Of a stretch of DNA of 64,000 nt, positions 1 through 64,000 are shown one piece after another. The notes beneath the pieces are model-generated. The model searched no databases and was not told the DNA's origin. It saw only the letters and a program-made list of their open reading frames with translations. A program made the position numbers and the translations under genes. The DNA is from Eledone cirrhosa. Taxonomy: Eukaryota. The stretch lies in assembly GCA_964016885.1 (NCBI GenBank), contig OZ024763.1, forward strand, positions 22,444,001 through 22,508,000. The letters run 5' to 3'. Each line of letters starts with the position of its first letter. Within the stretch, counting starts at the first letter, position 1.

Positions 1-534
1 AGAAAGTGTCTGGCCAGGCATGACCATCTATGCCAACTGGTAGCAGGCGAAAGTGTACGCCACGGATGGAAGGTAGGCTGGGAGCCTTCCTACTGTGTGG
101 ACAAAAAAAGACTCATACTAGACCTGGTTTTGAGCAAGTCTGTGACTACAGTGATACTGGATGTCACTGTGAGATATGAGCAAGGCAGCGTCTTCAGTGA
201 CACTGCGGCGGAAAAGGTGCGTAAGTACAGTCCATTGACCATCCTACTACAGAATGAAACAGTTGAGAGAGTCAAGGTTCACGGCTGCCCCATTGGGGCA
301 TGTGGGGCTTGGTCGAAGGCGGCTGATGACGGGATTGTAGGCGACCCCTTCAAGAAACTTTTGTCGGTTGTGGAGACTGCGTCGAAGGTCGATTTCGCTT
401 ATGCTGGCGTGTCAACATGCATATGGCCTGAGGGTTTCTGGGATACAAATACGAGTCCCCAGCCATATCTGTGGCATCCATCGTTTGGTTCCCCCCAATT
501 GTTCTATGAACCCCTGAATGGGTCCAAGGGATGA
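1..534 (+). mobile_element. R2/NeSL-group non-LTR retrotransposon, C-terminal restriction-like endonuclease fragment (decayed)
   Basis: Translation LILDLVL...ILDVTVRYE...AAEKVRKYSPL...VHGCPIGACGAW resembles the (P)D..D..K..KY RLE motif and the GxxGxW tail of R2-type elements. Confidence 0.75.
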
Positions 535-899
535 ATGTCTCTGGTTTTTTGTTTTTTTTAAAACACCATCACAGCGTGAACGAGAGTCTTAACTTTTCTT
601 TATTTTTAGAATATTTCGATACAGGGGTTTTTCCTATTATTTACTAATTTATAAACTAACCCGTTATGGATAGCGGCCGGAAAGATGAATCCGGTTGGAG
701 AATTAAGACACCTCCATCTCTACCGTTAGTCTGGGTGTCTGCCTTGGGCAAGTGATAGCACGCCCAAGCCCCCCTTTGTGCAGGGTCATGCACTCACACA
801 TTTTGATTTATAATTAACAAGTTATCTACTAAATTCCCCAGCTTTCCTTTTAAAGAGTAGATTCTACATGCGCTGAGGACGCTAGTCTAAGCAGAGTTT

Positions 900-1515
900 A
901 GACAATATTTCCATAGGATAGGATGCTAAAACACTAGACAGACAGTGGGTATTGTGTTGTGTCTAGAGGCTAGCAGGCAGATGTTCTTTTGAATCACAAT
1001 GGCGGGTATCATCTTCGCCAGTTGGCAGAGATTTAACCCACCTGCTAGCTACATTATAGGAAGGAAATGGAAGTCGACTCGTGCAGATGCAGTATCCTAC
1101 AAGCCCCTGCACGAATAGCCATGTCTAGCACTCCAAGATTACTACTGGCAGGTAATACTTATGATAGAGGGTAAAACAGCATAGGCAAGTAAAATTTCTG
1201 CCGGGGTTTCAGTGGAGCTTTGCATATTTTATCAATACCCAGTGACACCTGCTCCACCGAAACATTCATCTTCGACTTCGACCACGGGCCGACTTTGACC
1301 CCTAAGTAAGAGCATTTATCTGCAGGTTCGATCCTCAAGAGCTGATTCCCATCAATCTCTGGAGGAGAATCCATGTTGATCAAGAAAATCTTACCCCACA
1401 GCTTCACCGAGAGTGAAGCGCATTTGGAGATATTCACTGCTAGCCCCATCTTCCGGTAGAACGACATGCATCTGTCAACTAGATGCTGCATCTTGCCAAC
1501 AACCCTGAGCGCCTT
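900..1515 (-). mobile_element. R2-like RT/thumb fragment (frameshifted)
   Basis: GLAVNISKC...SYLGV...KAPLKPRQK, then in another frame LDMAIRAGACRILHLH...; typical of R2-clade RT domains 5-7 and thumb. Confidence 0.7.
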
Positions 1516-1519
1516 TTTG

Positions 1520-1883
1520 AATTCCATGTGTCTAACAAACGTGGGCATGCCTTCAAAGTCAGAAAACAGCACCCATGACTTTCGGAAACATTTTTTCACA
1601 CTCAGGGTTGCTGAAGTATGGAAAAGATTATCTGCATCAGTTGTTAGTTGTCGAGATACAGCATCCTTCAAAACTTCCATGCTTCCTGAAATTTGCTGAC
1701 ACTACACCTGATATTTCCCCTCCATACACACACACACACACACGTGTGTGTGTGTGTATATATCATGACTCATACACTGTTCACTTTCCTGACATTTGTA
1801 CATTAGTCTATGTACGAAACATGCACCTTTGATGGGTTGTAGTGCACCTGAGCTCTGTACACAATAATTTCATTATTATTATT
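1520..1883 (+). mobile_element. CR1-group LINE 3' end (ORF2 C-terminus, 3' UTR, (ATT)n tail)
   Basis: RGHAFKV...FRKHFFTLRVAEVW..L...VV.....SFK motif; tail gttgtagtgcacctgagc..tgtacacaataatttcattattatt, repeated at 45970-46038. Confidence 0.75.
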
Positions 1884-1974
1884 ATATAAATGCGTGTGTA
1901 TATATATGTGTGTGCGTGTGTCTAGTAATAAATGTGTAATCAGTTACCTGTACATGTGTGTGTGTGTGTGTGTG

Positions 1975-2056
1975 TGTATACAAACTTCAACAGCATTCTA
2001 ATAAATATTGTCTATACAGGAAATCAGTGTGTATATATTTTTGGGGTACACCCTGT
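1975..2056. mobile_element. Partial Tc1/mariner-type MITE (same family as 41992-42092 and 45669-45760)
   Basis: One TIR (ttttggggtacaccctg-ta); internal sequence is the reverse complement of the 41992-42092 interior. Confidence 0.5.
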
Positions 2057-2089
2057 ATGTATATGTATATATATATATATATATATACA

Positions 2090-3056
2090 TTATGAAAATA
2101 AACCAAAGAAGCCTTCAATACATCAAAAGTCTTTATTAGCCAACAATGTTTCGTCCTATTAAGGACTCATCAGGGCAAGTAAAGTTATAAGAAGCACTAT
2201 CGGCCAATACAAGCCAAAAACTCAGAAGAATATGGAGTATACATACATTAAAGCATAGGAAAATTATCAAGTAAAAATTGCTAAGGAAGTGAATAACATT
2301 TTGAACCATATTACAAATATAGTACAATGCAAGAACTAAAACTAAACACAAGTGGTGATATAAAGCGAGAATTACAGTACTATATGTAATATAATATAAT
2401 ATAATTGATAATAATAATAACATTAAAAGGCCCAATATACATATATATATACATATGTACACACATATATATATATATATATATCAATACACATATCCAT
2501 CAATACAAATACAAACTAACACTTATTAAGAGTTTAAATATAAATAAAAATATAATACATATATTATTTACAGTATAAAATGATAAAAGTAAACATATAA
2601 TATATAATATACTATATAATTATATAATTTATAATCTCCGGTCAATTTGCACAAACAATATAAATATTACAATAACACTATAATAATAATATAATATATT
2701 GGCATATAACTTAACAAATCATATAAAGTTACACACAGGGTGAGAAAAAATATCATACAGAACTAAATTGTGTTGAAAAAATTGTGCTGGAAAAATATCT
2801 ATACCGTTGTAAGAAAACAGACGGAGGTCAAGTTTTTATACAATTGGTATAAATAAATATTATCTAAACATTACAAAAATTATAAAAATATAAACATATT
2901 ACAGAATTTACAAAATTTAACATAAGGGTACATCGAATAATCGGTAAATATTTAAGATCTATAGTACAATTACATTGAGTGATATGATATAACAACTTCA
3001 ATATCAAATAATAAACATATTATAATATAAATAATTACATGGTTGGTAGACAGACA
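2090..3056 (-). mobile_element. Penelope-like element 3' UTR/pseudo-LTR, inverted copy
   Basis: Reverse complement aligns by eye to 7552-8519; contains HHR; abuts (TA)n. Confidence 0.85.
2139..2176 (-). ncRNA. Minimal type I hammerhead ribozyme (PLE pLTR)
   Basis: Minus strand GCC-CUGAUGA-GUCCU(UAAU)AGGAC-GAAAC-AUU-GUU/GGC. Confidence 0.85.
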
Positions 3057-3057
3057 A

Positions 3058-4325
3058 ATTAGGGACAACTACTCCTCTTTGCATACTATTAGTCTTGATA
3101 GATCCATTAATGCCTTACCACCTGAGCAGACCTTATCTTATAATAACCCTAGGAGTGATGCATCACTCATTCAGCCGGTCAATAGCACCCGGAAGTGTAA
3201 CTGTAGAGTAAGTATTAACTGCCCTTTAAATGGTCACTGCCTCTCTAGGAACATTGTTTATGCCTGTGAAGTTAAGACTAATTCTTCTAATAGCACATAT
3301 ATAGGCTCCACATCTAATACTTTTAAAACTAGGTTTAATTCTCATATCTCTAATTTTAAGCATGTTAAGGTTAAGAACTCTACTTCTTTAGCACACCATA
3401 TCTAGGATCTTAAAGGGGCTGGTATGCCATATAGCCTTAATTGGCGAATAGTAGCACGCTCTAATAACCTATCAACACACACTAAATTCTGTAATCTCTG
3501 TATCCTAGAGACCCACTCTATAATTTTCTCTAGGGAAGTTTTGCTTAATAGAAAGTCTGAGATATTTTCTTCCTGCCCCCATGCCATTTCTAATTCTTTC
3601 TTCTATTATAGACCTAAAAGTTCTGGTAGTTTAAATCGTATCCATTAGCTGCTATATTTCCTTATATTTTTTGTTTAGGTTCATTTTGATTACCATCATC
3701 ATTATTATTATTAGTTTTTTACAGCTTTTCGATTTTAGTTTTCATAGTCTTTTGGCTACCATACCCTATCTATCTTCTTAAGCATTATTATAGTTTCACT
3801 ACTTACACCTTATGAGTTTATATCTTATTAAATACTTTGTTTGGAGTCTCATTCAACTAATGAACCTCCTCCTCTACACACTTAATATTTGCCCCTTCTA
3901 TTATACTATATATAAATTTCACCTTTATGCTCCTTTTTATGATATTATATAATATATTGATTTTACTTTTATGCTCCTTCCTATCCTCCATAACCTCTCT
4001 TCTTTCTGTTCCCATTGGTCTACCATAATTCTATTTAGTGTCCTTTTATTTGATAACGTCATTCGACTGAACGGAGTATATTTTACTCTATTCTTGATAA
4101 TTTTATTGAGATATCTTAAACTTATACGATTTTTATGACTTAAACTCTAGCCAATTTTGAAGTGACTAAATATGTATTTTAAATACTTTTAATATTAATT
4201 AATTTAAAAAGGTTTTCTAGTCAATTCTCCGGTTTACATTTCTATCTTTTTTTCTTTTACTTAACCGCTTGTGACACCTAAGTAAATATACTTGTTTTTG
4301 TTTTTCGATCTTCGGTTTATTTTAT
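3058..4325 (+). mobile_element. Penelope-like element partial copy (GIY-YIG EN plus proximal 3' UTR), diverged
   Basis: CNCRVSINCPLNGHCL..NIVY...YIGSTSNTFKTRFNSH...CNLCILE...LNRKSEIFSSCPH with one in-frame TAG; UTR aligns to about 6796-7492. Confidence 0.85.
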
Positions 4326-7300
4326 GTTTTGGCCTTTATGTATATCTGACAGTATGCTAACAAAGAGTTACCTGCCTTTATCTCTGAAGAATATTCCCAC
4401 CTCCTCTAAGAATACTTACGAAAAACTATTGATTGCTAGTGTTAACTCCTTTGTAAAAAGGATTAGATGGCGTGCTTTCCACTATGATATTAATAAGAAT
4501 AGGAAGGACCCCAGGAATAGAACAAATTTTAATAACTATGGCTTCAAAACTTATAAGAGCCCACCACATAATGTTCTATTAGATAGTTTTGAAAGTGACT
4601 TACTCTCTCTTGTCAAAAATATTAAGTATAGGCCAAATAATAGACATAGAAATTATAATAAATTTGATAAGTTCCAGTCTAGACTTAAAAATATTGTTAC
4701 GGGTTTTGGTGCGAACAAGTCTATTCTTGTCCCGGCGGATAAGACTAAGAATCTATACTCCATGGATTATAGTGCTTACCGCGACTTTATTTATAAGGAG
4801 CTACATAGAAATTATAAAAAAACTACGCTAGATAATTTGAACCATATCAATAGTGAGGGTCTTAAAATAGTCTCGGACCTCGGCCTTGATAAGTATACCC
4901 AGCCATATTACCCTAGAGAACCGAGATTCACTCTTAAGGATCATAAGGTAGACTTCATTAGTAATCCCTCTGTTAGACTCATCTGTCCTTCTAAGTCCGA
5001 TATAGCCATGATCAGTAAAAAAAATCCTTGACCTTATTATACCAGATGTTAGGGATAAAGTTAATTTTAACCTATGGGGGAACACTAAGGAAGTTATAGA
5101 TTGGTTCTCTGGGATTAATAAACTTGAATCTAATAAGTTTATCCAATTCGATATTGATGCCTACTACACATCGATTTCACCCATCCTCCTCAATAAAGCT
5201 TTAATGTTGGCCATGAGAGTGTCCAGCCTTACACTATCACAGGTAGATATTATACTAGCAGCCCGTAGAACTATTATTAATTTTGAGGACACATTTTGGA
5301 CCCGTAAAAACACGCCCAACAATTTCGACGTTACAGTGGGTTCGAGTGATTCGGCCCAGGTAACTGATCTTGTTGGGTTGTTCCTCCTAAATGAACTATA
5401 TGTTACCTTTCCGCACCTTAAAGGCGGACTATATCGTGATGATGCATTGTTTGTAATTAACTCTAGCACCAACAATGTTGAGCATAATAAGAAGAAGCTT
5501 TATAAGTTTTTTAAAAGCTATAACCTTTCGATCACGATAGATAGAAACGATAGAGCGGTCAACTTTTTAGATGTGACTTTGGACTTGGTCACTAATAGTT
5601 TTAAACCCTTCCATAAGCCTAATGAAATACTTTCTTATGTTAGTCCCAATTCTAACCACCCCAAATCTATGATAAGCTCTATAATTAAGGGTGTATCTAA
5701 TAGGATTTCCACACTCTCTAAGGACGTAGGAACATTTAATGAACATGCGGAGTACTATAATAATGCCCTAGCTAATTCCGGTTACTCTAGTAAAATACAT
5801 TATAATAATAGTAACCTTAGAAAGTCTCCGCTTACTTATAATAATAATAACATAATATCACATAACATGGCCATGAATGGCAGTAGGAAGCATAATAACC
5901 GTAAAAATTACATAGGTGTATCTGAACCCATCCATAAGTTAACCCACGGGACTCGTAATAGGAAATATAATACCTCTAGGAAACAAGTCGAACCCTCTGA
6001 GCGCTCACTCATTGGTGATAATTTTGCTAGATCTAATTCTAATAATGTTGTTTCTACTGATCCTATTATTGGCCCTAATCCTTTTGATGGGATTCCAGAC
6101 GGCAGCAGATCTACTAGAGGTAGAAACAGTAAGAGACTTAATGGAATTTTGGCTGATTCTAATAATGCGGTTTTAACTAATCCTTGTAGTAACCCTAGTC
6201 TTGATGGTGGGATATTAGATAATGGTAGAGTCGGTAAGGATATTTCCACCCTGGAAATGCCTTACCACCAGAGCAGACCTTATCTAATAGTAATCCTACG
6301 TGTAATGCATCACTACTTCAGCCAACCAATAGCACCCGGAAGTGTAACTGTAGAGTGAGTGCTAACTGCCCTTTAAACGGTAACTGCCTTTCTAAGAACA
6401 TTGTCTATGCTTACGTAGTTATAACTAATTCCTCTAATAGAACTTATATAGGCTCTACATCTAACACTTTTAAGACTAGGTTTAATTCTCATATCTCTAA
6501 TTTCAAACATGTTAAGTTTAAGAATTCTACTTCGTTAGCACACTATATCTGGGATCTTAAGGGGGCTAATATACCATATAGCCTTAATTGGCGTTTAGTA
6601 GCACGCTCTAATAACCTTTCTACACATACTAAATTTTGTAATCTCTGTATCCTCGAGACACACTCTATAATTTTCTCGAGTGAATCCTTACTTAATAGAA
6701 AGTCTGAGATATTCTCTTCTTGCCCCCACGCCATTTCTAATTCTTACTTTTATTATAAACCTAAAGGTTCTAGTAGTATAAATTGTATCCATTAGCTGAT
6801 ATATTCCATTACTTATTTTTTTAGTTTAGGTTCTTTTTGTTTACCACCATTATTATCATTGGTTTTTGACAACTCTTTATTCTAGCTCTCATAATCTTTT
6901 GGCTACTATACCATATCTATCTTCTTATGCATTAAATTTTCACTATTAACACCTTATGAGTATATATCTGATTATATATTTTACATTATTTTATTTGGAT
7001 TCTTCTTTGGATACGCCCCCCCCCCCCATGCACACATAAACTTATTGTCAACCCCTTCAAATATATTATGATTATATTTAACCCCCCCCCCCCCCTCTTT
7101 TACGCTCCTTTCTATTATTTAATATAGTATATTGACTATGATTTTATGCTCCTTTGTATCCTCCATACATTTCTTTTTTTCTGTCCCTATTAGCCTACCA
7201 TAATTCTGCTTAAGTCAGTTTTTTTAGGTATTGTTATGTTAATGATAGTAGAAAATTTCATTCCTTTATATATATATTTGTAGTGAAATATTAACGTTTA

Positions 7301-8620
7301 TAAATTTTGATTACTTAAACCATAGCTAATATTGTATTGCCTTATTAGATATTTTAAATATTTTTAATATTAATTTATCAAATAGGGTTTTCGAGTCATT
7401 TACCTGGGTTGTTTCCTAAGTTTTTACTTAACTGCATGTGAGACCTAAGTATATACTTTTGTTTTTGTTTTTTAATTTCCAGTTGATTTTATTTATTAAT
7501 ACTACTGTGCATTCTATTTTCTGTCTGGCCCTTATTCACTCATCCACATATATGTCTGTTTACCAACCTTGTAATTATAAGTAATTATATATTATATTAT
7601 GTTTATTATTTTATATTGTAGTTGTTATTGTACTATTGATCCTTATTACTTACCGTTGATTATATGTACCATTATGATATGTTAAATTTTATATATCATG
7701 TAAGATGTTTATATTTTTGTACCATCATAATTTTGGGTATTGTACAATTTATATTTTTTTCTCACCTACTCTGTAACTCTATATGAATTGATTTGTTAAT
7801 TTGCATGCCATTATATGTTATGTATTATATATGTTATTATATTATTATTATAGTATTATTGTGACATCTATATTGTTTGTGTAAATTAACCGGGGATTAT
7901 CTATTATATTTTATTATATAGTATATAATTATATAGTTTATTATATATTATATGTGTTACTTTTAATCATTTTATTACTTCATGTATATTAGATATACGT
8001 ATTATTATTATTATTTTTATTCCTATCATGCTTATTTATATTTAAACTCTTAATAAGGTTTAATTTGTGCTGTTGAAGATGGATATGTGTATTGATGTAT
8101 GTGTATATGTGCGTACGTGTGCGTACATATATACATATGTATATTGTGCCTTTTAATTTTTATTGTAATTTTAATATTGTTACAAGTATATTATATTATA
8201 TTATATAGTATTATATATAATTCCCGCTCTATATAACCACTTTTGTTTAGCTCTAGGTTTTTTTTGCTTTGGACTATATTTGTAATATAGTTCTAAATGT
8301 TATACACCTCCTTAGTGATTTTTATCATATATTTTTACCCATAATCTTGCAATACTTTAGTGTATGTACACTCCATATTCTTCGGAGTTTTCGGCTTGAA
8401 TTGACCGATAGTACTTCTTGTTGTTTTAATTGCCCTGATGAGTCCTTAATAGGACGAAACATTGTTGGCTAATAAAGACTTTTGATGTATTGAAGGCTTC
8501 TTTGTTTTATTTTCATAATTCTTCGGCTCTGTTTAATTACATTGAGCTATAACTTTTACTGTCATTTCTATAATACGAAGAGGGTGTTTAACTCCAACAC
8601 ACTTCAGTATTTTAACCCTT
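4326..8620 (+). mobile_element. Penelope-like retroelement copy 2 (RT + C-terminal GIY-YIG), disrupted
   Basis: ADKT, FIQFDIDAYYTSI, FDVTVGS.DSAQ, GLYRDD, NFLDVTL, SNHP, then GIY-YIG NIVY..YIG; +1 shift at A8 (5017-5024); about 260-bp deletion near 6240 relative to copy 3; long AT-rich 3' UTR with HHR. Confidence 0.92.
8432..8469 (+). ncRNA. Minimal type I hammerhead ribozyme (PLE pLTR)
   Basis: GCC-CTGATGA-GTCCT-TAAT-AGGAC-GAAAC-ATT-GTT/GGC; predicted cleavage after 8466. Confidence 0.85.
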
Positions 8621-11600
8621 GTCACTGCTCCCAATCGGTTGAGCTTCCTCATATATACTGGTATTTTGGCCTTTATATATATATATATCTGACAGTATGC
8701 TAACAAAGAGTTACCTGCTTTTATCTCTGAAGAATATTCCCACCCCCTCTAAGAATACTTACGAAAAACTATTGATAGCTAGTGTTAACTCCTTTGTAAA
8801 AAGGATTAGATGGCGTGCTTTCCACTATGATAATAATAAGAATAGGAAGGACCCCAGGAATAGAACTAATTTTAATAACTACGGCTTCAAAACTTATAAG
8901 AGCCCACCACACAATATTCTGTTAGATAGTTTTGAAAGTGACTTACTCTCTCTTGTCAAAAATATTAAGTATAGGCCAAATAATAGACATAGAAATTATA
9001 ATAATTTTGATAAGTTCCAGTCTAGACTTAAAAATATTGTTAAGGGTTTCGGTGAGAATAAGTCCATTCTTGTCCCGGCAGATAAGACTAAGAATCTATA
9101 CTCCATGGATTATAGTGCTTACCGCGACTTTATTTATAAGGAGCTGCATAGAAACTATAAAAAAACTACGCTTGAGAATTTGAACCACATCAATAGGCCT
9201 TAGAATTGTCTCTGACCTCGGCCTCGATAAGTATACACAGCCATATTACCCTCGAGAACCGAGATTCACTCTTAAGGATCATAAGGTTGATTTTATTAGT
9301 AACCCCTCTGTTAGACTCATCTGTCCTTCTAAGTCTGATATAGCCATTATCAGTAAAAAAAATCCTTGACCTTATTATACCAGATGTTAGGGATAAGGTT
9401 AATTTTAACCTATGGGGGAACACTAAGGAAGTTATAGATTGGTTCTCCGGGATTAATAGACTTGAATCTAATAAGTTTATCCAATTCGATATTGATGCCT
9501 ACTACACATCGATTTCACCCATCCTCCTCAATAAAGCTTTAATGTTGGCCATGAGAGTGTCCAGCCTTACACGATCACAGGTAGATATTATACTAGCAGC
9601 CCGTAAAACTATTATTAAATTTGAGGACACATTTTGAACCCGTAAAAACACGCCCAATAATTTCGACGTTACAATGGGTTCGAGTGATTCGGCCCAGGTT
9701 ACTGATCTTGTTGGGTTGTTCCTCCTTAATGAACTATATGCTACCTTCCCGCACCTTATAGGCGGACTATATCGTGATGATGCATTGTTTGTAATTAACT
9801 CTAGCACCAACAATGTAGAACATAATAAGAAGAAGCTTTATAAGTTTTTTAAAAGCTATAACCTTTCGATCACGATAGATAGAAATGATAGAGCGGTTAA
9901 CTTTTTAGATGTGACTTTGGACTTGGTCACTAATAGTTTTAAACCCTTCCATAAGCCTAATGAAATACTTTCTTATGTTAGTCCCAATTCTAACCACCCC
10001 AAGTCTATGATAAGCTCTATAATTAAGGGTGTATCTAATAGGATTTCCACACTCTCTAAGGACGTAGGAACATTTAATGAACATGCGGAGTACTATAATA
10101 ATGCCCTAGCAAATTCAGGTTACTCTAGTAAAATACATTATAATAATAGTAACCTTAGAAAGTCTCCGTCCACTTTTAATAATAATAACATAATATCACA
10201 TAACATGGCCATGAATGGGAGTAGCAAACATAGTAACCGTAAAAATTATATAGGTGTATCTGAACCCATCCATAAGTTAACCCACCGGACCCGTAATAGT
10301 GAATATAATACCTCTAGGAAACAAGTTGAACCCCCTGAGCGCTCACACATTGGTGATAATTTTGCTGGATCTTATTCTAATAATGTTGCTCCTACTGATC
10401 CTATCATTGGCCCTAATCCTTATGATGGGATTCCGTACAGCAGCAGATCTACTGGAGGTAGAAACTGTAATAGACTTAATGAAATTTTGGCTGATTCTAC
10501 GAATGCGGCTTTAACTAATCCTTGTAGTAACCCTAGTCTCGATGGTGGGATATTTGATAATGGTAGAGTCGGTAAGAATAAAAATAGAAGGCGATTAAAT
10601 ACTTATTTTAACCCGCCATATAATCAGGAAGTATCAACTAATATCCCTAGGTCTTTCTTCTCTATCTTAGAGAAAAATTTCCCCCCCTTCTCATAAATAC
10701 CATAGTATTTTTAATAAAAATGTTATTAAACTTTCATTCTCCACCACCCCTAATATTAGTTCTCATTTAGCTAGCACTAACAATAGGAAGATTAGGGATG
10801 GATTCTCCTCTCTACATACTACTAGTCTGAACAGATCTGGTAATGCATTACCACCAGAACAGTCCTTATCTAATAGCAATCCTACGTGTAATGCATCACC
10901 ACTTGAGTCAACCAATAACACCCGGAAGTGCAATTGTAGAGTGAGTGCTAACTGCCCTTTAAACGGTAACTGCCTTTCTAAGAACATTGTCTATGCTTGC
11001 GAAGTTATAACTAATTCCTCTAATAGAACTTATATAGGCTCTACATCTAACACTTTTAAGACTAGGTTTAACTCTCATATCTCCAATTTCAAGCATGTTA
11101 AGTTTAAGAATTCTACTTCTTTAGCACATTATATCTGGGATCTTAAGGGAGCTAATATACCATATAGCCTTAACTGGCGTTTAGTAGCACGCTCTAACCA
11201 CCTTTCTACACATACTAAGTTTTGTAATCTCTGTATCCTCGAGACACACTCTATAATCTTCTCTAGCGCATCTTTACTTAATAGAAAGTCTGAGATATTC
11301 TCTTCTTGCCCCCACGCTATTTCTAATTCATACTTTTATTATAAACCTAAACGTTCTAGTAGTACAAATTGTACCCATTAGCTGATATATTCCATTATTT
11401 ATTTTTTAGTTTAGGTTCTTTTGTTTGCCAACATTATTATTATCATCATTATTATAATTGGTTTTTGATGACTCTTCATTCTAACTCTCATAATCTTTTG
11501 GCTACTGTACCATATCTATCTTCTTACGCATTAAATTTTCACTATTACACCTTATGAATGTATATAAGATTATATATTTTACGGTATTTATTTTATTTTA

Positions 11601-13358
11601 TTCTTATTTTTATTTTTATTTTTATTCGGATTCTTCTTTGGAACCCCCCCCCCCCCCCATGCGCACATAAACTTAGTGTCAACCCCTCCAAATTGACTAT
11701 GATTATATTATATTTAACCCCCCTCCTTTACGCTCCTTTCTATTATGTAATATAGTATATCGACTATATTTTATGCCCCTTTGCATCCTCCATATATTTC
11801 TCCATTTCTGTCCCTATTAGCCTACCTTAATTCTGCTTAAGTCAGTTTTTTAGATATCGTTATGTATATGATAATAAAAAATTTTCATTCCTTTTTGTAA
11901 ACATTTGTAACGAAATATTAACGTTTATAAACTTTAATTACTTAAACTATAGCTAATATTATACTGCCTTATTGGATAGTTTAAATATTTTTAATATTAA
12001 TTTATCAAATAGGGTTTTTGCGTTATTTACAGGGGTTGTTTCCTTAGTTTTTACTTAACTACTTAACTGCATGTGAGACCTAAATGTATACGTTTGTTTT
12101 TGTTTTTTAATTTCCGGTTGATTCTATTTATTTACTTTATTCTATATTTTATATATTATATCTTATATTTTATTTGTAGTACTACTGTGCATTATATTTA
12201 CTGTCTGGCACTTACTCACTCATCCATATACATGTCTGTCTACCAACCTTGTAATTATAAGTAATTATATATTATATTATGTTAATTTATTTGATATAAT
12301 ATATTATATTATATTGTATTTTTTATTGTAATATTGATCCTTATTACTTACCGTTAATTATATGTAACATTATGATATGTTAAACTTTATATATCATGTA
12401 AGATGTTTGAACTTCTGTACCATCATAATTTTTTTGAGGTATTGTACAATTTATTTTTCCTCACCTACTCTGTAACCCAGTATGAACTGATTTGTTATAT
12501 TGTTTATTATAAATGTTAGTATATTATATATCGTAAATGTTAATATATTATGATTATATTATTATTGTGACATCTATATTATTTGTGTAAATTAACCGGA
12601 GATTATCTATCCTATTATATTGTATTATATAGCATATAACTGTATTATTTATTATTTATTATATGTGCTACTTATAATTATATCATATTATTACCTCATG
12701 TATATTGGGTAGACGTATTAGTAATATTATTATTATTATTTTCATTCCTATCATGCTTATTTTTATATTCAAACTCTTAATAAGGTTTAATTTGTGCAGT
12801 TAAAGATGGATGTGTGTATTGTTGTATGTGTATGTGTGTGTACGTGTGTGCACATATATGCATATGCATATTGTACCTTTTGATTTTTATTGTAATTTTA
12901 ATGTTGGTAAAGGTATATTATATTATATTATATTACATTGTATTATATATAATTCCTGCTATATATAACCACCTTTGTTTAGTTCTAGGTTTTTTTTGCT
13001 TTGGACTATATTTGTAATATGGTTCTTAATGTTATATACATCCTTAGTAATTTTTATTATATATTTTTATTACTTTTATTATATATTTTTGCAATACTTT
13101 AGTCTATGTACACTCCATATTCTTCGGAGCTTCCGGCTTGTATCTGCCGATATTACTTCTTGTTGTTTTAATTGCCCTGATGAGTCCTTAATAGGACGAA
13201 ACATTGTCGGCTAATAAAGACTTTTGATGTATTGAAGGCTTCTTTGTTTTACTCTCTTAATTTTTCGGCTCTGTTTAACTACATTGAGCTATAACTTTTA
13301 CTGTCATTTCTATAATACGAAGAGGGTGTTTAACTCCAACACACTCCAGTATTTTAAC

Positions 13359-13362
<4 letters not shown>
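8621..13362 (+). mobile_element. Penelope-like retroelement copy 3 (head-to-tail with copy 2), disrupted
   Basis: Same motifs as copy 2 plus YFNPPY linker; small deletion near 9196, A8 shift at 9355-9362, TGG>TGA near 9636, extra C near 10681; ends ttttaaccctt followed by (TA)n. Confidence 0.92.
13174..13211 (+). ncRNA. Minimal type I hammerhead ribozyme, GUC triplet
   Basis: GCC-CTGATGA-GTCCTTAATAGGAC-GAAAC-ATT-GTC/GGC; predicted cleavage after 13208. Confidence 0.88.
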
Positions 13363-13402
<40 letters not shown>

Positions 13403-13611
13403 GTATATATATGTATGTATGTGTATGTGTGTGTGTGTGTAAATGGCTAAATTCCTATTATTTCTGTGTCTTTTGAATTCCAATAAAATATTTTTTAATA
13501 AATAAACACCAAAAATATTTTACTTTAATCGAATTTATTCCAATGAATTAATTCTTAAAATACTGCAATAACAGATCATTTATAGAAAATATCTATAAAT
13601 GCGTTTGTTAA

Positions 13612-14060
13612 TTTAAATGTTTATAGTATCTTTACTGGTGGACAGATTGTTGAGAAAACTTACAGTATTACAGTAAAGACTTTAATATTTAATCTGATAT
13701 AATTATAATGTTGTTTTGTACTAAATGTTTATAGTATCTTTATTGGTAGACAGATTGTGAAAATTTGCAGTATTACAGTAATGACTTTAATATTTAATGT
13801 GATGTAGTCATAGTAATGTTTTGTACTAAATGTTTATAGTATCTTTACTGGTGGACAGATTGTTGAGAAAATTTACAGTATTGGAGTGAATAATTTATTA
13901 CCTAATGTGATGCAGTCATAGTGTTGTTTTGTACTTTTCAAGATTGTCTTGCTAATGTGGTTTGTGAAATCAAATGTGTATCTTGACTGTTGGACATAGT
14001 TGTGAAAATTTGTAGTTTTACAGTAAAGACTTTAATATTTAATGTGACAGGCATAGTGTT
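13612..14060. repeat. Diverged tandem repeat, about 105-145 bp unit, about 4 copies
   Basis: aaatgtttatagtatctttactggtggacagattg recurs near 13615, 13723, 13828 and 13972. Confidence 0.75.
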
Positions 14061-15369
14061 TGGTATGTTTCAAGAATGTTTGGCTAATGTGGTAGAGGAT
14101 GTTAAGATTGAAGAGAAAACTATTTCGGTTTCGTGCTGGACTTCCCAGTCCACATGTCTTCGGTTCGAATCCTTAGTGGAATTTGTTGCTACGGCTGCTG
14201 AGACAAATTGCCACTTGATTAGTAAAGCATGAGTTATCTCCCTTATAGAATTCTTTTTATATTTGAGTTATCTTCCTTGTTTAATTTCTAGAGCAAGTTT
14301 TTTTTTTTCTTTTTCCGAGAAGAAATGAAAAACAAAAGACCATGTTAATAAAATTTAATTAATTCTTTCGCTTTGTAATTGTAGAAGAGATGGTTTAGTT
14401 CCTTTTTTGTGGAGGTGGGGTGAAAGAGTTAAGTAATAACCTTGTGTTTAGAAAATGAGGATTAGTTTCGTTTCTTCAAACAGGGTGGTCACTTCTTACC
14501 TATTTTTATTAAAACATTACAAATTAACTCAAAATTAATTTTTATATCTTTAAATTAAATTTCATAATTAGATCTTGTTTTCATTCAACTTTAATCCGAA
14601 AGAAAAAAAAAATATTTGAATAAATAAAATAAAAAAATAACGAATTTTTTAAAATAGGGAAGAGACTTTTGGTCCACCTTGTACATGACCAAGAAGGTAC
14701 ATTGCTAAAAATCCCAGACGTTATGAAATAAATAGGATGGGTTGAGGTCTCAATATGTAAACTAATGGCAAATATATTTGAAGTCAGGAAATGTTGCTGC
14801 TGTTAGTGTTGTAATAGGACATGAAATAATACATCTAATTCTCTCACCTCTTTCAGTTCAAACCAGCAGTAACTGGCTGCTCATACTAATGTTAAGGTAT
14901 TGTTCTTAAAATAAATAATATCAAAAACTCGTAGATTCGATATTATGTGAGGTAAAGCCTTTACCGTGAAAATACAACAGTAAATATAGAGTAACGTAAA
15001 TGCTAAAGGGTTCAAGGATCGTGAAGCCTAATGGTAAGTGGGTTGGACTTAAGCTCGTAATGTTGTGGGTTTTAATTCCTGGAGAGGGTTGTGTGCAGTG
15101 TTCTTGTGAACAACACTTCAGTTTACGTTGATCCTGTCAGTATACTCAGCTGAATATGTGTACTCGCAGCAATAGCTTAGCTGGGGATTTAACCTGAGTC
15201 AAAGGTAGATTTTAGATCACAACCACATGGCTAGAGGTTTGATTCTAATACTGTCAACTAACTACCCTTAAAAGGGTCAGCAGAATTGGTAGAGTATCAG
15301 ACAATGTATAATGCAGCATTTCTTTTGGCACTTTTCATAGGTAATATAGCATGATGTGTTTTGAAGGGG

Positions 15370-15751
15370 GAATTGGTTGCTATTTCTATTATGTCCAGCT
15401 ATCATGTAGTGGCCTCGCCCTTATGCCTTATATACAGAGAGGCAGGTTGGTACATGACAGTATGTTGTGGATTGAAGGAGAATTGTCTGCTATTTTTACT
15501 AGGTCTACCTACCATGTAGAGGTTCTAGTATATTGGCTTATACAATATATGCAAGTAGCTCCTGTATTTTAAGGCAGATCTGGCTGTTTCTATCTACCAA
15601 ATAGTGACCTGCTCTTTTGTCCAATATATATACAATATGTATATACAAAAAGATACATACATAATAGATATGGTATAGTTTCAGGGAGTATTGGCTGCTA
15701 TTTCTACTATGTCTAGCTACCATGTAGAGGCTCTATCACATTGGCCTATAC
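15370..15751. repeat. Diverged tandem repeat, about 105 bp unit
   Basis: gctgctatttctac...ccatgtagagg...ttggcctatac recurs near 15375, 15485, 15580 and 15692. Confidence 0.55.
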
Positions 15752-16168
15752 CAGTGATTCCCAACATGGAGTGCACGCCCCTCAGGGGGGCAATTTGAAA
15801 GTGATATAATACAACCAAACTTCCAGTTACACTTCATCTACACATGTTATCGTGTATCTGGCAGCACCTCCGAGCAGTTTGTTTACACTTTGGAGTTGAT
15901 TTTGATCATCGCTGCACCACATGTCACATATCACTGTTGCACGACGAGTGAGAAGGTTGAGTGAAACTTGTTCTCTTATGTACTTATGTAAAGTATTATC
16001 ATTTACAAACTAGTTACTCTTCTGGTAATTTGTTATAAAATCATTGCCTATATTGTAAAGACCCTCTTACACTTTTACAAAACTTAGTTTGTTTTTATAT
16101 CAACAGGGACATAAACATTTTTTAGATGTTGAGGTGGGGCATGGAGCAAAAAAGGTTGGGCACCACTG
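15752..16168. mobile_element. Non-autonomous hAT (Charlie-like) DNA transposon/MITE
   Basis: TIRs CAGTGATTCCCAAC / GTTGGGCACCACTG; perfect 8-bp TSD GCCTATAC at 15744-15751 and 16169-16176. Confidence 0.88.
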
Positions 16169-16454
16169 GCCTATACAATATATACTAGCAATTAGCTCTT
16201 AGACAGCGGTCTTTGGTCCGCTGCGAGATAACATTAGTTCCATCGCGTAGGAGAAAGCTTCGATTTGAAAATGCAAAAACGTTTGTATATAACCCTCCTT
16301 CGTTAGGCTTCCCATCTTGATACGTATTGGATGAAAGGAAGATTTTTTAATGTATTTTTCTGATTTAAGCACAAGGCCAACAATTTTTGGGAGAGGGAAA
16401 GTTGATCAAATCGAATCCAGTGCATTACTTCTACTTTATTTTATCGACCTCGTA

Positions 16455-16676
16455 CAGAGGCAGTGGAAGTTGGGAGACCATGCCCCCAATAATATATTTC
16501 TCCCCAAACTACCAAGACACACATCTATTTCTATACATGCTACAATTTATGTACATGTTATGTTTATCGCATATCAAAGTATTTTTATATCTTGGTTGAT
16601 ATTTGATAACAGCTAAACTAATCACTACAACCAAATTTTCCCCTCCCCCCATTCAGAAATGCTAACACCGCCCCTG
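16455..16676. mobile_element. Possible MITE
   Basis: Imperfect TIRs cagaggcagtg / caccgcccctg; no clear TSD. Confidence 0.35.
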
Positions 16677-16959
16677 ATAAAGAGGTTTAGTTTCTTAGAA
16701 TAAAATGTACAAGCAAATAAAACATTACATACCTCTTTACATGAACACATTCAAAATGATTTTCAAAGTACCGAAAAAAAAAAAAAATCCACAAAGGGGA
16801 AGTAACTCTAAATAAAGTGACATAACTCTAATCAAATTTATAACAAATACTGTTTAATACGGATTCTTCGTGCGGTTAAGAACGCAGGCCAGCATATGGT
16901 CAACCTGCAAATAGTCCGGACCGCAATTAAGCCACGTGCTCTCGCAACGATTCGATCTT

Positions 16960-17250
16960 CTGACACATGAAATGTCTAAAAAGAAATACAGCAACCAACA
17001 TCATGTTGAAGGGAGGAAGATTTGAAGAAGTGGTGGACACCTTCAAGGATATATACAGCCAAGATTCGCTCTGGTCACCTCTACCATGGCAAAGTTGAAT
17101 AGCTTATGAAAAAGAAACTATACCAGAACGAAGTTTCCAGTTATTCGAGCACAATCCTTCAGAAGGTTGCTACATCACAACACCGAGACCCTTCTACACA
17201 TGATGGAGAATAAAAACCAGTGACATCCCAACGACTGGTGGCACATTCAG
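16960..17250 (+). mobile_element. Highly decayed RTE-like fragment
   Basis: NIMLKGGRFEEVVDTFK...STMAKLN resembles the RTE post-RT region. Confidence 0.35.
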
Positions 17251-17513
17251 GGTGACACCTCGAGAGGCTGCACTAGTAACACCCCAACGACAGGCTGTAC
17301 CAATGGCACATCTAGTGTGACACATGTGATACACCAACGACTGACTGCACCTGTGACAGGAACATGTTGACAAAGAGAATGGCCTGCACAATGAATTTAC
17401 AAGACGCGAGGATATCATGAAGGGAACTACGAATATATTATTTACCCACTTAAATAATAATAAAAATATGCTAAATTCTATTTCATATGACCGTGACAGA
17501 AAGGAGTCTTTAT

Positions 17514-17554
<41 letters not shown>

Positions 17555-17563
<9 letters not shown>

Positions 17564-18090
17564 TAAGGATACTATTTATGGTTATGTATATACTAAAACC
17601 TTTTATAGTTATATATATTTTAAACCCTAAATAGTGAAAGACAGTAATTTATTACTACCTTATTACCAGTAAGATAAATAGCTCAATGTAATAACATCAG
17701 TTGTTCTACAGAGCAGTTATATAGAAATTACATGAATTAAAGTTCTGTTTAAACCATTTATTCGCTTACAATTGTTTCTTCCAAACCAAGGTTTGGAGTC
17801 TTCGGAGCAATTTTTCAATGATTGTTTACATACATGACCTCCTTTCCAACACAAGAGACACACAGAAACATATGTATTTATCGATGCACAGAGGGGTGAC
17901 ATCCATTATAATATTTTAGCATGGCAATTTACAATCAAAGATTAAAGTCATATTAAAAGAAAACAAAGGAGGTCATGTATGTAAACAATCATTGAAAAAT
18001 TGCTCCGAAAACTCCAAACCTTGGTTTGGAAGAAACAATTGTAAGCGAATAAATGGTTTAAACAGAACTTTGATTCATGTAATTTCTATA
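17555..18090. mobile_element. Fold-back PLE-pLTR-like element with two variant HHRs
   Basis: About 130-bp inverted repeat (17718-17845 / 17965-18090); HHR-like motifs at 17762-17810(-) and 18000-18048(+); flanked by (TA)n. Confidence 0.75.
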
Positions 18091-18138
18091 TATATGTATG
18101 TATGTATGTTTGTATGTATATGTATGTATATATAGAAC

Positions 18139-18224
18139 GTGTCTGAGGAACCTGTGAAAACAGAGTCAGGTCGATCCACACAGATCGCACCTTGAGCTGT
18201 TCGCCGGGGAAACAATTGTAATAC
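18139..18224 (+). ncRNA. Hammerhead ribozyme with extended stem II
   Basis: GTGT-CTGAGGA-[about 60 nt]-GAAAC-AATT-GTA/ATAC, then AATAAA. Confidence 0.7.
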
Positions 18225-18261
18225 ACAATAAATTGAGTTCCGATGCATCACTGATTTTGGT

Positions 18262-19057
18262 ATGAAAGGGTATGTATTACTATGTATTATTATTAGTAAT
18301 ACATACCCTTTTCAAAGACCTCCATGTATAGATAAGAAATGCATAATCTGTAAACTTAGCCCCCATATTAACTGCAAAACTAGAAACATAGTATATAGCA
18401 TAAGATGTACTGAGGGACAATGCAAGGATAAGAATATCATGTACATAGGTGAGACAGCTCGTAGCATAGGAGGTCGATTAAATGAACACTGGTGAGAGCT
18501 TCAAGATAGAAAATACTCATCAGTACTCCACCAACATGCTAAAATAGAACATAAGGTCAAATTAGAGAACATAGAAATAAAAATAAAATCTACACACAGA
18601 AAAGACGCAATGTTTAGACAAATCACAGAGGCAATAAACATAAATGAACTCCAACCAAAATTAAATAGAAAACATGAATGGAATAGCAACATCACAACTT
18701 ACAATTAAGGGCAAAATGAAGACACACACACATAGAACAAACATGTAAATAGACAAATAAAAACACACACAGACACTCGGATGTAACATGCGCAAACTAA
18801 GCACACAACACACACAAAAACAAGATGGCGTAGGGCAGAACAAAGGAGAGGCACAAAACAAAGAAAATAATCCATGGTCACTGATGAGGTCACAGAATGT
18901 GTGACGAAAGAACTTTGACAATATATGAACAACCATCTGGTTGTGGAACCAACCAACTGGAAATTTATAAATTTTTAAAATTTATAATAAATTGGAGTGA
19001 AAGCAACTGGTGCGTGTGTTTCTTATTGGCAACATGACCCTCCCAAAGTATAACAAT
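18262..19057 (+). mobile_element. Second PLE family: 5'-truncated GIY-YIG EN plus 3' UTR/pLTR
   Basis: CIICK...CKTRNIVYSIRC...C...YIGETARSIGGRLNEH*...SVLHQH...H...RQITEAINI...PKLN to 18708; HHR at 18877; its 3' terminus recurs inverted at about 32085-32134. Confidence 0.85.
18877..18919 (+). ncRNA. Minimal type I hammerhead ribozyme
   Basis: GTCA-CTGATGA-GGTCAC-AGAATGT-GTGAC-GAAAG-AA-CTT/TGAC. Confidence 0.8.
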
Positions 19058-19072
19058 ATATATGTATATATA

Positions 19073-19310
19073 ATGTAGAAGGTGAGTAATATTGTAGAAC
19101 AATAAAACTATGCATATATCCGATAAGTAGCACTCAACAGTTGGTCTCGTATATTTTTGTCATATGTAGACTGACAAGTGGTTTTTAGGCCTCATATCAT
19201 GTTACCTTATTTTATCTGATGAGAACACAATTTTTGTCCCAGGATGATGTTGTTTTCGAAATGCGCATAATAAAATATTTGGAACTTTTTTAACCATCTT
19301 TTAATTTCTT
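19073..19310. mobile_element. Short HHR element, ATGCGCAT family (inverted 3' end plus direct part)
   Basis: HHR 19210-19275: TTTTAT-CTGATGA-GAACACAA..TTGTTTTC-GAA-ATGCGCAT-A/ATAAAA; homologous to 30799, 36600 and 50206. Confidence 0.8.
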
Positions 19311-19353
19311 CTTTTTATATGTACATATATATGTGTATATATATATATATATA

Positions 19354-21122
19354 TACTCTTTACTCTTTACTCTTTTACTCTTTTACCTGTTCCAGCCATC
19401 CGGCTGAGGCCATGCTGGGGCACCACCCTTGTTGCTACACATTTTATCTCCAGCCTGTATTGGTTGGCCACTGGTGCAAGAAGGAGTTTGTTGCTGCTGC
19501 CCTTAGGTTTCCCCCGTGCCTTGCTGTGGGCTCATCCGGGATCCTGGATAGCAAGGTGTCGAGATTTTTCTTGAAGATATCCACATCCACACCATGCAGA
19601 TCTCTCAGATCCCTCGGCAGCATGTTGAAGAGTTGAGGGCCTTTGAACCCCAGGCTATTGCAATATCTGCTCCTTATTCTAGATGTGGAAGACGGAACCT
19701 TTGGCACCACACAGTCACATCCTGTTCGACGGTTGGTCCAGCTCTCAGTGCCAAAGTTTGATGCTAGTCCCTCCAGGATTTTCCACATGTAGATCACTGT
19801 GTATCTCTCCCGTCTTCATTCCAAGGAGTAGAAGTTCAGTTCTTTTAGCCTCTCCCAGTAGCTTATCTCCTTCATCGTCGCAATCCTCTTGGTGTAGCTG
19901 CGCTGGATTGCCTCAAGCTCCGTGGTTAATTTGACACTATGGCGTGACCACAACTGGGAGCAATAGTCCAGGCGGCTTAGGACAAATGTCCTCCATAGTG
20001 TCAACATGGTGTCTCGGTCTCTTGTCTGGAAAGTCCTCAAGATCCAGCCAGCGAGTCGTCTGCACATTGTCGCCACTTTCATGATGTGTGAGGAAAAAGA
20101 TGCATAATCGATTTTGACACGGGGATATCGGTCCCTCCTGGTCTGGCGTAACTGTGTTGTACTGTATTTGTGTTTGCAGGTTTGTGTTGTAAGGCTTGGA
20201 ATTTGCCAGCATTAAACTGCATGTTGTTGTCTTCTGCCCATTTGTGTATGGTATCCAGATCTTGTTGTAAAAGGGCCGGGTCTTTGATTGCCTGCGCTAC
20301 CTTAGTGTCATCAGCATAGCTAGTGAGTGATGTTGTTGTATGTACTGCAGAGGGCATGTCTGAGAGAGCCACCGAAAACAGTAGTGGTCCCAGGACTGAG
20401 CCTTGGGGCACCCCACTTGTTATTGATGTTTCCTTTCATAGGGCCCCGTTTGCTGCGACTGTCTGGCTTCTGTCCTTTAAGAAGTCATGCAACCACTCAC
20501 CTACTTTTCCAATTATGCCAAGTTTGTGACATATCATTCCATGGTCGACCTTGTCAAAGGCCTTCACAAAGTCAAGATATATCACGTCTACATGTGAGCT
20601 GTCTAGTAGTTGTCTCAGTACCCAGTCGTAGTGATGTAGCAGTTGTGTAAGGCAGCTTATTCCTGGACGAAAGCCATGCTGCGTGCTTGTCAGGCGGTCA
20701 TTTTCCTCGAGGAAATTGATCAGTTTCTTTCTGACGACTCGCTCCATGACCTTACTGATATGTGACGTCAGGGAGACTGGCCTATAGTTCTTGGCCTCCA
20801 CTCTGCTACCTCCTTTATGGATAGGGCATATTGTGTCTTCTTTCAGCTCCCTGGGTAGTATACCACTAGCCAAGGAGCTTCTGAAGAGCGTTTTCAGTGG
20901 AGTTGCTAAGGCCCGCTTACATGTTTTTAAGAGGACTGCTGGGAATCCATCAGGTCCAGCATCTTAGTCTGTTCTAATTTCATCTATGGCGCATACCACA
21001 TCCTCCGTTATGTCTATGTGATTGATGGTCGCCATTTCTTCATGGAGTGTTGTGGCATCAAAGAACTCCTCTGGCTTTGTTATTTGCATGTGCCTCAGGG
21101 ACATGTGAACACACTTTTGTAC
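19354..21122 (-). mobile_element. CR1-group LINE, 5'-truncated, frameshifted
   Basis: NYRPVSLTS, QHGFR, YLDFVKAFDKV, PQGSVLGPLLF, YADDTK, LDYCSQLW, YWERLKEL, GPQLFN; 3' tail (GAGTAAA/GAGTAAAA)n. Confidence 0.9.
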
Positions 21123-21144
21123 TATATGTATATATATATATATA

Positions 21145-21389
21145 TAGAATAGCTTTCACCGGATTTTTGACTAAAGGAATTTTAGCCTAATAATGGGGTT
21201 TAGAACCCTCAGATAAATGGAAAAAGATGAGTATTCACATACATGTACGTCAATACTCATCTTTTTCCATTTATCTGAGGGTTCTAAACCCCATTATTAG
21301 GCTAAAATTCCTTTAGTCAAAAATCCGGTGAAAGCTATTCTATTTTCTAATTTCAAACCTGCTCACTGTTTCAAAACATACTTACTTGA
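21145..21389. repeat. Fold-back element: 91-bp perfect inverted repeat plus tail, in (TA)n
   Basis: Arms 21145-21235 / 21252-21342 are reverse complements. Confidence 0.85.
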
Positions 21390-21478
21390 TATATATATAT
21401 ATTTATATATATATATATATGTATGTATGTATGCATGTATATATATATGTATATATATATGTATGTATATATATATGC

Positions 21479-21509
<31 letters not shown>

Positions 21510-21668
21510 TGTATATATATGTATGTATATATATATGTATATATATGTATGTATATATATATGTATATATGTATGTATATATATATGTATGTATGTATAT
21601 ATATTATATGTATATATGTATATATATGTATGTATATATATATGTATATATGTATGTATATATATATG

Positions 21669-21700
<32 letters not shown>

Positions 21701-21732
21701 TATGTATATATATATATGTATATATATGTATG

Positions 21733-21769
<37 letters not shown>

Positions 21770-21953
21770 GTGTATATATATATGTATATATATATATATG
21801 TATATGTATATATATATGTGTTTGTATATATGTATGTGTATATATATGTATGAATATATGTGTATGTATATATATATATATGTATATATATATATGTGTA
21901 TATATATATATGTATGTATGTATGTATGTATATATATATGTATGTATATATAT
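21390..21953. repeat. (TA)n/(TATG)n microsatellite
   Basis: Direct reading; similar tracts at about 26177-26400, 26655-26870, 27088-27273, 41035-41555, 45240-46870, 59880-60475 and 63480-63970. Confidence 0.95.
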
Positions 21954-21954
21954 T

Positions 21955-22235
21955 TGGTGCTACTGGTAACATGTATCCCAGTACAACCTGTCTCATGGTC
22001 GGGTCGTTGGCGACTAAACTGGCAACCCCACCAAGCTTTGTTGGTGAGGAGGGTGGCTTTGGACATCCTGCAGGACTAAAAACAAAACCTGTCAAAAGGC
22101 AAAGGGGCTCTTAAGAGTCAATAGCCATCCAAAATCACCGGGAGAGATGACCCCTTAGCCTTTGTCAAGGCAGAATTCTAGGAGAAGGAAAACTCTGATA
22201 TAACACCTGCAACCCTGATGGTATCCAATGATGTT
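21955..22235 (+). mobile_element. Probable RTE-type 5' UTR fragment
   Basis: Contains ctaggagaaggaaaactctga, a motif recalled from RTE/Expander-type 5' regions; no ORF follows. Confidence 0.4.
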
Positions 22236-22618
22236 GAATTGTTCTTTTTGGTAAATATCATCTTGGTTAAGAGAGTCGGACTGGCCTTGTGCAGTGCCTT
22301 TGCTCACTATAAAAGCTTCACAGCACAGGCATTGCTTTTTATCTGGAGATCTCTCTGCACTTGTCGTTACATGGTACCATCGGCCCAGCACTATGTGTCA
22401 ATAATTGTCACAGGTGTAGTGTTTGTACTAGAGTTTTCAAGTCGCTGGCTGGACTAAAAAGTCACACTCGTTCAGCGCATTGGTAGGGGTTCTCCTACAT
22501 GGATATAAAGTAGTGGCCGTACTCGAAAACGAGTTGGCAGCCACCATGTATATATATATATATGTATGTATATATGTATATATATATGTATATATATATA
22601 TGTATGTATATATATATG

Positions 22619-22657
<39 letters not shown>

Positions 22658-22695
22658 ATATATATATATATATTTGTATGTATATATATATATAT

Positions 22696-25600
22696 CTAAG
22701 GCGGGTAAAATTCCCGAGATCCATGGATGAGTTCTCTCCAGCGGTCTCTGTCCCTCATTATCGCTACCATGTCCTGCGTCTCCAATAGACCAGTGTCTGT
22801 CCTTAGGGCATCAACATACATTAACCTTGGTCTTCCTCTTCTAGTGTGTCCATGTAGGGGCTCCCAAAGGAGCACTGAGTGCAATGTCAACTCTGGATGT
22901 CGGTGAGCATGTCCAGCTAACCTCAGTCTCCTCTGTGTCACTTTTGAGCTGACTTTTGGGATGCTCCCATACAGCTCTGAGTTTTTCATCCTCAGTGTAT
23001 ACTGATTAATGTTCAGAGCCATCCTCACCATTCTAGTGTAGCACCCATCCACCATCTGAGTGAGTTTCTTGGTCAGTGTCCAAGTCTCAGACCCATACAG
23101 CAGCACAGACTCCACTACAGCAATGAAGAGGCGGATTTTCAGGTCTCTACGAAGGTCCGACTTCCACACCGATCTCAAGCTGTGGCACGCCGCCCAGGCC
23201 TTGCTCTTCCTTTAAACCACATCATCTTCCGTATTCCCAATCTTTGCTCCCAAATACAGGAAGCCCTCAACCAATTCTAGCGGCTTCCTGCCTACATTAG
23301 TGATCCCCTCTGGCTTCTCAACATTCTCTACCAGATATTTTGTTTTAGTCTCATTCATTCTCAGCCCCACACTCACCGACACAGTCTCAACCTCCCGCAT
23401 CAAATTTTCTGCCTCCTTCACTGTATTTGTCACCAAAACTATGTCGTCGGCAAATTCAGCATCCGATACCTTTTTCACCCTAACTCTCCTGCTCTGAGCC
23501 GGTGCCACAGTAAAGCCATTTCTCCAGTGCAAGGCGCATACAATAGTCCACTACGATGATAAAAAGGTAGGGAGCCAATGTATCTCCCTGGAGCACTCCA
23601 GCCAGTATCTCAAAGAACTCTGTCATCCCATCAGGTGTAATGACTTGGGCTTTGGTGTTGGTGTAGAGCAGGTCCACTATCTTCTTGGGGATTCCATAAG
23701 CCTGTAAGATCTTCATCAGGCAGTAACGGTCCACAGAATCAAAGGCCTTCCTAAAGTCAATGAAAACCATGACTGCAGGAAGGCACTTTGCTCTAGCTCC
23801 CTCTAATATCCTCCTCAGCATCAGGATGTGACTGGTGGTTGATCTACCCTCTCTGAAGCCGTTCTGGTTGTCCCTGAGCTTCTCTCCATCTCAGACTGGA
23901 TCCTGTTAAGAATCATCCTGTTGAGGGTCTTTGTCACAAGTGACGTCAGTGAGATCCCCCTGTAGTTGTTGGTATTAGAGAGATCTCCCTTCTTTGGCAC
24001 TGGGACGATGTTACTGATCCTCCACTGATTTGGGGCAACTCCTTTATCCAGTGCCCCGTTACAGAACCCCAGGATGATATCATCAAAATCACACCTCTTC
24101 ATCACCTCTGATGCCACTCCATCTTCTCCATGAGCCTTGCCCTCCTTGATCCTCTTCTTGGCTCTCTGGAGCTCCCCCCTGGTGAAGGGCCCTGTCTCAA
24201 CATCCAGTTCCTGAAACAGCCGCCTGATCTCCCCAGTGCTCTGGGCTGTGGAGGGTGGCTCTCCTAGTAGGGTCCTAAAATGGTCTAGCCATTTCCTCTT
24301 CCTATCCTCGGGCCCTGTTCCCTGGATCTGACTCGAACACCTTCTCTTCCTCCCTGTGATCTCGTTGATGATCATCCAGCTCTCCTTACATCCAGATCTG
24401 TCAACCGCTCTCTCCACACTTCTGATCTTCTCTATCAGTGCCTCCTCTCTGACCTCAGTGTAAGTGGTACAGAGATCTTCCCTCATCACCTCCACAGTCT
24501 CCATCCTCTCCTCCGTAGGATCAGCATAGAATTGGTCCTTGGCAGCTTTCAGGTGTTCTCTGGCTGCACACACTTTTGGGTTTGCAGAGCTGACATGCTT
24601 CCCTTTGTTCTTTTTCCTCGGCACCAAGGTTTCACTTGCTTCCGCCACTACATTGGTGAAGTGCCCATACCTCCTCGTCACACTCTCCTCAGTCCATCCA
24701 ATCTCTTTCTCCTCTGACACTCCACACAGAGCACTAAACCTGTTTCTCACTTCCACTGTGAACCTCTCCTGTAGCTTATCATCTTCCTTGAAAGCTCCCC
24801 AGTCATAGATTGCTCTCCGGGGCCGAGCCTTGCTCTTTCTTAAGCTCACCCGGACCTCACTCATAACAAGCCGGTGGTCACTACCCAGTGTACTGAAATA
24901 GCTGTATGGTTCCGTGTTCAGAACACTATTCCGCCACTTTTTCCTCACCAGAATGAAATCAATCTGGGACTTGGACAGGTGCATATCCGAGATGTAGGTC
25001 CACATCTTCCCCAGATTCTTCCTAAACCTTAGGTTGGTCGCCATCAAGTTCGCCTCCAGCAGGGTGTCTCTCAGTAGTCTTCCATTTCGGTTGGTGTTGT
25101 TATGGAAGTACCAGCAAGGATCTTCATTGCCCTCCTTACTCAGATGTGCATTGAAGTCCCCCAAAACAAGCAGGATATTGTGTGTCTGAGTGGTGTTGAC
25201 AGCTCTACACACCTCCTCATGGAACTCTTCCGCACTCACATCACTGTCACCCTCGGTTGGACTATAGGCTGAGATGACTGTCAGTCTTGGGTTTCCAATG
25301 AAGGTCACCCTCAACACTCGCGGGGAGATAGGCATTATTTCCCTCACCAACAGATTGGTTTTTGCACTGAACACAAAACCCACTCCTCCGACTGCAGCAT
25401 TTGTTGTGTTCTTCACTGCCGATGTAGTGATGAGCTGGCTCTTCTTCCCGATCATCACACTCCTCACGGGCTCATCGTGTAGGATCCTGTGTTCTTGGAT
25501 CGCAAGTATCTGCATACCACTCTCCTCGAACAGATGTCCCAACTCCTCTCTCTTCTCCAGCGCCCGAATAGTCCTCACACTCAAAGTGCCCATTTTGATG

Positions 25601-25990
25601 GCTCTTCTGCAGGACAAAACTGCATTCTTTATATTTGTCTCAGAGACAACTGATCCATCATCCACTGGCCCTCTCTGTGGCTCTAAGCCAGCAGAGTCAT
25701 AACGACCAGGCTGCTCCTTGACAGTGTAATTAGGGGCTCTAACCCTAGTGCTGTTAGATCGACTCTCCATATTTCTTTTCAATGGCTGACAATACCTTAC
25801 CGGCGCCACTCGAATAAGGTAGTTATTTAACCCATAAATGGAGCCCTAACAGGTACTACCACTACGGGCCAGGGCAGACCTGGGAGTCATGACAACTAAG
25901 GGGTAACTCCACATTCCCCACAACTCCTGAACTCCCGAACTGGAGCCTTGCAACTGGATGTAGTTTAATGTCATACTCAGGACATATTTG
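22696..25990 (-). mobile_element. RTE-clade LINE, near full length (APE + RT), few frameshifts
   Basis: APE: AIQEHR, SAYSPT, LGDFNA, QIDFILV, SDH; RT: NYRGISL, DFRKAFDSV, GVLQGDTLAPYLF, FADD, YLG; C-term LLYGSETW, RRLRLAGH, RRGRP. Confidence 0.93.
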
Positions 25991-26059
25991 TATATATATA
26001 TAGGTTCTTTGCCAGGGAAGGTTTCCACGAACCAAAGTATTGTCTTCTTCCGTTTGCAA

Positions 26060-26660
26060 CGTTTTTTGAAATATTTACTTCTGCGTTCACAGATTGACTT
26101 TTTTAGTTTCGGAAGATCCCGTTAAGGGTGAAAGCAGCGATTCTTTGCTTAAACTTTAATCTGTCATTTTAATAAATATATATTTGTATGTATATATATA
26201 TATATGTATGTATATATATATATATATATCTATGTATATATGTATGTATATATATATGTATGTATATATATATATATATGTATGTGTATATATATATATG
26301 TATGTATGTATATATATGTATGTGTATATATATATATATATGTATATATATATGTGTGTATATATATGTATGTATATATATATATATATATATGTATATA
26401 TAATATATAGTAATAATAATAAATTTGAAGACTAAAATCCAAAGAGGGCTCGATAAGGATAAATATATATCAAATATATAAGGACCGTAGAGCAAATATT
26501 TATTAAAATAACAGATTAAAGTTTAAGCAAAGAATCGCTTTTTTGAAATATCCAGTTCTGCGTTTACAGATTGACTTTGTTAGTTTCAGAAGATCCCGTT
26601 AAGGGTGAAAGCAGCGATTCTTTGCTTAAACTTTAATCTGTTATTTTAATAAATATATAT
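26060..26660. mobile_element. Short HHR elements of the CAGAAGA-core family (direct copy, inverted 3' end, direct copy)
   Basis: HHR-like motifs at 26105-26155 and 26582-26632; inverted segment about 26410-26539; homologs at about 30275-30330 and 62150-62300. Confidence 0.75.
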
Positions 26661-26804
26661 ATATATAATATATACATATATGTATATATATATGTATGTA
26701 TATATATATGTATATGTATGTATATACATATGTATGTATATATATATGTATGTATATATATATATGTATGTATATATACGTATTTGTATATATATATATG
26801 TATG

Positions 26805-26853
<49 letters not shown>

Positions 26854-26871
26854 GTATGTATATATATATGT

Positions 26872-27086
26872 ATCATCATCATCATCATCATCGTTTAACG
26901 TCCATCTTCCACGCTTGCATGGATTTGGACGGGAATTTTCCCACTTGAGGCAAGAATGGTTGACTTGCTCGTATAGGACTGTTTGGCGGGTTTTCTATGG
27001 CTGGATGCCCTTCCTAACACCAACCACATTTACAGTGTGGACTGGGAGGTTTTTACCGTGTTACCTACACGGCCACATTACAGCGT
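26872..27086 (-). mobile_element. RTE-tailed SINE 3' fragment
   Basis: Minus strand ggtgttaggaagggcatccagc...ggacgttaaacgatgatgatg. Confidence 0.75.
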
Positions 27087-27087
27087 G

Positions 27088-27143
<56 letters not shown>

Positions 27144-27210
27144 GTATGTATATATATATATGTATATATATATGTATGTTTATATATATATGTATATATA
27201 TATATATATG

Positions 27211-27242
<32 letters not shown>

Positions 27243-27275
27243 AATATATATATGTATATATATATGTATATATGT

Positions 27276-30112
27276 CATCATCATCATCATCATTTTACGT
27301 CCACTTTTCCCTGCTTGCAAGGGTGGGACGGGTCTTATTCAGCACAGCATCTCTCCACTCGTCACGGTCCTTCGTCATCTCCAACGTGAGCTTCAATGAT
27401 CTGAGGTCTGTTCTCACCACCTCCGCCCATGTTTTTCGTGGTCTACCTCTACCACGTCTTCCTTCAACTGGCATTTCCTGGCACTTCTTCACCCATCAGT
27501 CATCCTCCATGCGCATCACATGTCCATACCACCTCAGTCTCCTCTCCCGTACACTACATTCTATCCCTCTCAGACACAGTTTCTCTCTCAACACATTTAT
27601 GCTGGGTCGTTCACGTACATTTACACTGCACATCCAACGGAACATGCTTGCCTCATTTCTCTCCAGCTGTCGCATATCCTCTGCAGTTGCTGCCCATGTC
27701 TCACTACCATGCAGCATCACGCTCCTCACACAGGCATCATACAACCGGCCTTTTGTACGCAGGGAGAAACCCTTCTTCGTCAACAGAGGAAGCAGCTCCC
27801 TAAACTCCTTCCAACCTGTCCTTATTCTAGATACTATGGCCTCGGAATACCCTCCTCCCATGCTAATCTGATCTCCTAGGTACCGGAAGCTATTCACCAC
27901 TTCTATAGCGCTCTCCTGCATTTAAAAAAATGTGTCTATCAATGCAACTTCTACTGTCTAATTTCCCTGTACATCTACTGCATACATATTTCTCCCTACT
28001 GATTCTGCTATAAGAACCAGATCGTCAGCATAGAGAAGTTCCCATGGACAGCCAGTCTTAAACTCCTCTGTTATGGCTTGGAGGACTATAATGAACAAGA
28101 GCGGGCTGAGGACCGAACCCTGATGTACTCCTACTTGTATCTGGAATTCCTCACTAAATTCCATTCCTACCCTGACTTTACTGAGAGTACCTCTGTACAA
28201 AGTTTGCACTGTCCTCACAAGCCATTCCTCAACACCTAGCTTCCTTAGGGACCACCAGATGACAGATCGGGGTACCCTATCAAAGGCCTTCTCTAGGTCA
28301 ACAAAGGCTAAGTATAGTGGCTTATTCTTCCCTAAGAACCTCTCTTGCAATTGTCTCACCAAGAAGAGGGCATCTGTTGTACTCTTCCCAGGCACAAAAC
28401 CAAACTGCATCTCATCTAGTTTGACTCTTTCTCTAATTAGTTGTGCTAAAATCCTTTCTGCCACTTTCATAACCTGATCTATCAGTTTTATACCCCTATA
28501 ATTGCTCCTCTCCAGAGCATCCCCTTTACCTTTGTAGCAATTTATGAGAATACTGCTGCACCAGTCTTTGGGTATGACACCACCATATATAGCCTGATTG
28601 ATGATGCGTGCAACCAGTTTAGTGCCTACGTCCCCTGATGCCTTCAGCATCTCAGCAACTATTCCCGATGGTCCGGCAGCCTTACCATTTTTCATTTCCC
28701 TAATCGCCTCTTGGACCCTATATTCATCAATCTCAATAGCTGGTCCCTCTGTCGGATCTACCAAGGGTAATTTCTCTCTCTCCCATTTGTTCTCCACATT
28801 CATCAGTCTCTCATAATGACATTTCCAGGCCTCCTTTTTCTGATTATTCGTGACACTAAGTACACCGGCATCACCCCGGACACATTTATCTCCAACAACA
28901 TCCTGATTTGCATTGACACACTGCCTTGCAATGTGGAACACCGCCCGCCTCTGATCTTCCCATTGCAGAACATTGGCAAACCTCCTACTCTCTGCCTCCC
29001 TGCGTGCTAAGTACACCTGACGTCTAGCTTCTCTCTTAGTGGCTGTATATTCTTCCCTACTCCCACCCTTTTTCCAAGTCTTCCATGCTAGTCTTTTATC
29101 TCTAATAGCCTTATCTACTGTGCTGTTCCACCACCAGGTCACTCTCTGTCTGGTTGGAGCTCTGCTCCAGCCACAAGTTTCATCAGTAGCCTGCAGCAAG
29201 TTGTCACGTAAGAAATTCCAGTTATTATCTATGTCATACGTCTCTAAATCGTCTTCTTTTTCGTCATATACATCTTGAAGGGCTTTCCTAAATTTGTATT
29301 TTAGTGAAAGGTCTTTTAGCTTCCAGACCTTTCTTCTCCACACCTTCCTATATGTCTCATTCCATCTCTTGCTTACTGAGATATCACTAACAACTAACCT
29401 ATGCTGTGAGGTACATTCTTCCCCAGGGTATGCCTTGGTATTAGACACTATCTGCCTGTCCCGCTGCCTAACTAGTAAGAAGTCAATCTGGCTTATGTGC
29501 TCACCAGATTTGTAGGTTATTAGGTGATTGGCAGGTTTCTGGAAGTTTGTGTTGCAAATAGTCAATGTACCTGCATCACAAAATTCAAGAAGTCTCACTC
29601 ATTCTTCATTTCTTGAACTGTAACCGTGCCCACCATGTACCCCAGTGTAACCATCCTGGAGCTGTCCAACATGACCATTGAAGTCTCCTGCTAGCATAAC
29701 GATGTCTCCGTCTTCTTGTTTGTAGAAGTTGCTCATAAAAGCAGTCTTTCTCATCTTTGCCTAGGCCTGCTTGGGGAGCATAGGCCGAGATGATTGTCAG
29801 TAGTCTCCTGCCTACAACTAATCTAAGCTTAATTATTCGATTACTAACTCAAACTACCTCTATTGTCTTATTGATCCATTTCTCAGCCAGGAAAATGCCT
29901 ACTCCCCCTAACCCATCATCCTTACCTACCCAGAATAGCTTATAGCTAAGACGTTTGCCTACAACTAGTCTCGCAGAGGCACCTCTCCATCTCACCTCTT
30001 GCACGCAGCACACATCCACCTGCTTTCTCTCCAGCATCTCCGCTATTTCAGCAGATCTACCTCTGAGAGTGCCAACATTAAGTGTTGCAACTCTGAGATG
30101 TGACGTCTTCAT
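27276..30112 (-). mobile_element. RTE (BovB-like) LINE, near full length, frameshifted
   Basis: [87 protein letters not shown]; (GAT)n 3' tail. Confidence 0.95.
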
Positions 30113-30190
30113 ATTTTGTTGTTGTTCCTATTTGTTGCTGTGCTGATAAGCGTTTTGGCATATATGTGTATATATATATATATATATACG

Positions 30191-30221
<31 letters not shown>

Positions 30222-30229
30222 ATTTATAC

Positions 30230-30277
<48 letters not shown>

Positions 30278-30340
30278 TTATTAAAATAACAGATTAAAGT
30301 TTTAGTCTTCAAATTTATTATTATTATTACTATATATATG

Positions 30341-30374
<34 letters not shown>

Positions 30375-30391
30375 TGTTTTAATATAGAAAA

Positions 30392-30440
30392 GCTTCTACA
30401 GGACTAGAACTGTTTCATTTGTGAGAAATTATCAGGAAGC
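30392..30440 (-). ncRNA. Hammerhead motif (CTGTAGAAGC family), G8A-mutated
   Basis: GCTTC-CTGATAA-TTTCTCACAAAT-GAAACAG-TTCTAGTC-CTGTA/GAAGC. Confidence 0.6.
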
Positions 30441-30485
30441 TGACAGTCCAAGTAAAAGTGGTGGTATTAATATCTTTTTTTTTCA

Positions 30486-30760
30486 GGTGATATGTTGTTT
30501 CCTTGAGCAAGACACTTTATTTCACATTGCTCCAGTTTACTCAGCTGTAGAAATGAGATGATAAGGACTGGGGTCCCTATCATTCCACTGCAAAGTGGTC
30601 GTGGAGGTGCCACGGCAAAAAAGCACCCAGCACTCGCTGTAAATGAGGTTGGTGTTAGAAAGGGCATCCAGCTGTAGAAATCAAGCCAGAATCAGTTCCC
30701 ATCCCACTCTTGCAAGCAGGGAAAAGCGGACGTAAAATAAAATGATGAAATGATGATGAT
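30486..30760 (+). mobile_element. tRNA-derived SINE with RTE tail, 5'-truncated
   Basis: Near-identical to 31807-32080. Confidence 0.85.
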
Positions 30761-30798
30761 ATATATATACACACATATACATATATATATATACACAT

Positions 30799-31067
30799 AA
30801 TGTAGGAGGTGAGTTTTATTGTAGCACAATAAAGCAATGCAAATATCGGATAAGTAGCACTCAACAGTTTATAGGACTGAAGTATGAATACTATAAAATC
30901 AAAAGATGGTTAAAAGAGTTCCATGTATTTTATTATGCGCATTTCAAAAACAAATATCATCATGGGATGATATTTGAGAACGCAAATATCATCCCATGAT
31001 GATATTTGTTCTTGAAATGCGCATAATAAAATACATGGAACTCTTTTAACCATCTTTTGATTTTATA
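30799..31067. mobile_element. Fold-back HHR element, ATGCGCAT family
   Basis: Inverted arms 30892-30976 / 30983-31067; fold point lies inside HHR stem II. Confidence 0.85.
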
Positions 31068-31180
31068 TTATATATACACTTATATATATATACACACACA
31101 CACACAGACACACATATATATATATATATAATATCAAAATATAGGTATTAATAAAATAGATGTTTTTTTGATCAATTACA

Positions 31181-31231
31181 TTTTATTATACATATTTCGG
31201 ATGTACAACAGTACGTCCTCATCAGACAAAA
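31181..31231 (-). ncRNA. Type I hammerhead ribozyme within fold-back element (about 31130-31410)
   Basis: TTTTGT-CTGATGA-GGACGTAC-TGTT-GTACATCC-GAAAT-ATGT-ATA/ATAAAA. Confidence 0.8.
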
Positions 31232-31524
31232 TATAATGATACATGACATACCCTGAGATGTTAAATGGTTAAGATTTAATCAAGTTAGTTATTAATACCT
31301 ATATTTTAATATTAATAACTCCTGAAAATTATTTTTTTCTCGTTGAGTGCTTCCAATCTACTGTAAAACTCATTCTTTGACATAATCATCGAATATTGTT
31401 TAACAACTTAATATATATATATATATATATAAGCAAAAGAGATATTTAATTTGTTGGTAATTCAACAAATATAAATATTTATAACTGATTCGAAGCACTT
31501 GACAGGTTTTCTGGCGTATAATAT

Positions 31525-31722
31525 TCAATGATATTAATAAATGGAAACTATATTTATAAAACCATATTTATTCTGAAAAACTTGAACCGTTAAGATCTCC
31601 TTCCTGGTTATGTCAATATTTATAAAACAAACTTTGTATTTTATCTGATGGTACCCTTGAAATATATATAATAGAATAAATATGGTTTTATAAATATAGT
31701 TTCCATTTATTAATATCATTGA
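31525..31722. mobile_element. Fold-back element with stem-II-deleted HHR (31639-31676)
   Basis: Arms about 31525-31572 / 31675-31722; homologous to 32382-32575. Confidence 0.7.
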
Positions 31723-31732
31723 TATATATATA

Positions 31733-32080
31733 ATGGAGGCACATAGCTTAGTGGTTAGAGCATTGGCCTTGCAATCGAAAGGTTGTGAGTTCAATTCTCA
31801 GACCGGGGTGATGTGTTGTTTCCTTGAGCAAGACACTTTATTTCACATTGCTCCAGTTTACTCAGCTGTAGAAATGAGATGATAGGGACTGCGGTCCCTA
31901 TCATTCTACTGCAAAGTGGTCGTGGAGGTGCCACAGAAAAAAAGCACCCAGCACTCCCTGTAAATGAGGTTGGTGTTAGGAAGGGCATCCAGCTGTAGAA
32001 ATCAAGCCAGAATCAGTTCCCATCCCACCCTTGCAAGCAGGGAAAAAGCGGACATAAAATGAAATGATGATGATGATGAT
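31733..32080 (+). mobile_element. Full-length tRNA-derived SINE (Meta-SINE-like core, RTE-derived tail)
   Basis: A box tagcttagtgg, B box gagttcaattc, core ccttgagcaagacactt..attgctccagt, tail cccacccttgcaagcagggaaaa..ggac.taaaatga(tga)n. Confidence 0.88.
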
Positions 32081-32223
32081 ATATATTGTTATACTTTGGG
32101 AGGGTCATGTTGCCAATAAGAAACAGACGCACCAGTATCTATCAAAGTATAACAAAAGTATAACAATATCGGTTTCAACACACGTTTTCAGATAAAGAAT
32201 CTTGCTAAACAAATTCAGAAACG

Positions 32224-32273
<50 letters not shown>

Positions 32274-32421
32274 AAGTAAGTCCTTCATTAGTGACCCTCC
32301 AACCGTCCCAGGCATTTCATCGCTTTCAACGAGCAGCTCCATTATTATCATTATATATATATATATATATATATATACAATATATTAATAAATGGAAACT
32401 ATATTTATAAAACCATAATTA

Positions 32422-32482
32422 TTTTATTATATATATTTCAAGGACAACCAAGTTATCCTTGGTGCGCTTTCATCAGATAAAA
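32422..32482 (-). ncRNA. Type I hammerhead ribozyme with palindromic ATATATAT stem III
   Basis: TTTTAT-CTGATGA-AAG..ACCAAG-GATAA-CTTGGT..CTT-GAA-ATATATAT-A/ATAAAA. Confidence 0.75.
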
Positions 32483-32573
32483 TACAAGATTTGTTTTATA
32501 TATATTGACATAACCATGGAAAAAACAACCTTGACGGTTGACAGTTCACTGGATAGTGAATAAATATAACTTC

Positions 32574-32638
<65 letters not shown>

Positions 32639-32900
32639 AGGAAGCAAAAAACGAACAAGAGGATGTAACATCAAATGTATAACTGTTAATTATAGTGTTG
32701 AAGGTGTGTAGGATAGATAGACAGGTAGATTGGATAGGGAGATAGGGAGATAGATAGGTAGGGAGATATAGATAGATAGATGGAGAGACAGATAGATAGA
32801 TAGATAGAGATAGACAGACAGAGGGATAGATAGATAGATAGAGATAGAGAGAGAGAAAGACAGGTGAAAACAGCCAGCAAGAGAAAGGAGAAAGATATAG

Positions 32901-32939
<39 letters not shown>

Positions 32940-32944
32940 GGTAA

Positions 32945-34465
32945 GGTGTGTATGTCTGAGTGTGTGTGTGTGTGTGTGAATATGTGTTTGTATATATATG
33001 TCCGTGTGTGTTTGCGTGTATGTCCCTGTGTCTCTATCTGTAAGTTAGTATACGTGTGTGCGTGTGTTTGTGTATTTCTGTCTGTGTGTCAGTATATGTG
33101 TGTGTACGGGCCTTTCAGTCAGTGTGTGTGTATAGGTACTTGTCAGTCAGAGTGTGTGTGTGTACGTGCCTTTCAGTCTGTGTGTGTGTGTGTACGTGCC
33201 TGCCAGTCAGTGTGTGTGTGTGTGTGTTTGTGTATCTCTCAGTCTGTGTGTGTGTGTGGATATGACCGTTAGTCAGTCAGTGTGTGTGTGTGCTTGCCAG
33301 TCAGTCAGTCAGTGTGTGTGTGTGTGTGTGTGCCAGTCAGTCAGTGTATGTGTGTGTGTGTGTGCTTGCCAGTCAGTCAGTGTGTGTGTGTGTGTGCTTG
33401 TCAGTCAGTGTGTATGTGCGTGTGTATGTATCTATCAGTCAGTCAGTGTGTATATATGTGTGTGAGTAGGTGCCTACCACTCTGTGTGTGTGTATCTGTC
33501 AGCCAGTGTGTGTATGTATGTGTAAATGCTCTGCAGTCAGTCAGTGTGTGTGTGTGCCAGTATAAGTATCTATCAGTCAGTGTGTGTGTGTATATGTGCG
33601 TATGTATAGGTGCCTACCACCCAGTGTGTGTATCTGTCAGCCAGTTAGTGTGTGTGTGTGTATCTATCAGTCAGTAAGTGTGTGTGTGTATATGTGCGTA
33701 TGTATAGGTGCCTACCACCCAGTGTGTGTATCTGTCAGCCAGTCAGTGTGTGTGTGTGTATCTATCAGTCAGTAAGTGTGTGTGTGTGTATATGTGCGTA
33801 TGTATAGGTACCTACCACTCAGTGTGTGTATCTGTCAGCCAGTCAGTGTGTGTGTGTGTATCTATCAGTCAGTAAGTGTGTGTGTGTATATGTGCGTATG
33901 TATAGGTGCCTACCACCCAGTGTGTGTGGAGAGGTGACTACTACTCAGTGTGTGTGTATCTGTCAGTCACTCAGTGTGTGTATATGTGCGTATATATAGG
34001 TACTTACCACTCAGTGTGTGTGTGTGTATCTGTCAGCCAGTGTATGTATGTGTAGGTGCCTACCACTTAGTGTATGTATCTGTCAGCCAGTCAGTGTGTA
34101 TATGTGTATGTATAGGTGCCTACTATCAGTGTGTGTGTGCGTGTGCGTGTGTAAGTATCTATCCGTCAGTAAGTGTGTGTGTGTATGTGTAGGTGCCTAC
34201 CACTCAGTGTGTGTGTGCGTGTGTTAGTATCTATCAGTCAGTAAGTGTGTGTGTAGGTACTTACCACTCAGTGTGTGTGCGCGTGTGTAAGTATCTATCA
34301 GTCAGTAAGTGTGTGTATATGTGTGTGTAGGTGTATCTATCAGCCAGTGTATGTATGTGTGTGTATGTATAGGTACCTACCACTCAGTGTTTATGTGTAT
34401 GTATCTGTGCCTGTCAGCCAGTGTATGTATCTGTGCCTGTCAGCCAGTGTATGTGTATGTATGCA
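32945..34465. repeat. (TG)n/CAGT-derived compound satellite with about 98-100 bp higher-order unit
   Basis: taggtgcctaccac recurs near 33607, 33705, 33805 and 33903. Confidence 0.85.
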
Positions 34466-34679
34466 GCACCCTCCACACACAGGCATCAAAAGACAAACCA
34501 GTCTTCCATCGTGGTGTTATTGTTGATACAACGTTGTCTTCTCTCTCCGACTTCGGCATGGCTTCCATCTAACAATCCACTACACTCTCTCCACGGAATA
34601 TACATTATATCTTCATATTAAACACTACACAGCAGGGAAAACTCCTTTCTTTTATACACACGTGTATATATATTTATTT

Positions 34680-34821
34680 AATATAGAAATGGCTTCTACA
34701 GGACTAGCGCTGTTTCATTCGGGAGAAATCATCAGCAAGTCATTTCTATATTAAATATTTACACTCTACTATGTATTGAGTACCTTACTTACTGTGGTTA
34801 CGCCCGATTGAACCCGGGATA

Positions 34822-34823
<2 letters not shown>
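34680..34823. mobile_element. Short HHR element (CTGTAGAAGC family)
   Basis: Minus HHR 34692-34740 with intact CUGAUGA/GAAA and ACAG/CUGU stem III; direct 3' tail homologous to 43113-43200(-) and 51968-52020(-). Confidence 0.78.
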
Positions 34824-34877
<54 letters not shown>

Positions 34878-35449
34878 GGAGGTTTTCTCTCTGTTTTACA
34901 GATTGCCATTGATCATAACACCACGGATATATATATATACAAACACAAATACATACATATATATACATATGTATATACGTATATATACATACAAATGTAT
35001 ATAGCTGTATATATAGTTTCTTGAGTATGATTTCGTATTACCAAAGAATGAGCCCTCGATATGTAAACATAGGTAATATATATATATTTTAATGCATGGT
35101 ACAGCGGAATATATTACTAAAACCATGTATTAATATATATATAAATATATACACGTATATATATATTTATTTACATATGCGTGTGCATTTATGTATGTAT
35201 ATGCACATGTATATAATTCACCGATTGCAGGAGTTTATTTAACAACAAGAACAACACCAACAACAGCAGCCTTGGATAAGGTAGTCCTCAATATCAGAGT
35301 TAAAGAACGATCATTTATTTTCTAGCTTGTCTGGGCTCGCACATGTTTTTTTTTTATATATCTACCTTGTTGATGTGAACAAGGGCTTATCTACTCCAAA
35401 TTTTATACATACATACACACACATATATATATACATATATATATTTATT

Positions 35450-35481
<32 letters not shown>

Positions 35482-35691
35482 ATCTAGCTATATATCTACA
35501 TCTATATATATATACCTTGTTGATGTGAATAAGGGCTTATATATATAAAATTGCACACGTTCACTCCAAATATATATACACATATATACACACATATAGT
35601 CTAGCTATATATCTACCTTGATGTGAACAAGGCTTTTATCTATATATATAATTGCATACACATACTCCAAATATATATATATATATTTACA

Positions 35692-35738
<47 letters not shown>

Positions 35739-35849
35739 CTAGCTGTATATATCAACATCTATCTCTCTCTGTATATATAATTAAATAGCTCTGTACCCTC
35801 CATAGAGCACTCTTCTTTCCTTTACCTTCTCTACGGAAATACTTTATAT

Positions 35850-35881
<32 letters not shown>

Positions 35882-36458
35882 CAGTATATATAAAATATAT
35901 ACACCTAGTGTTGTTGGCCTGACTGAAGTCTAATGTTTTCACATCTATGGATATGGCAAAGAAAACCGATTCACAAGAATGTCTTCCCGAGACCGGTAAA
36001 GTTCAAAAAGGTAGTTAAACAAGTTTCTCCACTTTTAATTGACATTTAAATTATTTCTTAAATATTTCATTTATACATGTTTAACAAGCTTTGCTTTTTA
36101 ATTTATACCAATATTATGTTGTTATGTTTATGATTTCTCTCTCTTTCTACACACACATGTATATATATATATGTATATATACATATATATATATAAACAT
36201 GTGAGTAGCACCAATTCTAATATATATATATATGTATGTATGTGTGTGTGTGTGTGTATATATATGTGTGTGTGTATATATGTATGTATATATATATATA
36301 TGTATGTGTGTGTATATATGTATATATATACATGTATGTATACAGTCTTTCCTCACTTTAAAAAATATCTTCACTCACATTTATTGCATGATAGAATTAA
36401 TTAATTATTGATAACGGTATATCGTGCAATGGCCATACTCGATAACGAGGGGGCAGTC

Positions 36459-36490
<32 letters not shown>

Positions 36491-36599
36491 ATATATATGT
36501 ATATATGCATGTTTATATATGTGTATGTATGTATATACGTACGTATAAATACATGTTTATATATATGTGTGTATATGCGTATGTATGTATATATGTTTT

Positions 36600-36756
36600 A
36601 ACACTTCACTGCTCGCAAGTGTTTTTTAAGCTTCATATCATGTCTCCCTATTTTATCTGATGAGAACGCAAATATCATCCCATGATGATATTTGTTTTTG
36701 AAATGCGCATAATAAAATACTTGGAACTCTTTTAACCATCTTTTGATCTTATATTA
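36600..36756 (+). mobile_element. Short HHR element, ATGCGCAT family
   Basis: Intact HHR at 36651-36717, flanked by TA-rich repeats. Confidence 0.82.
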
Positions 36757-37014
36757 TGTACGTATATATATATATATGCATGCGTGTGTGTGTGTATATA
36801 TATATACATCGTGTGGGTTTGAAATAAAGGTAGCCATCAGTAATGTGAAGCTGTGATGTTAATACCTTTACACCACAATATACTCTAAACTATATATATA
36901 CAGACACTAGATATAATATATTTCACTGGACGATGGCCGGAGTGGCTGGATCCATCAAAACCTCATATTTCTATGGGAAGTAATTATATATTTCATATCT
37001 TCAGATAGATTGTT

Positions 37015-37665
37015 AGTGACCTATGGTCAGATATTCTATTCTGGTCGTGACCATCTCGTCTGTTTTATGGGAGAATGGTCAAAGGTGACCATATCGTCTA
37101 TATTATGGAGAGAATGGCCAAAGATATTCCATTCAGGTCGTGACCATATCGTCTGTTTTATGGAGAGAATGGCCAAAGGTGACCATCTCGTCTGTTTTAT
37201 GGAGAGAATGGTCGAAGATATCCCCATTCTGGCCTTGACCATCTCGTCTATATTATGGAGTGAATGGCCAAAGATATCCCTATTCTGGCCGTGACCATCT
37301 CGTCTATATTATGGAGTGAATGGCCAAAGGTGACCATATCGTCTGGCCAAAGATATTTCATTCTGGCCGCGACCACTTCGTCTGTTTTATGGAGAGAATG
37401 GTCAAAGATATTCCATTCTGGCCGTGACCACCTCATCTAATTTATGGAGAGAATGGTCAAAGATATTCCATTCCAGCCGTGACTATCTCGTCTAATTGAA
37501 GGAGAGACTGTTGGTCTTAACATGTCTTATTTATGGTCAAGGATATTCCATTCCAGCCGTGACTATCTCGTCTAATTGAAGGAGAGACTGTTGGTCTTAA
37601 CATGTCTTATTTATGGTCAAGGATATTCCATTCCAGCCGTGACTATCTCGTCTATTTTTATGAGG
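37015..37665. repeat. Minisatellite with about 55-bp and 38-bp unit variants, ending in a 75-bp duplication
   Basis: gtgaccatctcgtct...atggagagaatggccaaag repeated. Confidence 0.88.
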
Positions 37666-38161
37666 TATGGGGGTAGGCTTTTGTTCTATATCTATTTAAG
37701 GTGGTGTGTGTGTGTGATTGATATACATTTTACTGTTATTTCTAGCACGTCAATCGACTACAGAGAGGGTCACTCTTAATTGTTGCCTGGTTTTGTGTCT
37801 GAGAAAGATTTCTAATGTGGTCTGGAGAAATTTGGTTTCGTTTCCAACTTACAATCACTTCCAACCTTTTGAAAGGTCCCGATTCCTTGTCCGATATATT
37901 TATGGCCAGTTCTAGAATGGAACTATTATTAAAATTAATTGATAGTTCGATCCTTGAATTATTTTCCTATCGCCTTTAAAAAATAAAGAGCGAGAGAGAG
38001 AGAGAGAGAGAGAGAGAGGAATATGGGACACATTCGACTATGTAGTCCTAGGTACATTATGCTGAGAAATGTCTATGTATGTATATATATATTATATATA
38101 TATATATGTATATAAGCATGTATGTAGATATGTTTCTATTTATGTACTATATGCATGTATG

Positions 38162-38192
<31 letters not shown>

Positions 38193-39149
38193 ATATATAT
38201 TATATATATATATATGTATATAAGCATGTATGTAGATATGTTTCTATTTATGTACTATATGCATGTATGTATATATATATATATATGTATGTATATATAT
38301 ATATATGCATGTATATATATATATGCATGCATGCATATATAAATATGTGTATATATATATATGCATGTATGAATATGTGTATATATGTATATATATATGT
38401 ATGTGTGTGTATACACATACATATATAATCATAAGAGATGGTCTCGTCTGGAATGCCGTCTATCATATGTCTCAGCCACGCCATCACCCGCTATAACTAC
38501 CTCCAAATGTATTTAAGAGGGAAACCCCTGCAGTCCCTGTTGTTATATAGAAACTCTAACGAACTTGCTTGCAGACTTACTTATATTTCACATTTAAAAA
38601 TTTATTTTTAACATTATGACTCAAGTTTTTTTTTTTATTAAAAAAAAAATGTTATTGTCCGAATTTTCTTTGTTAATTGTATTCCCGAAACCAAATAAGT
38701 AAATAATAATAAAAATACTAATACTGCTGTATTACTCACTAGAACATATGTTAGTCTGCCGCTCCTCCTCCGTCTAAAACGACCGACTCTCTACTACCCT
38801 ACTACCCGTCTAGGTAATGAGAATATAAATATTGCAGCTGGGTTTTTTTTCCTGTTGTGAATATATGAATATATAAACCGTTATTTGAACTCTACCTACG
38901 CCTTTCATAACAAACTGCGATGTTTTTAATTATATTGTCAGAGTGACCGTAGCTTTTGTGAGATCTCTCTACGAGTAACCCTTAGTCTTCCCACCTTTGG
39001 GGAGTTTGTTTGTTTTAAATGTTTATTTTCTTAATCTTTGTAATAAATTTAATTTTTCACACACAAAAACAAAAATCCCTCCACTGTATCGTCCTGTACC
39101 GTCTTTAATGTTTCCTTAATGTGAGCCCTGTGTGGCTAATAAATGTAAC

Positions 39150-39457
39150 CATTAAGGCAAAGTTAACCTTAAAATCCCACCGAGGTTAGCTTTGCTTTTC
39201 ATCCTTACGGGGTCGATAAAATAAAGTACCAGTAATATGGACTTGTGCCAAAAGTAGAAACAATTATTATTTTTATTGACAGTATTGGTAGAGCGTCAGA
39301 CGCCATACTTTGCAGCCTAGAGTTGAGGCCTTTTACGTTCTCAGTTCAAATCTCGCCGAGGTTAACTTTACCTTTCATCCTTACGGGATCGATAAAATAA
39401 AGTACCAGTAATACACTGGGTAATTGTTGGCCTTGTGCTAAAAGTAGAAACAATTAT
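39150..39457 (+). mobile_element. Two adjacent copies of a tRNA-derived SINE (Nin/Deu-like core)
   Basis: gttcaaatc..gaggttaactttgcctttcatccttacggggtcgataaaataaagtaccag..ggccttgtgccaaaagtagaaac. Confidence 0.8.
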
Positions 39458-40045
39458 TAATTTTTTTTTTTTTTGCGATAAATTAAATTGTAAAACAAAC
39501 AAATATATTTAATCACTTAATTAATTTAAAACAAACTATATATTTAATTAATTAATTAATAAACAAACGTTTAACAGTTGTGTGGTGGTGGTGGTGGCGA
39601 GTTAGTAGAGTTGTTAGAATATTGTGAGGTATTTTGTTCCAGTTCTCTGTTGTCTGAGTTCAAATCCTGCCAACGTCGACTTTTATTTCCGTCAGCGACG
39701 GCCGTAGCAATTTATCTATGCCCTCAGCTGGGGTTTTTTTTTTAGTTTTAGGATGGTTAAAATTTTTTTAATTCAATACCTGTATGTATAGCTTTTCTAT
39801 TCCAATTACTTCCACCAAGTTAACTTTGATATGTAAAATTGGGAAGCTTTGCTGAGTATTCTAATTTTTTGTGTACGAGGCCACCCTTCCCCCCCAAACC
39901 CTGAAGTGCCCCGGGCCCCATCAAGATCTAAATCCGACTCTGTTTGTGGTGTGTGACCAATTGACGCTCTTAGTGTTGAATTGATGAGGGGTGGGGGTCT
40001 TCTCGCTTTGATTATATATTTTTATGTATTATATTTATAAGCAAT

Positions 40046-40092
<47 letters not shown>

Positions 40093-40219
40093 CACAAAAC
40101 GCCAGTACCAACAGTTTTGCAAGAGATGTCACCATGAATGGACCTGTTATTTTTATCTAAAGACATTTTTTCCAATTCCAACCCGCCCGTCCTCTCAATC
40201 TATCTTATTTCTTATTCTT

Positions 40220-40255
40220 TCTTCTGATGAAGGACTAGTGTCCGAAACGTTAAGA
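40220..40255 (+). ncRNA. Ultra-minimal hammerhead (stem III = AACGTT palindrome)
   Basis: TCTT-CTGATGA-AGGAC-TAGT-GTCC-GAAAC-GTT/AAGA in a short element between TA and CA repeats. Confidence 0.8.
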
Positions 40256-40617
40256 CCCTCCTCCTGCTATATCAAGCGTTAATCTAATATATCCCTTCCC
40301 TATACTGTACCGATTGTGTTATTATTTCTGTTTACCTTTTACACACGCACACACGCACACACACACGCACACACACATATATATACTTCTATTTAATCTT
40401 ATATATTTGTGATATATATGACCACGGACCAGTCAGTTCTCCCCGTCGGACGGGAAGATTTGAAATAACCGTTGAGGTGGGTGAGAGATGTCTTCTCTTG
40501 TGAAAATAGATAGATAGCTTTCATTTTGCCTCATTTCTCTCCATTTTGGGGCACTTTTCTTTTTCATGGTACTCCCCGTTTGAGTTTTTAGAGGTTGGTA
40601 GGTCTGTGATGAAAATA

Positions 40618-40750
40618 ATAATTGTTTCTACTTTTGGCACAAGGCCAGCAATTACTCCAGTGTATTACTGGTACTTTATTTTATCGACCCCGTAAGGATT
40701 AAAGGCAAAGTTAACTTCGGCGGGATTTGAACTCAGACCATAAAGAACCG
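40618..40750 (-). mobile_element. SINE (same family as 39150)
   Basis: Reverse complement of the core and tail. Confidence 0.8.
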
Positions 40751-41034
40751 TAATAAAAAAAAAAACCTTCCTTATATAGATATTCAACCGTAATGTCTAA
40801 ATATTCCACCAATATCCCCAACAAACTACTATGGCTGTTAGCTAGAATTCCAGCTGACAGGGAAGGAATATTTAGCGTTCCGTCAGTGAGCTTACAATTG
40901 GAAAAACCGGTTCGGTTCTTGCAGGAATCAACATATTTCCTCCTCTTACATTTGTGGAATGTTTAAGAGATGTGTAATGAGGAAAGGAATTGGAAATTCC
41001 ATCACTTAGAACATGTCAACTTCTCGTACTACGC

Positions 41035-41089
<55 letters not shown>

Positions 41090-41103
41090 TACACACATAT
41101 ATA

Positions 41104-41158
<55 letters not shown>

Positions 41159-41166
41159 TGTATACG

Positions 41167-41210
<44 letters not shown>

Positions 41211-41218
41211 TGTATACG

Positions 41219-41257
<39 letters not shown>

Positions 41258-41266
41258 TTGTATACG

Positions 41267-41321
<55 letters not shown>

Positions 41322-41412
41322 ATATATATTTATATATATATCGATCTATCTGTGTGTCTATCAATTCATCTCTCTATATATATATATATCGATCTATGTA
41401 TCTATATCAATA

Positions 41413-41564
<152 letters not shown>

Positions 41565-41828
41565 CACACGCACACCTATTTTTTGTTAATTCAAATTTAT
41601 TATATTTTACTAGTGGGCAAATTCTTGTAAAAAGGTTTCAAAATTAAAGTACCGACGACTATTTTGATATGACACCGTAAATATAGTCCTGTTGTGATCA
41701 GCTTGCTAAAAATACCAGCTAAATGTCCCTCAATACACGCGCTACTGTCATAACAAAGGACACAATGCCTGGAATCAAAACAAAACAAAGTGAGCACTCT
41801 GTGTATGTTATGTCATTAGGTAAATAGA

Positions 41829-41915
41829 AGTCTGATGAGCTTTTGATTCCAGAGTCGGGGCCTGATCGATAGAGATCAAACCTTGAGCTGATCAATCGCG
41901 AAACTCTCGTCACAC
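41829..41915 (+). ncRNA. Hammerhead with extended stem II
   Basis: CTGATGA-GC-[insert]-GC-GAAAC-TCTC-GTC/ACAC, then AATAAA; stem I weak. Confidence 0.65.
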
Positions 41916-41991
41916 CTGAATAAATTTAATGAAAATTTGACATACTTAAATATATGTACACACACACACATATATATATATATACATATAT

Positions 41992-42088
41992 ATGGGTGTC
42001 CTTCAAAAATGTATATACAGTTTGATTACCTGTACAGGCAATATGTATTAGAATGCTGTTGAAGTGTGTATACAGTTTTTAGGACAAC

Positions 42089-42092
<4 letters not shown>
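41992..42092. mobile_element. Tc1/mariner-type MITE, about 100 bp
   Basis: Degenerate TIRs gggtgtcc..aaaa / ttttaggacaacctg-ta. Confidence 0.55.
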
Positions 42093-42154
<62 letters not shown>

Positions 42155-42294
42155 CTCTAATCTATCGGTAGTCTTATTACACTCTACTAACCTGCTGTTA
42201 CACCGTGTATATATATATATATATATATACACATGCTCATACACAGGTATTCCTGTTAAGAGGACGTGGTGGCAAGACTGCCTGCCTGTATTAA

Positions 42295-42810
42295 TCGATG
42301 ATGGAGGTGGTGGTGATCTGGTTGTGAGACAAGGTTGTTTGTATTGATCGAATGTCTGGTGGTGGTGGTGATGATGATGATAGATGTGATTGGATTGTTA
42401 TGATGGTGGTGATGGGGATGATGATGGTGTATGAAGGTGATGATGATGGATGTGATGATGGTGGTGGTGGTGGTGGTGATTGTTGTGGTGAAGGTGATGC
42501 ATGTGATGATAGTGATGTTGGTGGTGATGGTAGTGACTGTTGTGATGACTGTGATGGTATTGATGGTGGTGGTGGTGGCGATGATGGTGATCGTGGTGGT
42601 AATGATGATGATAGTGATGGTGGTAGTGATTGTGATGATGATGATGGTAGATGTAATGGCATTGATTGTGGTGGCGATGGTGATGATGGTGGATGTGATA
42701 GTATTGATTGTGGTGGCGATGGTGATGATGGTATTGATTGTGGTGGTGATGGGGATGCAGTGACAAAAGACAGCAGTAGTTAGCTATGCGATGGTGGTAG
42801 TGGTGGTTGT
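42295..42810. repeat. (GAT/GGT)n low-complexity repeat
   Basis: Direct reading. Confidence 0.9.
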
Positions 42811-42862
42811 GTTAAGGGGGCAGTGAGATGGCACATATCTCGAGTTGTTGTCGTATGTGTCA

Positions 42863-42925
<63 letters not shown>

Positions 42926-43043
42926 GGGGAAATGCTAACGAGGGGGAAGTGGGAGTGAATTTAGTTATGCCTTTGTTGTTGTTATTGTTATTTGAACATG
43001 GAATCTAATTGTGTTGCTTCTCTCTCATACCCGTGTGTTTGTA

Positions 43044-43106
<63 letters not shown>

Positions 43107-43112
43107 ATGTAT

Positions 43113-43268
43113 GCGAGTTCCGGGTCCAATCGGGGGTAACCACAGTAAGGTACTCAATACGTTCGTAGAGTGTAAACATCATGTTTAATATAGAAATGGC
43201 TCCTACAGGACTAGAACTGTTTAATTCGAAAGAAATCATCAGGGCTTTCCTGATGATTTCTATATTAA
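43113..43268 (-). mobile_element. Short HHR element (CTGTAGAAGC family), GAAA>TAAA, with terminal snap-back
   Basis: HHR at 43199-43245; agaaatcatcagg-gcttt-cctgatgatttct hairpin. Confidence 0.7.
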
Positions 43269-43274
43269 ATTTGT

Positions 43275-43312
<38 letters not shown>

Positions 43313-44052
43313 GTGGCGGACTGGCCAGGTTGCCAGCTTGCTCAATGGCAATTGGGCCACAGGGCCCACGGTAGCATTGCAAGGTCCCCTTTGCTTTGCT
43401 TTAAAAAAAAGGGGGAAAGAATAAAATAAAAAAATAAAACAATTAAGCAAAGCATTTGTTCAACCAATTCCCCAGAGAATTACTAGAAACCAAAATATAC
43501 GATAGTGCAAATAGCTGGAATCAGTGGTTGTACATTCTACTCAATCTAAAGCTTAGAAGTCGACCTTAAGTAGGAGCAATAACATTAGGAAAGACATGAA
43601 CGACACCACATCACTTTGTTCTGAAAACTTTGAAAGTAGGTTTATAAATATGAATTTTCAAACGATTTTCGTAGTTGTTTCTGTGGCCTGGTGGTAGGTA
43701 GTAGAGACAGTGGAGATCCTGGCCTTGGGTTCAATCCTGGTCAAGAGGTACATGTAAACTTTTTCAGTTTTTATTTTACAACCAATAGAAAAAAACTGAA
43801 AAGGTTTACCGGGAACCCTACTCCCGACCAGGATTGAACTTCTGACCAGGATCACCACCGTCTATGAATCCTCCAACTAGGCCACGGAAGTATAATGAAA
43901 ATTGATAATTATAAACCTACTTTCAAAGTTAAAAAGATGTGCTGTCATTCATGGCTTTCCTAGAGCTATTAGTAATATTTAGGGTCGACTTCTGGTCATT
44001 ATTGAAAGTCTCTGGATTTCACAAAATACATATTATTTTTTATTGGACAAAG

Positions 44053-44232
44053 TTGGCAGTATCGGTAGAGAGTCGGACGCTATGCTTTGAAGCATAGTTA
44101 CGTCCCTTTATGATCTGAGTTCAAATCCCGCCGAGGTTGACTTTGCCTTTCATCCTTACGGGGTCGATAAAATAAAGTACCAGTAATGTACTGGGTAATT
44201 GCTGGCCTTGTGCCTAAAATAGAAACAATTAT
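44053..44232 (+). mobile_element. SINE (same family as 39150)
   Basis: ttggcagtatcggtagag...gagttcaaatccc...core and tail. Confidence 0.85.
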
Positions 44233-44419
44233 TACAATCGTTTAACAGTGGTTACAGGACAAATGTGGCCCTGTGCTTGTTAAGTTATGAGGCATACCCT
44301 GAAGGAGGTAATTCACCGTAAAAGATTTTTAGGGACAGGAAGACTACCCCTACCCTACACGGGGGCCTGTGTTTAAGCACACCTAAGCACAATGCTGCTA
44401 AATCTGACATTGCCAGCAA

Positions 44420-45025
44420 CAAGCAGAGACCTTTGTAGTAGTCGTATAAAGACAGAGGGAGGATATAAACCTGTGTGGGTAGATAGAGGTTCGGGTGGGA
44501 GTACCAACGAGCAGAGACCATAGTAGGTGCGGTATAAGGACGAGAAGGAGGTTATAGAACCTGTGTAGGTAGACTGAAGCTCGGGGTGGAAGTACCAACG
44601 AGTAGAGACCATTGTTGTAGCGGGATAAGGACAAAAGGAGGGTATAGAACGTATGTGGGTAGACAGTGGTTCGGGTGGAAGTACCAACGAGCAGAGACCT
44701 TCGTAGTAGTGGGATGAGAGACAAAAGGAGGATAGAGGTCATATGTGAGTAGATAGCGGCTGGGTGGAAGTACCAACGAGTATAGGCCATTGTAGTAGCG
44801 GGATAAGAAGGAGGGTACAGGACATATGTGGGTAGACTGAGGCTCGGGTGGAAGTACCAAAGAGCAGAGACTATTGTAGTAGCGGTATAAGGACAGAAGG
44901 AGGGTACAAAACGTGAGTGGGTAGACTGCAGCTCGGGTGGAAGTACCAACGAACAGAGACCATTGTAGTAGCAGTTTAAGGACAGAAGGGTGATATAGAA
45001 CCTGGGTAGGTAGACTGAGGCTGGG
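44420..45025. repeat. Minisatellite, about 83-90 bp unit, about 7 copies
   Basis: gtaccaa anchor near 44501, 44592, 44681, 44770, 44854 and 44943. Confidence 0.9.
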
Positions 45026-45668
45026 GGTTGTCAGAGAATTACTTTATATTGATTAGGAAACTGGCTTACTTTCCGGATGTAGTTTTGAGTTGAGTTGTCT
45101 TAGAATTTAAAACACTAAAGTAAGTTTTTAACCCCCCCCTCCTCTCTTCCTTCCCCTCCTCCTTACTTCTTCAAACTTGAGTGGGTGTATACAGCTAAAT
45201 CCTATTTTAAGTACCTTATCTCAATATACTAAGCTCAGTGTATATATACATACATACACACATATATAAATACACACGTATACCTACTTAGATACCAATG
45301 TACATGCATACATAGATACTAGCGTGTATACATATATATATATATATATACATACACATATATATAAATATACTCACATACATAAATACACACGTATACA
45401 TACAGAGGTATCAGTGGGTATACATATATACATACATACACGCAGACACACATACATAAATACACACGTATGCCTACACAGATACCAATGTTTACATACA
45501 TATATACATACACGCACACACATACACATACATAAACAAACACATATACATGCATACATACACACAGAAACACACACATACATAGATACCTGTGTACATA
45601 CATACATACACAAACATACAAACATACATACGTACATACATACACATACAAACATACCGGTGTTTATA

Positions 45669-45760
45669 CAGGGTGTCCCCCCTCAAAAAAAAAAAAAAAT
45701 TATACACAATATTTATTAGAATGATATTGATGTGTGTATACGTTTTTGGGGGACACCCTG
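45669..45760. mobile_element. Tc1/mariner-type MITE
   Basis: TA-CAGGGTGTCCCCC...GGGGGACACCCTG-TA. Confidence 0.75.
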
Positions 45761-45811
45761 TATATACACATATACATATATACATGCATGTATATTTCAC
45801 ACTGATATAAC

Positions 45812-45846
<35 letters not shown>

Positions 45847-46143
45847 TTATATGTATATTCCACACTCTAATATAACTACACATACATATATATACACATA
45901 TTTAAATACACATGTTTCACACTCTGATATACCCACACATACATATATATATATATATATACATATACACCTTTGATGAGTTGTAGTGCACCTGAGCACT
46001 GTACACAATAATTTTCACTATTATTATTATTATTATTATATATATACTCCACACTCTCATATACACATATACATATATACACACATATATACTTCACACT
46101 CTCATTTACACATACACATATATACACATATATATACTTTACA

Positions 46144-46208
<65 letters not shown>

Positions 46209-46297
46209 CACACACACATATATATTTCACATCTGATATACACATACATATATACACACATATATACGCCACACTCTGATTTACACATACACACGTG

Positions 46298-46358
<61 letters not shown>

Positions 46359-46471
46359 CTGTATATTTCACATCTGATATACACATATATATACACACAT
46401 ATATACGTCACACTCTGATATACACATACACACATATATATACACACATATATATACACACACACACACAC

Positions 46472-46545
<74 letters not shown>

Positions 46546-47119
46546 CTGTATATTTCACATCTGATATACACATACACATATATATACACACATATATATA
46601 CACACATATATACACACATATATATATATTTGTACACACACATATATATATATATATATATACATATATACGTCACACTCTGATATACACATACACACGT
46701 ACACACATATATATATATATACACATATATACGTCACACTGATATACACATACACACGTGCACACATATATATATACACACATATATACGTCACACTCTG
46801 ATATACACATACACACGTGTACACATATATACACAGATATATATGTCACACTCTGATATACACGTGCACACATATTTTCCCTGAAGCAGGTACTTTAAAC
46901 ATTCCTCTCGCCCCTTACCTTATGAAATCTAACGATAGATTTTAATCGGTTTAAGCCCCTTCAACTTCCGACCCCCAACCCTTAAAATATTGTAAGGTTA
47001 CGTTTGTTGTTACACAAAAGCAGAAATGTAAAGCTTCTTAAATTCAACGAAATCTCAGCACATTTCAAAGATTCGGTCTCTTTCCTTTGTAACATCTTAC
47101 CCCAGACACTACACCTGCT

Positions 47120-48135
47120 CTTGGTGGTCGTGTTGTTGTTGTTGTGGTGGTGGTAGTGTGGTGGTGGTGGTAGTGTGGTGGTGTTGGTAGGGTGGTGGTG
47201 GTGTTGGTGGTAGTGTGGTTGTACTGGTGTGTTTGTTGTTGGTGGTGGTGTTGTGGTTGGTGGTGGGGTGGTGGTGTTGGTCGTGGAGTTGTGGTGGTGG
47301 TAGTGTGGTTGGTGGTGGGGTGGTGTGGTGGTTTGGCGGTGTTGTGGTGGTGTTGTGGTGGTTATGTGGTTGTAGTGGTGCTGGTGTGTTTGTTGTTGGT
47401 CGTGGAGTTGTGGGGGGTACTGTGGTGGTGGTGTGGTGGGGTTGTGGTGGTGTTGTGGTTGTGTTGTTACTGTTGGTGTTGTTGTTGGTGTGGTTGGTGG
47501 TGTTGTGGTGTTCTGGTTGTGTTGGTGGTGTTGTGGTGTTGTTGTTTGTGTTGTGGTGTTGTTGTTTGTGTTGGTAGTGTTGTGGTGTTGTGGTTACTGT
47601 TGTTGATATAGATGCTACTGCTGTTACTGTTGCTGCTACTACTACTACTACTGCTGCAACTGCTGCTACTGCTACAGCTACTACTGCTACTACTACTACT
47701 ACTACTACTGCTGCTGCTACTACTACTGCTGCTACAGCTACTACTGCTACTGCTACTACTACTACTACTACTACTGCTGCTGCTACTACTGCTGCTGCTA
47801 CAGCTACTACTGCTACTGCTACTACTACTACTACTACTACTGCTGCTACTACTACTGCTGCTACTGCTACTACTGCTACTGCTGCTACTACTGTTGCTGC
47901 TACTACTACTGCTGCTACTACTACTGCTGCTACAGCTACTACTGCTACTACTACTGTTGCTGCTACTACTACTGTTGCTGCTACTACTACTGTTGCTGCT
48001 ACTACTACTGCTGCTGCTACTACTACTGCTGCTGCTACTACTACTGCTACTACTACTGCTGCTGCTACTACTACTGCTGCTGCTGCTACTACTGCTGCTG
48101 CTGCTACTACTACTGCTGCTACTGCTGCTGCTACT
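47120..48135. repeat. GT-rich (GGT/GTT)n tract followed by (CTA/CTG)n tract
   Basis: Direct reading. Confidence 0.95.
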
Positions 48136-48282
48136 TCATTACCAGCTCTTAACATCTGAAATATTATCTTCTCAGCAAAACTCTTTATCTTTAAAAAAGG
48201 GGACAGCTATCTGTTTAAATATAGGATTCCAGTTTATAATTTAGGGCCCATTTTCTTTAATAAACAAAGACCCTTACCACTT

Positions 48283-49738
48283 GTGTGGTGTAGTGAGACT
48301 ATATACCTGGTGTGGTATGGTGTGGTGTAGTGTAGTGCAGTGTGGTGTAGTGTGGTGTAGTGTAGTGTACTGCGGTGTGGTGTAGTGTAGTGTGGTGTGG
48401 CAAGGTGTGGTATAGTGTGGTGTAGTGCAGTGTGGTGTGGTGTGGCGAGGTGTGGTATAGTGTGGTGTAGTGTAGTGCAGTGTAGTGTGGTGTAGTGTAG
48501 TGTACTGTGGTGTGGTGTAGTGTAGTGTGGTGTGGTGTGGCGAGGTGTGGTATAGTGTGGTGTAGTGCAGTGTGGTGTAGTGCAGTGTGGTGTGGTGTAG
48601 TGCAGTGTAGTGTACTGTGGTGTGGTGTAGTGTGGTGTGGTATAGTGTGGTGTAGTGCAGTGTGGTGTGGTGTAGTGCAGTGTGGTGTAGTGCAGTGTGG
48701 TGTGGTATAGTGTGGTGTAGTGCAGTGTGGTGTGGTATAGTGTAGTGTGGTGTGGTGTAGTGTGGTGTGGTGTGGTATAGTGTAGTGTGGTGTGGTGTGG
48801 TATAGTGTAGTGTGGCGTGGTGTGGTATAGTGTGGTGTGGTCTGGTATAGTGTAGTGGTGTGGTGTGGTGTAGTGTACTGTGGTGTGGTGTAGTGTGGTG
48901 TGGTATAGTGTGGTGTAGTGCAGTGTGGTGTGGTATAGTGTGGTGTAGTGCAGTGTGGTGTGGTATAGTGTGGTGTAGTGCAGTGTGGTATAGTGTAGTG
49001 TGGTGTGGTGTAGTGTGGTGTGGTGTGGTATAGTGTAGTGTGGTGTGGTGTGGTATAGTGTAGTGTGGCGTGGTGTGGTATAGTGTGGTGTGGTCTGGTA
49101 TAGTGTAGTGGTGTGGTGTGGTGTAGTGTACTGTGGTGTGGTGTAGTGTGGTGTGGTATAGTGTGGTGTAGTGCAGTGTGGTGTGGTATAGTGTGGTGTA
49201 GTGCAGTGTGGTGTGGTATAGTGTAGTGTAGTGTGGTGTGGTATAGTGTAGTGTGGCGTGGTGTGGTATAGTGTGGTGTGGTCTGGTATAGTGTAGTGGT
49301 GTGGTGTGGTGTAGTGTACTGTGGTGTGGTGTAGTGTGGTGTGGTATAGTGTGGTGTAGTGCAGTGTGGTGTGGTATAGTGTGGTGTAGTGCAGTGTGGT
49401 GTGGTATAGTGTGGTGTAGTGCAGTGTGGTGTGGTATAGTGCAGTGTGGTGTGGTATATTGTGGTGTAGTGTGGTGTGGTGTAGTGTGGCGTGGTGTGGT
49501 CTGGTATAGTGTAGTGGTGTGGTGTGGTGTAGTATGGTGTGGTGTGGTGTGGTCTGGTATAGTGTGGTGTAGTGCAGTGTGGTGTGGTATAGTGTGGTGT
49601 GGTGTGGTGTAGTGTGGTGTGGTGTGGTGTGGTATAGTGTAGTGTAGTGTGGTGTGGTATAGTGTAGTGTGGTGTGGTGTGGTCTGGTATAGTGTAGTGG
49701 TGTGGTGTGGTGTAGTGTAATGCAGTGTAGTGTGGTGT
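48283..49738. repeat. Pentameric satellite (TGTGG/TGTAG/TGCAG/TATAG)n
   Basis: Direct reading. Confidence 0.95.
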
Positions 49739-49744
49739 GAGACT

Positions 49745-49830
49745 ATACCTGACTAGACACCTAGATCCATACTGTTCGTATCCAACTGTCGAAACAGCTG
49801 GAGCTCAGCCATCAGGGTCCTGCTTCTTTT
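49745..49830 (+). ncRNA. Degenerate complete hammerhead of the GAGCTCAGCC family
   Basis: CC-CTGACTA-like core, GACA..TGTC stem II, GAAACAGCTGGAGCTCAGCCATC/AGGGT. Confidence 0.5.
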
Positions 49831-49857
49831 CATATATATATATATATAAATATATAT

Positions 49858-50165
49858 AAATTGATGAGGAGAACAAACAAACATTAAACAATCCTTTAAA
49901 TAAATTAAAAAATAATTCAAATATCTCCCTGTTCATCATGCTATTACCGGCGGTTTCCACCCACAAAAAATTGGAATAGCATTGTGAACAGGGAGATATT
50001 TGAATTATTTTTTAATTTATTTAAAGGATTGTTTAATGTTTGTTTGTTCTGCTCATCAATTTTTATAGTTCTGGTTTCTCGAATTAGTACCATAGAACAA
50101 CAATTATATTATAGACACCCTATATATCTCAGTGTGTACTTAGTGCTCAATGAGATATTTACCTC

Positions 50166-50168
<3 letters not shown>
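49858..50168. repeat. Fold-back element, about 88-bp inverted arms, in (TA)n
   Basis: Arms 49858-49945 / 49975-50062. Confidence 0.85.
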
Positions 50169-50205
<37 letters not shown>

Positions 50206-50208
<3 letters not shown>

Positions 50209-50888
50209 GGAGGTGAGTTTTATTGTAGTACAATAAAGCAATGCAGATATCGGATAAGAAGCACTCTACAGTTTGTAGGACTGGAGTATACATAATATAT
50301 AAGATCAAAAGATGGTTAAATGAGTTCCATGTATTTTATTATGCGCATTTCAAAAACAAATATCATCATGCAATAACATTTGTGTTTTCATCAGATAAAA
50401 TAGGAGGACATGATATGAAGGTTAAAAACACTTGTGGATAGTACAGTTTTAAATCAACATATCGATTTAAAACATATGTTGATTTAAAACTGTACTATCC
50501 ACAAGTGTTTTTAACCTTCATATCATGTCCTCCTATTTTATCTGACGAAAACACAAATGTTATTGCATGATGATATTTGTTTTTGAAATGCGCATAATAA
50601 AATACAGGGAACTCATTTAACCATCTTTTGATCTTATATATTATATATATATATATATATAACATTTGTGTTTTCATCAGATAAAATAGGAGGACATGAT
50701 ATGAAGGTTAAAAACACTTGTGGATAGTACAGTTTTAAATCAACATATGTTTTAAATCGATATGTTGATTTAAAACTGCACTATCCACAAGTGTTTTTAA
50801 CCTTCATATCATGTCCTCCTATTTTATCTGATGAAAACACAAATGTTATTGCAGGATGATATTTGTTTTTGAAATGCGCATAATAATA
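50206..50888. mobile_element. Double-palindrome HHR element (ATGCGCAT family), three full HHRs plus one half
   Basis: HHRs at 50334-50400(-), 50536-50602(+) and 50822-50886(+); palindrome centres near 50468 and 50754. Confidence 0.9.
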
Positions 50889-50967
50889 AAACCTACTACA
50901 GTTAGTAGGCATCTCTATCAAAACACACCCCCGTCCCACCACCTCCACCCCATCCACACCGCCCCTT

Positions 50968-51490
50968 TCAATGTAAAGTTATGTTGGTCCCACAACATCC
51001 AGGCCGAAACAAATGAGATCGTGTAGGTGTCACGACAAAAAAACACACAGTCCACACTGTAAATGTGGCCGTGTAGGCAACACGGTAAAAACCTCCCAGC
51101 CCCACACTGTAAATGTGGTTGGTGTTAGGAAGGGCATCCAGCTGTAGAAAACCCGCCAGACAGTCCACGCTGTAATGTGGCCGTGTAGGCAACACGATAA
51201 AAACCTCCCAGCCCCACACTGTAAATGTGGTTGGTGTTAGGAAGGGCATCCAGCTGTAGAAAACCTGCCAGACAGTCCACGCTGTAATGTGGCCGTGTAG
51301 GCAACACGGTAAAAACCTCCCAGCCCCACACTGTAAATGTGGTTGGTGTTAGGAAGGGCATCCAACTGTAGAAAACCCGCCAGACAGTCCTATGCGAGCA
51401 AGACAACCACTCTTGCCTCAAGTGGGAAAACCCCCGTCCAAACCCATGCAAGCGTGGAACACGGACGCTAAACCTGATGATGATGATGAT
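50968..51490 (+). mobile_element. RTE-tailed SINE with internal about 112-bp triplication
   Basis: cccacactgtaaatgtggttggtgttaggaagggcatcc near 51101, 51213 and 51325; (GAT)n tail. Confidence 0.85.
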
Positions 51491-51914
51491 ATATATATAT
51501 ATGTATATATAAATGAAAAGTATAGAAATTGTTGTAGCGAGAAGCTAACAGTATTCCATAACATATAAGTGACTATAACGTCAAAATGGGAAAATAGTTA
51601 ACATAAGATACTTGTGTATATATATATATATATACACACAAGTGGAAGCTTAGTAAAATCGAAGCTTTGGCTGTGGCCAAGCTAACGACCTACAATAAGG
51701 AATGAGCAGCAAAGCACTCAATACGGTTGGCCTTAGAGTAATAACATACGTTTAGACAGCTTGACAAATTGAAAATTGCGGCAGGCAGACCTAGCCACAC
51801 AATACCAAAAACAACAAAAAAACATATATATATATATACTTGGGATAGCAGAATTTAAAAATATTAGAGATAGTCAGAGCCCAACAGCTGAGCTCTTGCC
51901 GTTTCGAGACCTTC

Positions 51915-51951
<37 letters not shown>

Positions 51952-52110
51952 AGTGTGTGTGTGTGTGTGAGTCCAGGGTTCAATTGGGGGTAACCACAGT
52001 AAGTAAAGAACTCAATCCATTAATATATTTATATATATATATATATTCTCTTTTACCTGATATTTATATATATATATATACACATATATTTTTATATATA
52101 TATATATATA

Positions 52111-52786
52111 TAGTAGAATAATCGAGTATCGAAAAATCGGCGCACGAGTTCACGATAAACAAAATTCGAGATGAGCGGCAGAGGGCTCTATAATTCAAAT
52201 AAATTAGAGCTATAACTATCGTTAAATACCGTCACACGTAGAATATGTCTACAATCAACCAAATAACCGATAAGTTCGATATGCAAGATTCGGGACACTC
52301 AGATAAATTATCAATAAATCAATAAATGAAATGAATGTAAAATGCATACCCGGACCCACTAGAGAGATGGAATATCTAGCTTCTTGGGTTTCTGTAAATC
52401 CTTAAACCGTCATCTATCAGCTCATATAAAAATATAAGACTTACAGATAGCGGGGGACTGGAGTTACTTTATCAATGAGCTTCGTCCGAATGGATGGAAA
52501 GACAAGACCCATGCTAAAAATACGCACATGGATTTCAGCAAGGGAGATAACCTTTATATCCGCAAAAATATTCGGAAAAGTGTGGCAAAAACACATATCG
52601 AATAAGAGTGCTCAATAGACATGTTAAAATAAACAGGGGCTATTCATCATTTAATAGAATCGACAAAAAATGAACAATAAAATTAACTGGTCAATAGCTA
52701 AGTCTAGAGCTAAATATAGTAGAATAATCGAGTATCGAAAAATCGGCGCACGAGTTCACGATAAACAAAATTCGAGATGAGCGGCA
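52111..52786. mobile_element. Element of about 680 bp with identical 70-bp terminal direct repeats
   Basis: tagtagaataatcgagtatcg...gagatgagcggca at 52111-52180 and 52717-52786. Confidence 0.6.
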
Positions 52787-52789
52787 CAT

Positions 52790-53129
52790 ATCATCATCAT
52801 TTCAATTTACGTCCGCTTTTCCCTGCTTGCAAGGGTGGGACGGGAACTGATTCTGGCTTGATTTCTACAGCTGGATGCCCTTCCTAACACCAACCTCATT
52901 TACAGTGAGTGCTGGGTGCTTTTTTGCCGTGGCACCTCCATGGCCACTTTGCAGTGGAATGATAGGGACCCCAGTCCCTAACATCTCATTTCTACAGCTG
53001 AGTAAACTGGAGCAATGTGAAATAAAGTGTCTTGCTCAAGGAAACAACACATCACCTGGTCTAAGAATTGAATTCACAACCTTTCGATTGCAAGGTCAAT
53101 GCTCTAACCACTAAGCCATGTGCCTCCAT
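52790..53129 (-). mobile_element. Full-length tRNA-derived SINE with RTE tail
   Basis: Reverse complement closely matches 31733-32080. Confidence 0.88.
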
Positions 53130-53166
53130 ATATTTATATATATATATATATATATACATATATTTT

Positions 53167-53221
<55 letters not shown>

Positions 53222-53309
53222 ATATCTACTCCAAAACTTGTTGAGTGCTTTATATCAGTTATAAAATATTTACTTGTTGTAACCCAACAATTTTAAATAT
53301 AACTTTTGC

Positions 53310-53419
<110 letters not shown>

Positions 53420-53446
53420 TAGACAGTTTTGAAACAGCTCACACAC

Positions 53447-53484
<38 letters not shown>

Positions 53485-53929
53485 TCATCATCATCGTTTA
53501 ACATCTATCTTCCACGTTAGCATGGGTTAGACGGGAATTGTCCCACTTGAGGCAAGCTTGTTCGGGTGACCGTGCCTTGCTCCTCGTGTGTATGTATATA
53601 CCACCATCCTAAACCTTGTTTTTAGTAACCACACAGCTCCTTTCGTTTCATAACTTTTTATACATATATATGGATGTGTGTGTATGTGTGTGTGTTATTG
53701 CCTTAAAACCTCCTTATCAATAATCTGATTAAACATTCTCTTAACCTATGACCTCAAGTTATGTGGCCTTTTTCCTTAATTACTGATGTCTTCCCTCTCT
53801 CACTCTCTCTCTTTCTCTCCTTCTCTCCTTCTTTCCTCCCCTGTCACACACCACTCTCTCTCACTCACCAACCACTTTACATAGTGTACTGGGTACATCT
53901 TATGACACAGACCTTCCATCATAGTTTCA

Positions 53930-54570
53930 TGTAAAGGTCTTTAATTTATGCTCCAGACACCAACTTCATAATAAAAATGTTAGTTTTATTACTAACTCCT
54001 TCCAAATTCTTGATTATTTAGGACTGCCAGTAATTAGAAATATGGAAATGAAAGGGTCAAAGTGTGGATTTATCTAAAATACTTCCATTATAATTTTATG
54101 TAAGAACCTTTGTTAAGTTATGTTCCAAACGCCAACTTAATAAGCAGCGACTTTCATTAGAAATATGGTAATGAAAGGGTCAAAGTGGTTATATTTATTT
54201 AAAATCCATCATAATTTTATGTAAGAACCTTGTTAAGTTATATTCCAAACACCAACAGTGTCTTTCATTAGAAATATGGTAATGAAAGGGTTAAAGTGTT
54301 TATATTTATCTAAAAAGAACTTCCTTCAAATTTTTATGTAAGAACCTTTGTTAAGTTATGTTCCAAACACAAGCTTAATAATATGAAAGTTATATTACTA
54401 ATTATAAGTGAAGTTAACCCTTTCATGACCGCATTTTTAATGAAATACACTCTATTTTAATTAATTAATGAAGAATTTTGAGTAATTTATGAAAATTATT
54501 AATTATTTCATTACCAAGATAGCAACTTAACGTAAGGTTCTTATATAAAATTATGTTGGAAGATTTTAAT
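53930..54570. repeat. Tandem repeat of about 110-120 bp with an inverted terminal copy
   Basis: ttagaaatatgg.aatgaaaggg near 54033, 54157 and 54268; inverted match near 54415-54565. Confidence 0.7.
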
Positions 54571-54741
54571 TTAAATTGCAAACCTTTAAAATAGGTTGTT
54601 TTATTTCATAGAACCAGAACTGGTTTTGGCTGGGTTGGTAACTAAAGGGTTTAGGGCTGAAACAGTTACTTGAAGGGGTTTCTTCTCTGAAGACCTTCTG
54701 CTGTCCAGCTCTCTTGAGAGTTTATTCTCTAAAGTCTAAAG

Positions 54742-55011
54742 TCTGTCTTAAGCCAGAAGGCTTATCAGGCTGGTGCTTATCCTGGTTACATGGTGTGAAG
54801 CGACTGAGAGTACAAGACTACCCCCCTGGTCCATCGCAGGGTAACCCCCTCCCCCCTTCCCAGCTATTGCTGGTACTCATTTTTAGCTGAGTATACTGGA
54901 GCCACATGAAATGAAGTGTTTTGCTTAAGAACGCAACACACAACCCAGGAATTAAACCTATGACATTATGATTGTAAGTTCAACACCTTACCACTAGGCC
55001 ACGTGCCTCCA
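54742..55011 (-). mobile_element. tRNA-derived SINE, Meta-like core with a different tail
   Basis: Minus ggaggcacgtggcctagtggtaagg...ttcttaagcaaaacactt...gctccagtatactcagct; degenerate relative at about 15015-15185. Confidence 0.75.
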
Positions 55012-55035
55012 CTCAGAGAGTTTATTATTAGTGGA

Positions 55036-55890
55036 TTGGCAGTAGAGGGTCGGACGCCATGCTTTGATGCATAGAGTTACGGCCCTTGCCATTCTGAGTT
55101 CAAATCCTACCGAGGTTAACTTTGCCTTTCATCCTTATGGGGGTCGATAAAATAAAGTACCAGTAATACACTGGGTAATTGCTGGCCTTGTGCCAAAAGT
55201 AGAAACAATTATTACTATATATATATAAATTAGGGTCCAAAACACTTGCTCAAGGGTGCTTTGTTCTGTGAAGACCTTCAGCTGTTCAGCCCTGCTGAGA
55301 GTTTATTACCACTATATATATAAGTTAAGGGCCAAAACACTTGTTTAAGAGGGGTTTCTTCCGTGAAGATCTGCTGTCCAGCTCTCCTGAGAGTTTCTCA
55401 CTAAATCATGGTGAAATCACTTCTTCTTGTACACAGTTTCATCTAAATAATTGTTTCTACTTTTGGCACAAGGCCAGCAATTATCCCAGTGTATTACTGG
55501 TACTTTATTTTATGTACTCCGTAAGGATGAAAGGCAAAGTTAGCCTCAGCAGGATTTGAACTCAGACCATAAAAGGGGCGTAACTTTTTGCTGCAAAGCA
55601 TGGCGTCTGATACTTTACCAACTCTGCCAACCCACCATTCTTAGTAATGTTAATGATTTAAGCACAAGGCCAGCAATTTAAAGGGAGAGGGGAAAGTCGA
55701 TTAAATCGACCCCAGTGCATTACTGGTACTTTATTTTACAATGTTCACCTCGGCGAGATTTGAACTCAGAACATAAAGGGCCGTAACTCTAAACATAAAG
55801 GGCCGTAACTCTAAACAATTGTTTCTACTTTTGGCACAATGCCAGCAATTATAACAGTGTATTACTGGTACTTTATTTTATCGACCCTGT
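55036..55890. mobile_element. Cluster of Nin/Deu-like SINE copies (+ 55036-55213; - 55447-55635; - fragments to 55890)
   Basis: Core ataaaataaagtaccagtaat on both strands. Confidence 0.8.
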
Positions 55891-56435
55891 CTGCCAATCC
55901 CACAGATAGACAGAGAGATAGAGAGTGTCTGTGGTTTAGTTATGGAGTGTGATGGTGTATTATTGTTGAACTGTAAAATGTGAGCAATGGCAGCAAAAAA
56001 CTCATTGGACCGTGAAATGTAGAACTTTACTAAGGTAGTCACTCAACCGTGAACTGGTAGAGGGTTCTTCTATAATTGACTTGTGATCTTTCTTACACCT
56101 GGCTACATAACACATACATACATGTACACACACATACATACATACATACATGTACACACATACATACACATGTAGATTCATATGCACACATATATGTATA
56201 GACATATATATATATACACATACACATATATATACATATATGTACACTGACACATATACATATATGTACACTCACACATACATATATGTACACATATATA
56301 TATATACGGACACATATATACATATATGTACACTCACAGACACACATATACACACACACACACATATACATCTAAATCCATGTTTGCGTGGAAGATAGCT
56401 GTTAAACGATGATGATGATACATATATGTACACAG

Positions 56436-56486
<51 letters not shown>

Positions 56487-57112
56487 CAGACATATCTGGT
56501 GATAAAAGACATCTGTGTGCCAAAGGGAGTTAACAAGAGGAAGGTCCTGGTTACAACCAGAGCAAGGCCCTCCCCTCCCTTGATAAGGGTCTATCCCAGT
56601 GTTAAAACCACTGAGTTGCCCCCAGCACCATCACTAGATAAGGGGCTGCCAGAGAAAGGGAGAGAGGTTGAGTTGGGTTTCAAACCTTGTTAAAATCCCT
56701 GATCACCCCTTCTCCCTGATTAGGGGTCATAGTGGGTGTGTGTGTGTGTGGTGGGGTTATAATCAATGAGATGGTTACCCCAACCCCCTAGCTAAACGCC
56801 CTACCCTCCTTCAAACCTTGTTAAAATCACTGATCACCCTGCTTCCCCTGATAAAGGGACATGCTGGGTGCCTGTGGTGGGGGTTAAAATCATTGAGCTG
56901 GTTACCCCCACTAGATAAGTTCCCACCCTCCTTGTTCAAACAGTGTTGAAACCACTGAGCTACTCCCACCCACCCCAGATAAGGGGCTGTATGTGGGTGG
57001 GGCACACTGAGGTAACCCCACACACACACACCTCCAACCACAAGATAAAGGGTTGTCCAGCTGTAGTTAGTCTCTTAATCTGGCCATGAAATAGATGCAG
57101 AGCTCTACTCCT

Positions 57113-58783
57113 AAACTGGGGATCTATGAAAGCTATTAAGACCCTGTCTAACTGGGGGCCTATGAAAGCTATTAAGACCCTGTCTAACTGGGTGCTTATG
57201 AAAGCTATTAAGACCCTGTCTAACTGGATGTTTATGAAAGCTATTAAGACCCTGTCTAACTGGATGTTTATGAAAGCTATTAAGACCCTGTCTAACTGTG
57301 GTTTATGAAAGCTATTAAGACCCTGTCTAACTGGGGGCCTATAAAAGCTATTAAGACCCTGTCTAACTGGGTGTTTATGAAAGCTATTAAGACCCTGTCT
57401 AACTGGGGGCCTATGAAAGCTATTAAGACCCTGTTTAACTGGGGGTTTGTGAAAGTTATTAAGACCCTGTCTAACTGGGGTCTATGAAAGCTATTAAGAC
57501 CCTGTCTAACTGGGTGTTTATGAAAGCTATTAAGACCCTCTCTAACTGGGGGTTTGTGAAAGCTATTAAGACCCTGTCTAACTGTGGTCTATGAAAGCTA
57601 TTAAGACCCTGTCTAACTGGGTGTTTATGAAAGCTATTAAGACCCTGTCTAACTGGGGGCCTATGAAAGCTATTAAGACCCTGTCTAACTGGGGGTTTGT
57701 GAAAGTTATTAAGACCCTGTCTAACTGGGGTCTATGAAAGCTATTAAGACCCTGTCTAACTGGGTGTTTATGAAAGCTATTAAGACCCTCTCTAACTGGG
57801 GGTTTGTGAAAGCTATTAAGACCCTGTCTAACTGTGGTCTATGAAAGCTATTAAGACCCTGTCTAACTGGGTGTTTATGAAAGCTATTAAGGCCCTGTCT
57901 AACTGGTGTTTATGAAAGCTATTAAGACCCTGTCTAACTGGGGGTTTGTGAAAGCTATTAAGACCCTGTCTAACTGGGTGTTTATGAAAGCTATTAAGAC
58001 CCTCTCTAACTGGGGGTTTGTGAAAGCTATTAAGACCCTGTCTAACCGGGGGCCTATGAAAGCTATTAAGACCCTGTCTAACTGGGCATCTATGAAAGCT
58101 ATTAAGACCCTGTCTAACTGGGGGCCTATAAAAGCTATTAAGACCCTGTCTAACTGGGCATCTATGAAAGCTATTAAGACCCTGTCTAACTGTAGTCTAT
58201 GAAAGCTATTAAGACCCTGTCTAACTGGGGTCTATGAAAGCTATTAAGACCCTGTCTAACTGGGGTCTATGAAAGCTATTAAGACCCTGTCTAACTGGGG
58301 TCTATGAAAGCTATTAAGACCCTGTCTAACTGGGGGTTTGTGAAAGCTATTAAAACCCTGTCTAACTGGGGTCTATGAAAGCTATTAAGACCCTGTCTAA
58401 CTGGGTGTTTATGAAAGCTATTAAGACCCTGTCTAACTGGGTGTTTATGAAAGCTATTAAGACCCTGTCTAACTGGGTGTTTATGAAAGCTATTAAGACC
58501 CCTGTCTAACTGGATGTTTATGAAAGCTATTAAGACCCTGTCTAACTGGGTGTTTATGAAAGCTATTAAGACCCTGTCTAACTGGGGTCTATGAAAGCTA
58601 TTAAGACCCTCTCTAACTGGGGGTTTGTGAAAGCTATTAAGACCCTGTCTAACTGTGGTCTATGAAAGCTATTAAGACCCTGTCTAACTGTGGTCTATGA
58701 AAGCTATTAAGACCTTGTCTAACTGGGTGTTTATGAAAGCTATTAAGACCCTGTCTAACTGGGGGTTTGTGAAAGTTATTAAG
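57113..58783. repeat. Minisatellite, 35-36 bp unit, about 46 copies
   Basis: (a/g)tgaaagctattaagaccctgtctaact plus a variable 7-8 nt segment. Confidence 0.97.
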
Positions 58784-59203
58784 AGAGATCATGTCTGTGT
58801 TTATTTAGTCCTTAATTAGTATTTTGTTTCAGGTGTTTGAAATATACCTTGTTGATTAATAATTAGTTAATTGATAGTATGAGGGGTGGGGCAGAGGGAC
58901 AAGATTAAGACCAGAAATAATGATCTCTTGTAAACTATACCACCAAATGGTATGTTGTGGTGGGGTGTGGTGGTGTGGTGGTATGTTGTGATGTGGTGTG
59001 GTGATGATGATGAAAGTATGTTTTGGTGTGTGTTGGGGGTGATGATGGGGATGGTATGTTGTGTGTTGTAGTGTTCTGGTGGAGTGGTGTGGTTGGGAGA
59101 TGTAGTGGTCATGGTATGTGTGTGAAGCTGTTGTGATGTGTATAATAATACTACTACTACTACCACCACCACCATAAACATCACCACTGATACCACTACC
59201 ACC

Positions 59204-59271
<68 letters not shown>

Positions 59272-59499
59272 TACTACCACCACTATCATCACCACAACTA
59301 CTACTACCACCATCAATACTACTACTACTACCATCACCACTACCACCACCACCACCACCACCACTACTACTACTACCACATTACTATGTCTGACTCTACT
59401 AATCACATGTCCCCTCCCACCTCTACAGTTATATATTAGAGGGGGAGCGAAGGACTAATGGATGGAAGCAGTCATGTAATCTTGCTCAGGTCCTTGATC

Positions 59500-59545
<46 letters not shown>

Positions 59546-59677
59546 TTGTGTATATTTACATGTATGTGAGCATGTATATATATATATATATGATTATATG
59601 TGTTTGTGTGTATATATATATATATATATATGTGTGTGTTTGTGTATATTTACATGTATGTGAGTATATATATATAT

Positions 59678-59881
59678 ATAGGAACGAGTAGGACCCCGAC
59701 GGCTGAGCTCAAGCCATTTCGACGGCTAATTCTGGACTAAATTTAGTCCAGAATTAGCCGTCGAAACGGCTTGAGCTCAGCCGTCGGGGTCCTACTCGTT
59801 CCTATTACCCACTCTACTACCCTAAGTATTGAGTACTTTGGTGCGTTATGGTCCACCTGGTTCCTTACCACATTTCTTCCG

Positions 59882-59883
<2 letters not shown>
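59678..59883. mobile_element. 128-bp near-perfect palindrome plus tail (GAGCTCAGCC HHR family)
   Basis: Centre at 59741/59742; each arm carries HHR 3' half GAAACGGC..GCCGTC/GGGGTCC. Confidence 0.88.
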
Positions 59884-59917
<34 letters not shown>

Positions 59918-59922
59918 GATTA

Positions 59923-59960
<38 letters not shown>

Positions 59961-60251
59961 CATACACACACACACATGAGTAAGTGTGTGCATATATATA
60001 TCTATATATATATCCCACCCTTGCAAGCAGGGAAAAGCAGCTGTAGAATGATGATGATGATGATACATGTATATATATATGTATATATATATGTGTGTGT
60101 GTGTGTGTGTATATATATATTTGTATGTGTGTATATATATATTTATGTGTGTCTGTGTATATATATATATTTATATATGTGTGTGTGTGTATATATATAT
60201 ATTTATATATATATGTGTGTGTGTGTATGTATATATGTGTGTATATATATA

Positions 60252-60284
<33 letters not shown>

Positions 60285-60325
60285 ATATATATATGTGCGT
60301 GTGTATATATATATATATATGTGTG

Positions 60326-60356
<31 letters not shown>

Positions 60357-61508
60357 ATATATGTGTGTGTATATATATATATATGTGTGTGTGTATATAT
60401 ATATGTGTGTGTGTATATATATATATATATATGTGTGTGTATATATATGTGTGCGTGTATATATATATATATATATTACATAGCCATACATACTGGGCCA
60501 TTTTCCCCCTGGCTCTAGGTTGTTACCTAGACACACCACCACCCCTACTAATATTACATCTTGTGTCTCCTCCAGTATTCTTTCCCTTTAACCCTCACCA
60601 CCACCCATTCTCCCACCCCTCCCACACACGCACATTACCCCTTTTTTTATCCCCTCCCACCAATGCCTCTGCTCATCCTTGTTTCCTTATCTCAGAAAAA
60701 AATGTTATCTGATGTTGCTTAACATAGGGTGGCGGTGTGAGGGTGGTGGTGTTGTGAGGGTGTGGGTTGTGGTGGTGGTGATAGGTGTGGTGCTGTTGGT
60801 GGTGGTGGCTAATGTAGGTGGTGGGGTCGGGGTAGTTGGAATCTGGGTAGGTATGGATGTGGGGTCAGGGCAGTGTGGTTTTGTGTGTGGAGGGTGTCTA
60901 GGGTGTGGATGTGGGTCTGGGTGTTGATGGTGGTGATGGGTGTGGCTGGCGGCAGGGTCCGGGGTAGTTGTAATCTGGGTGGGTGCAGAGGGGTGGGGTG
61001 GGGGGTTGTGTGTGGAGTAGTGGTGGGAGATGTTGAGGTTAGTTGGAAGTTAGGAAGGTGTTGGTGGTGGTGATGTGGTGGCACCACCACAACACCACCA
61101 CCACCACAACACCACCACCACCACAACACCACCACCACCACAACACCACCACCACAACACCACCACCACCACAACACCACCACAACACCAACACCAACAT
61201 CACCAACATCACCAACACCACCACCACAACCACAGATTTTATATATAAAATATATATATATATTTTCCGTTATAAGATGTTATTTTAACTCAGCTTCACT
61301 TTCATTTTTAATAGATATCAATTTCAAAACTTATATCCTGAGCAGGCCGGGCGTCACTGTAAAGATCGTCTAGTCTCCTGAAACCTTTGGTACTGGAATA
61401 ATTATATTGTGTTGTTTATTATGTAGTTAAATAGCTCTGTACTGTACATAGAGCACTCTTATTTCCTTTACCTTTTCTACGGAAATACTTAAAACATATA
61501 TATATATA

Positions 61509-61690
61509 CCTCCCAGTCCACACTGTAAACGTTGTTGGTGTTAGGAAGGGCATCCAGCCGTAGAAAACCTGCCAGACAGTCCTATACGAGCGAGACACGG
61601 TCACCCGACCAATCTTGCCTCAAGTGGGACAATTCCCGTCTAAACCCATGCTAGCGTGGAAGATAGACATTAAACGATGATGATGATGAT
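61509..61690 (+). mobile_element. RTE-tailed SINE 3' fragment
   Basis: ggtgttaggaagggcatccagcc...taaacgatgatgatg; related pieces at 53480-53585(-) and 63020-63245(+). Confidence 0.75.
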
Positions 61691-61698
61691 ATATATAT

Positions 61699-61901
61699 AT
61701 AGGAAAAGAGTCAGGACCCCGACGGCTGAGCTCCAGTCGTTTCAACAGCTAGGTCTGAACAGTTCAGATCTAGCTCTCGAAACGGCCGGAGCTCAGCCGT
61801 CGGGGTCCTGACTCTTTTCCTATTACCCACTCTACTACTCTAAGTATTGAGTACTCTGGTGTGTTATGGTCCACCTGGTATCTTACCACACTTCCTTCGT
61901 T
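61699..61901. mobile_element. Palindrome plus tail (GAGCTCAGCC HHR family)
   Basis: Arms 61699-61760 / 61762-61823; tail homologous to 59805-59883. Confidence 0.85.
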
Positions 61902-62030
61902 ATATATATATACATCCAAAATTAAGATAAATTGAATTAAATTAAATTAAGGGTCTCATGCCAGATAGACATGCGCCATATCACCCGTAACATATGCTCC
62001 GAGATTCTAATGAGTAGATCCGAGCATTTT

Positions 62031-62130
62031 ATATCAACTAGAAATTGATTGACATATAATTAAACATATGAAACAATCCCCTGTCATTGTTTCATATGTT
62101 TAATTATATGTCAATCAATTTCTAGTTGAT
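62031..62130. repeat. Perfect inverted repeat of about 46 bp abutting (TA)n
   Basis: atatcaactag...gaaacaat / attgtttc...ctagttgatat. Confidence 0.85.
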
Positions 62131-62164
62131 ATATATATATATATTTGTTATAAGTACAGATTAA

Positions 62165-62216
62165 AGTTTAAGCAATGAATCGCTGCTTTCACCCTTTTAC
62201 GGGATCTTCTGAAACT
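62165..62216 (-). ncRNA. Variant hammerhead (CAGAAGA core)
   Basis: AGTTT-CAGAAGA-TCCC-GTAAAA-GGGT-GAAAGCA..TGCTT/AAACT. Confidence 0.65.
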
Positions 62217-62312
62217 GAGAAAAATATATTTTATGTATATATATATATAATCCTTATCGAGCCCTCATTGGATTTTAGTCTTCACATTTATTATTATCAT
62301 ATGCAGTGAATA

Positions 62313-62499
62313 GGGCGGTGAATTGGCAGTATCAGTAGAGGGTTGGACGCCATGCTTTCTAGCATAGTTACGTCCCTTTACGGTTTGAGTTCAAATCCCG
62401 TCGAGGTTAACTTTGCCTTTCATCCTTACGGGGTGATAAAATAAAGTACCAGTAATGTACTGGGTAATTGCTGGCCTTGTGCCAAAAGTAGAAACAATT
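62313..62499 (+). mobile_element. Full-length Nin/Deu-like SINE
   Basis: ggcggtgaattggcag...gagttcaaatccc...core and tail. Confidence 0.85.
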
Positions 62500-62534
62500 A
62501 TATATATAATATAAATAATTACAACAGTGACATA

Positions 62535-62586
62535 AACAAGTATTTAAATTTCATTGGGTTCTGGACCCCAACTCATTCAGCCTGTT
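62535..62586 (-). ncRNA. Hammerhead with 1-nt core insertion (CUGAAUGA)
   Basis: AACAGG-CTGAATGA-GTTGGG-GTCCAGAA-CCCAAT-GAA-ATTTAAAT-A/CTTGTT. Confidence 0.7.
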
Positions 62587-62747
62587 ACTTTCTTATATAT
62601 ATATAGTAGATAGTAGGATGAAATACTGGTGTTGGTACCAAATGAAGCACTCTATGCACAGGCAGAGTGTATATAATAGAAAAAACCCAGCAACTTTCAG
62701 TTACATATGAAAAATATAATAGAAAAAATATATCTTTTGTCACATCA

Positions 62748-62837
62748 CCAGTCTGAGGAGCAGGTTGATACTGGAGTCAGGTCCATAACTCCTATGGGTC
62801 ACCTTGAGCCAATCCTCTACAAAACGTGTGTAACAGG
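62748..62837 (+). ncRNA. Extended-stem-II hammerhead, GAAA>AAAA
   Basis: CCAGT-CTGAGGA-[insert with AGTCAGG..CCTTGAG]-AAAAC-GTGT-GTA/ACAGG. Confidence 0.55.
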
Positions 62838-64000
62838 TCGATACGTAATAAATATTTTTCATATGTAAACAAAACTTCCTCGTTTTTCCTATTATATATA
62901 TATATATATAGGACAGTGACCTCTGGCGTCACGCAGTAATATAGAAGACTCAACTTATCACGGGAACAAGCCGAAGCTGAAGCATATAGACAACATGCCC
63001 CACCCCGCACCCACCCAGCCCACACTGTAAAGTGGACGTGTAGGCACCACGAAAAAAAAGCACCCAGCACTCACTGTAAATGAGGTTGGTGTTAGGAAGG
63101 GCATCCAGCTGTAGAAATCAAGCCAGAATCAGTTCCCGTATGAGCAAGACAAGGTCAGCTGACCAGACACTGCCCACAACAGGACAACCTGTCTAACCCA
63201 TGCTAGCGTGGAAGAACGGACGTAAAAACGGTGATGCTGATGAGGATACATACATACACACATACACACCTACACACCTACACGCATATATGGTATTTTC
63301 CACCCACCCCTAGTTTTTGGGGTTTCTTTAAACATTGTTGACAAAAGTATTATTCAAGGTTTACCACAACTTCTTCCTGTCTCCCTCACCTTTTTCTCCC
63401 CTTCCACCCCTCAGGAATTTGCCATAAATGGCACCTACCATCTGTAACAGATCTAATGGCAAAGCCCCTCTCTCCATACACACGTGTGTGTGTTTATGTG
63501 TGTGTGTGAGTGAGTGTTCGTGTGTGTATGTGAGTGAGTGTGTGTGTATATGTGAGTGTGTGTGTGTGTGTGTGTGTATATGTGAGTGAGTGTGTGTGTG
63601 TGTATATGTGAGTGTGTGTGTGTGTGTATATGTGAGTGTGTGTGTGTGTGTATATGAGTGAGTGTGTGTGTATATGTGAGTGAGTGTGTGTGTATGTATG
63701 TGAGTGAGTGTGTGTGTGTATATGTGAGTGAGTGTGTGTGTGTATGTGAGTGAGTGTGTGTGTGTGTATGTGAGTGAGTGTGTGTGTGTGTATGTGAGTG
63801 AGTGTGTGTGTATATGTGAGTGAGTGTGTGTGTATATGTGAGTGAGTGTGTGTGTGTGTATGTGAGTGAGTGTGTGTGTGTATATGTGAGTGAGTGTGTG
63901 TGTGTGTATGTGAGTGAGTGTGTGTGTGTATGTGAGTGAGTGTGTGTGTGTGGATATGTATGTATATATGTATAAATATACCTTTCTTTCATTGTGAAGA

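What the first reader, a model, noticed from the sequence alone, without database searches (positions are those of the whole stretch)
8526..62668. Covarying hairpin (RCUC-stem-loop-stem-UU/UA-GAGY) downstream of the hammerhead across unrelated families
Seen: the same architecture with different, compensating inner stems. GCTC-TGT..ACA-TT-GAGC (8526, 13268); GCTC-TGTA..TACA-TT-GAGC (17681-17714, minus); ACTY-CAGT..ACTG-TT/TA-GAGT (30859 and 50263, minus); ACTC-TAC..GTA-TT-GAGT (34763, 59811, 61829); ACTC-TACG-AA-CGTA-TT-GAGT (43152, minus). Also ACTC-TAAGG..CCGTA-TT-GAGT (51716, minus); ACTC-CAA-AAC-TTG-TT-GAGT (53228); GCTC-TGTA-CTG-TACA-TA-GAGC (61434); ACTC-TGC..GCA-TA-GAGT (62649, minus); weaker at 26448 and 31318. 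The outer pair covaries (A-U versus G-C) and a 2-nt 3' bulge is kept. Where an HHR is linked, the hairpin begins about 25-65 nt 3' of the cleavage site. Inference: a conserved cis-acting RNA signal, such as a PLE RT recognition or priming element analogous to LINE 3' stem-loops. I do not know of a description of it.
Basis: partly seen in the sequence, partly recalled or inferred. Interest (0 to 1): 0.88.

Follow-up and report, generated by a model that had tools for sequence, protein, structure and literature searches.

The report
Twin hairpins set retroelement start sites
A small hairpin is conserved, usually in two copies, across one group of telomerase-related jumping genes (Hydra-type Penelope-like elements), and inserted copies end about six letters before one hairpin or the other, so each hairpin likely tells the element's reverse transcriptase where to start copying its RNA.

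Summary
The hairpin is real (14 matches against 0.6 in shuffles; only a 2-nt bulge is enriched). The four 'unrelated' families I could trace are distinct families of the known Hydra clade of Penelope-like elements (PLEs). Both were found in 27 of 37 divergent Hydra-like families, with compensatory changes at the fifth pair. Of 167 copies ending in (TA)n, 161 end within 12 nt before hp1 or hp2; one offset, 6 nt, fits all eight modal junctions. All 35 distinct fold-back insertions have one end of each kind. A TAT/ATA target mimic peaks at that spot in both hairpins. Likely mechanism: two reverse transcriptases dock on the two hairpins of one RNA and prime from the two strands of a cut (TA)n, which would explain the one-sided PLE 'tail'. 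Binding and priming are inferred, not shown; hp2 was not found for two window families. I found no description in seven literature searches. This scan has noted the same thing repeatedly on other pieces of this genome.

The parts
2089..3056 (-). Inverted 5'-truncated arm of the Hydra PLE insertion; its 3' end (2089/2090) stops 6 nt before where hp1 would begin (short end)
2136..2178 (-). Type I hammerhead motif in the inverted arm
4354..6795 (+). Hydra-clade PLE ORF, copy 1 (frameshifted; RWR, DKT, RT, CxCX5C linker, GIY-YIG)
8430..8472 (+). Type I hammerhead motif, internal pLTR
8526..8547 (+). Hairpin 1 (GCTC-T..A-TT-GAGC) in a read-through junction
8627..8644 (+).
8697..11381 (+). Hydra-clade PLE ORF, copy 2 (broken)
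13172..13214 (+). Type I hammerhead motif, terminal pLTR (Rfam Hammerhead_1 31.7 bits, below the gathering score of 34)
13268..13289 (+). Hairpin 1 of the terminal copy
13262..13362 (+). The 'tail': hp1 plus spacer, ending 6 nt before where hp2 would begin (long end), then (TA)n
17681..17714 (-). Hairpin 1, fold-back stub; partner arm ends at -9..-3; ORF link not tested
26448..26493 (-). Hairpin 1 with long inner part, fold-back stub; short ends mostly at -6..-2; ORF link not tested
30859..30883 (-). Hairpin 1, Hydra family F2 fold-back stub
31318..31348 (+). Hairpin 1 (one inner pair), fold-back stub with hammerhead in the inverted arm; ORF link not tested
34763..34781 (+). Hairpin 1, fold-back stub; hp2 and ORF not found for this family
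43152..43171 (-). Hairpin 1, same family as 34763
50263..50287 (-). Hairpin 1, Hydra family F2 fold-back stub
51716..51739 (-). Hairpin 1 (two inner pairs), truncated stub; ORF link not tested
52185..52210 (-).
53228..53246 (+). Hairpin 1, Hydra family F6 stub
59811..59834 (+). Hairpin 1, Hydra family F0 fold-back stub (59678-59885)
61434..61454 (+). Hairpin 1; hp2 and ORF not found for this family
61829..61852 (+). Hairpin 1, Hydra family F0 fold-back stub
62649..62668 (-). Hairpin 1, fold-back stub; partner arm ends at -7..-1; ORF link not tested

Best explanation
Hydra-clade Penelope-like elements carry two copies of this hairpin between the hammerhead and the ORF start, and each copy likely acts on the RNA as a docking site that holds one reverse transcriptase so that copying starts about 6 nt 5' of the hairpin. 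Shown by sequence: the motif [UAU/AUA at -8..-5] - RCUC-Y(loop)R-UH-GAGY - NCU, its two copies, the two end classes and their strict pairing. Inferred: (1) the element protein, probably two copies, binds hp1 and hp2 on one read-through transcript; (2) the GIY-YIG endonuclease cuts both strands of (TA)n, which is self-complementary and so offers the same primer end twice; (3) each primer pairs by 1-3 nt with the UAU/AUA and is extended away from its hairpin; (4) the cDNA from the hp2 site contains hp1 plus spacer (the 'tail'), the cDNA from the hp1 site does not; (5) the two cDNAs are joined head to head, giving a fold-back insertion with one long and one short end. A lone inserted copy lacks hp2 at its 3' end, so only tandem or read-through copies would be competent templates.
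For: Ends: 161 of 167 TA-ended copies in four families end within 12 nt 5' of hp1 or hp2, and -6 is the only offset common to all eight modal junction intervals although hairpin spacing is 78-101 nt. Pairing: 36 of 36 fold-back pairs (35 distinct insertions) have one end of each kind. Prediction tested: a second hairpin right after the tail end was found in three further families (310, 250, 313 matches, reversed-pattern control 0), followed by Hydra ORFs. Conservation: 3' half of the motif in 33 of 37 families under 75% protein identity, both hairpins in 27; fifth pair Watson-Crick in 58 of 60 sites called without a pairing rule, shuffle mean 35, max 48; 7 joint U-A/C-G changes on the protein tree. 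TAT/ATA starting at -7 in 14 of 23 hp1 and 12 of 30 hp2, against 0-6 at every position outside -9..-6. hp2 is absent from the DNA of long ends, so it must act on the template or a longer intermediate. In vitro, the Poseidon PAc protein starts at two internal RNA sites that bound the tail, extends both target strands, needs RNA out to +172 (3' of the start at +111-118) and is predicted to dimerise (PMC11167929). Control: a non-Hydra PLE in the same genome has two end classes but no such hairpin.
Against: No binding, priming or RNA data. G-U against A-C inside the stems is only 10 to 5, so the folded strand is not established by sequence. hp2 and a read-through copy were not found for the families of 34763/43152 and 61434. 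Four of 37 families lack the 3' motif or enough sequence, and several show one hairpin only; published Hydra-1_Crog deviates and Hydra-1_Obim shows no clear match by eye. Starred-branch independent pairs number only 4 (4 of 4, p 0.125), and the tree count used hairpins called with a pairing rule. The outer pair is G-C in nearly all foreign families, so its covariation rests on few events. One foreign end lies at -8 (L116). In A-U variants the predicted fold is weak. The control family and PAc make tails without this motif, so it is not the general PLE signal.
Confidence: 0.7

Rival explanations
1. The hairpins act on DNA: a longer cDNA or donor intermediate folds at hp1 and hp2 and the GIY-YIG endonuclease cuts about 6 nt before each, trimming the two ends (endonuclease-mediated resolution); or the short arm is a fold-back copy of the first cDNA that stops at hp1.
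For: Craig et al. 2021 ascribe the tail most likely to EN-mediated resolution; Frangieh et al. cite that the Penelope tail was needed for EN recognition of plasmid DNA; Arkhipova et al. 2013 read the palindromes as self-priming. It also predicts one end of each kind. The G-U test does not fix the strand. TAT/ATA at the ends could be an EN cut motif.
Against: In vitro RT start sites of PAc fall on the tail boundaries. The same offset and the same target mimic at both hairpins fit one priming geometry. Loop length varies from about 4 to 30 nt, which excludes a rigid double-stranded site.
Confidence: 0.14
2. The hairpin directs cleavage of the RNA (a host or element nuclease, or an unknown self-cleaving motif) about 6 nt upstream, and the RT then starts at ordinary RNA 3' ends, as LINEs do.
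For: Fixed offset and conserved unpaired nucleotides (UH bulge, 3' NCU) would also suit a cleavage signal. PAc RNA-seq read ends fall on the start sites, although transcribed insertions give the same pattern.
Against: Cleavage at both sites would separate the pieces and does not by itself give exactly one long and one short end in 35 of 35 insertions; PAc initiates internally on unprocessed RNA; no Rfam ribozyme matches at gathering score in nine loci.
Confidence: 0.09
3. The hairpins are protein-binding sites for packaging or translational control of the adjacent ORF; ends fall next to them only as a side effect.
For: hp2 lies 10-65 nt before the ATG; retroelement proteins often bind their own 5' UTR (general knowledge).
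Against: Does not explain the nucleotide-precise offset at both hairpins, the target mimic at -8..-5 or the strict long/short pairing.
Confidence: 0.05

Closest known systems
Hydra clade of C-terminal EN+ Penelope-like elements (Craig et al. 2021, PMC8557442; passages and supplement parts 23, 52, 53, 54 read)
   Same: RWK-type and DKT motifs, CxCX5C linker, canonical HHR, (TA)n targeting, tandem and inverted copies; published consensuses Hydra-1_Ajap (both hairpins), Hydra-2_Ajap and Hydra-2_Amil (hp1) contain the motif when read by eye.
   Different: The passages I read describe no hairpin after the HHR ('stem-loop' 0 occurrences in the main text) and give the tail as 30-40 bp from EN resolution; here tails are 57-101 nt and bounded by the hairpins.
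Two internal RT start sites of the Poseidon element PAc (Frangieh et al. 2024, PMC11167929; main text parts 1-3 of 4 and three supplements read, figures not visible)
   Same: Two start sites that bound the tail, both target strands extended, RNA 3' of the start required, predicted dimer.
   Different: Other clade; start in an 'AC-rich stem loop'; binding element not identified; no GCUC..UH-GAGC twin in the published template by eye (a repeated GGCCA..AGCC and one UCUC..GAGA stem about 7 nt past the second site are leads only); primer described as non-homologous, whereas Hydra templates carry a 1-3 nt target mimic.
3' stem-loops of stringent LINEs/SINEs and the R2 3' UTR element (recalled, not from a call)
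   Same: Small RNA structure recognised by the element's own RT for target-primed reverse transcription.
   Different: Those lie 5' of a start at the RNA 3' end and are copied; here there are two, each behind an internal start, and hp2 is not copied.
Telomerase RNA: template flanked by an alignment region and RT-bound stems (recalled, not from a call; PLE RTs are sister to TERT per PMC8557442)
   Same: Internal template start, short pairing with a simple-repeat primer, structure at a fixed distance from the template.
   Different: No repeated synthesis, no separate RNA gene, no sequence likeness tested.

Membership tests
Hydra-clade PLE | Single ORF, RT followed by C-terminal GIY-YIG EN | tested here: met
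   Intact 894-aa copy L019; GIY-YIG match E 2e-4, just under the Pfam cut-off; Pfam does not detect the RT
Hydra-clade PLE | RWK motif and DKG changed to DKT | tested here: met
   RWR/RWC and DKT in window family; RWR, RWI/RWT with DKT in F0, F2, F6 (definition)
Hydra-clade PLE | CxCX5C linker, no CCHH, CxxC and CxH around the EN end | tested here: met
   CNCRVSANC, CNLC, CPH in the window family; not checked for F0, F2, F6, whose 3' halves were not read
Hydra-clade PLE | Canonical type I HHR in the pLTR | tested here: met
   Motifs at 8430, 13172, 2136; cleavage not testable
Hydra-clade PLE | Insertion into (TA)n | tested here: met
   167 of 186 terminated copies end in TA runs
Hydra-clade PLE | Phylogenetic placement with named Hydra references | not tested
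   The tree holds only session sequences; published references were read, not aligned
LINE/SINE-type 3' stem-loop | Single structure near the RNA 3' end that is copied into every insertion | tested here: not met
   Two copies; short ends lack both hairpins, long ends lack hp2
Any Rfam RNA family | Match at gathering score | tested here: not met
   0 matches in nine junction loci; the best 150 of 257 window matches shown were microsatellite-driven microRNA models, three other sub-threshold families and one sub-threshold HHR
RT-binding initiation element | Binding of the element protein and control of the start position | not testable with these tools
   Positional evidence only
General PLE tail signal (all clades) | Same hairpin behind both ends in non-Hydra PLEs | tested here: not met
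   One non-Hydra family in this genome lacks it; PAc lacks it by eye; single mid-UTR look-alike in Naiad_Mmer only

The most novel reading that the evidence does not exclude
Hydra PLEs integrate by a symmetric double target-primed reaction: a protein dimer bound to twin hairpins on one RNA makes two first-strand cDNAs at once from both sides of a double-strand cut, each aligned like telomerase on a short copy of the target repeat, with no classical second-strand priming step. The ~25-nt module would be a portable start signal that sets where this RT begins on any RNA.
Probability: 0.45. Interest if true: 0.88.

Novelty: new variant of a known kind. Interest (0 to 1): 0.72.

Why it matters
How PLEs, the sister group of telomerase, choose internal start sites and why their insertions carry an inverted arm and a tail on one side only are open questions; the only in vitro study located the start sites but not the RNA element. 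A minimal, conserved, duplicated motif with a fixed 6-nt offset makes this directly testable by moving or mutating about 25 nt, explains why tandem copies would be needed for activity, gives a sequence tag for annotating Hydra ends (roughly 2 x 10^5 copies in this genome by extrapolation from 45 in 600 kb), and could define a programmable internal start for an RT-endonuclease.

Tried and rejected
Chance or AT-composition artefact: rejected. Fixed distance from the hammerhead: rejected; 25-59 nt from the presumed cleavage site and 44-66 nt from GAAA. Known Rfam family: none. Viral origin: no relatives in viral contigs. A MAFFT alignment of 48 hairpins put no gaps in the loops and was useless for a covariance model, so covariation was counted on anchored positions; R-scape was not available. 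Strand test by G-U against A-C: 10 to 5, inconclusive. Searches for hp2 in two families gave 4, 3 and 32 matches, none a recurring read-through junction. Search for the autonomous partner of the hammerhead family at 40224 found none. The '-8' ends listed for FAM11 come from an adjacent copy of the control family and were discarded. Global folding of 8425-8670 contains both hairpins but is no more stable than shuffles (z -0.49). No RNA reads and no dimer prediction were obtained, so expression, RNA ends and dimer formation remain open. Pyatkov et al. 2004 is not held and is cited only through Frangieh et al.
Full report
Observation. The hairpins are at the stated coordinates. The three weaker sites keep the core. 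In 80 stretches of 10 kb from the same 3.0-Gb genome, only a 2-nt bulge is enriched, 87 against 25.7, with TT, TA and TC on top. Of 85 distinct hits of a looser scan, 65 have a (TA)n run 30-100 nt downstream, against 8% of random positions.

What carries it. 2089-13362 is one insertion of a Penelope-like element: an inverted arm (2089-3056), a partial copy and two broken ORF units. [quoted passage not shown] 2021 give for the Hydra clade (passages read). The genome holds many near-identical copies (145 scored of 41,936 candidates). The best named relative is from Argonauta hians, so the host is probably a cephalopod (inference).

A second hairpin. At the internal junction hp1 (8526) is followed 101 nt later by a second one (8627-8644) and then the ATG. 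I predicted the same behind the tail ends of five other window families. Three were confirmed: 310, 250 and 313 genome matches, reversed-pattern control 0, the listed rows showing one recurring hp2 per family, followed by Hydra-type ORFs at 40-53% identity to the window family (output partly cut). Two were not: the families of 34763/43152 and 61434 gave only scattered matches. The small elements in the window are therefore, where traced, 5'-truncated stubs of several Hydra families.

Conservation outside this genome. A metagenome scan with an alignment of 58 proteins (58 of the 120 listed plus the window family) returned 78 loci, the best 80 of 498 confirmed. Of 41 hammerheads with at least 120 nt downstream, 35 have the hairpin 20-100 nt behind; antisense and upstream controls give 2 and 0. 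46 loci have an intact ORF start; with the four own families they collapse to 37 families under 75% identity (median 46%). hp2 was called in 31 and both hairpins in 27. Anchoring on the 3' half alone, 61 sites in 33 of 37 families were found, 60 with CTC upstream; the fifth pair is Watson-Crick in 58 (shuffle mean 35, max 48 of 10,000), the sixth in 40 (17, max 31), the outer in 56 (48, max 54). Shuffles ignore kinship; on the protein tree the fifth pair of hp1 changes 7 times, both sides together, but only 4 independent pairs lie on starred branches (p 0.125) and those hairpins were called with a pairing rule. L167 has a U-A outer pair in both hairpins. Misses: L117, L118, L149 atypical or none, L175 too short, L132 an A-C outer mismatch, L136, L165 and L169 one hairpin. 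The consensus is RCUC-Y(loop)R-UH-GAGY-NCU; hp1 has the longer inner stem, hp2 nearly always C-G at pair five. Read by eye, published Hydra-1_Ajap has both hairpins, Hydra-2_Ajap and Hydra-2_Amil hp1, Hydra-1_Amil stops before hp1, Hydra-1_Crog deviates and Hydra-1_Obim shows no clear match.

Position relative to insertion ends. In four families 186 copies terminate within the region; 167 end in a TA run and 161 of these within 12 nt before hp1 or hp2. Because the template often resembles the target, each junction is an interval; -6 is the only offset inside all eight modal intervals. Further window families agree in part (26448: 16 of 27 at -6..-2, 8 at -10..-7; 43152 was scattered because its copy differs from its relatives). 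Foreign contigs that hold both a read-through and a terminated copy end at -8 to 0. Every one of 36 head-to-head pairs (35 distinct; L221 and L222 overlap) has one end before hp1 and one before hp2; independent choice would give mixed pairs about half the time. In families whose ends were not used, TAT or ATA starts at -7 in 14 of 23 hp1 and 12 of 30 hp2, against at most 6 outside -9..-6 (the four own families are included in these counts, and L111 hp2 follows a TA run).

Control. The stub at 18143-19060 belongs to a non-Hydra PLE (CxxC linker, CCHH-type EN). It also has two end classes about 57 nt apart (19 short, 16 long, 6 read-through, 15 unclassified) but no such hairpin at either. The motif is thus a Hydra feature, not a by-product of PLE ends or of (TA)n flanks; one family is a small control.

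Mechanism. The tail equals hp1 plus spacer. hp2 is never in the DNA of a long end, so it acts on the template or a longer intermediate. Frangieh et al. 2024 showed for Poseidon PAc two internal start sites bounding the tail, extension of both target strands, a need for RNA 3' of the start, and a predicted dimer. The simplest account is two RTs on two hairpins of one RNA, each priming from one strand of a cut in self-complementary (TA)n, aligned by 1-3 nt on UAU/AUA; the cDNAs are joined head to head. Binding, dimer, priming and joining are inferred. DNA-level resolution by the endonuclease and RNA cleavage remain possible; the G-U test (10 to 5) does not separate them.

Literature. Seven library searches and readings of PMC11167929 (parts 1-3 of 4, three supplements; figures and the .gbk file not visible), PMC8557442 (passages, supplement parts 23, 52, 53, 54 and two word searches), PMC4209133, PMC3846280 and PMC13282606 (passages), and bioRxiv 10.64898/2026.07.22.740005 (parts 1-3 of 5; supplements closed) showed no description of this hairpin. 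Subscription papers, Repbase and Dfam notes were not searchable, so novelty is provisional. Rfam has no match. Earlier notes of this scan on other pieces of this genome reach the same reading; I consulted them after forming mine (stated), and they are not independent evidence.

Verdict. Real, conserved, apparently undescribed cis element of a known retroelement clade; new variant of a known kind; interest 0.72.

Noticed in passing
window 18143-19060 (+), HHR at 18881: Stub of a non-Hydra PLE (CxxC linker, CCHH-type GIY-YIG) with two end classes about 57 nt apart and no GCUC hairpin; its read-through continues with a different palindromic stem after the long end.
   Followed up: partly
window 59678-59885 and 61700-61900; loci L219-L230: The hammerhead of family F0 has the core UUGAGAA (U3-A8 in place of C3-G8) and a long stem III.
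   Followed up: partly
family F0 fold-backs: The two arms mostly meet 55-77 nt before hp1, not at the presumed ribozyme cut (25 nt before hp1); may mark the RNA 5' end or a strong stem.
   Followed up: no
G000:C2:356030062-356031902; L072 and L092: Tandem arrays with periods of 299 bp (F0 pLTR with hp2) and 311 bp (another hammerhead family): retrozyme-like.
   Followed up: no
window 40224-40340 (+): Common hammerhead-bearing repeat ending in (CA)n/(TA)n with no hairpin; autonomous partner not found.
   Followed up: partly
PAc template in PMC11167929 methods (read by eye): A repeated GGCCA..AGCC motif 43 nt apart, and a UCUC..GAGA stem starting about 7 nt after the second start site; possible Poseidon counterparts.
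   Followed up: no
Naiad_Mmer consensus, PMC8557442 supplement part 23: One hairpin of similar form in the 3' UTR, without the 3' NCU and not near an end; may be chance.
   Followed up: partly
window 20436-20963, 22696-25845, 27958-29598 (minus): Fragments of LINE-type elements (endonuclease and RT domains).
   Followed up: no
window 3058-4325 (+): A more diverged (73%) partial copy of the same Hydra family lies between the inverted arm and the first ORF.
   Followed up: no
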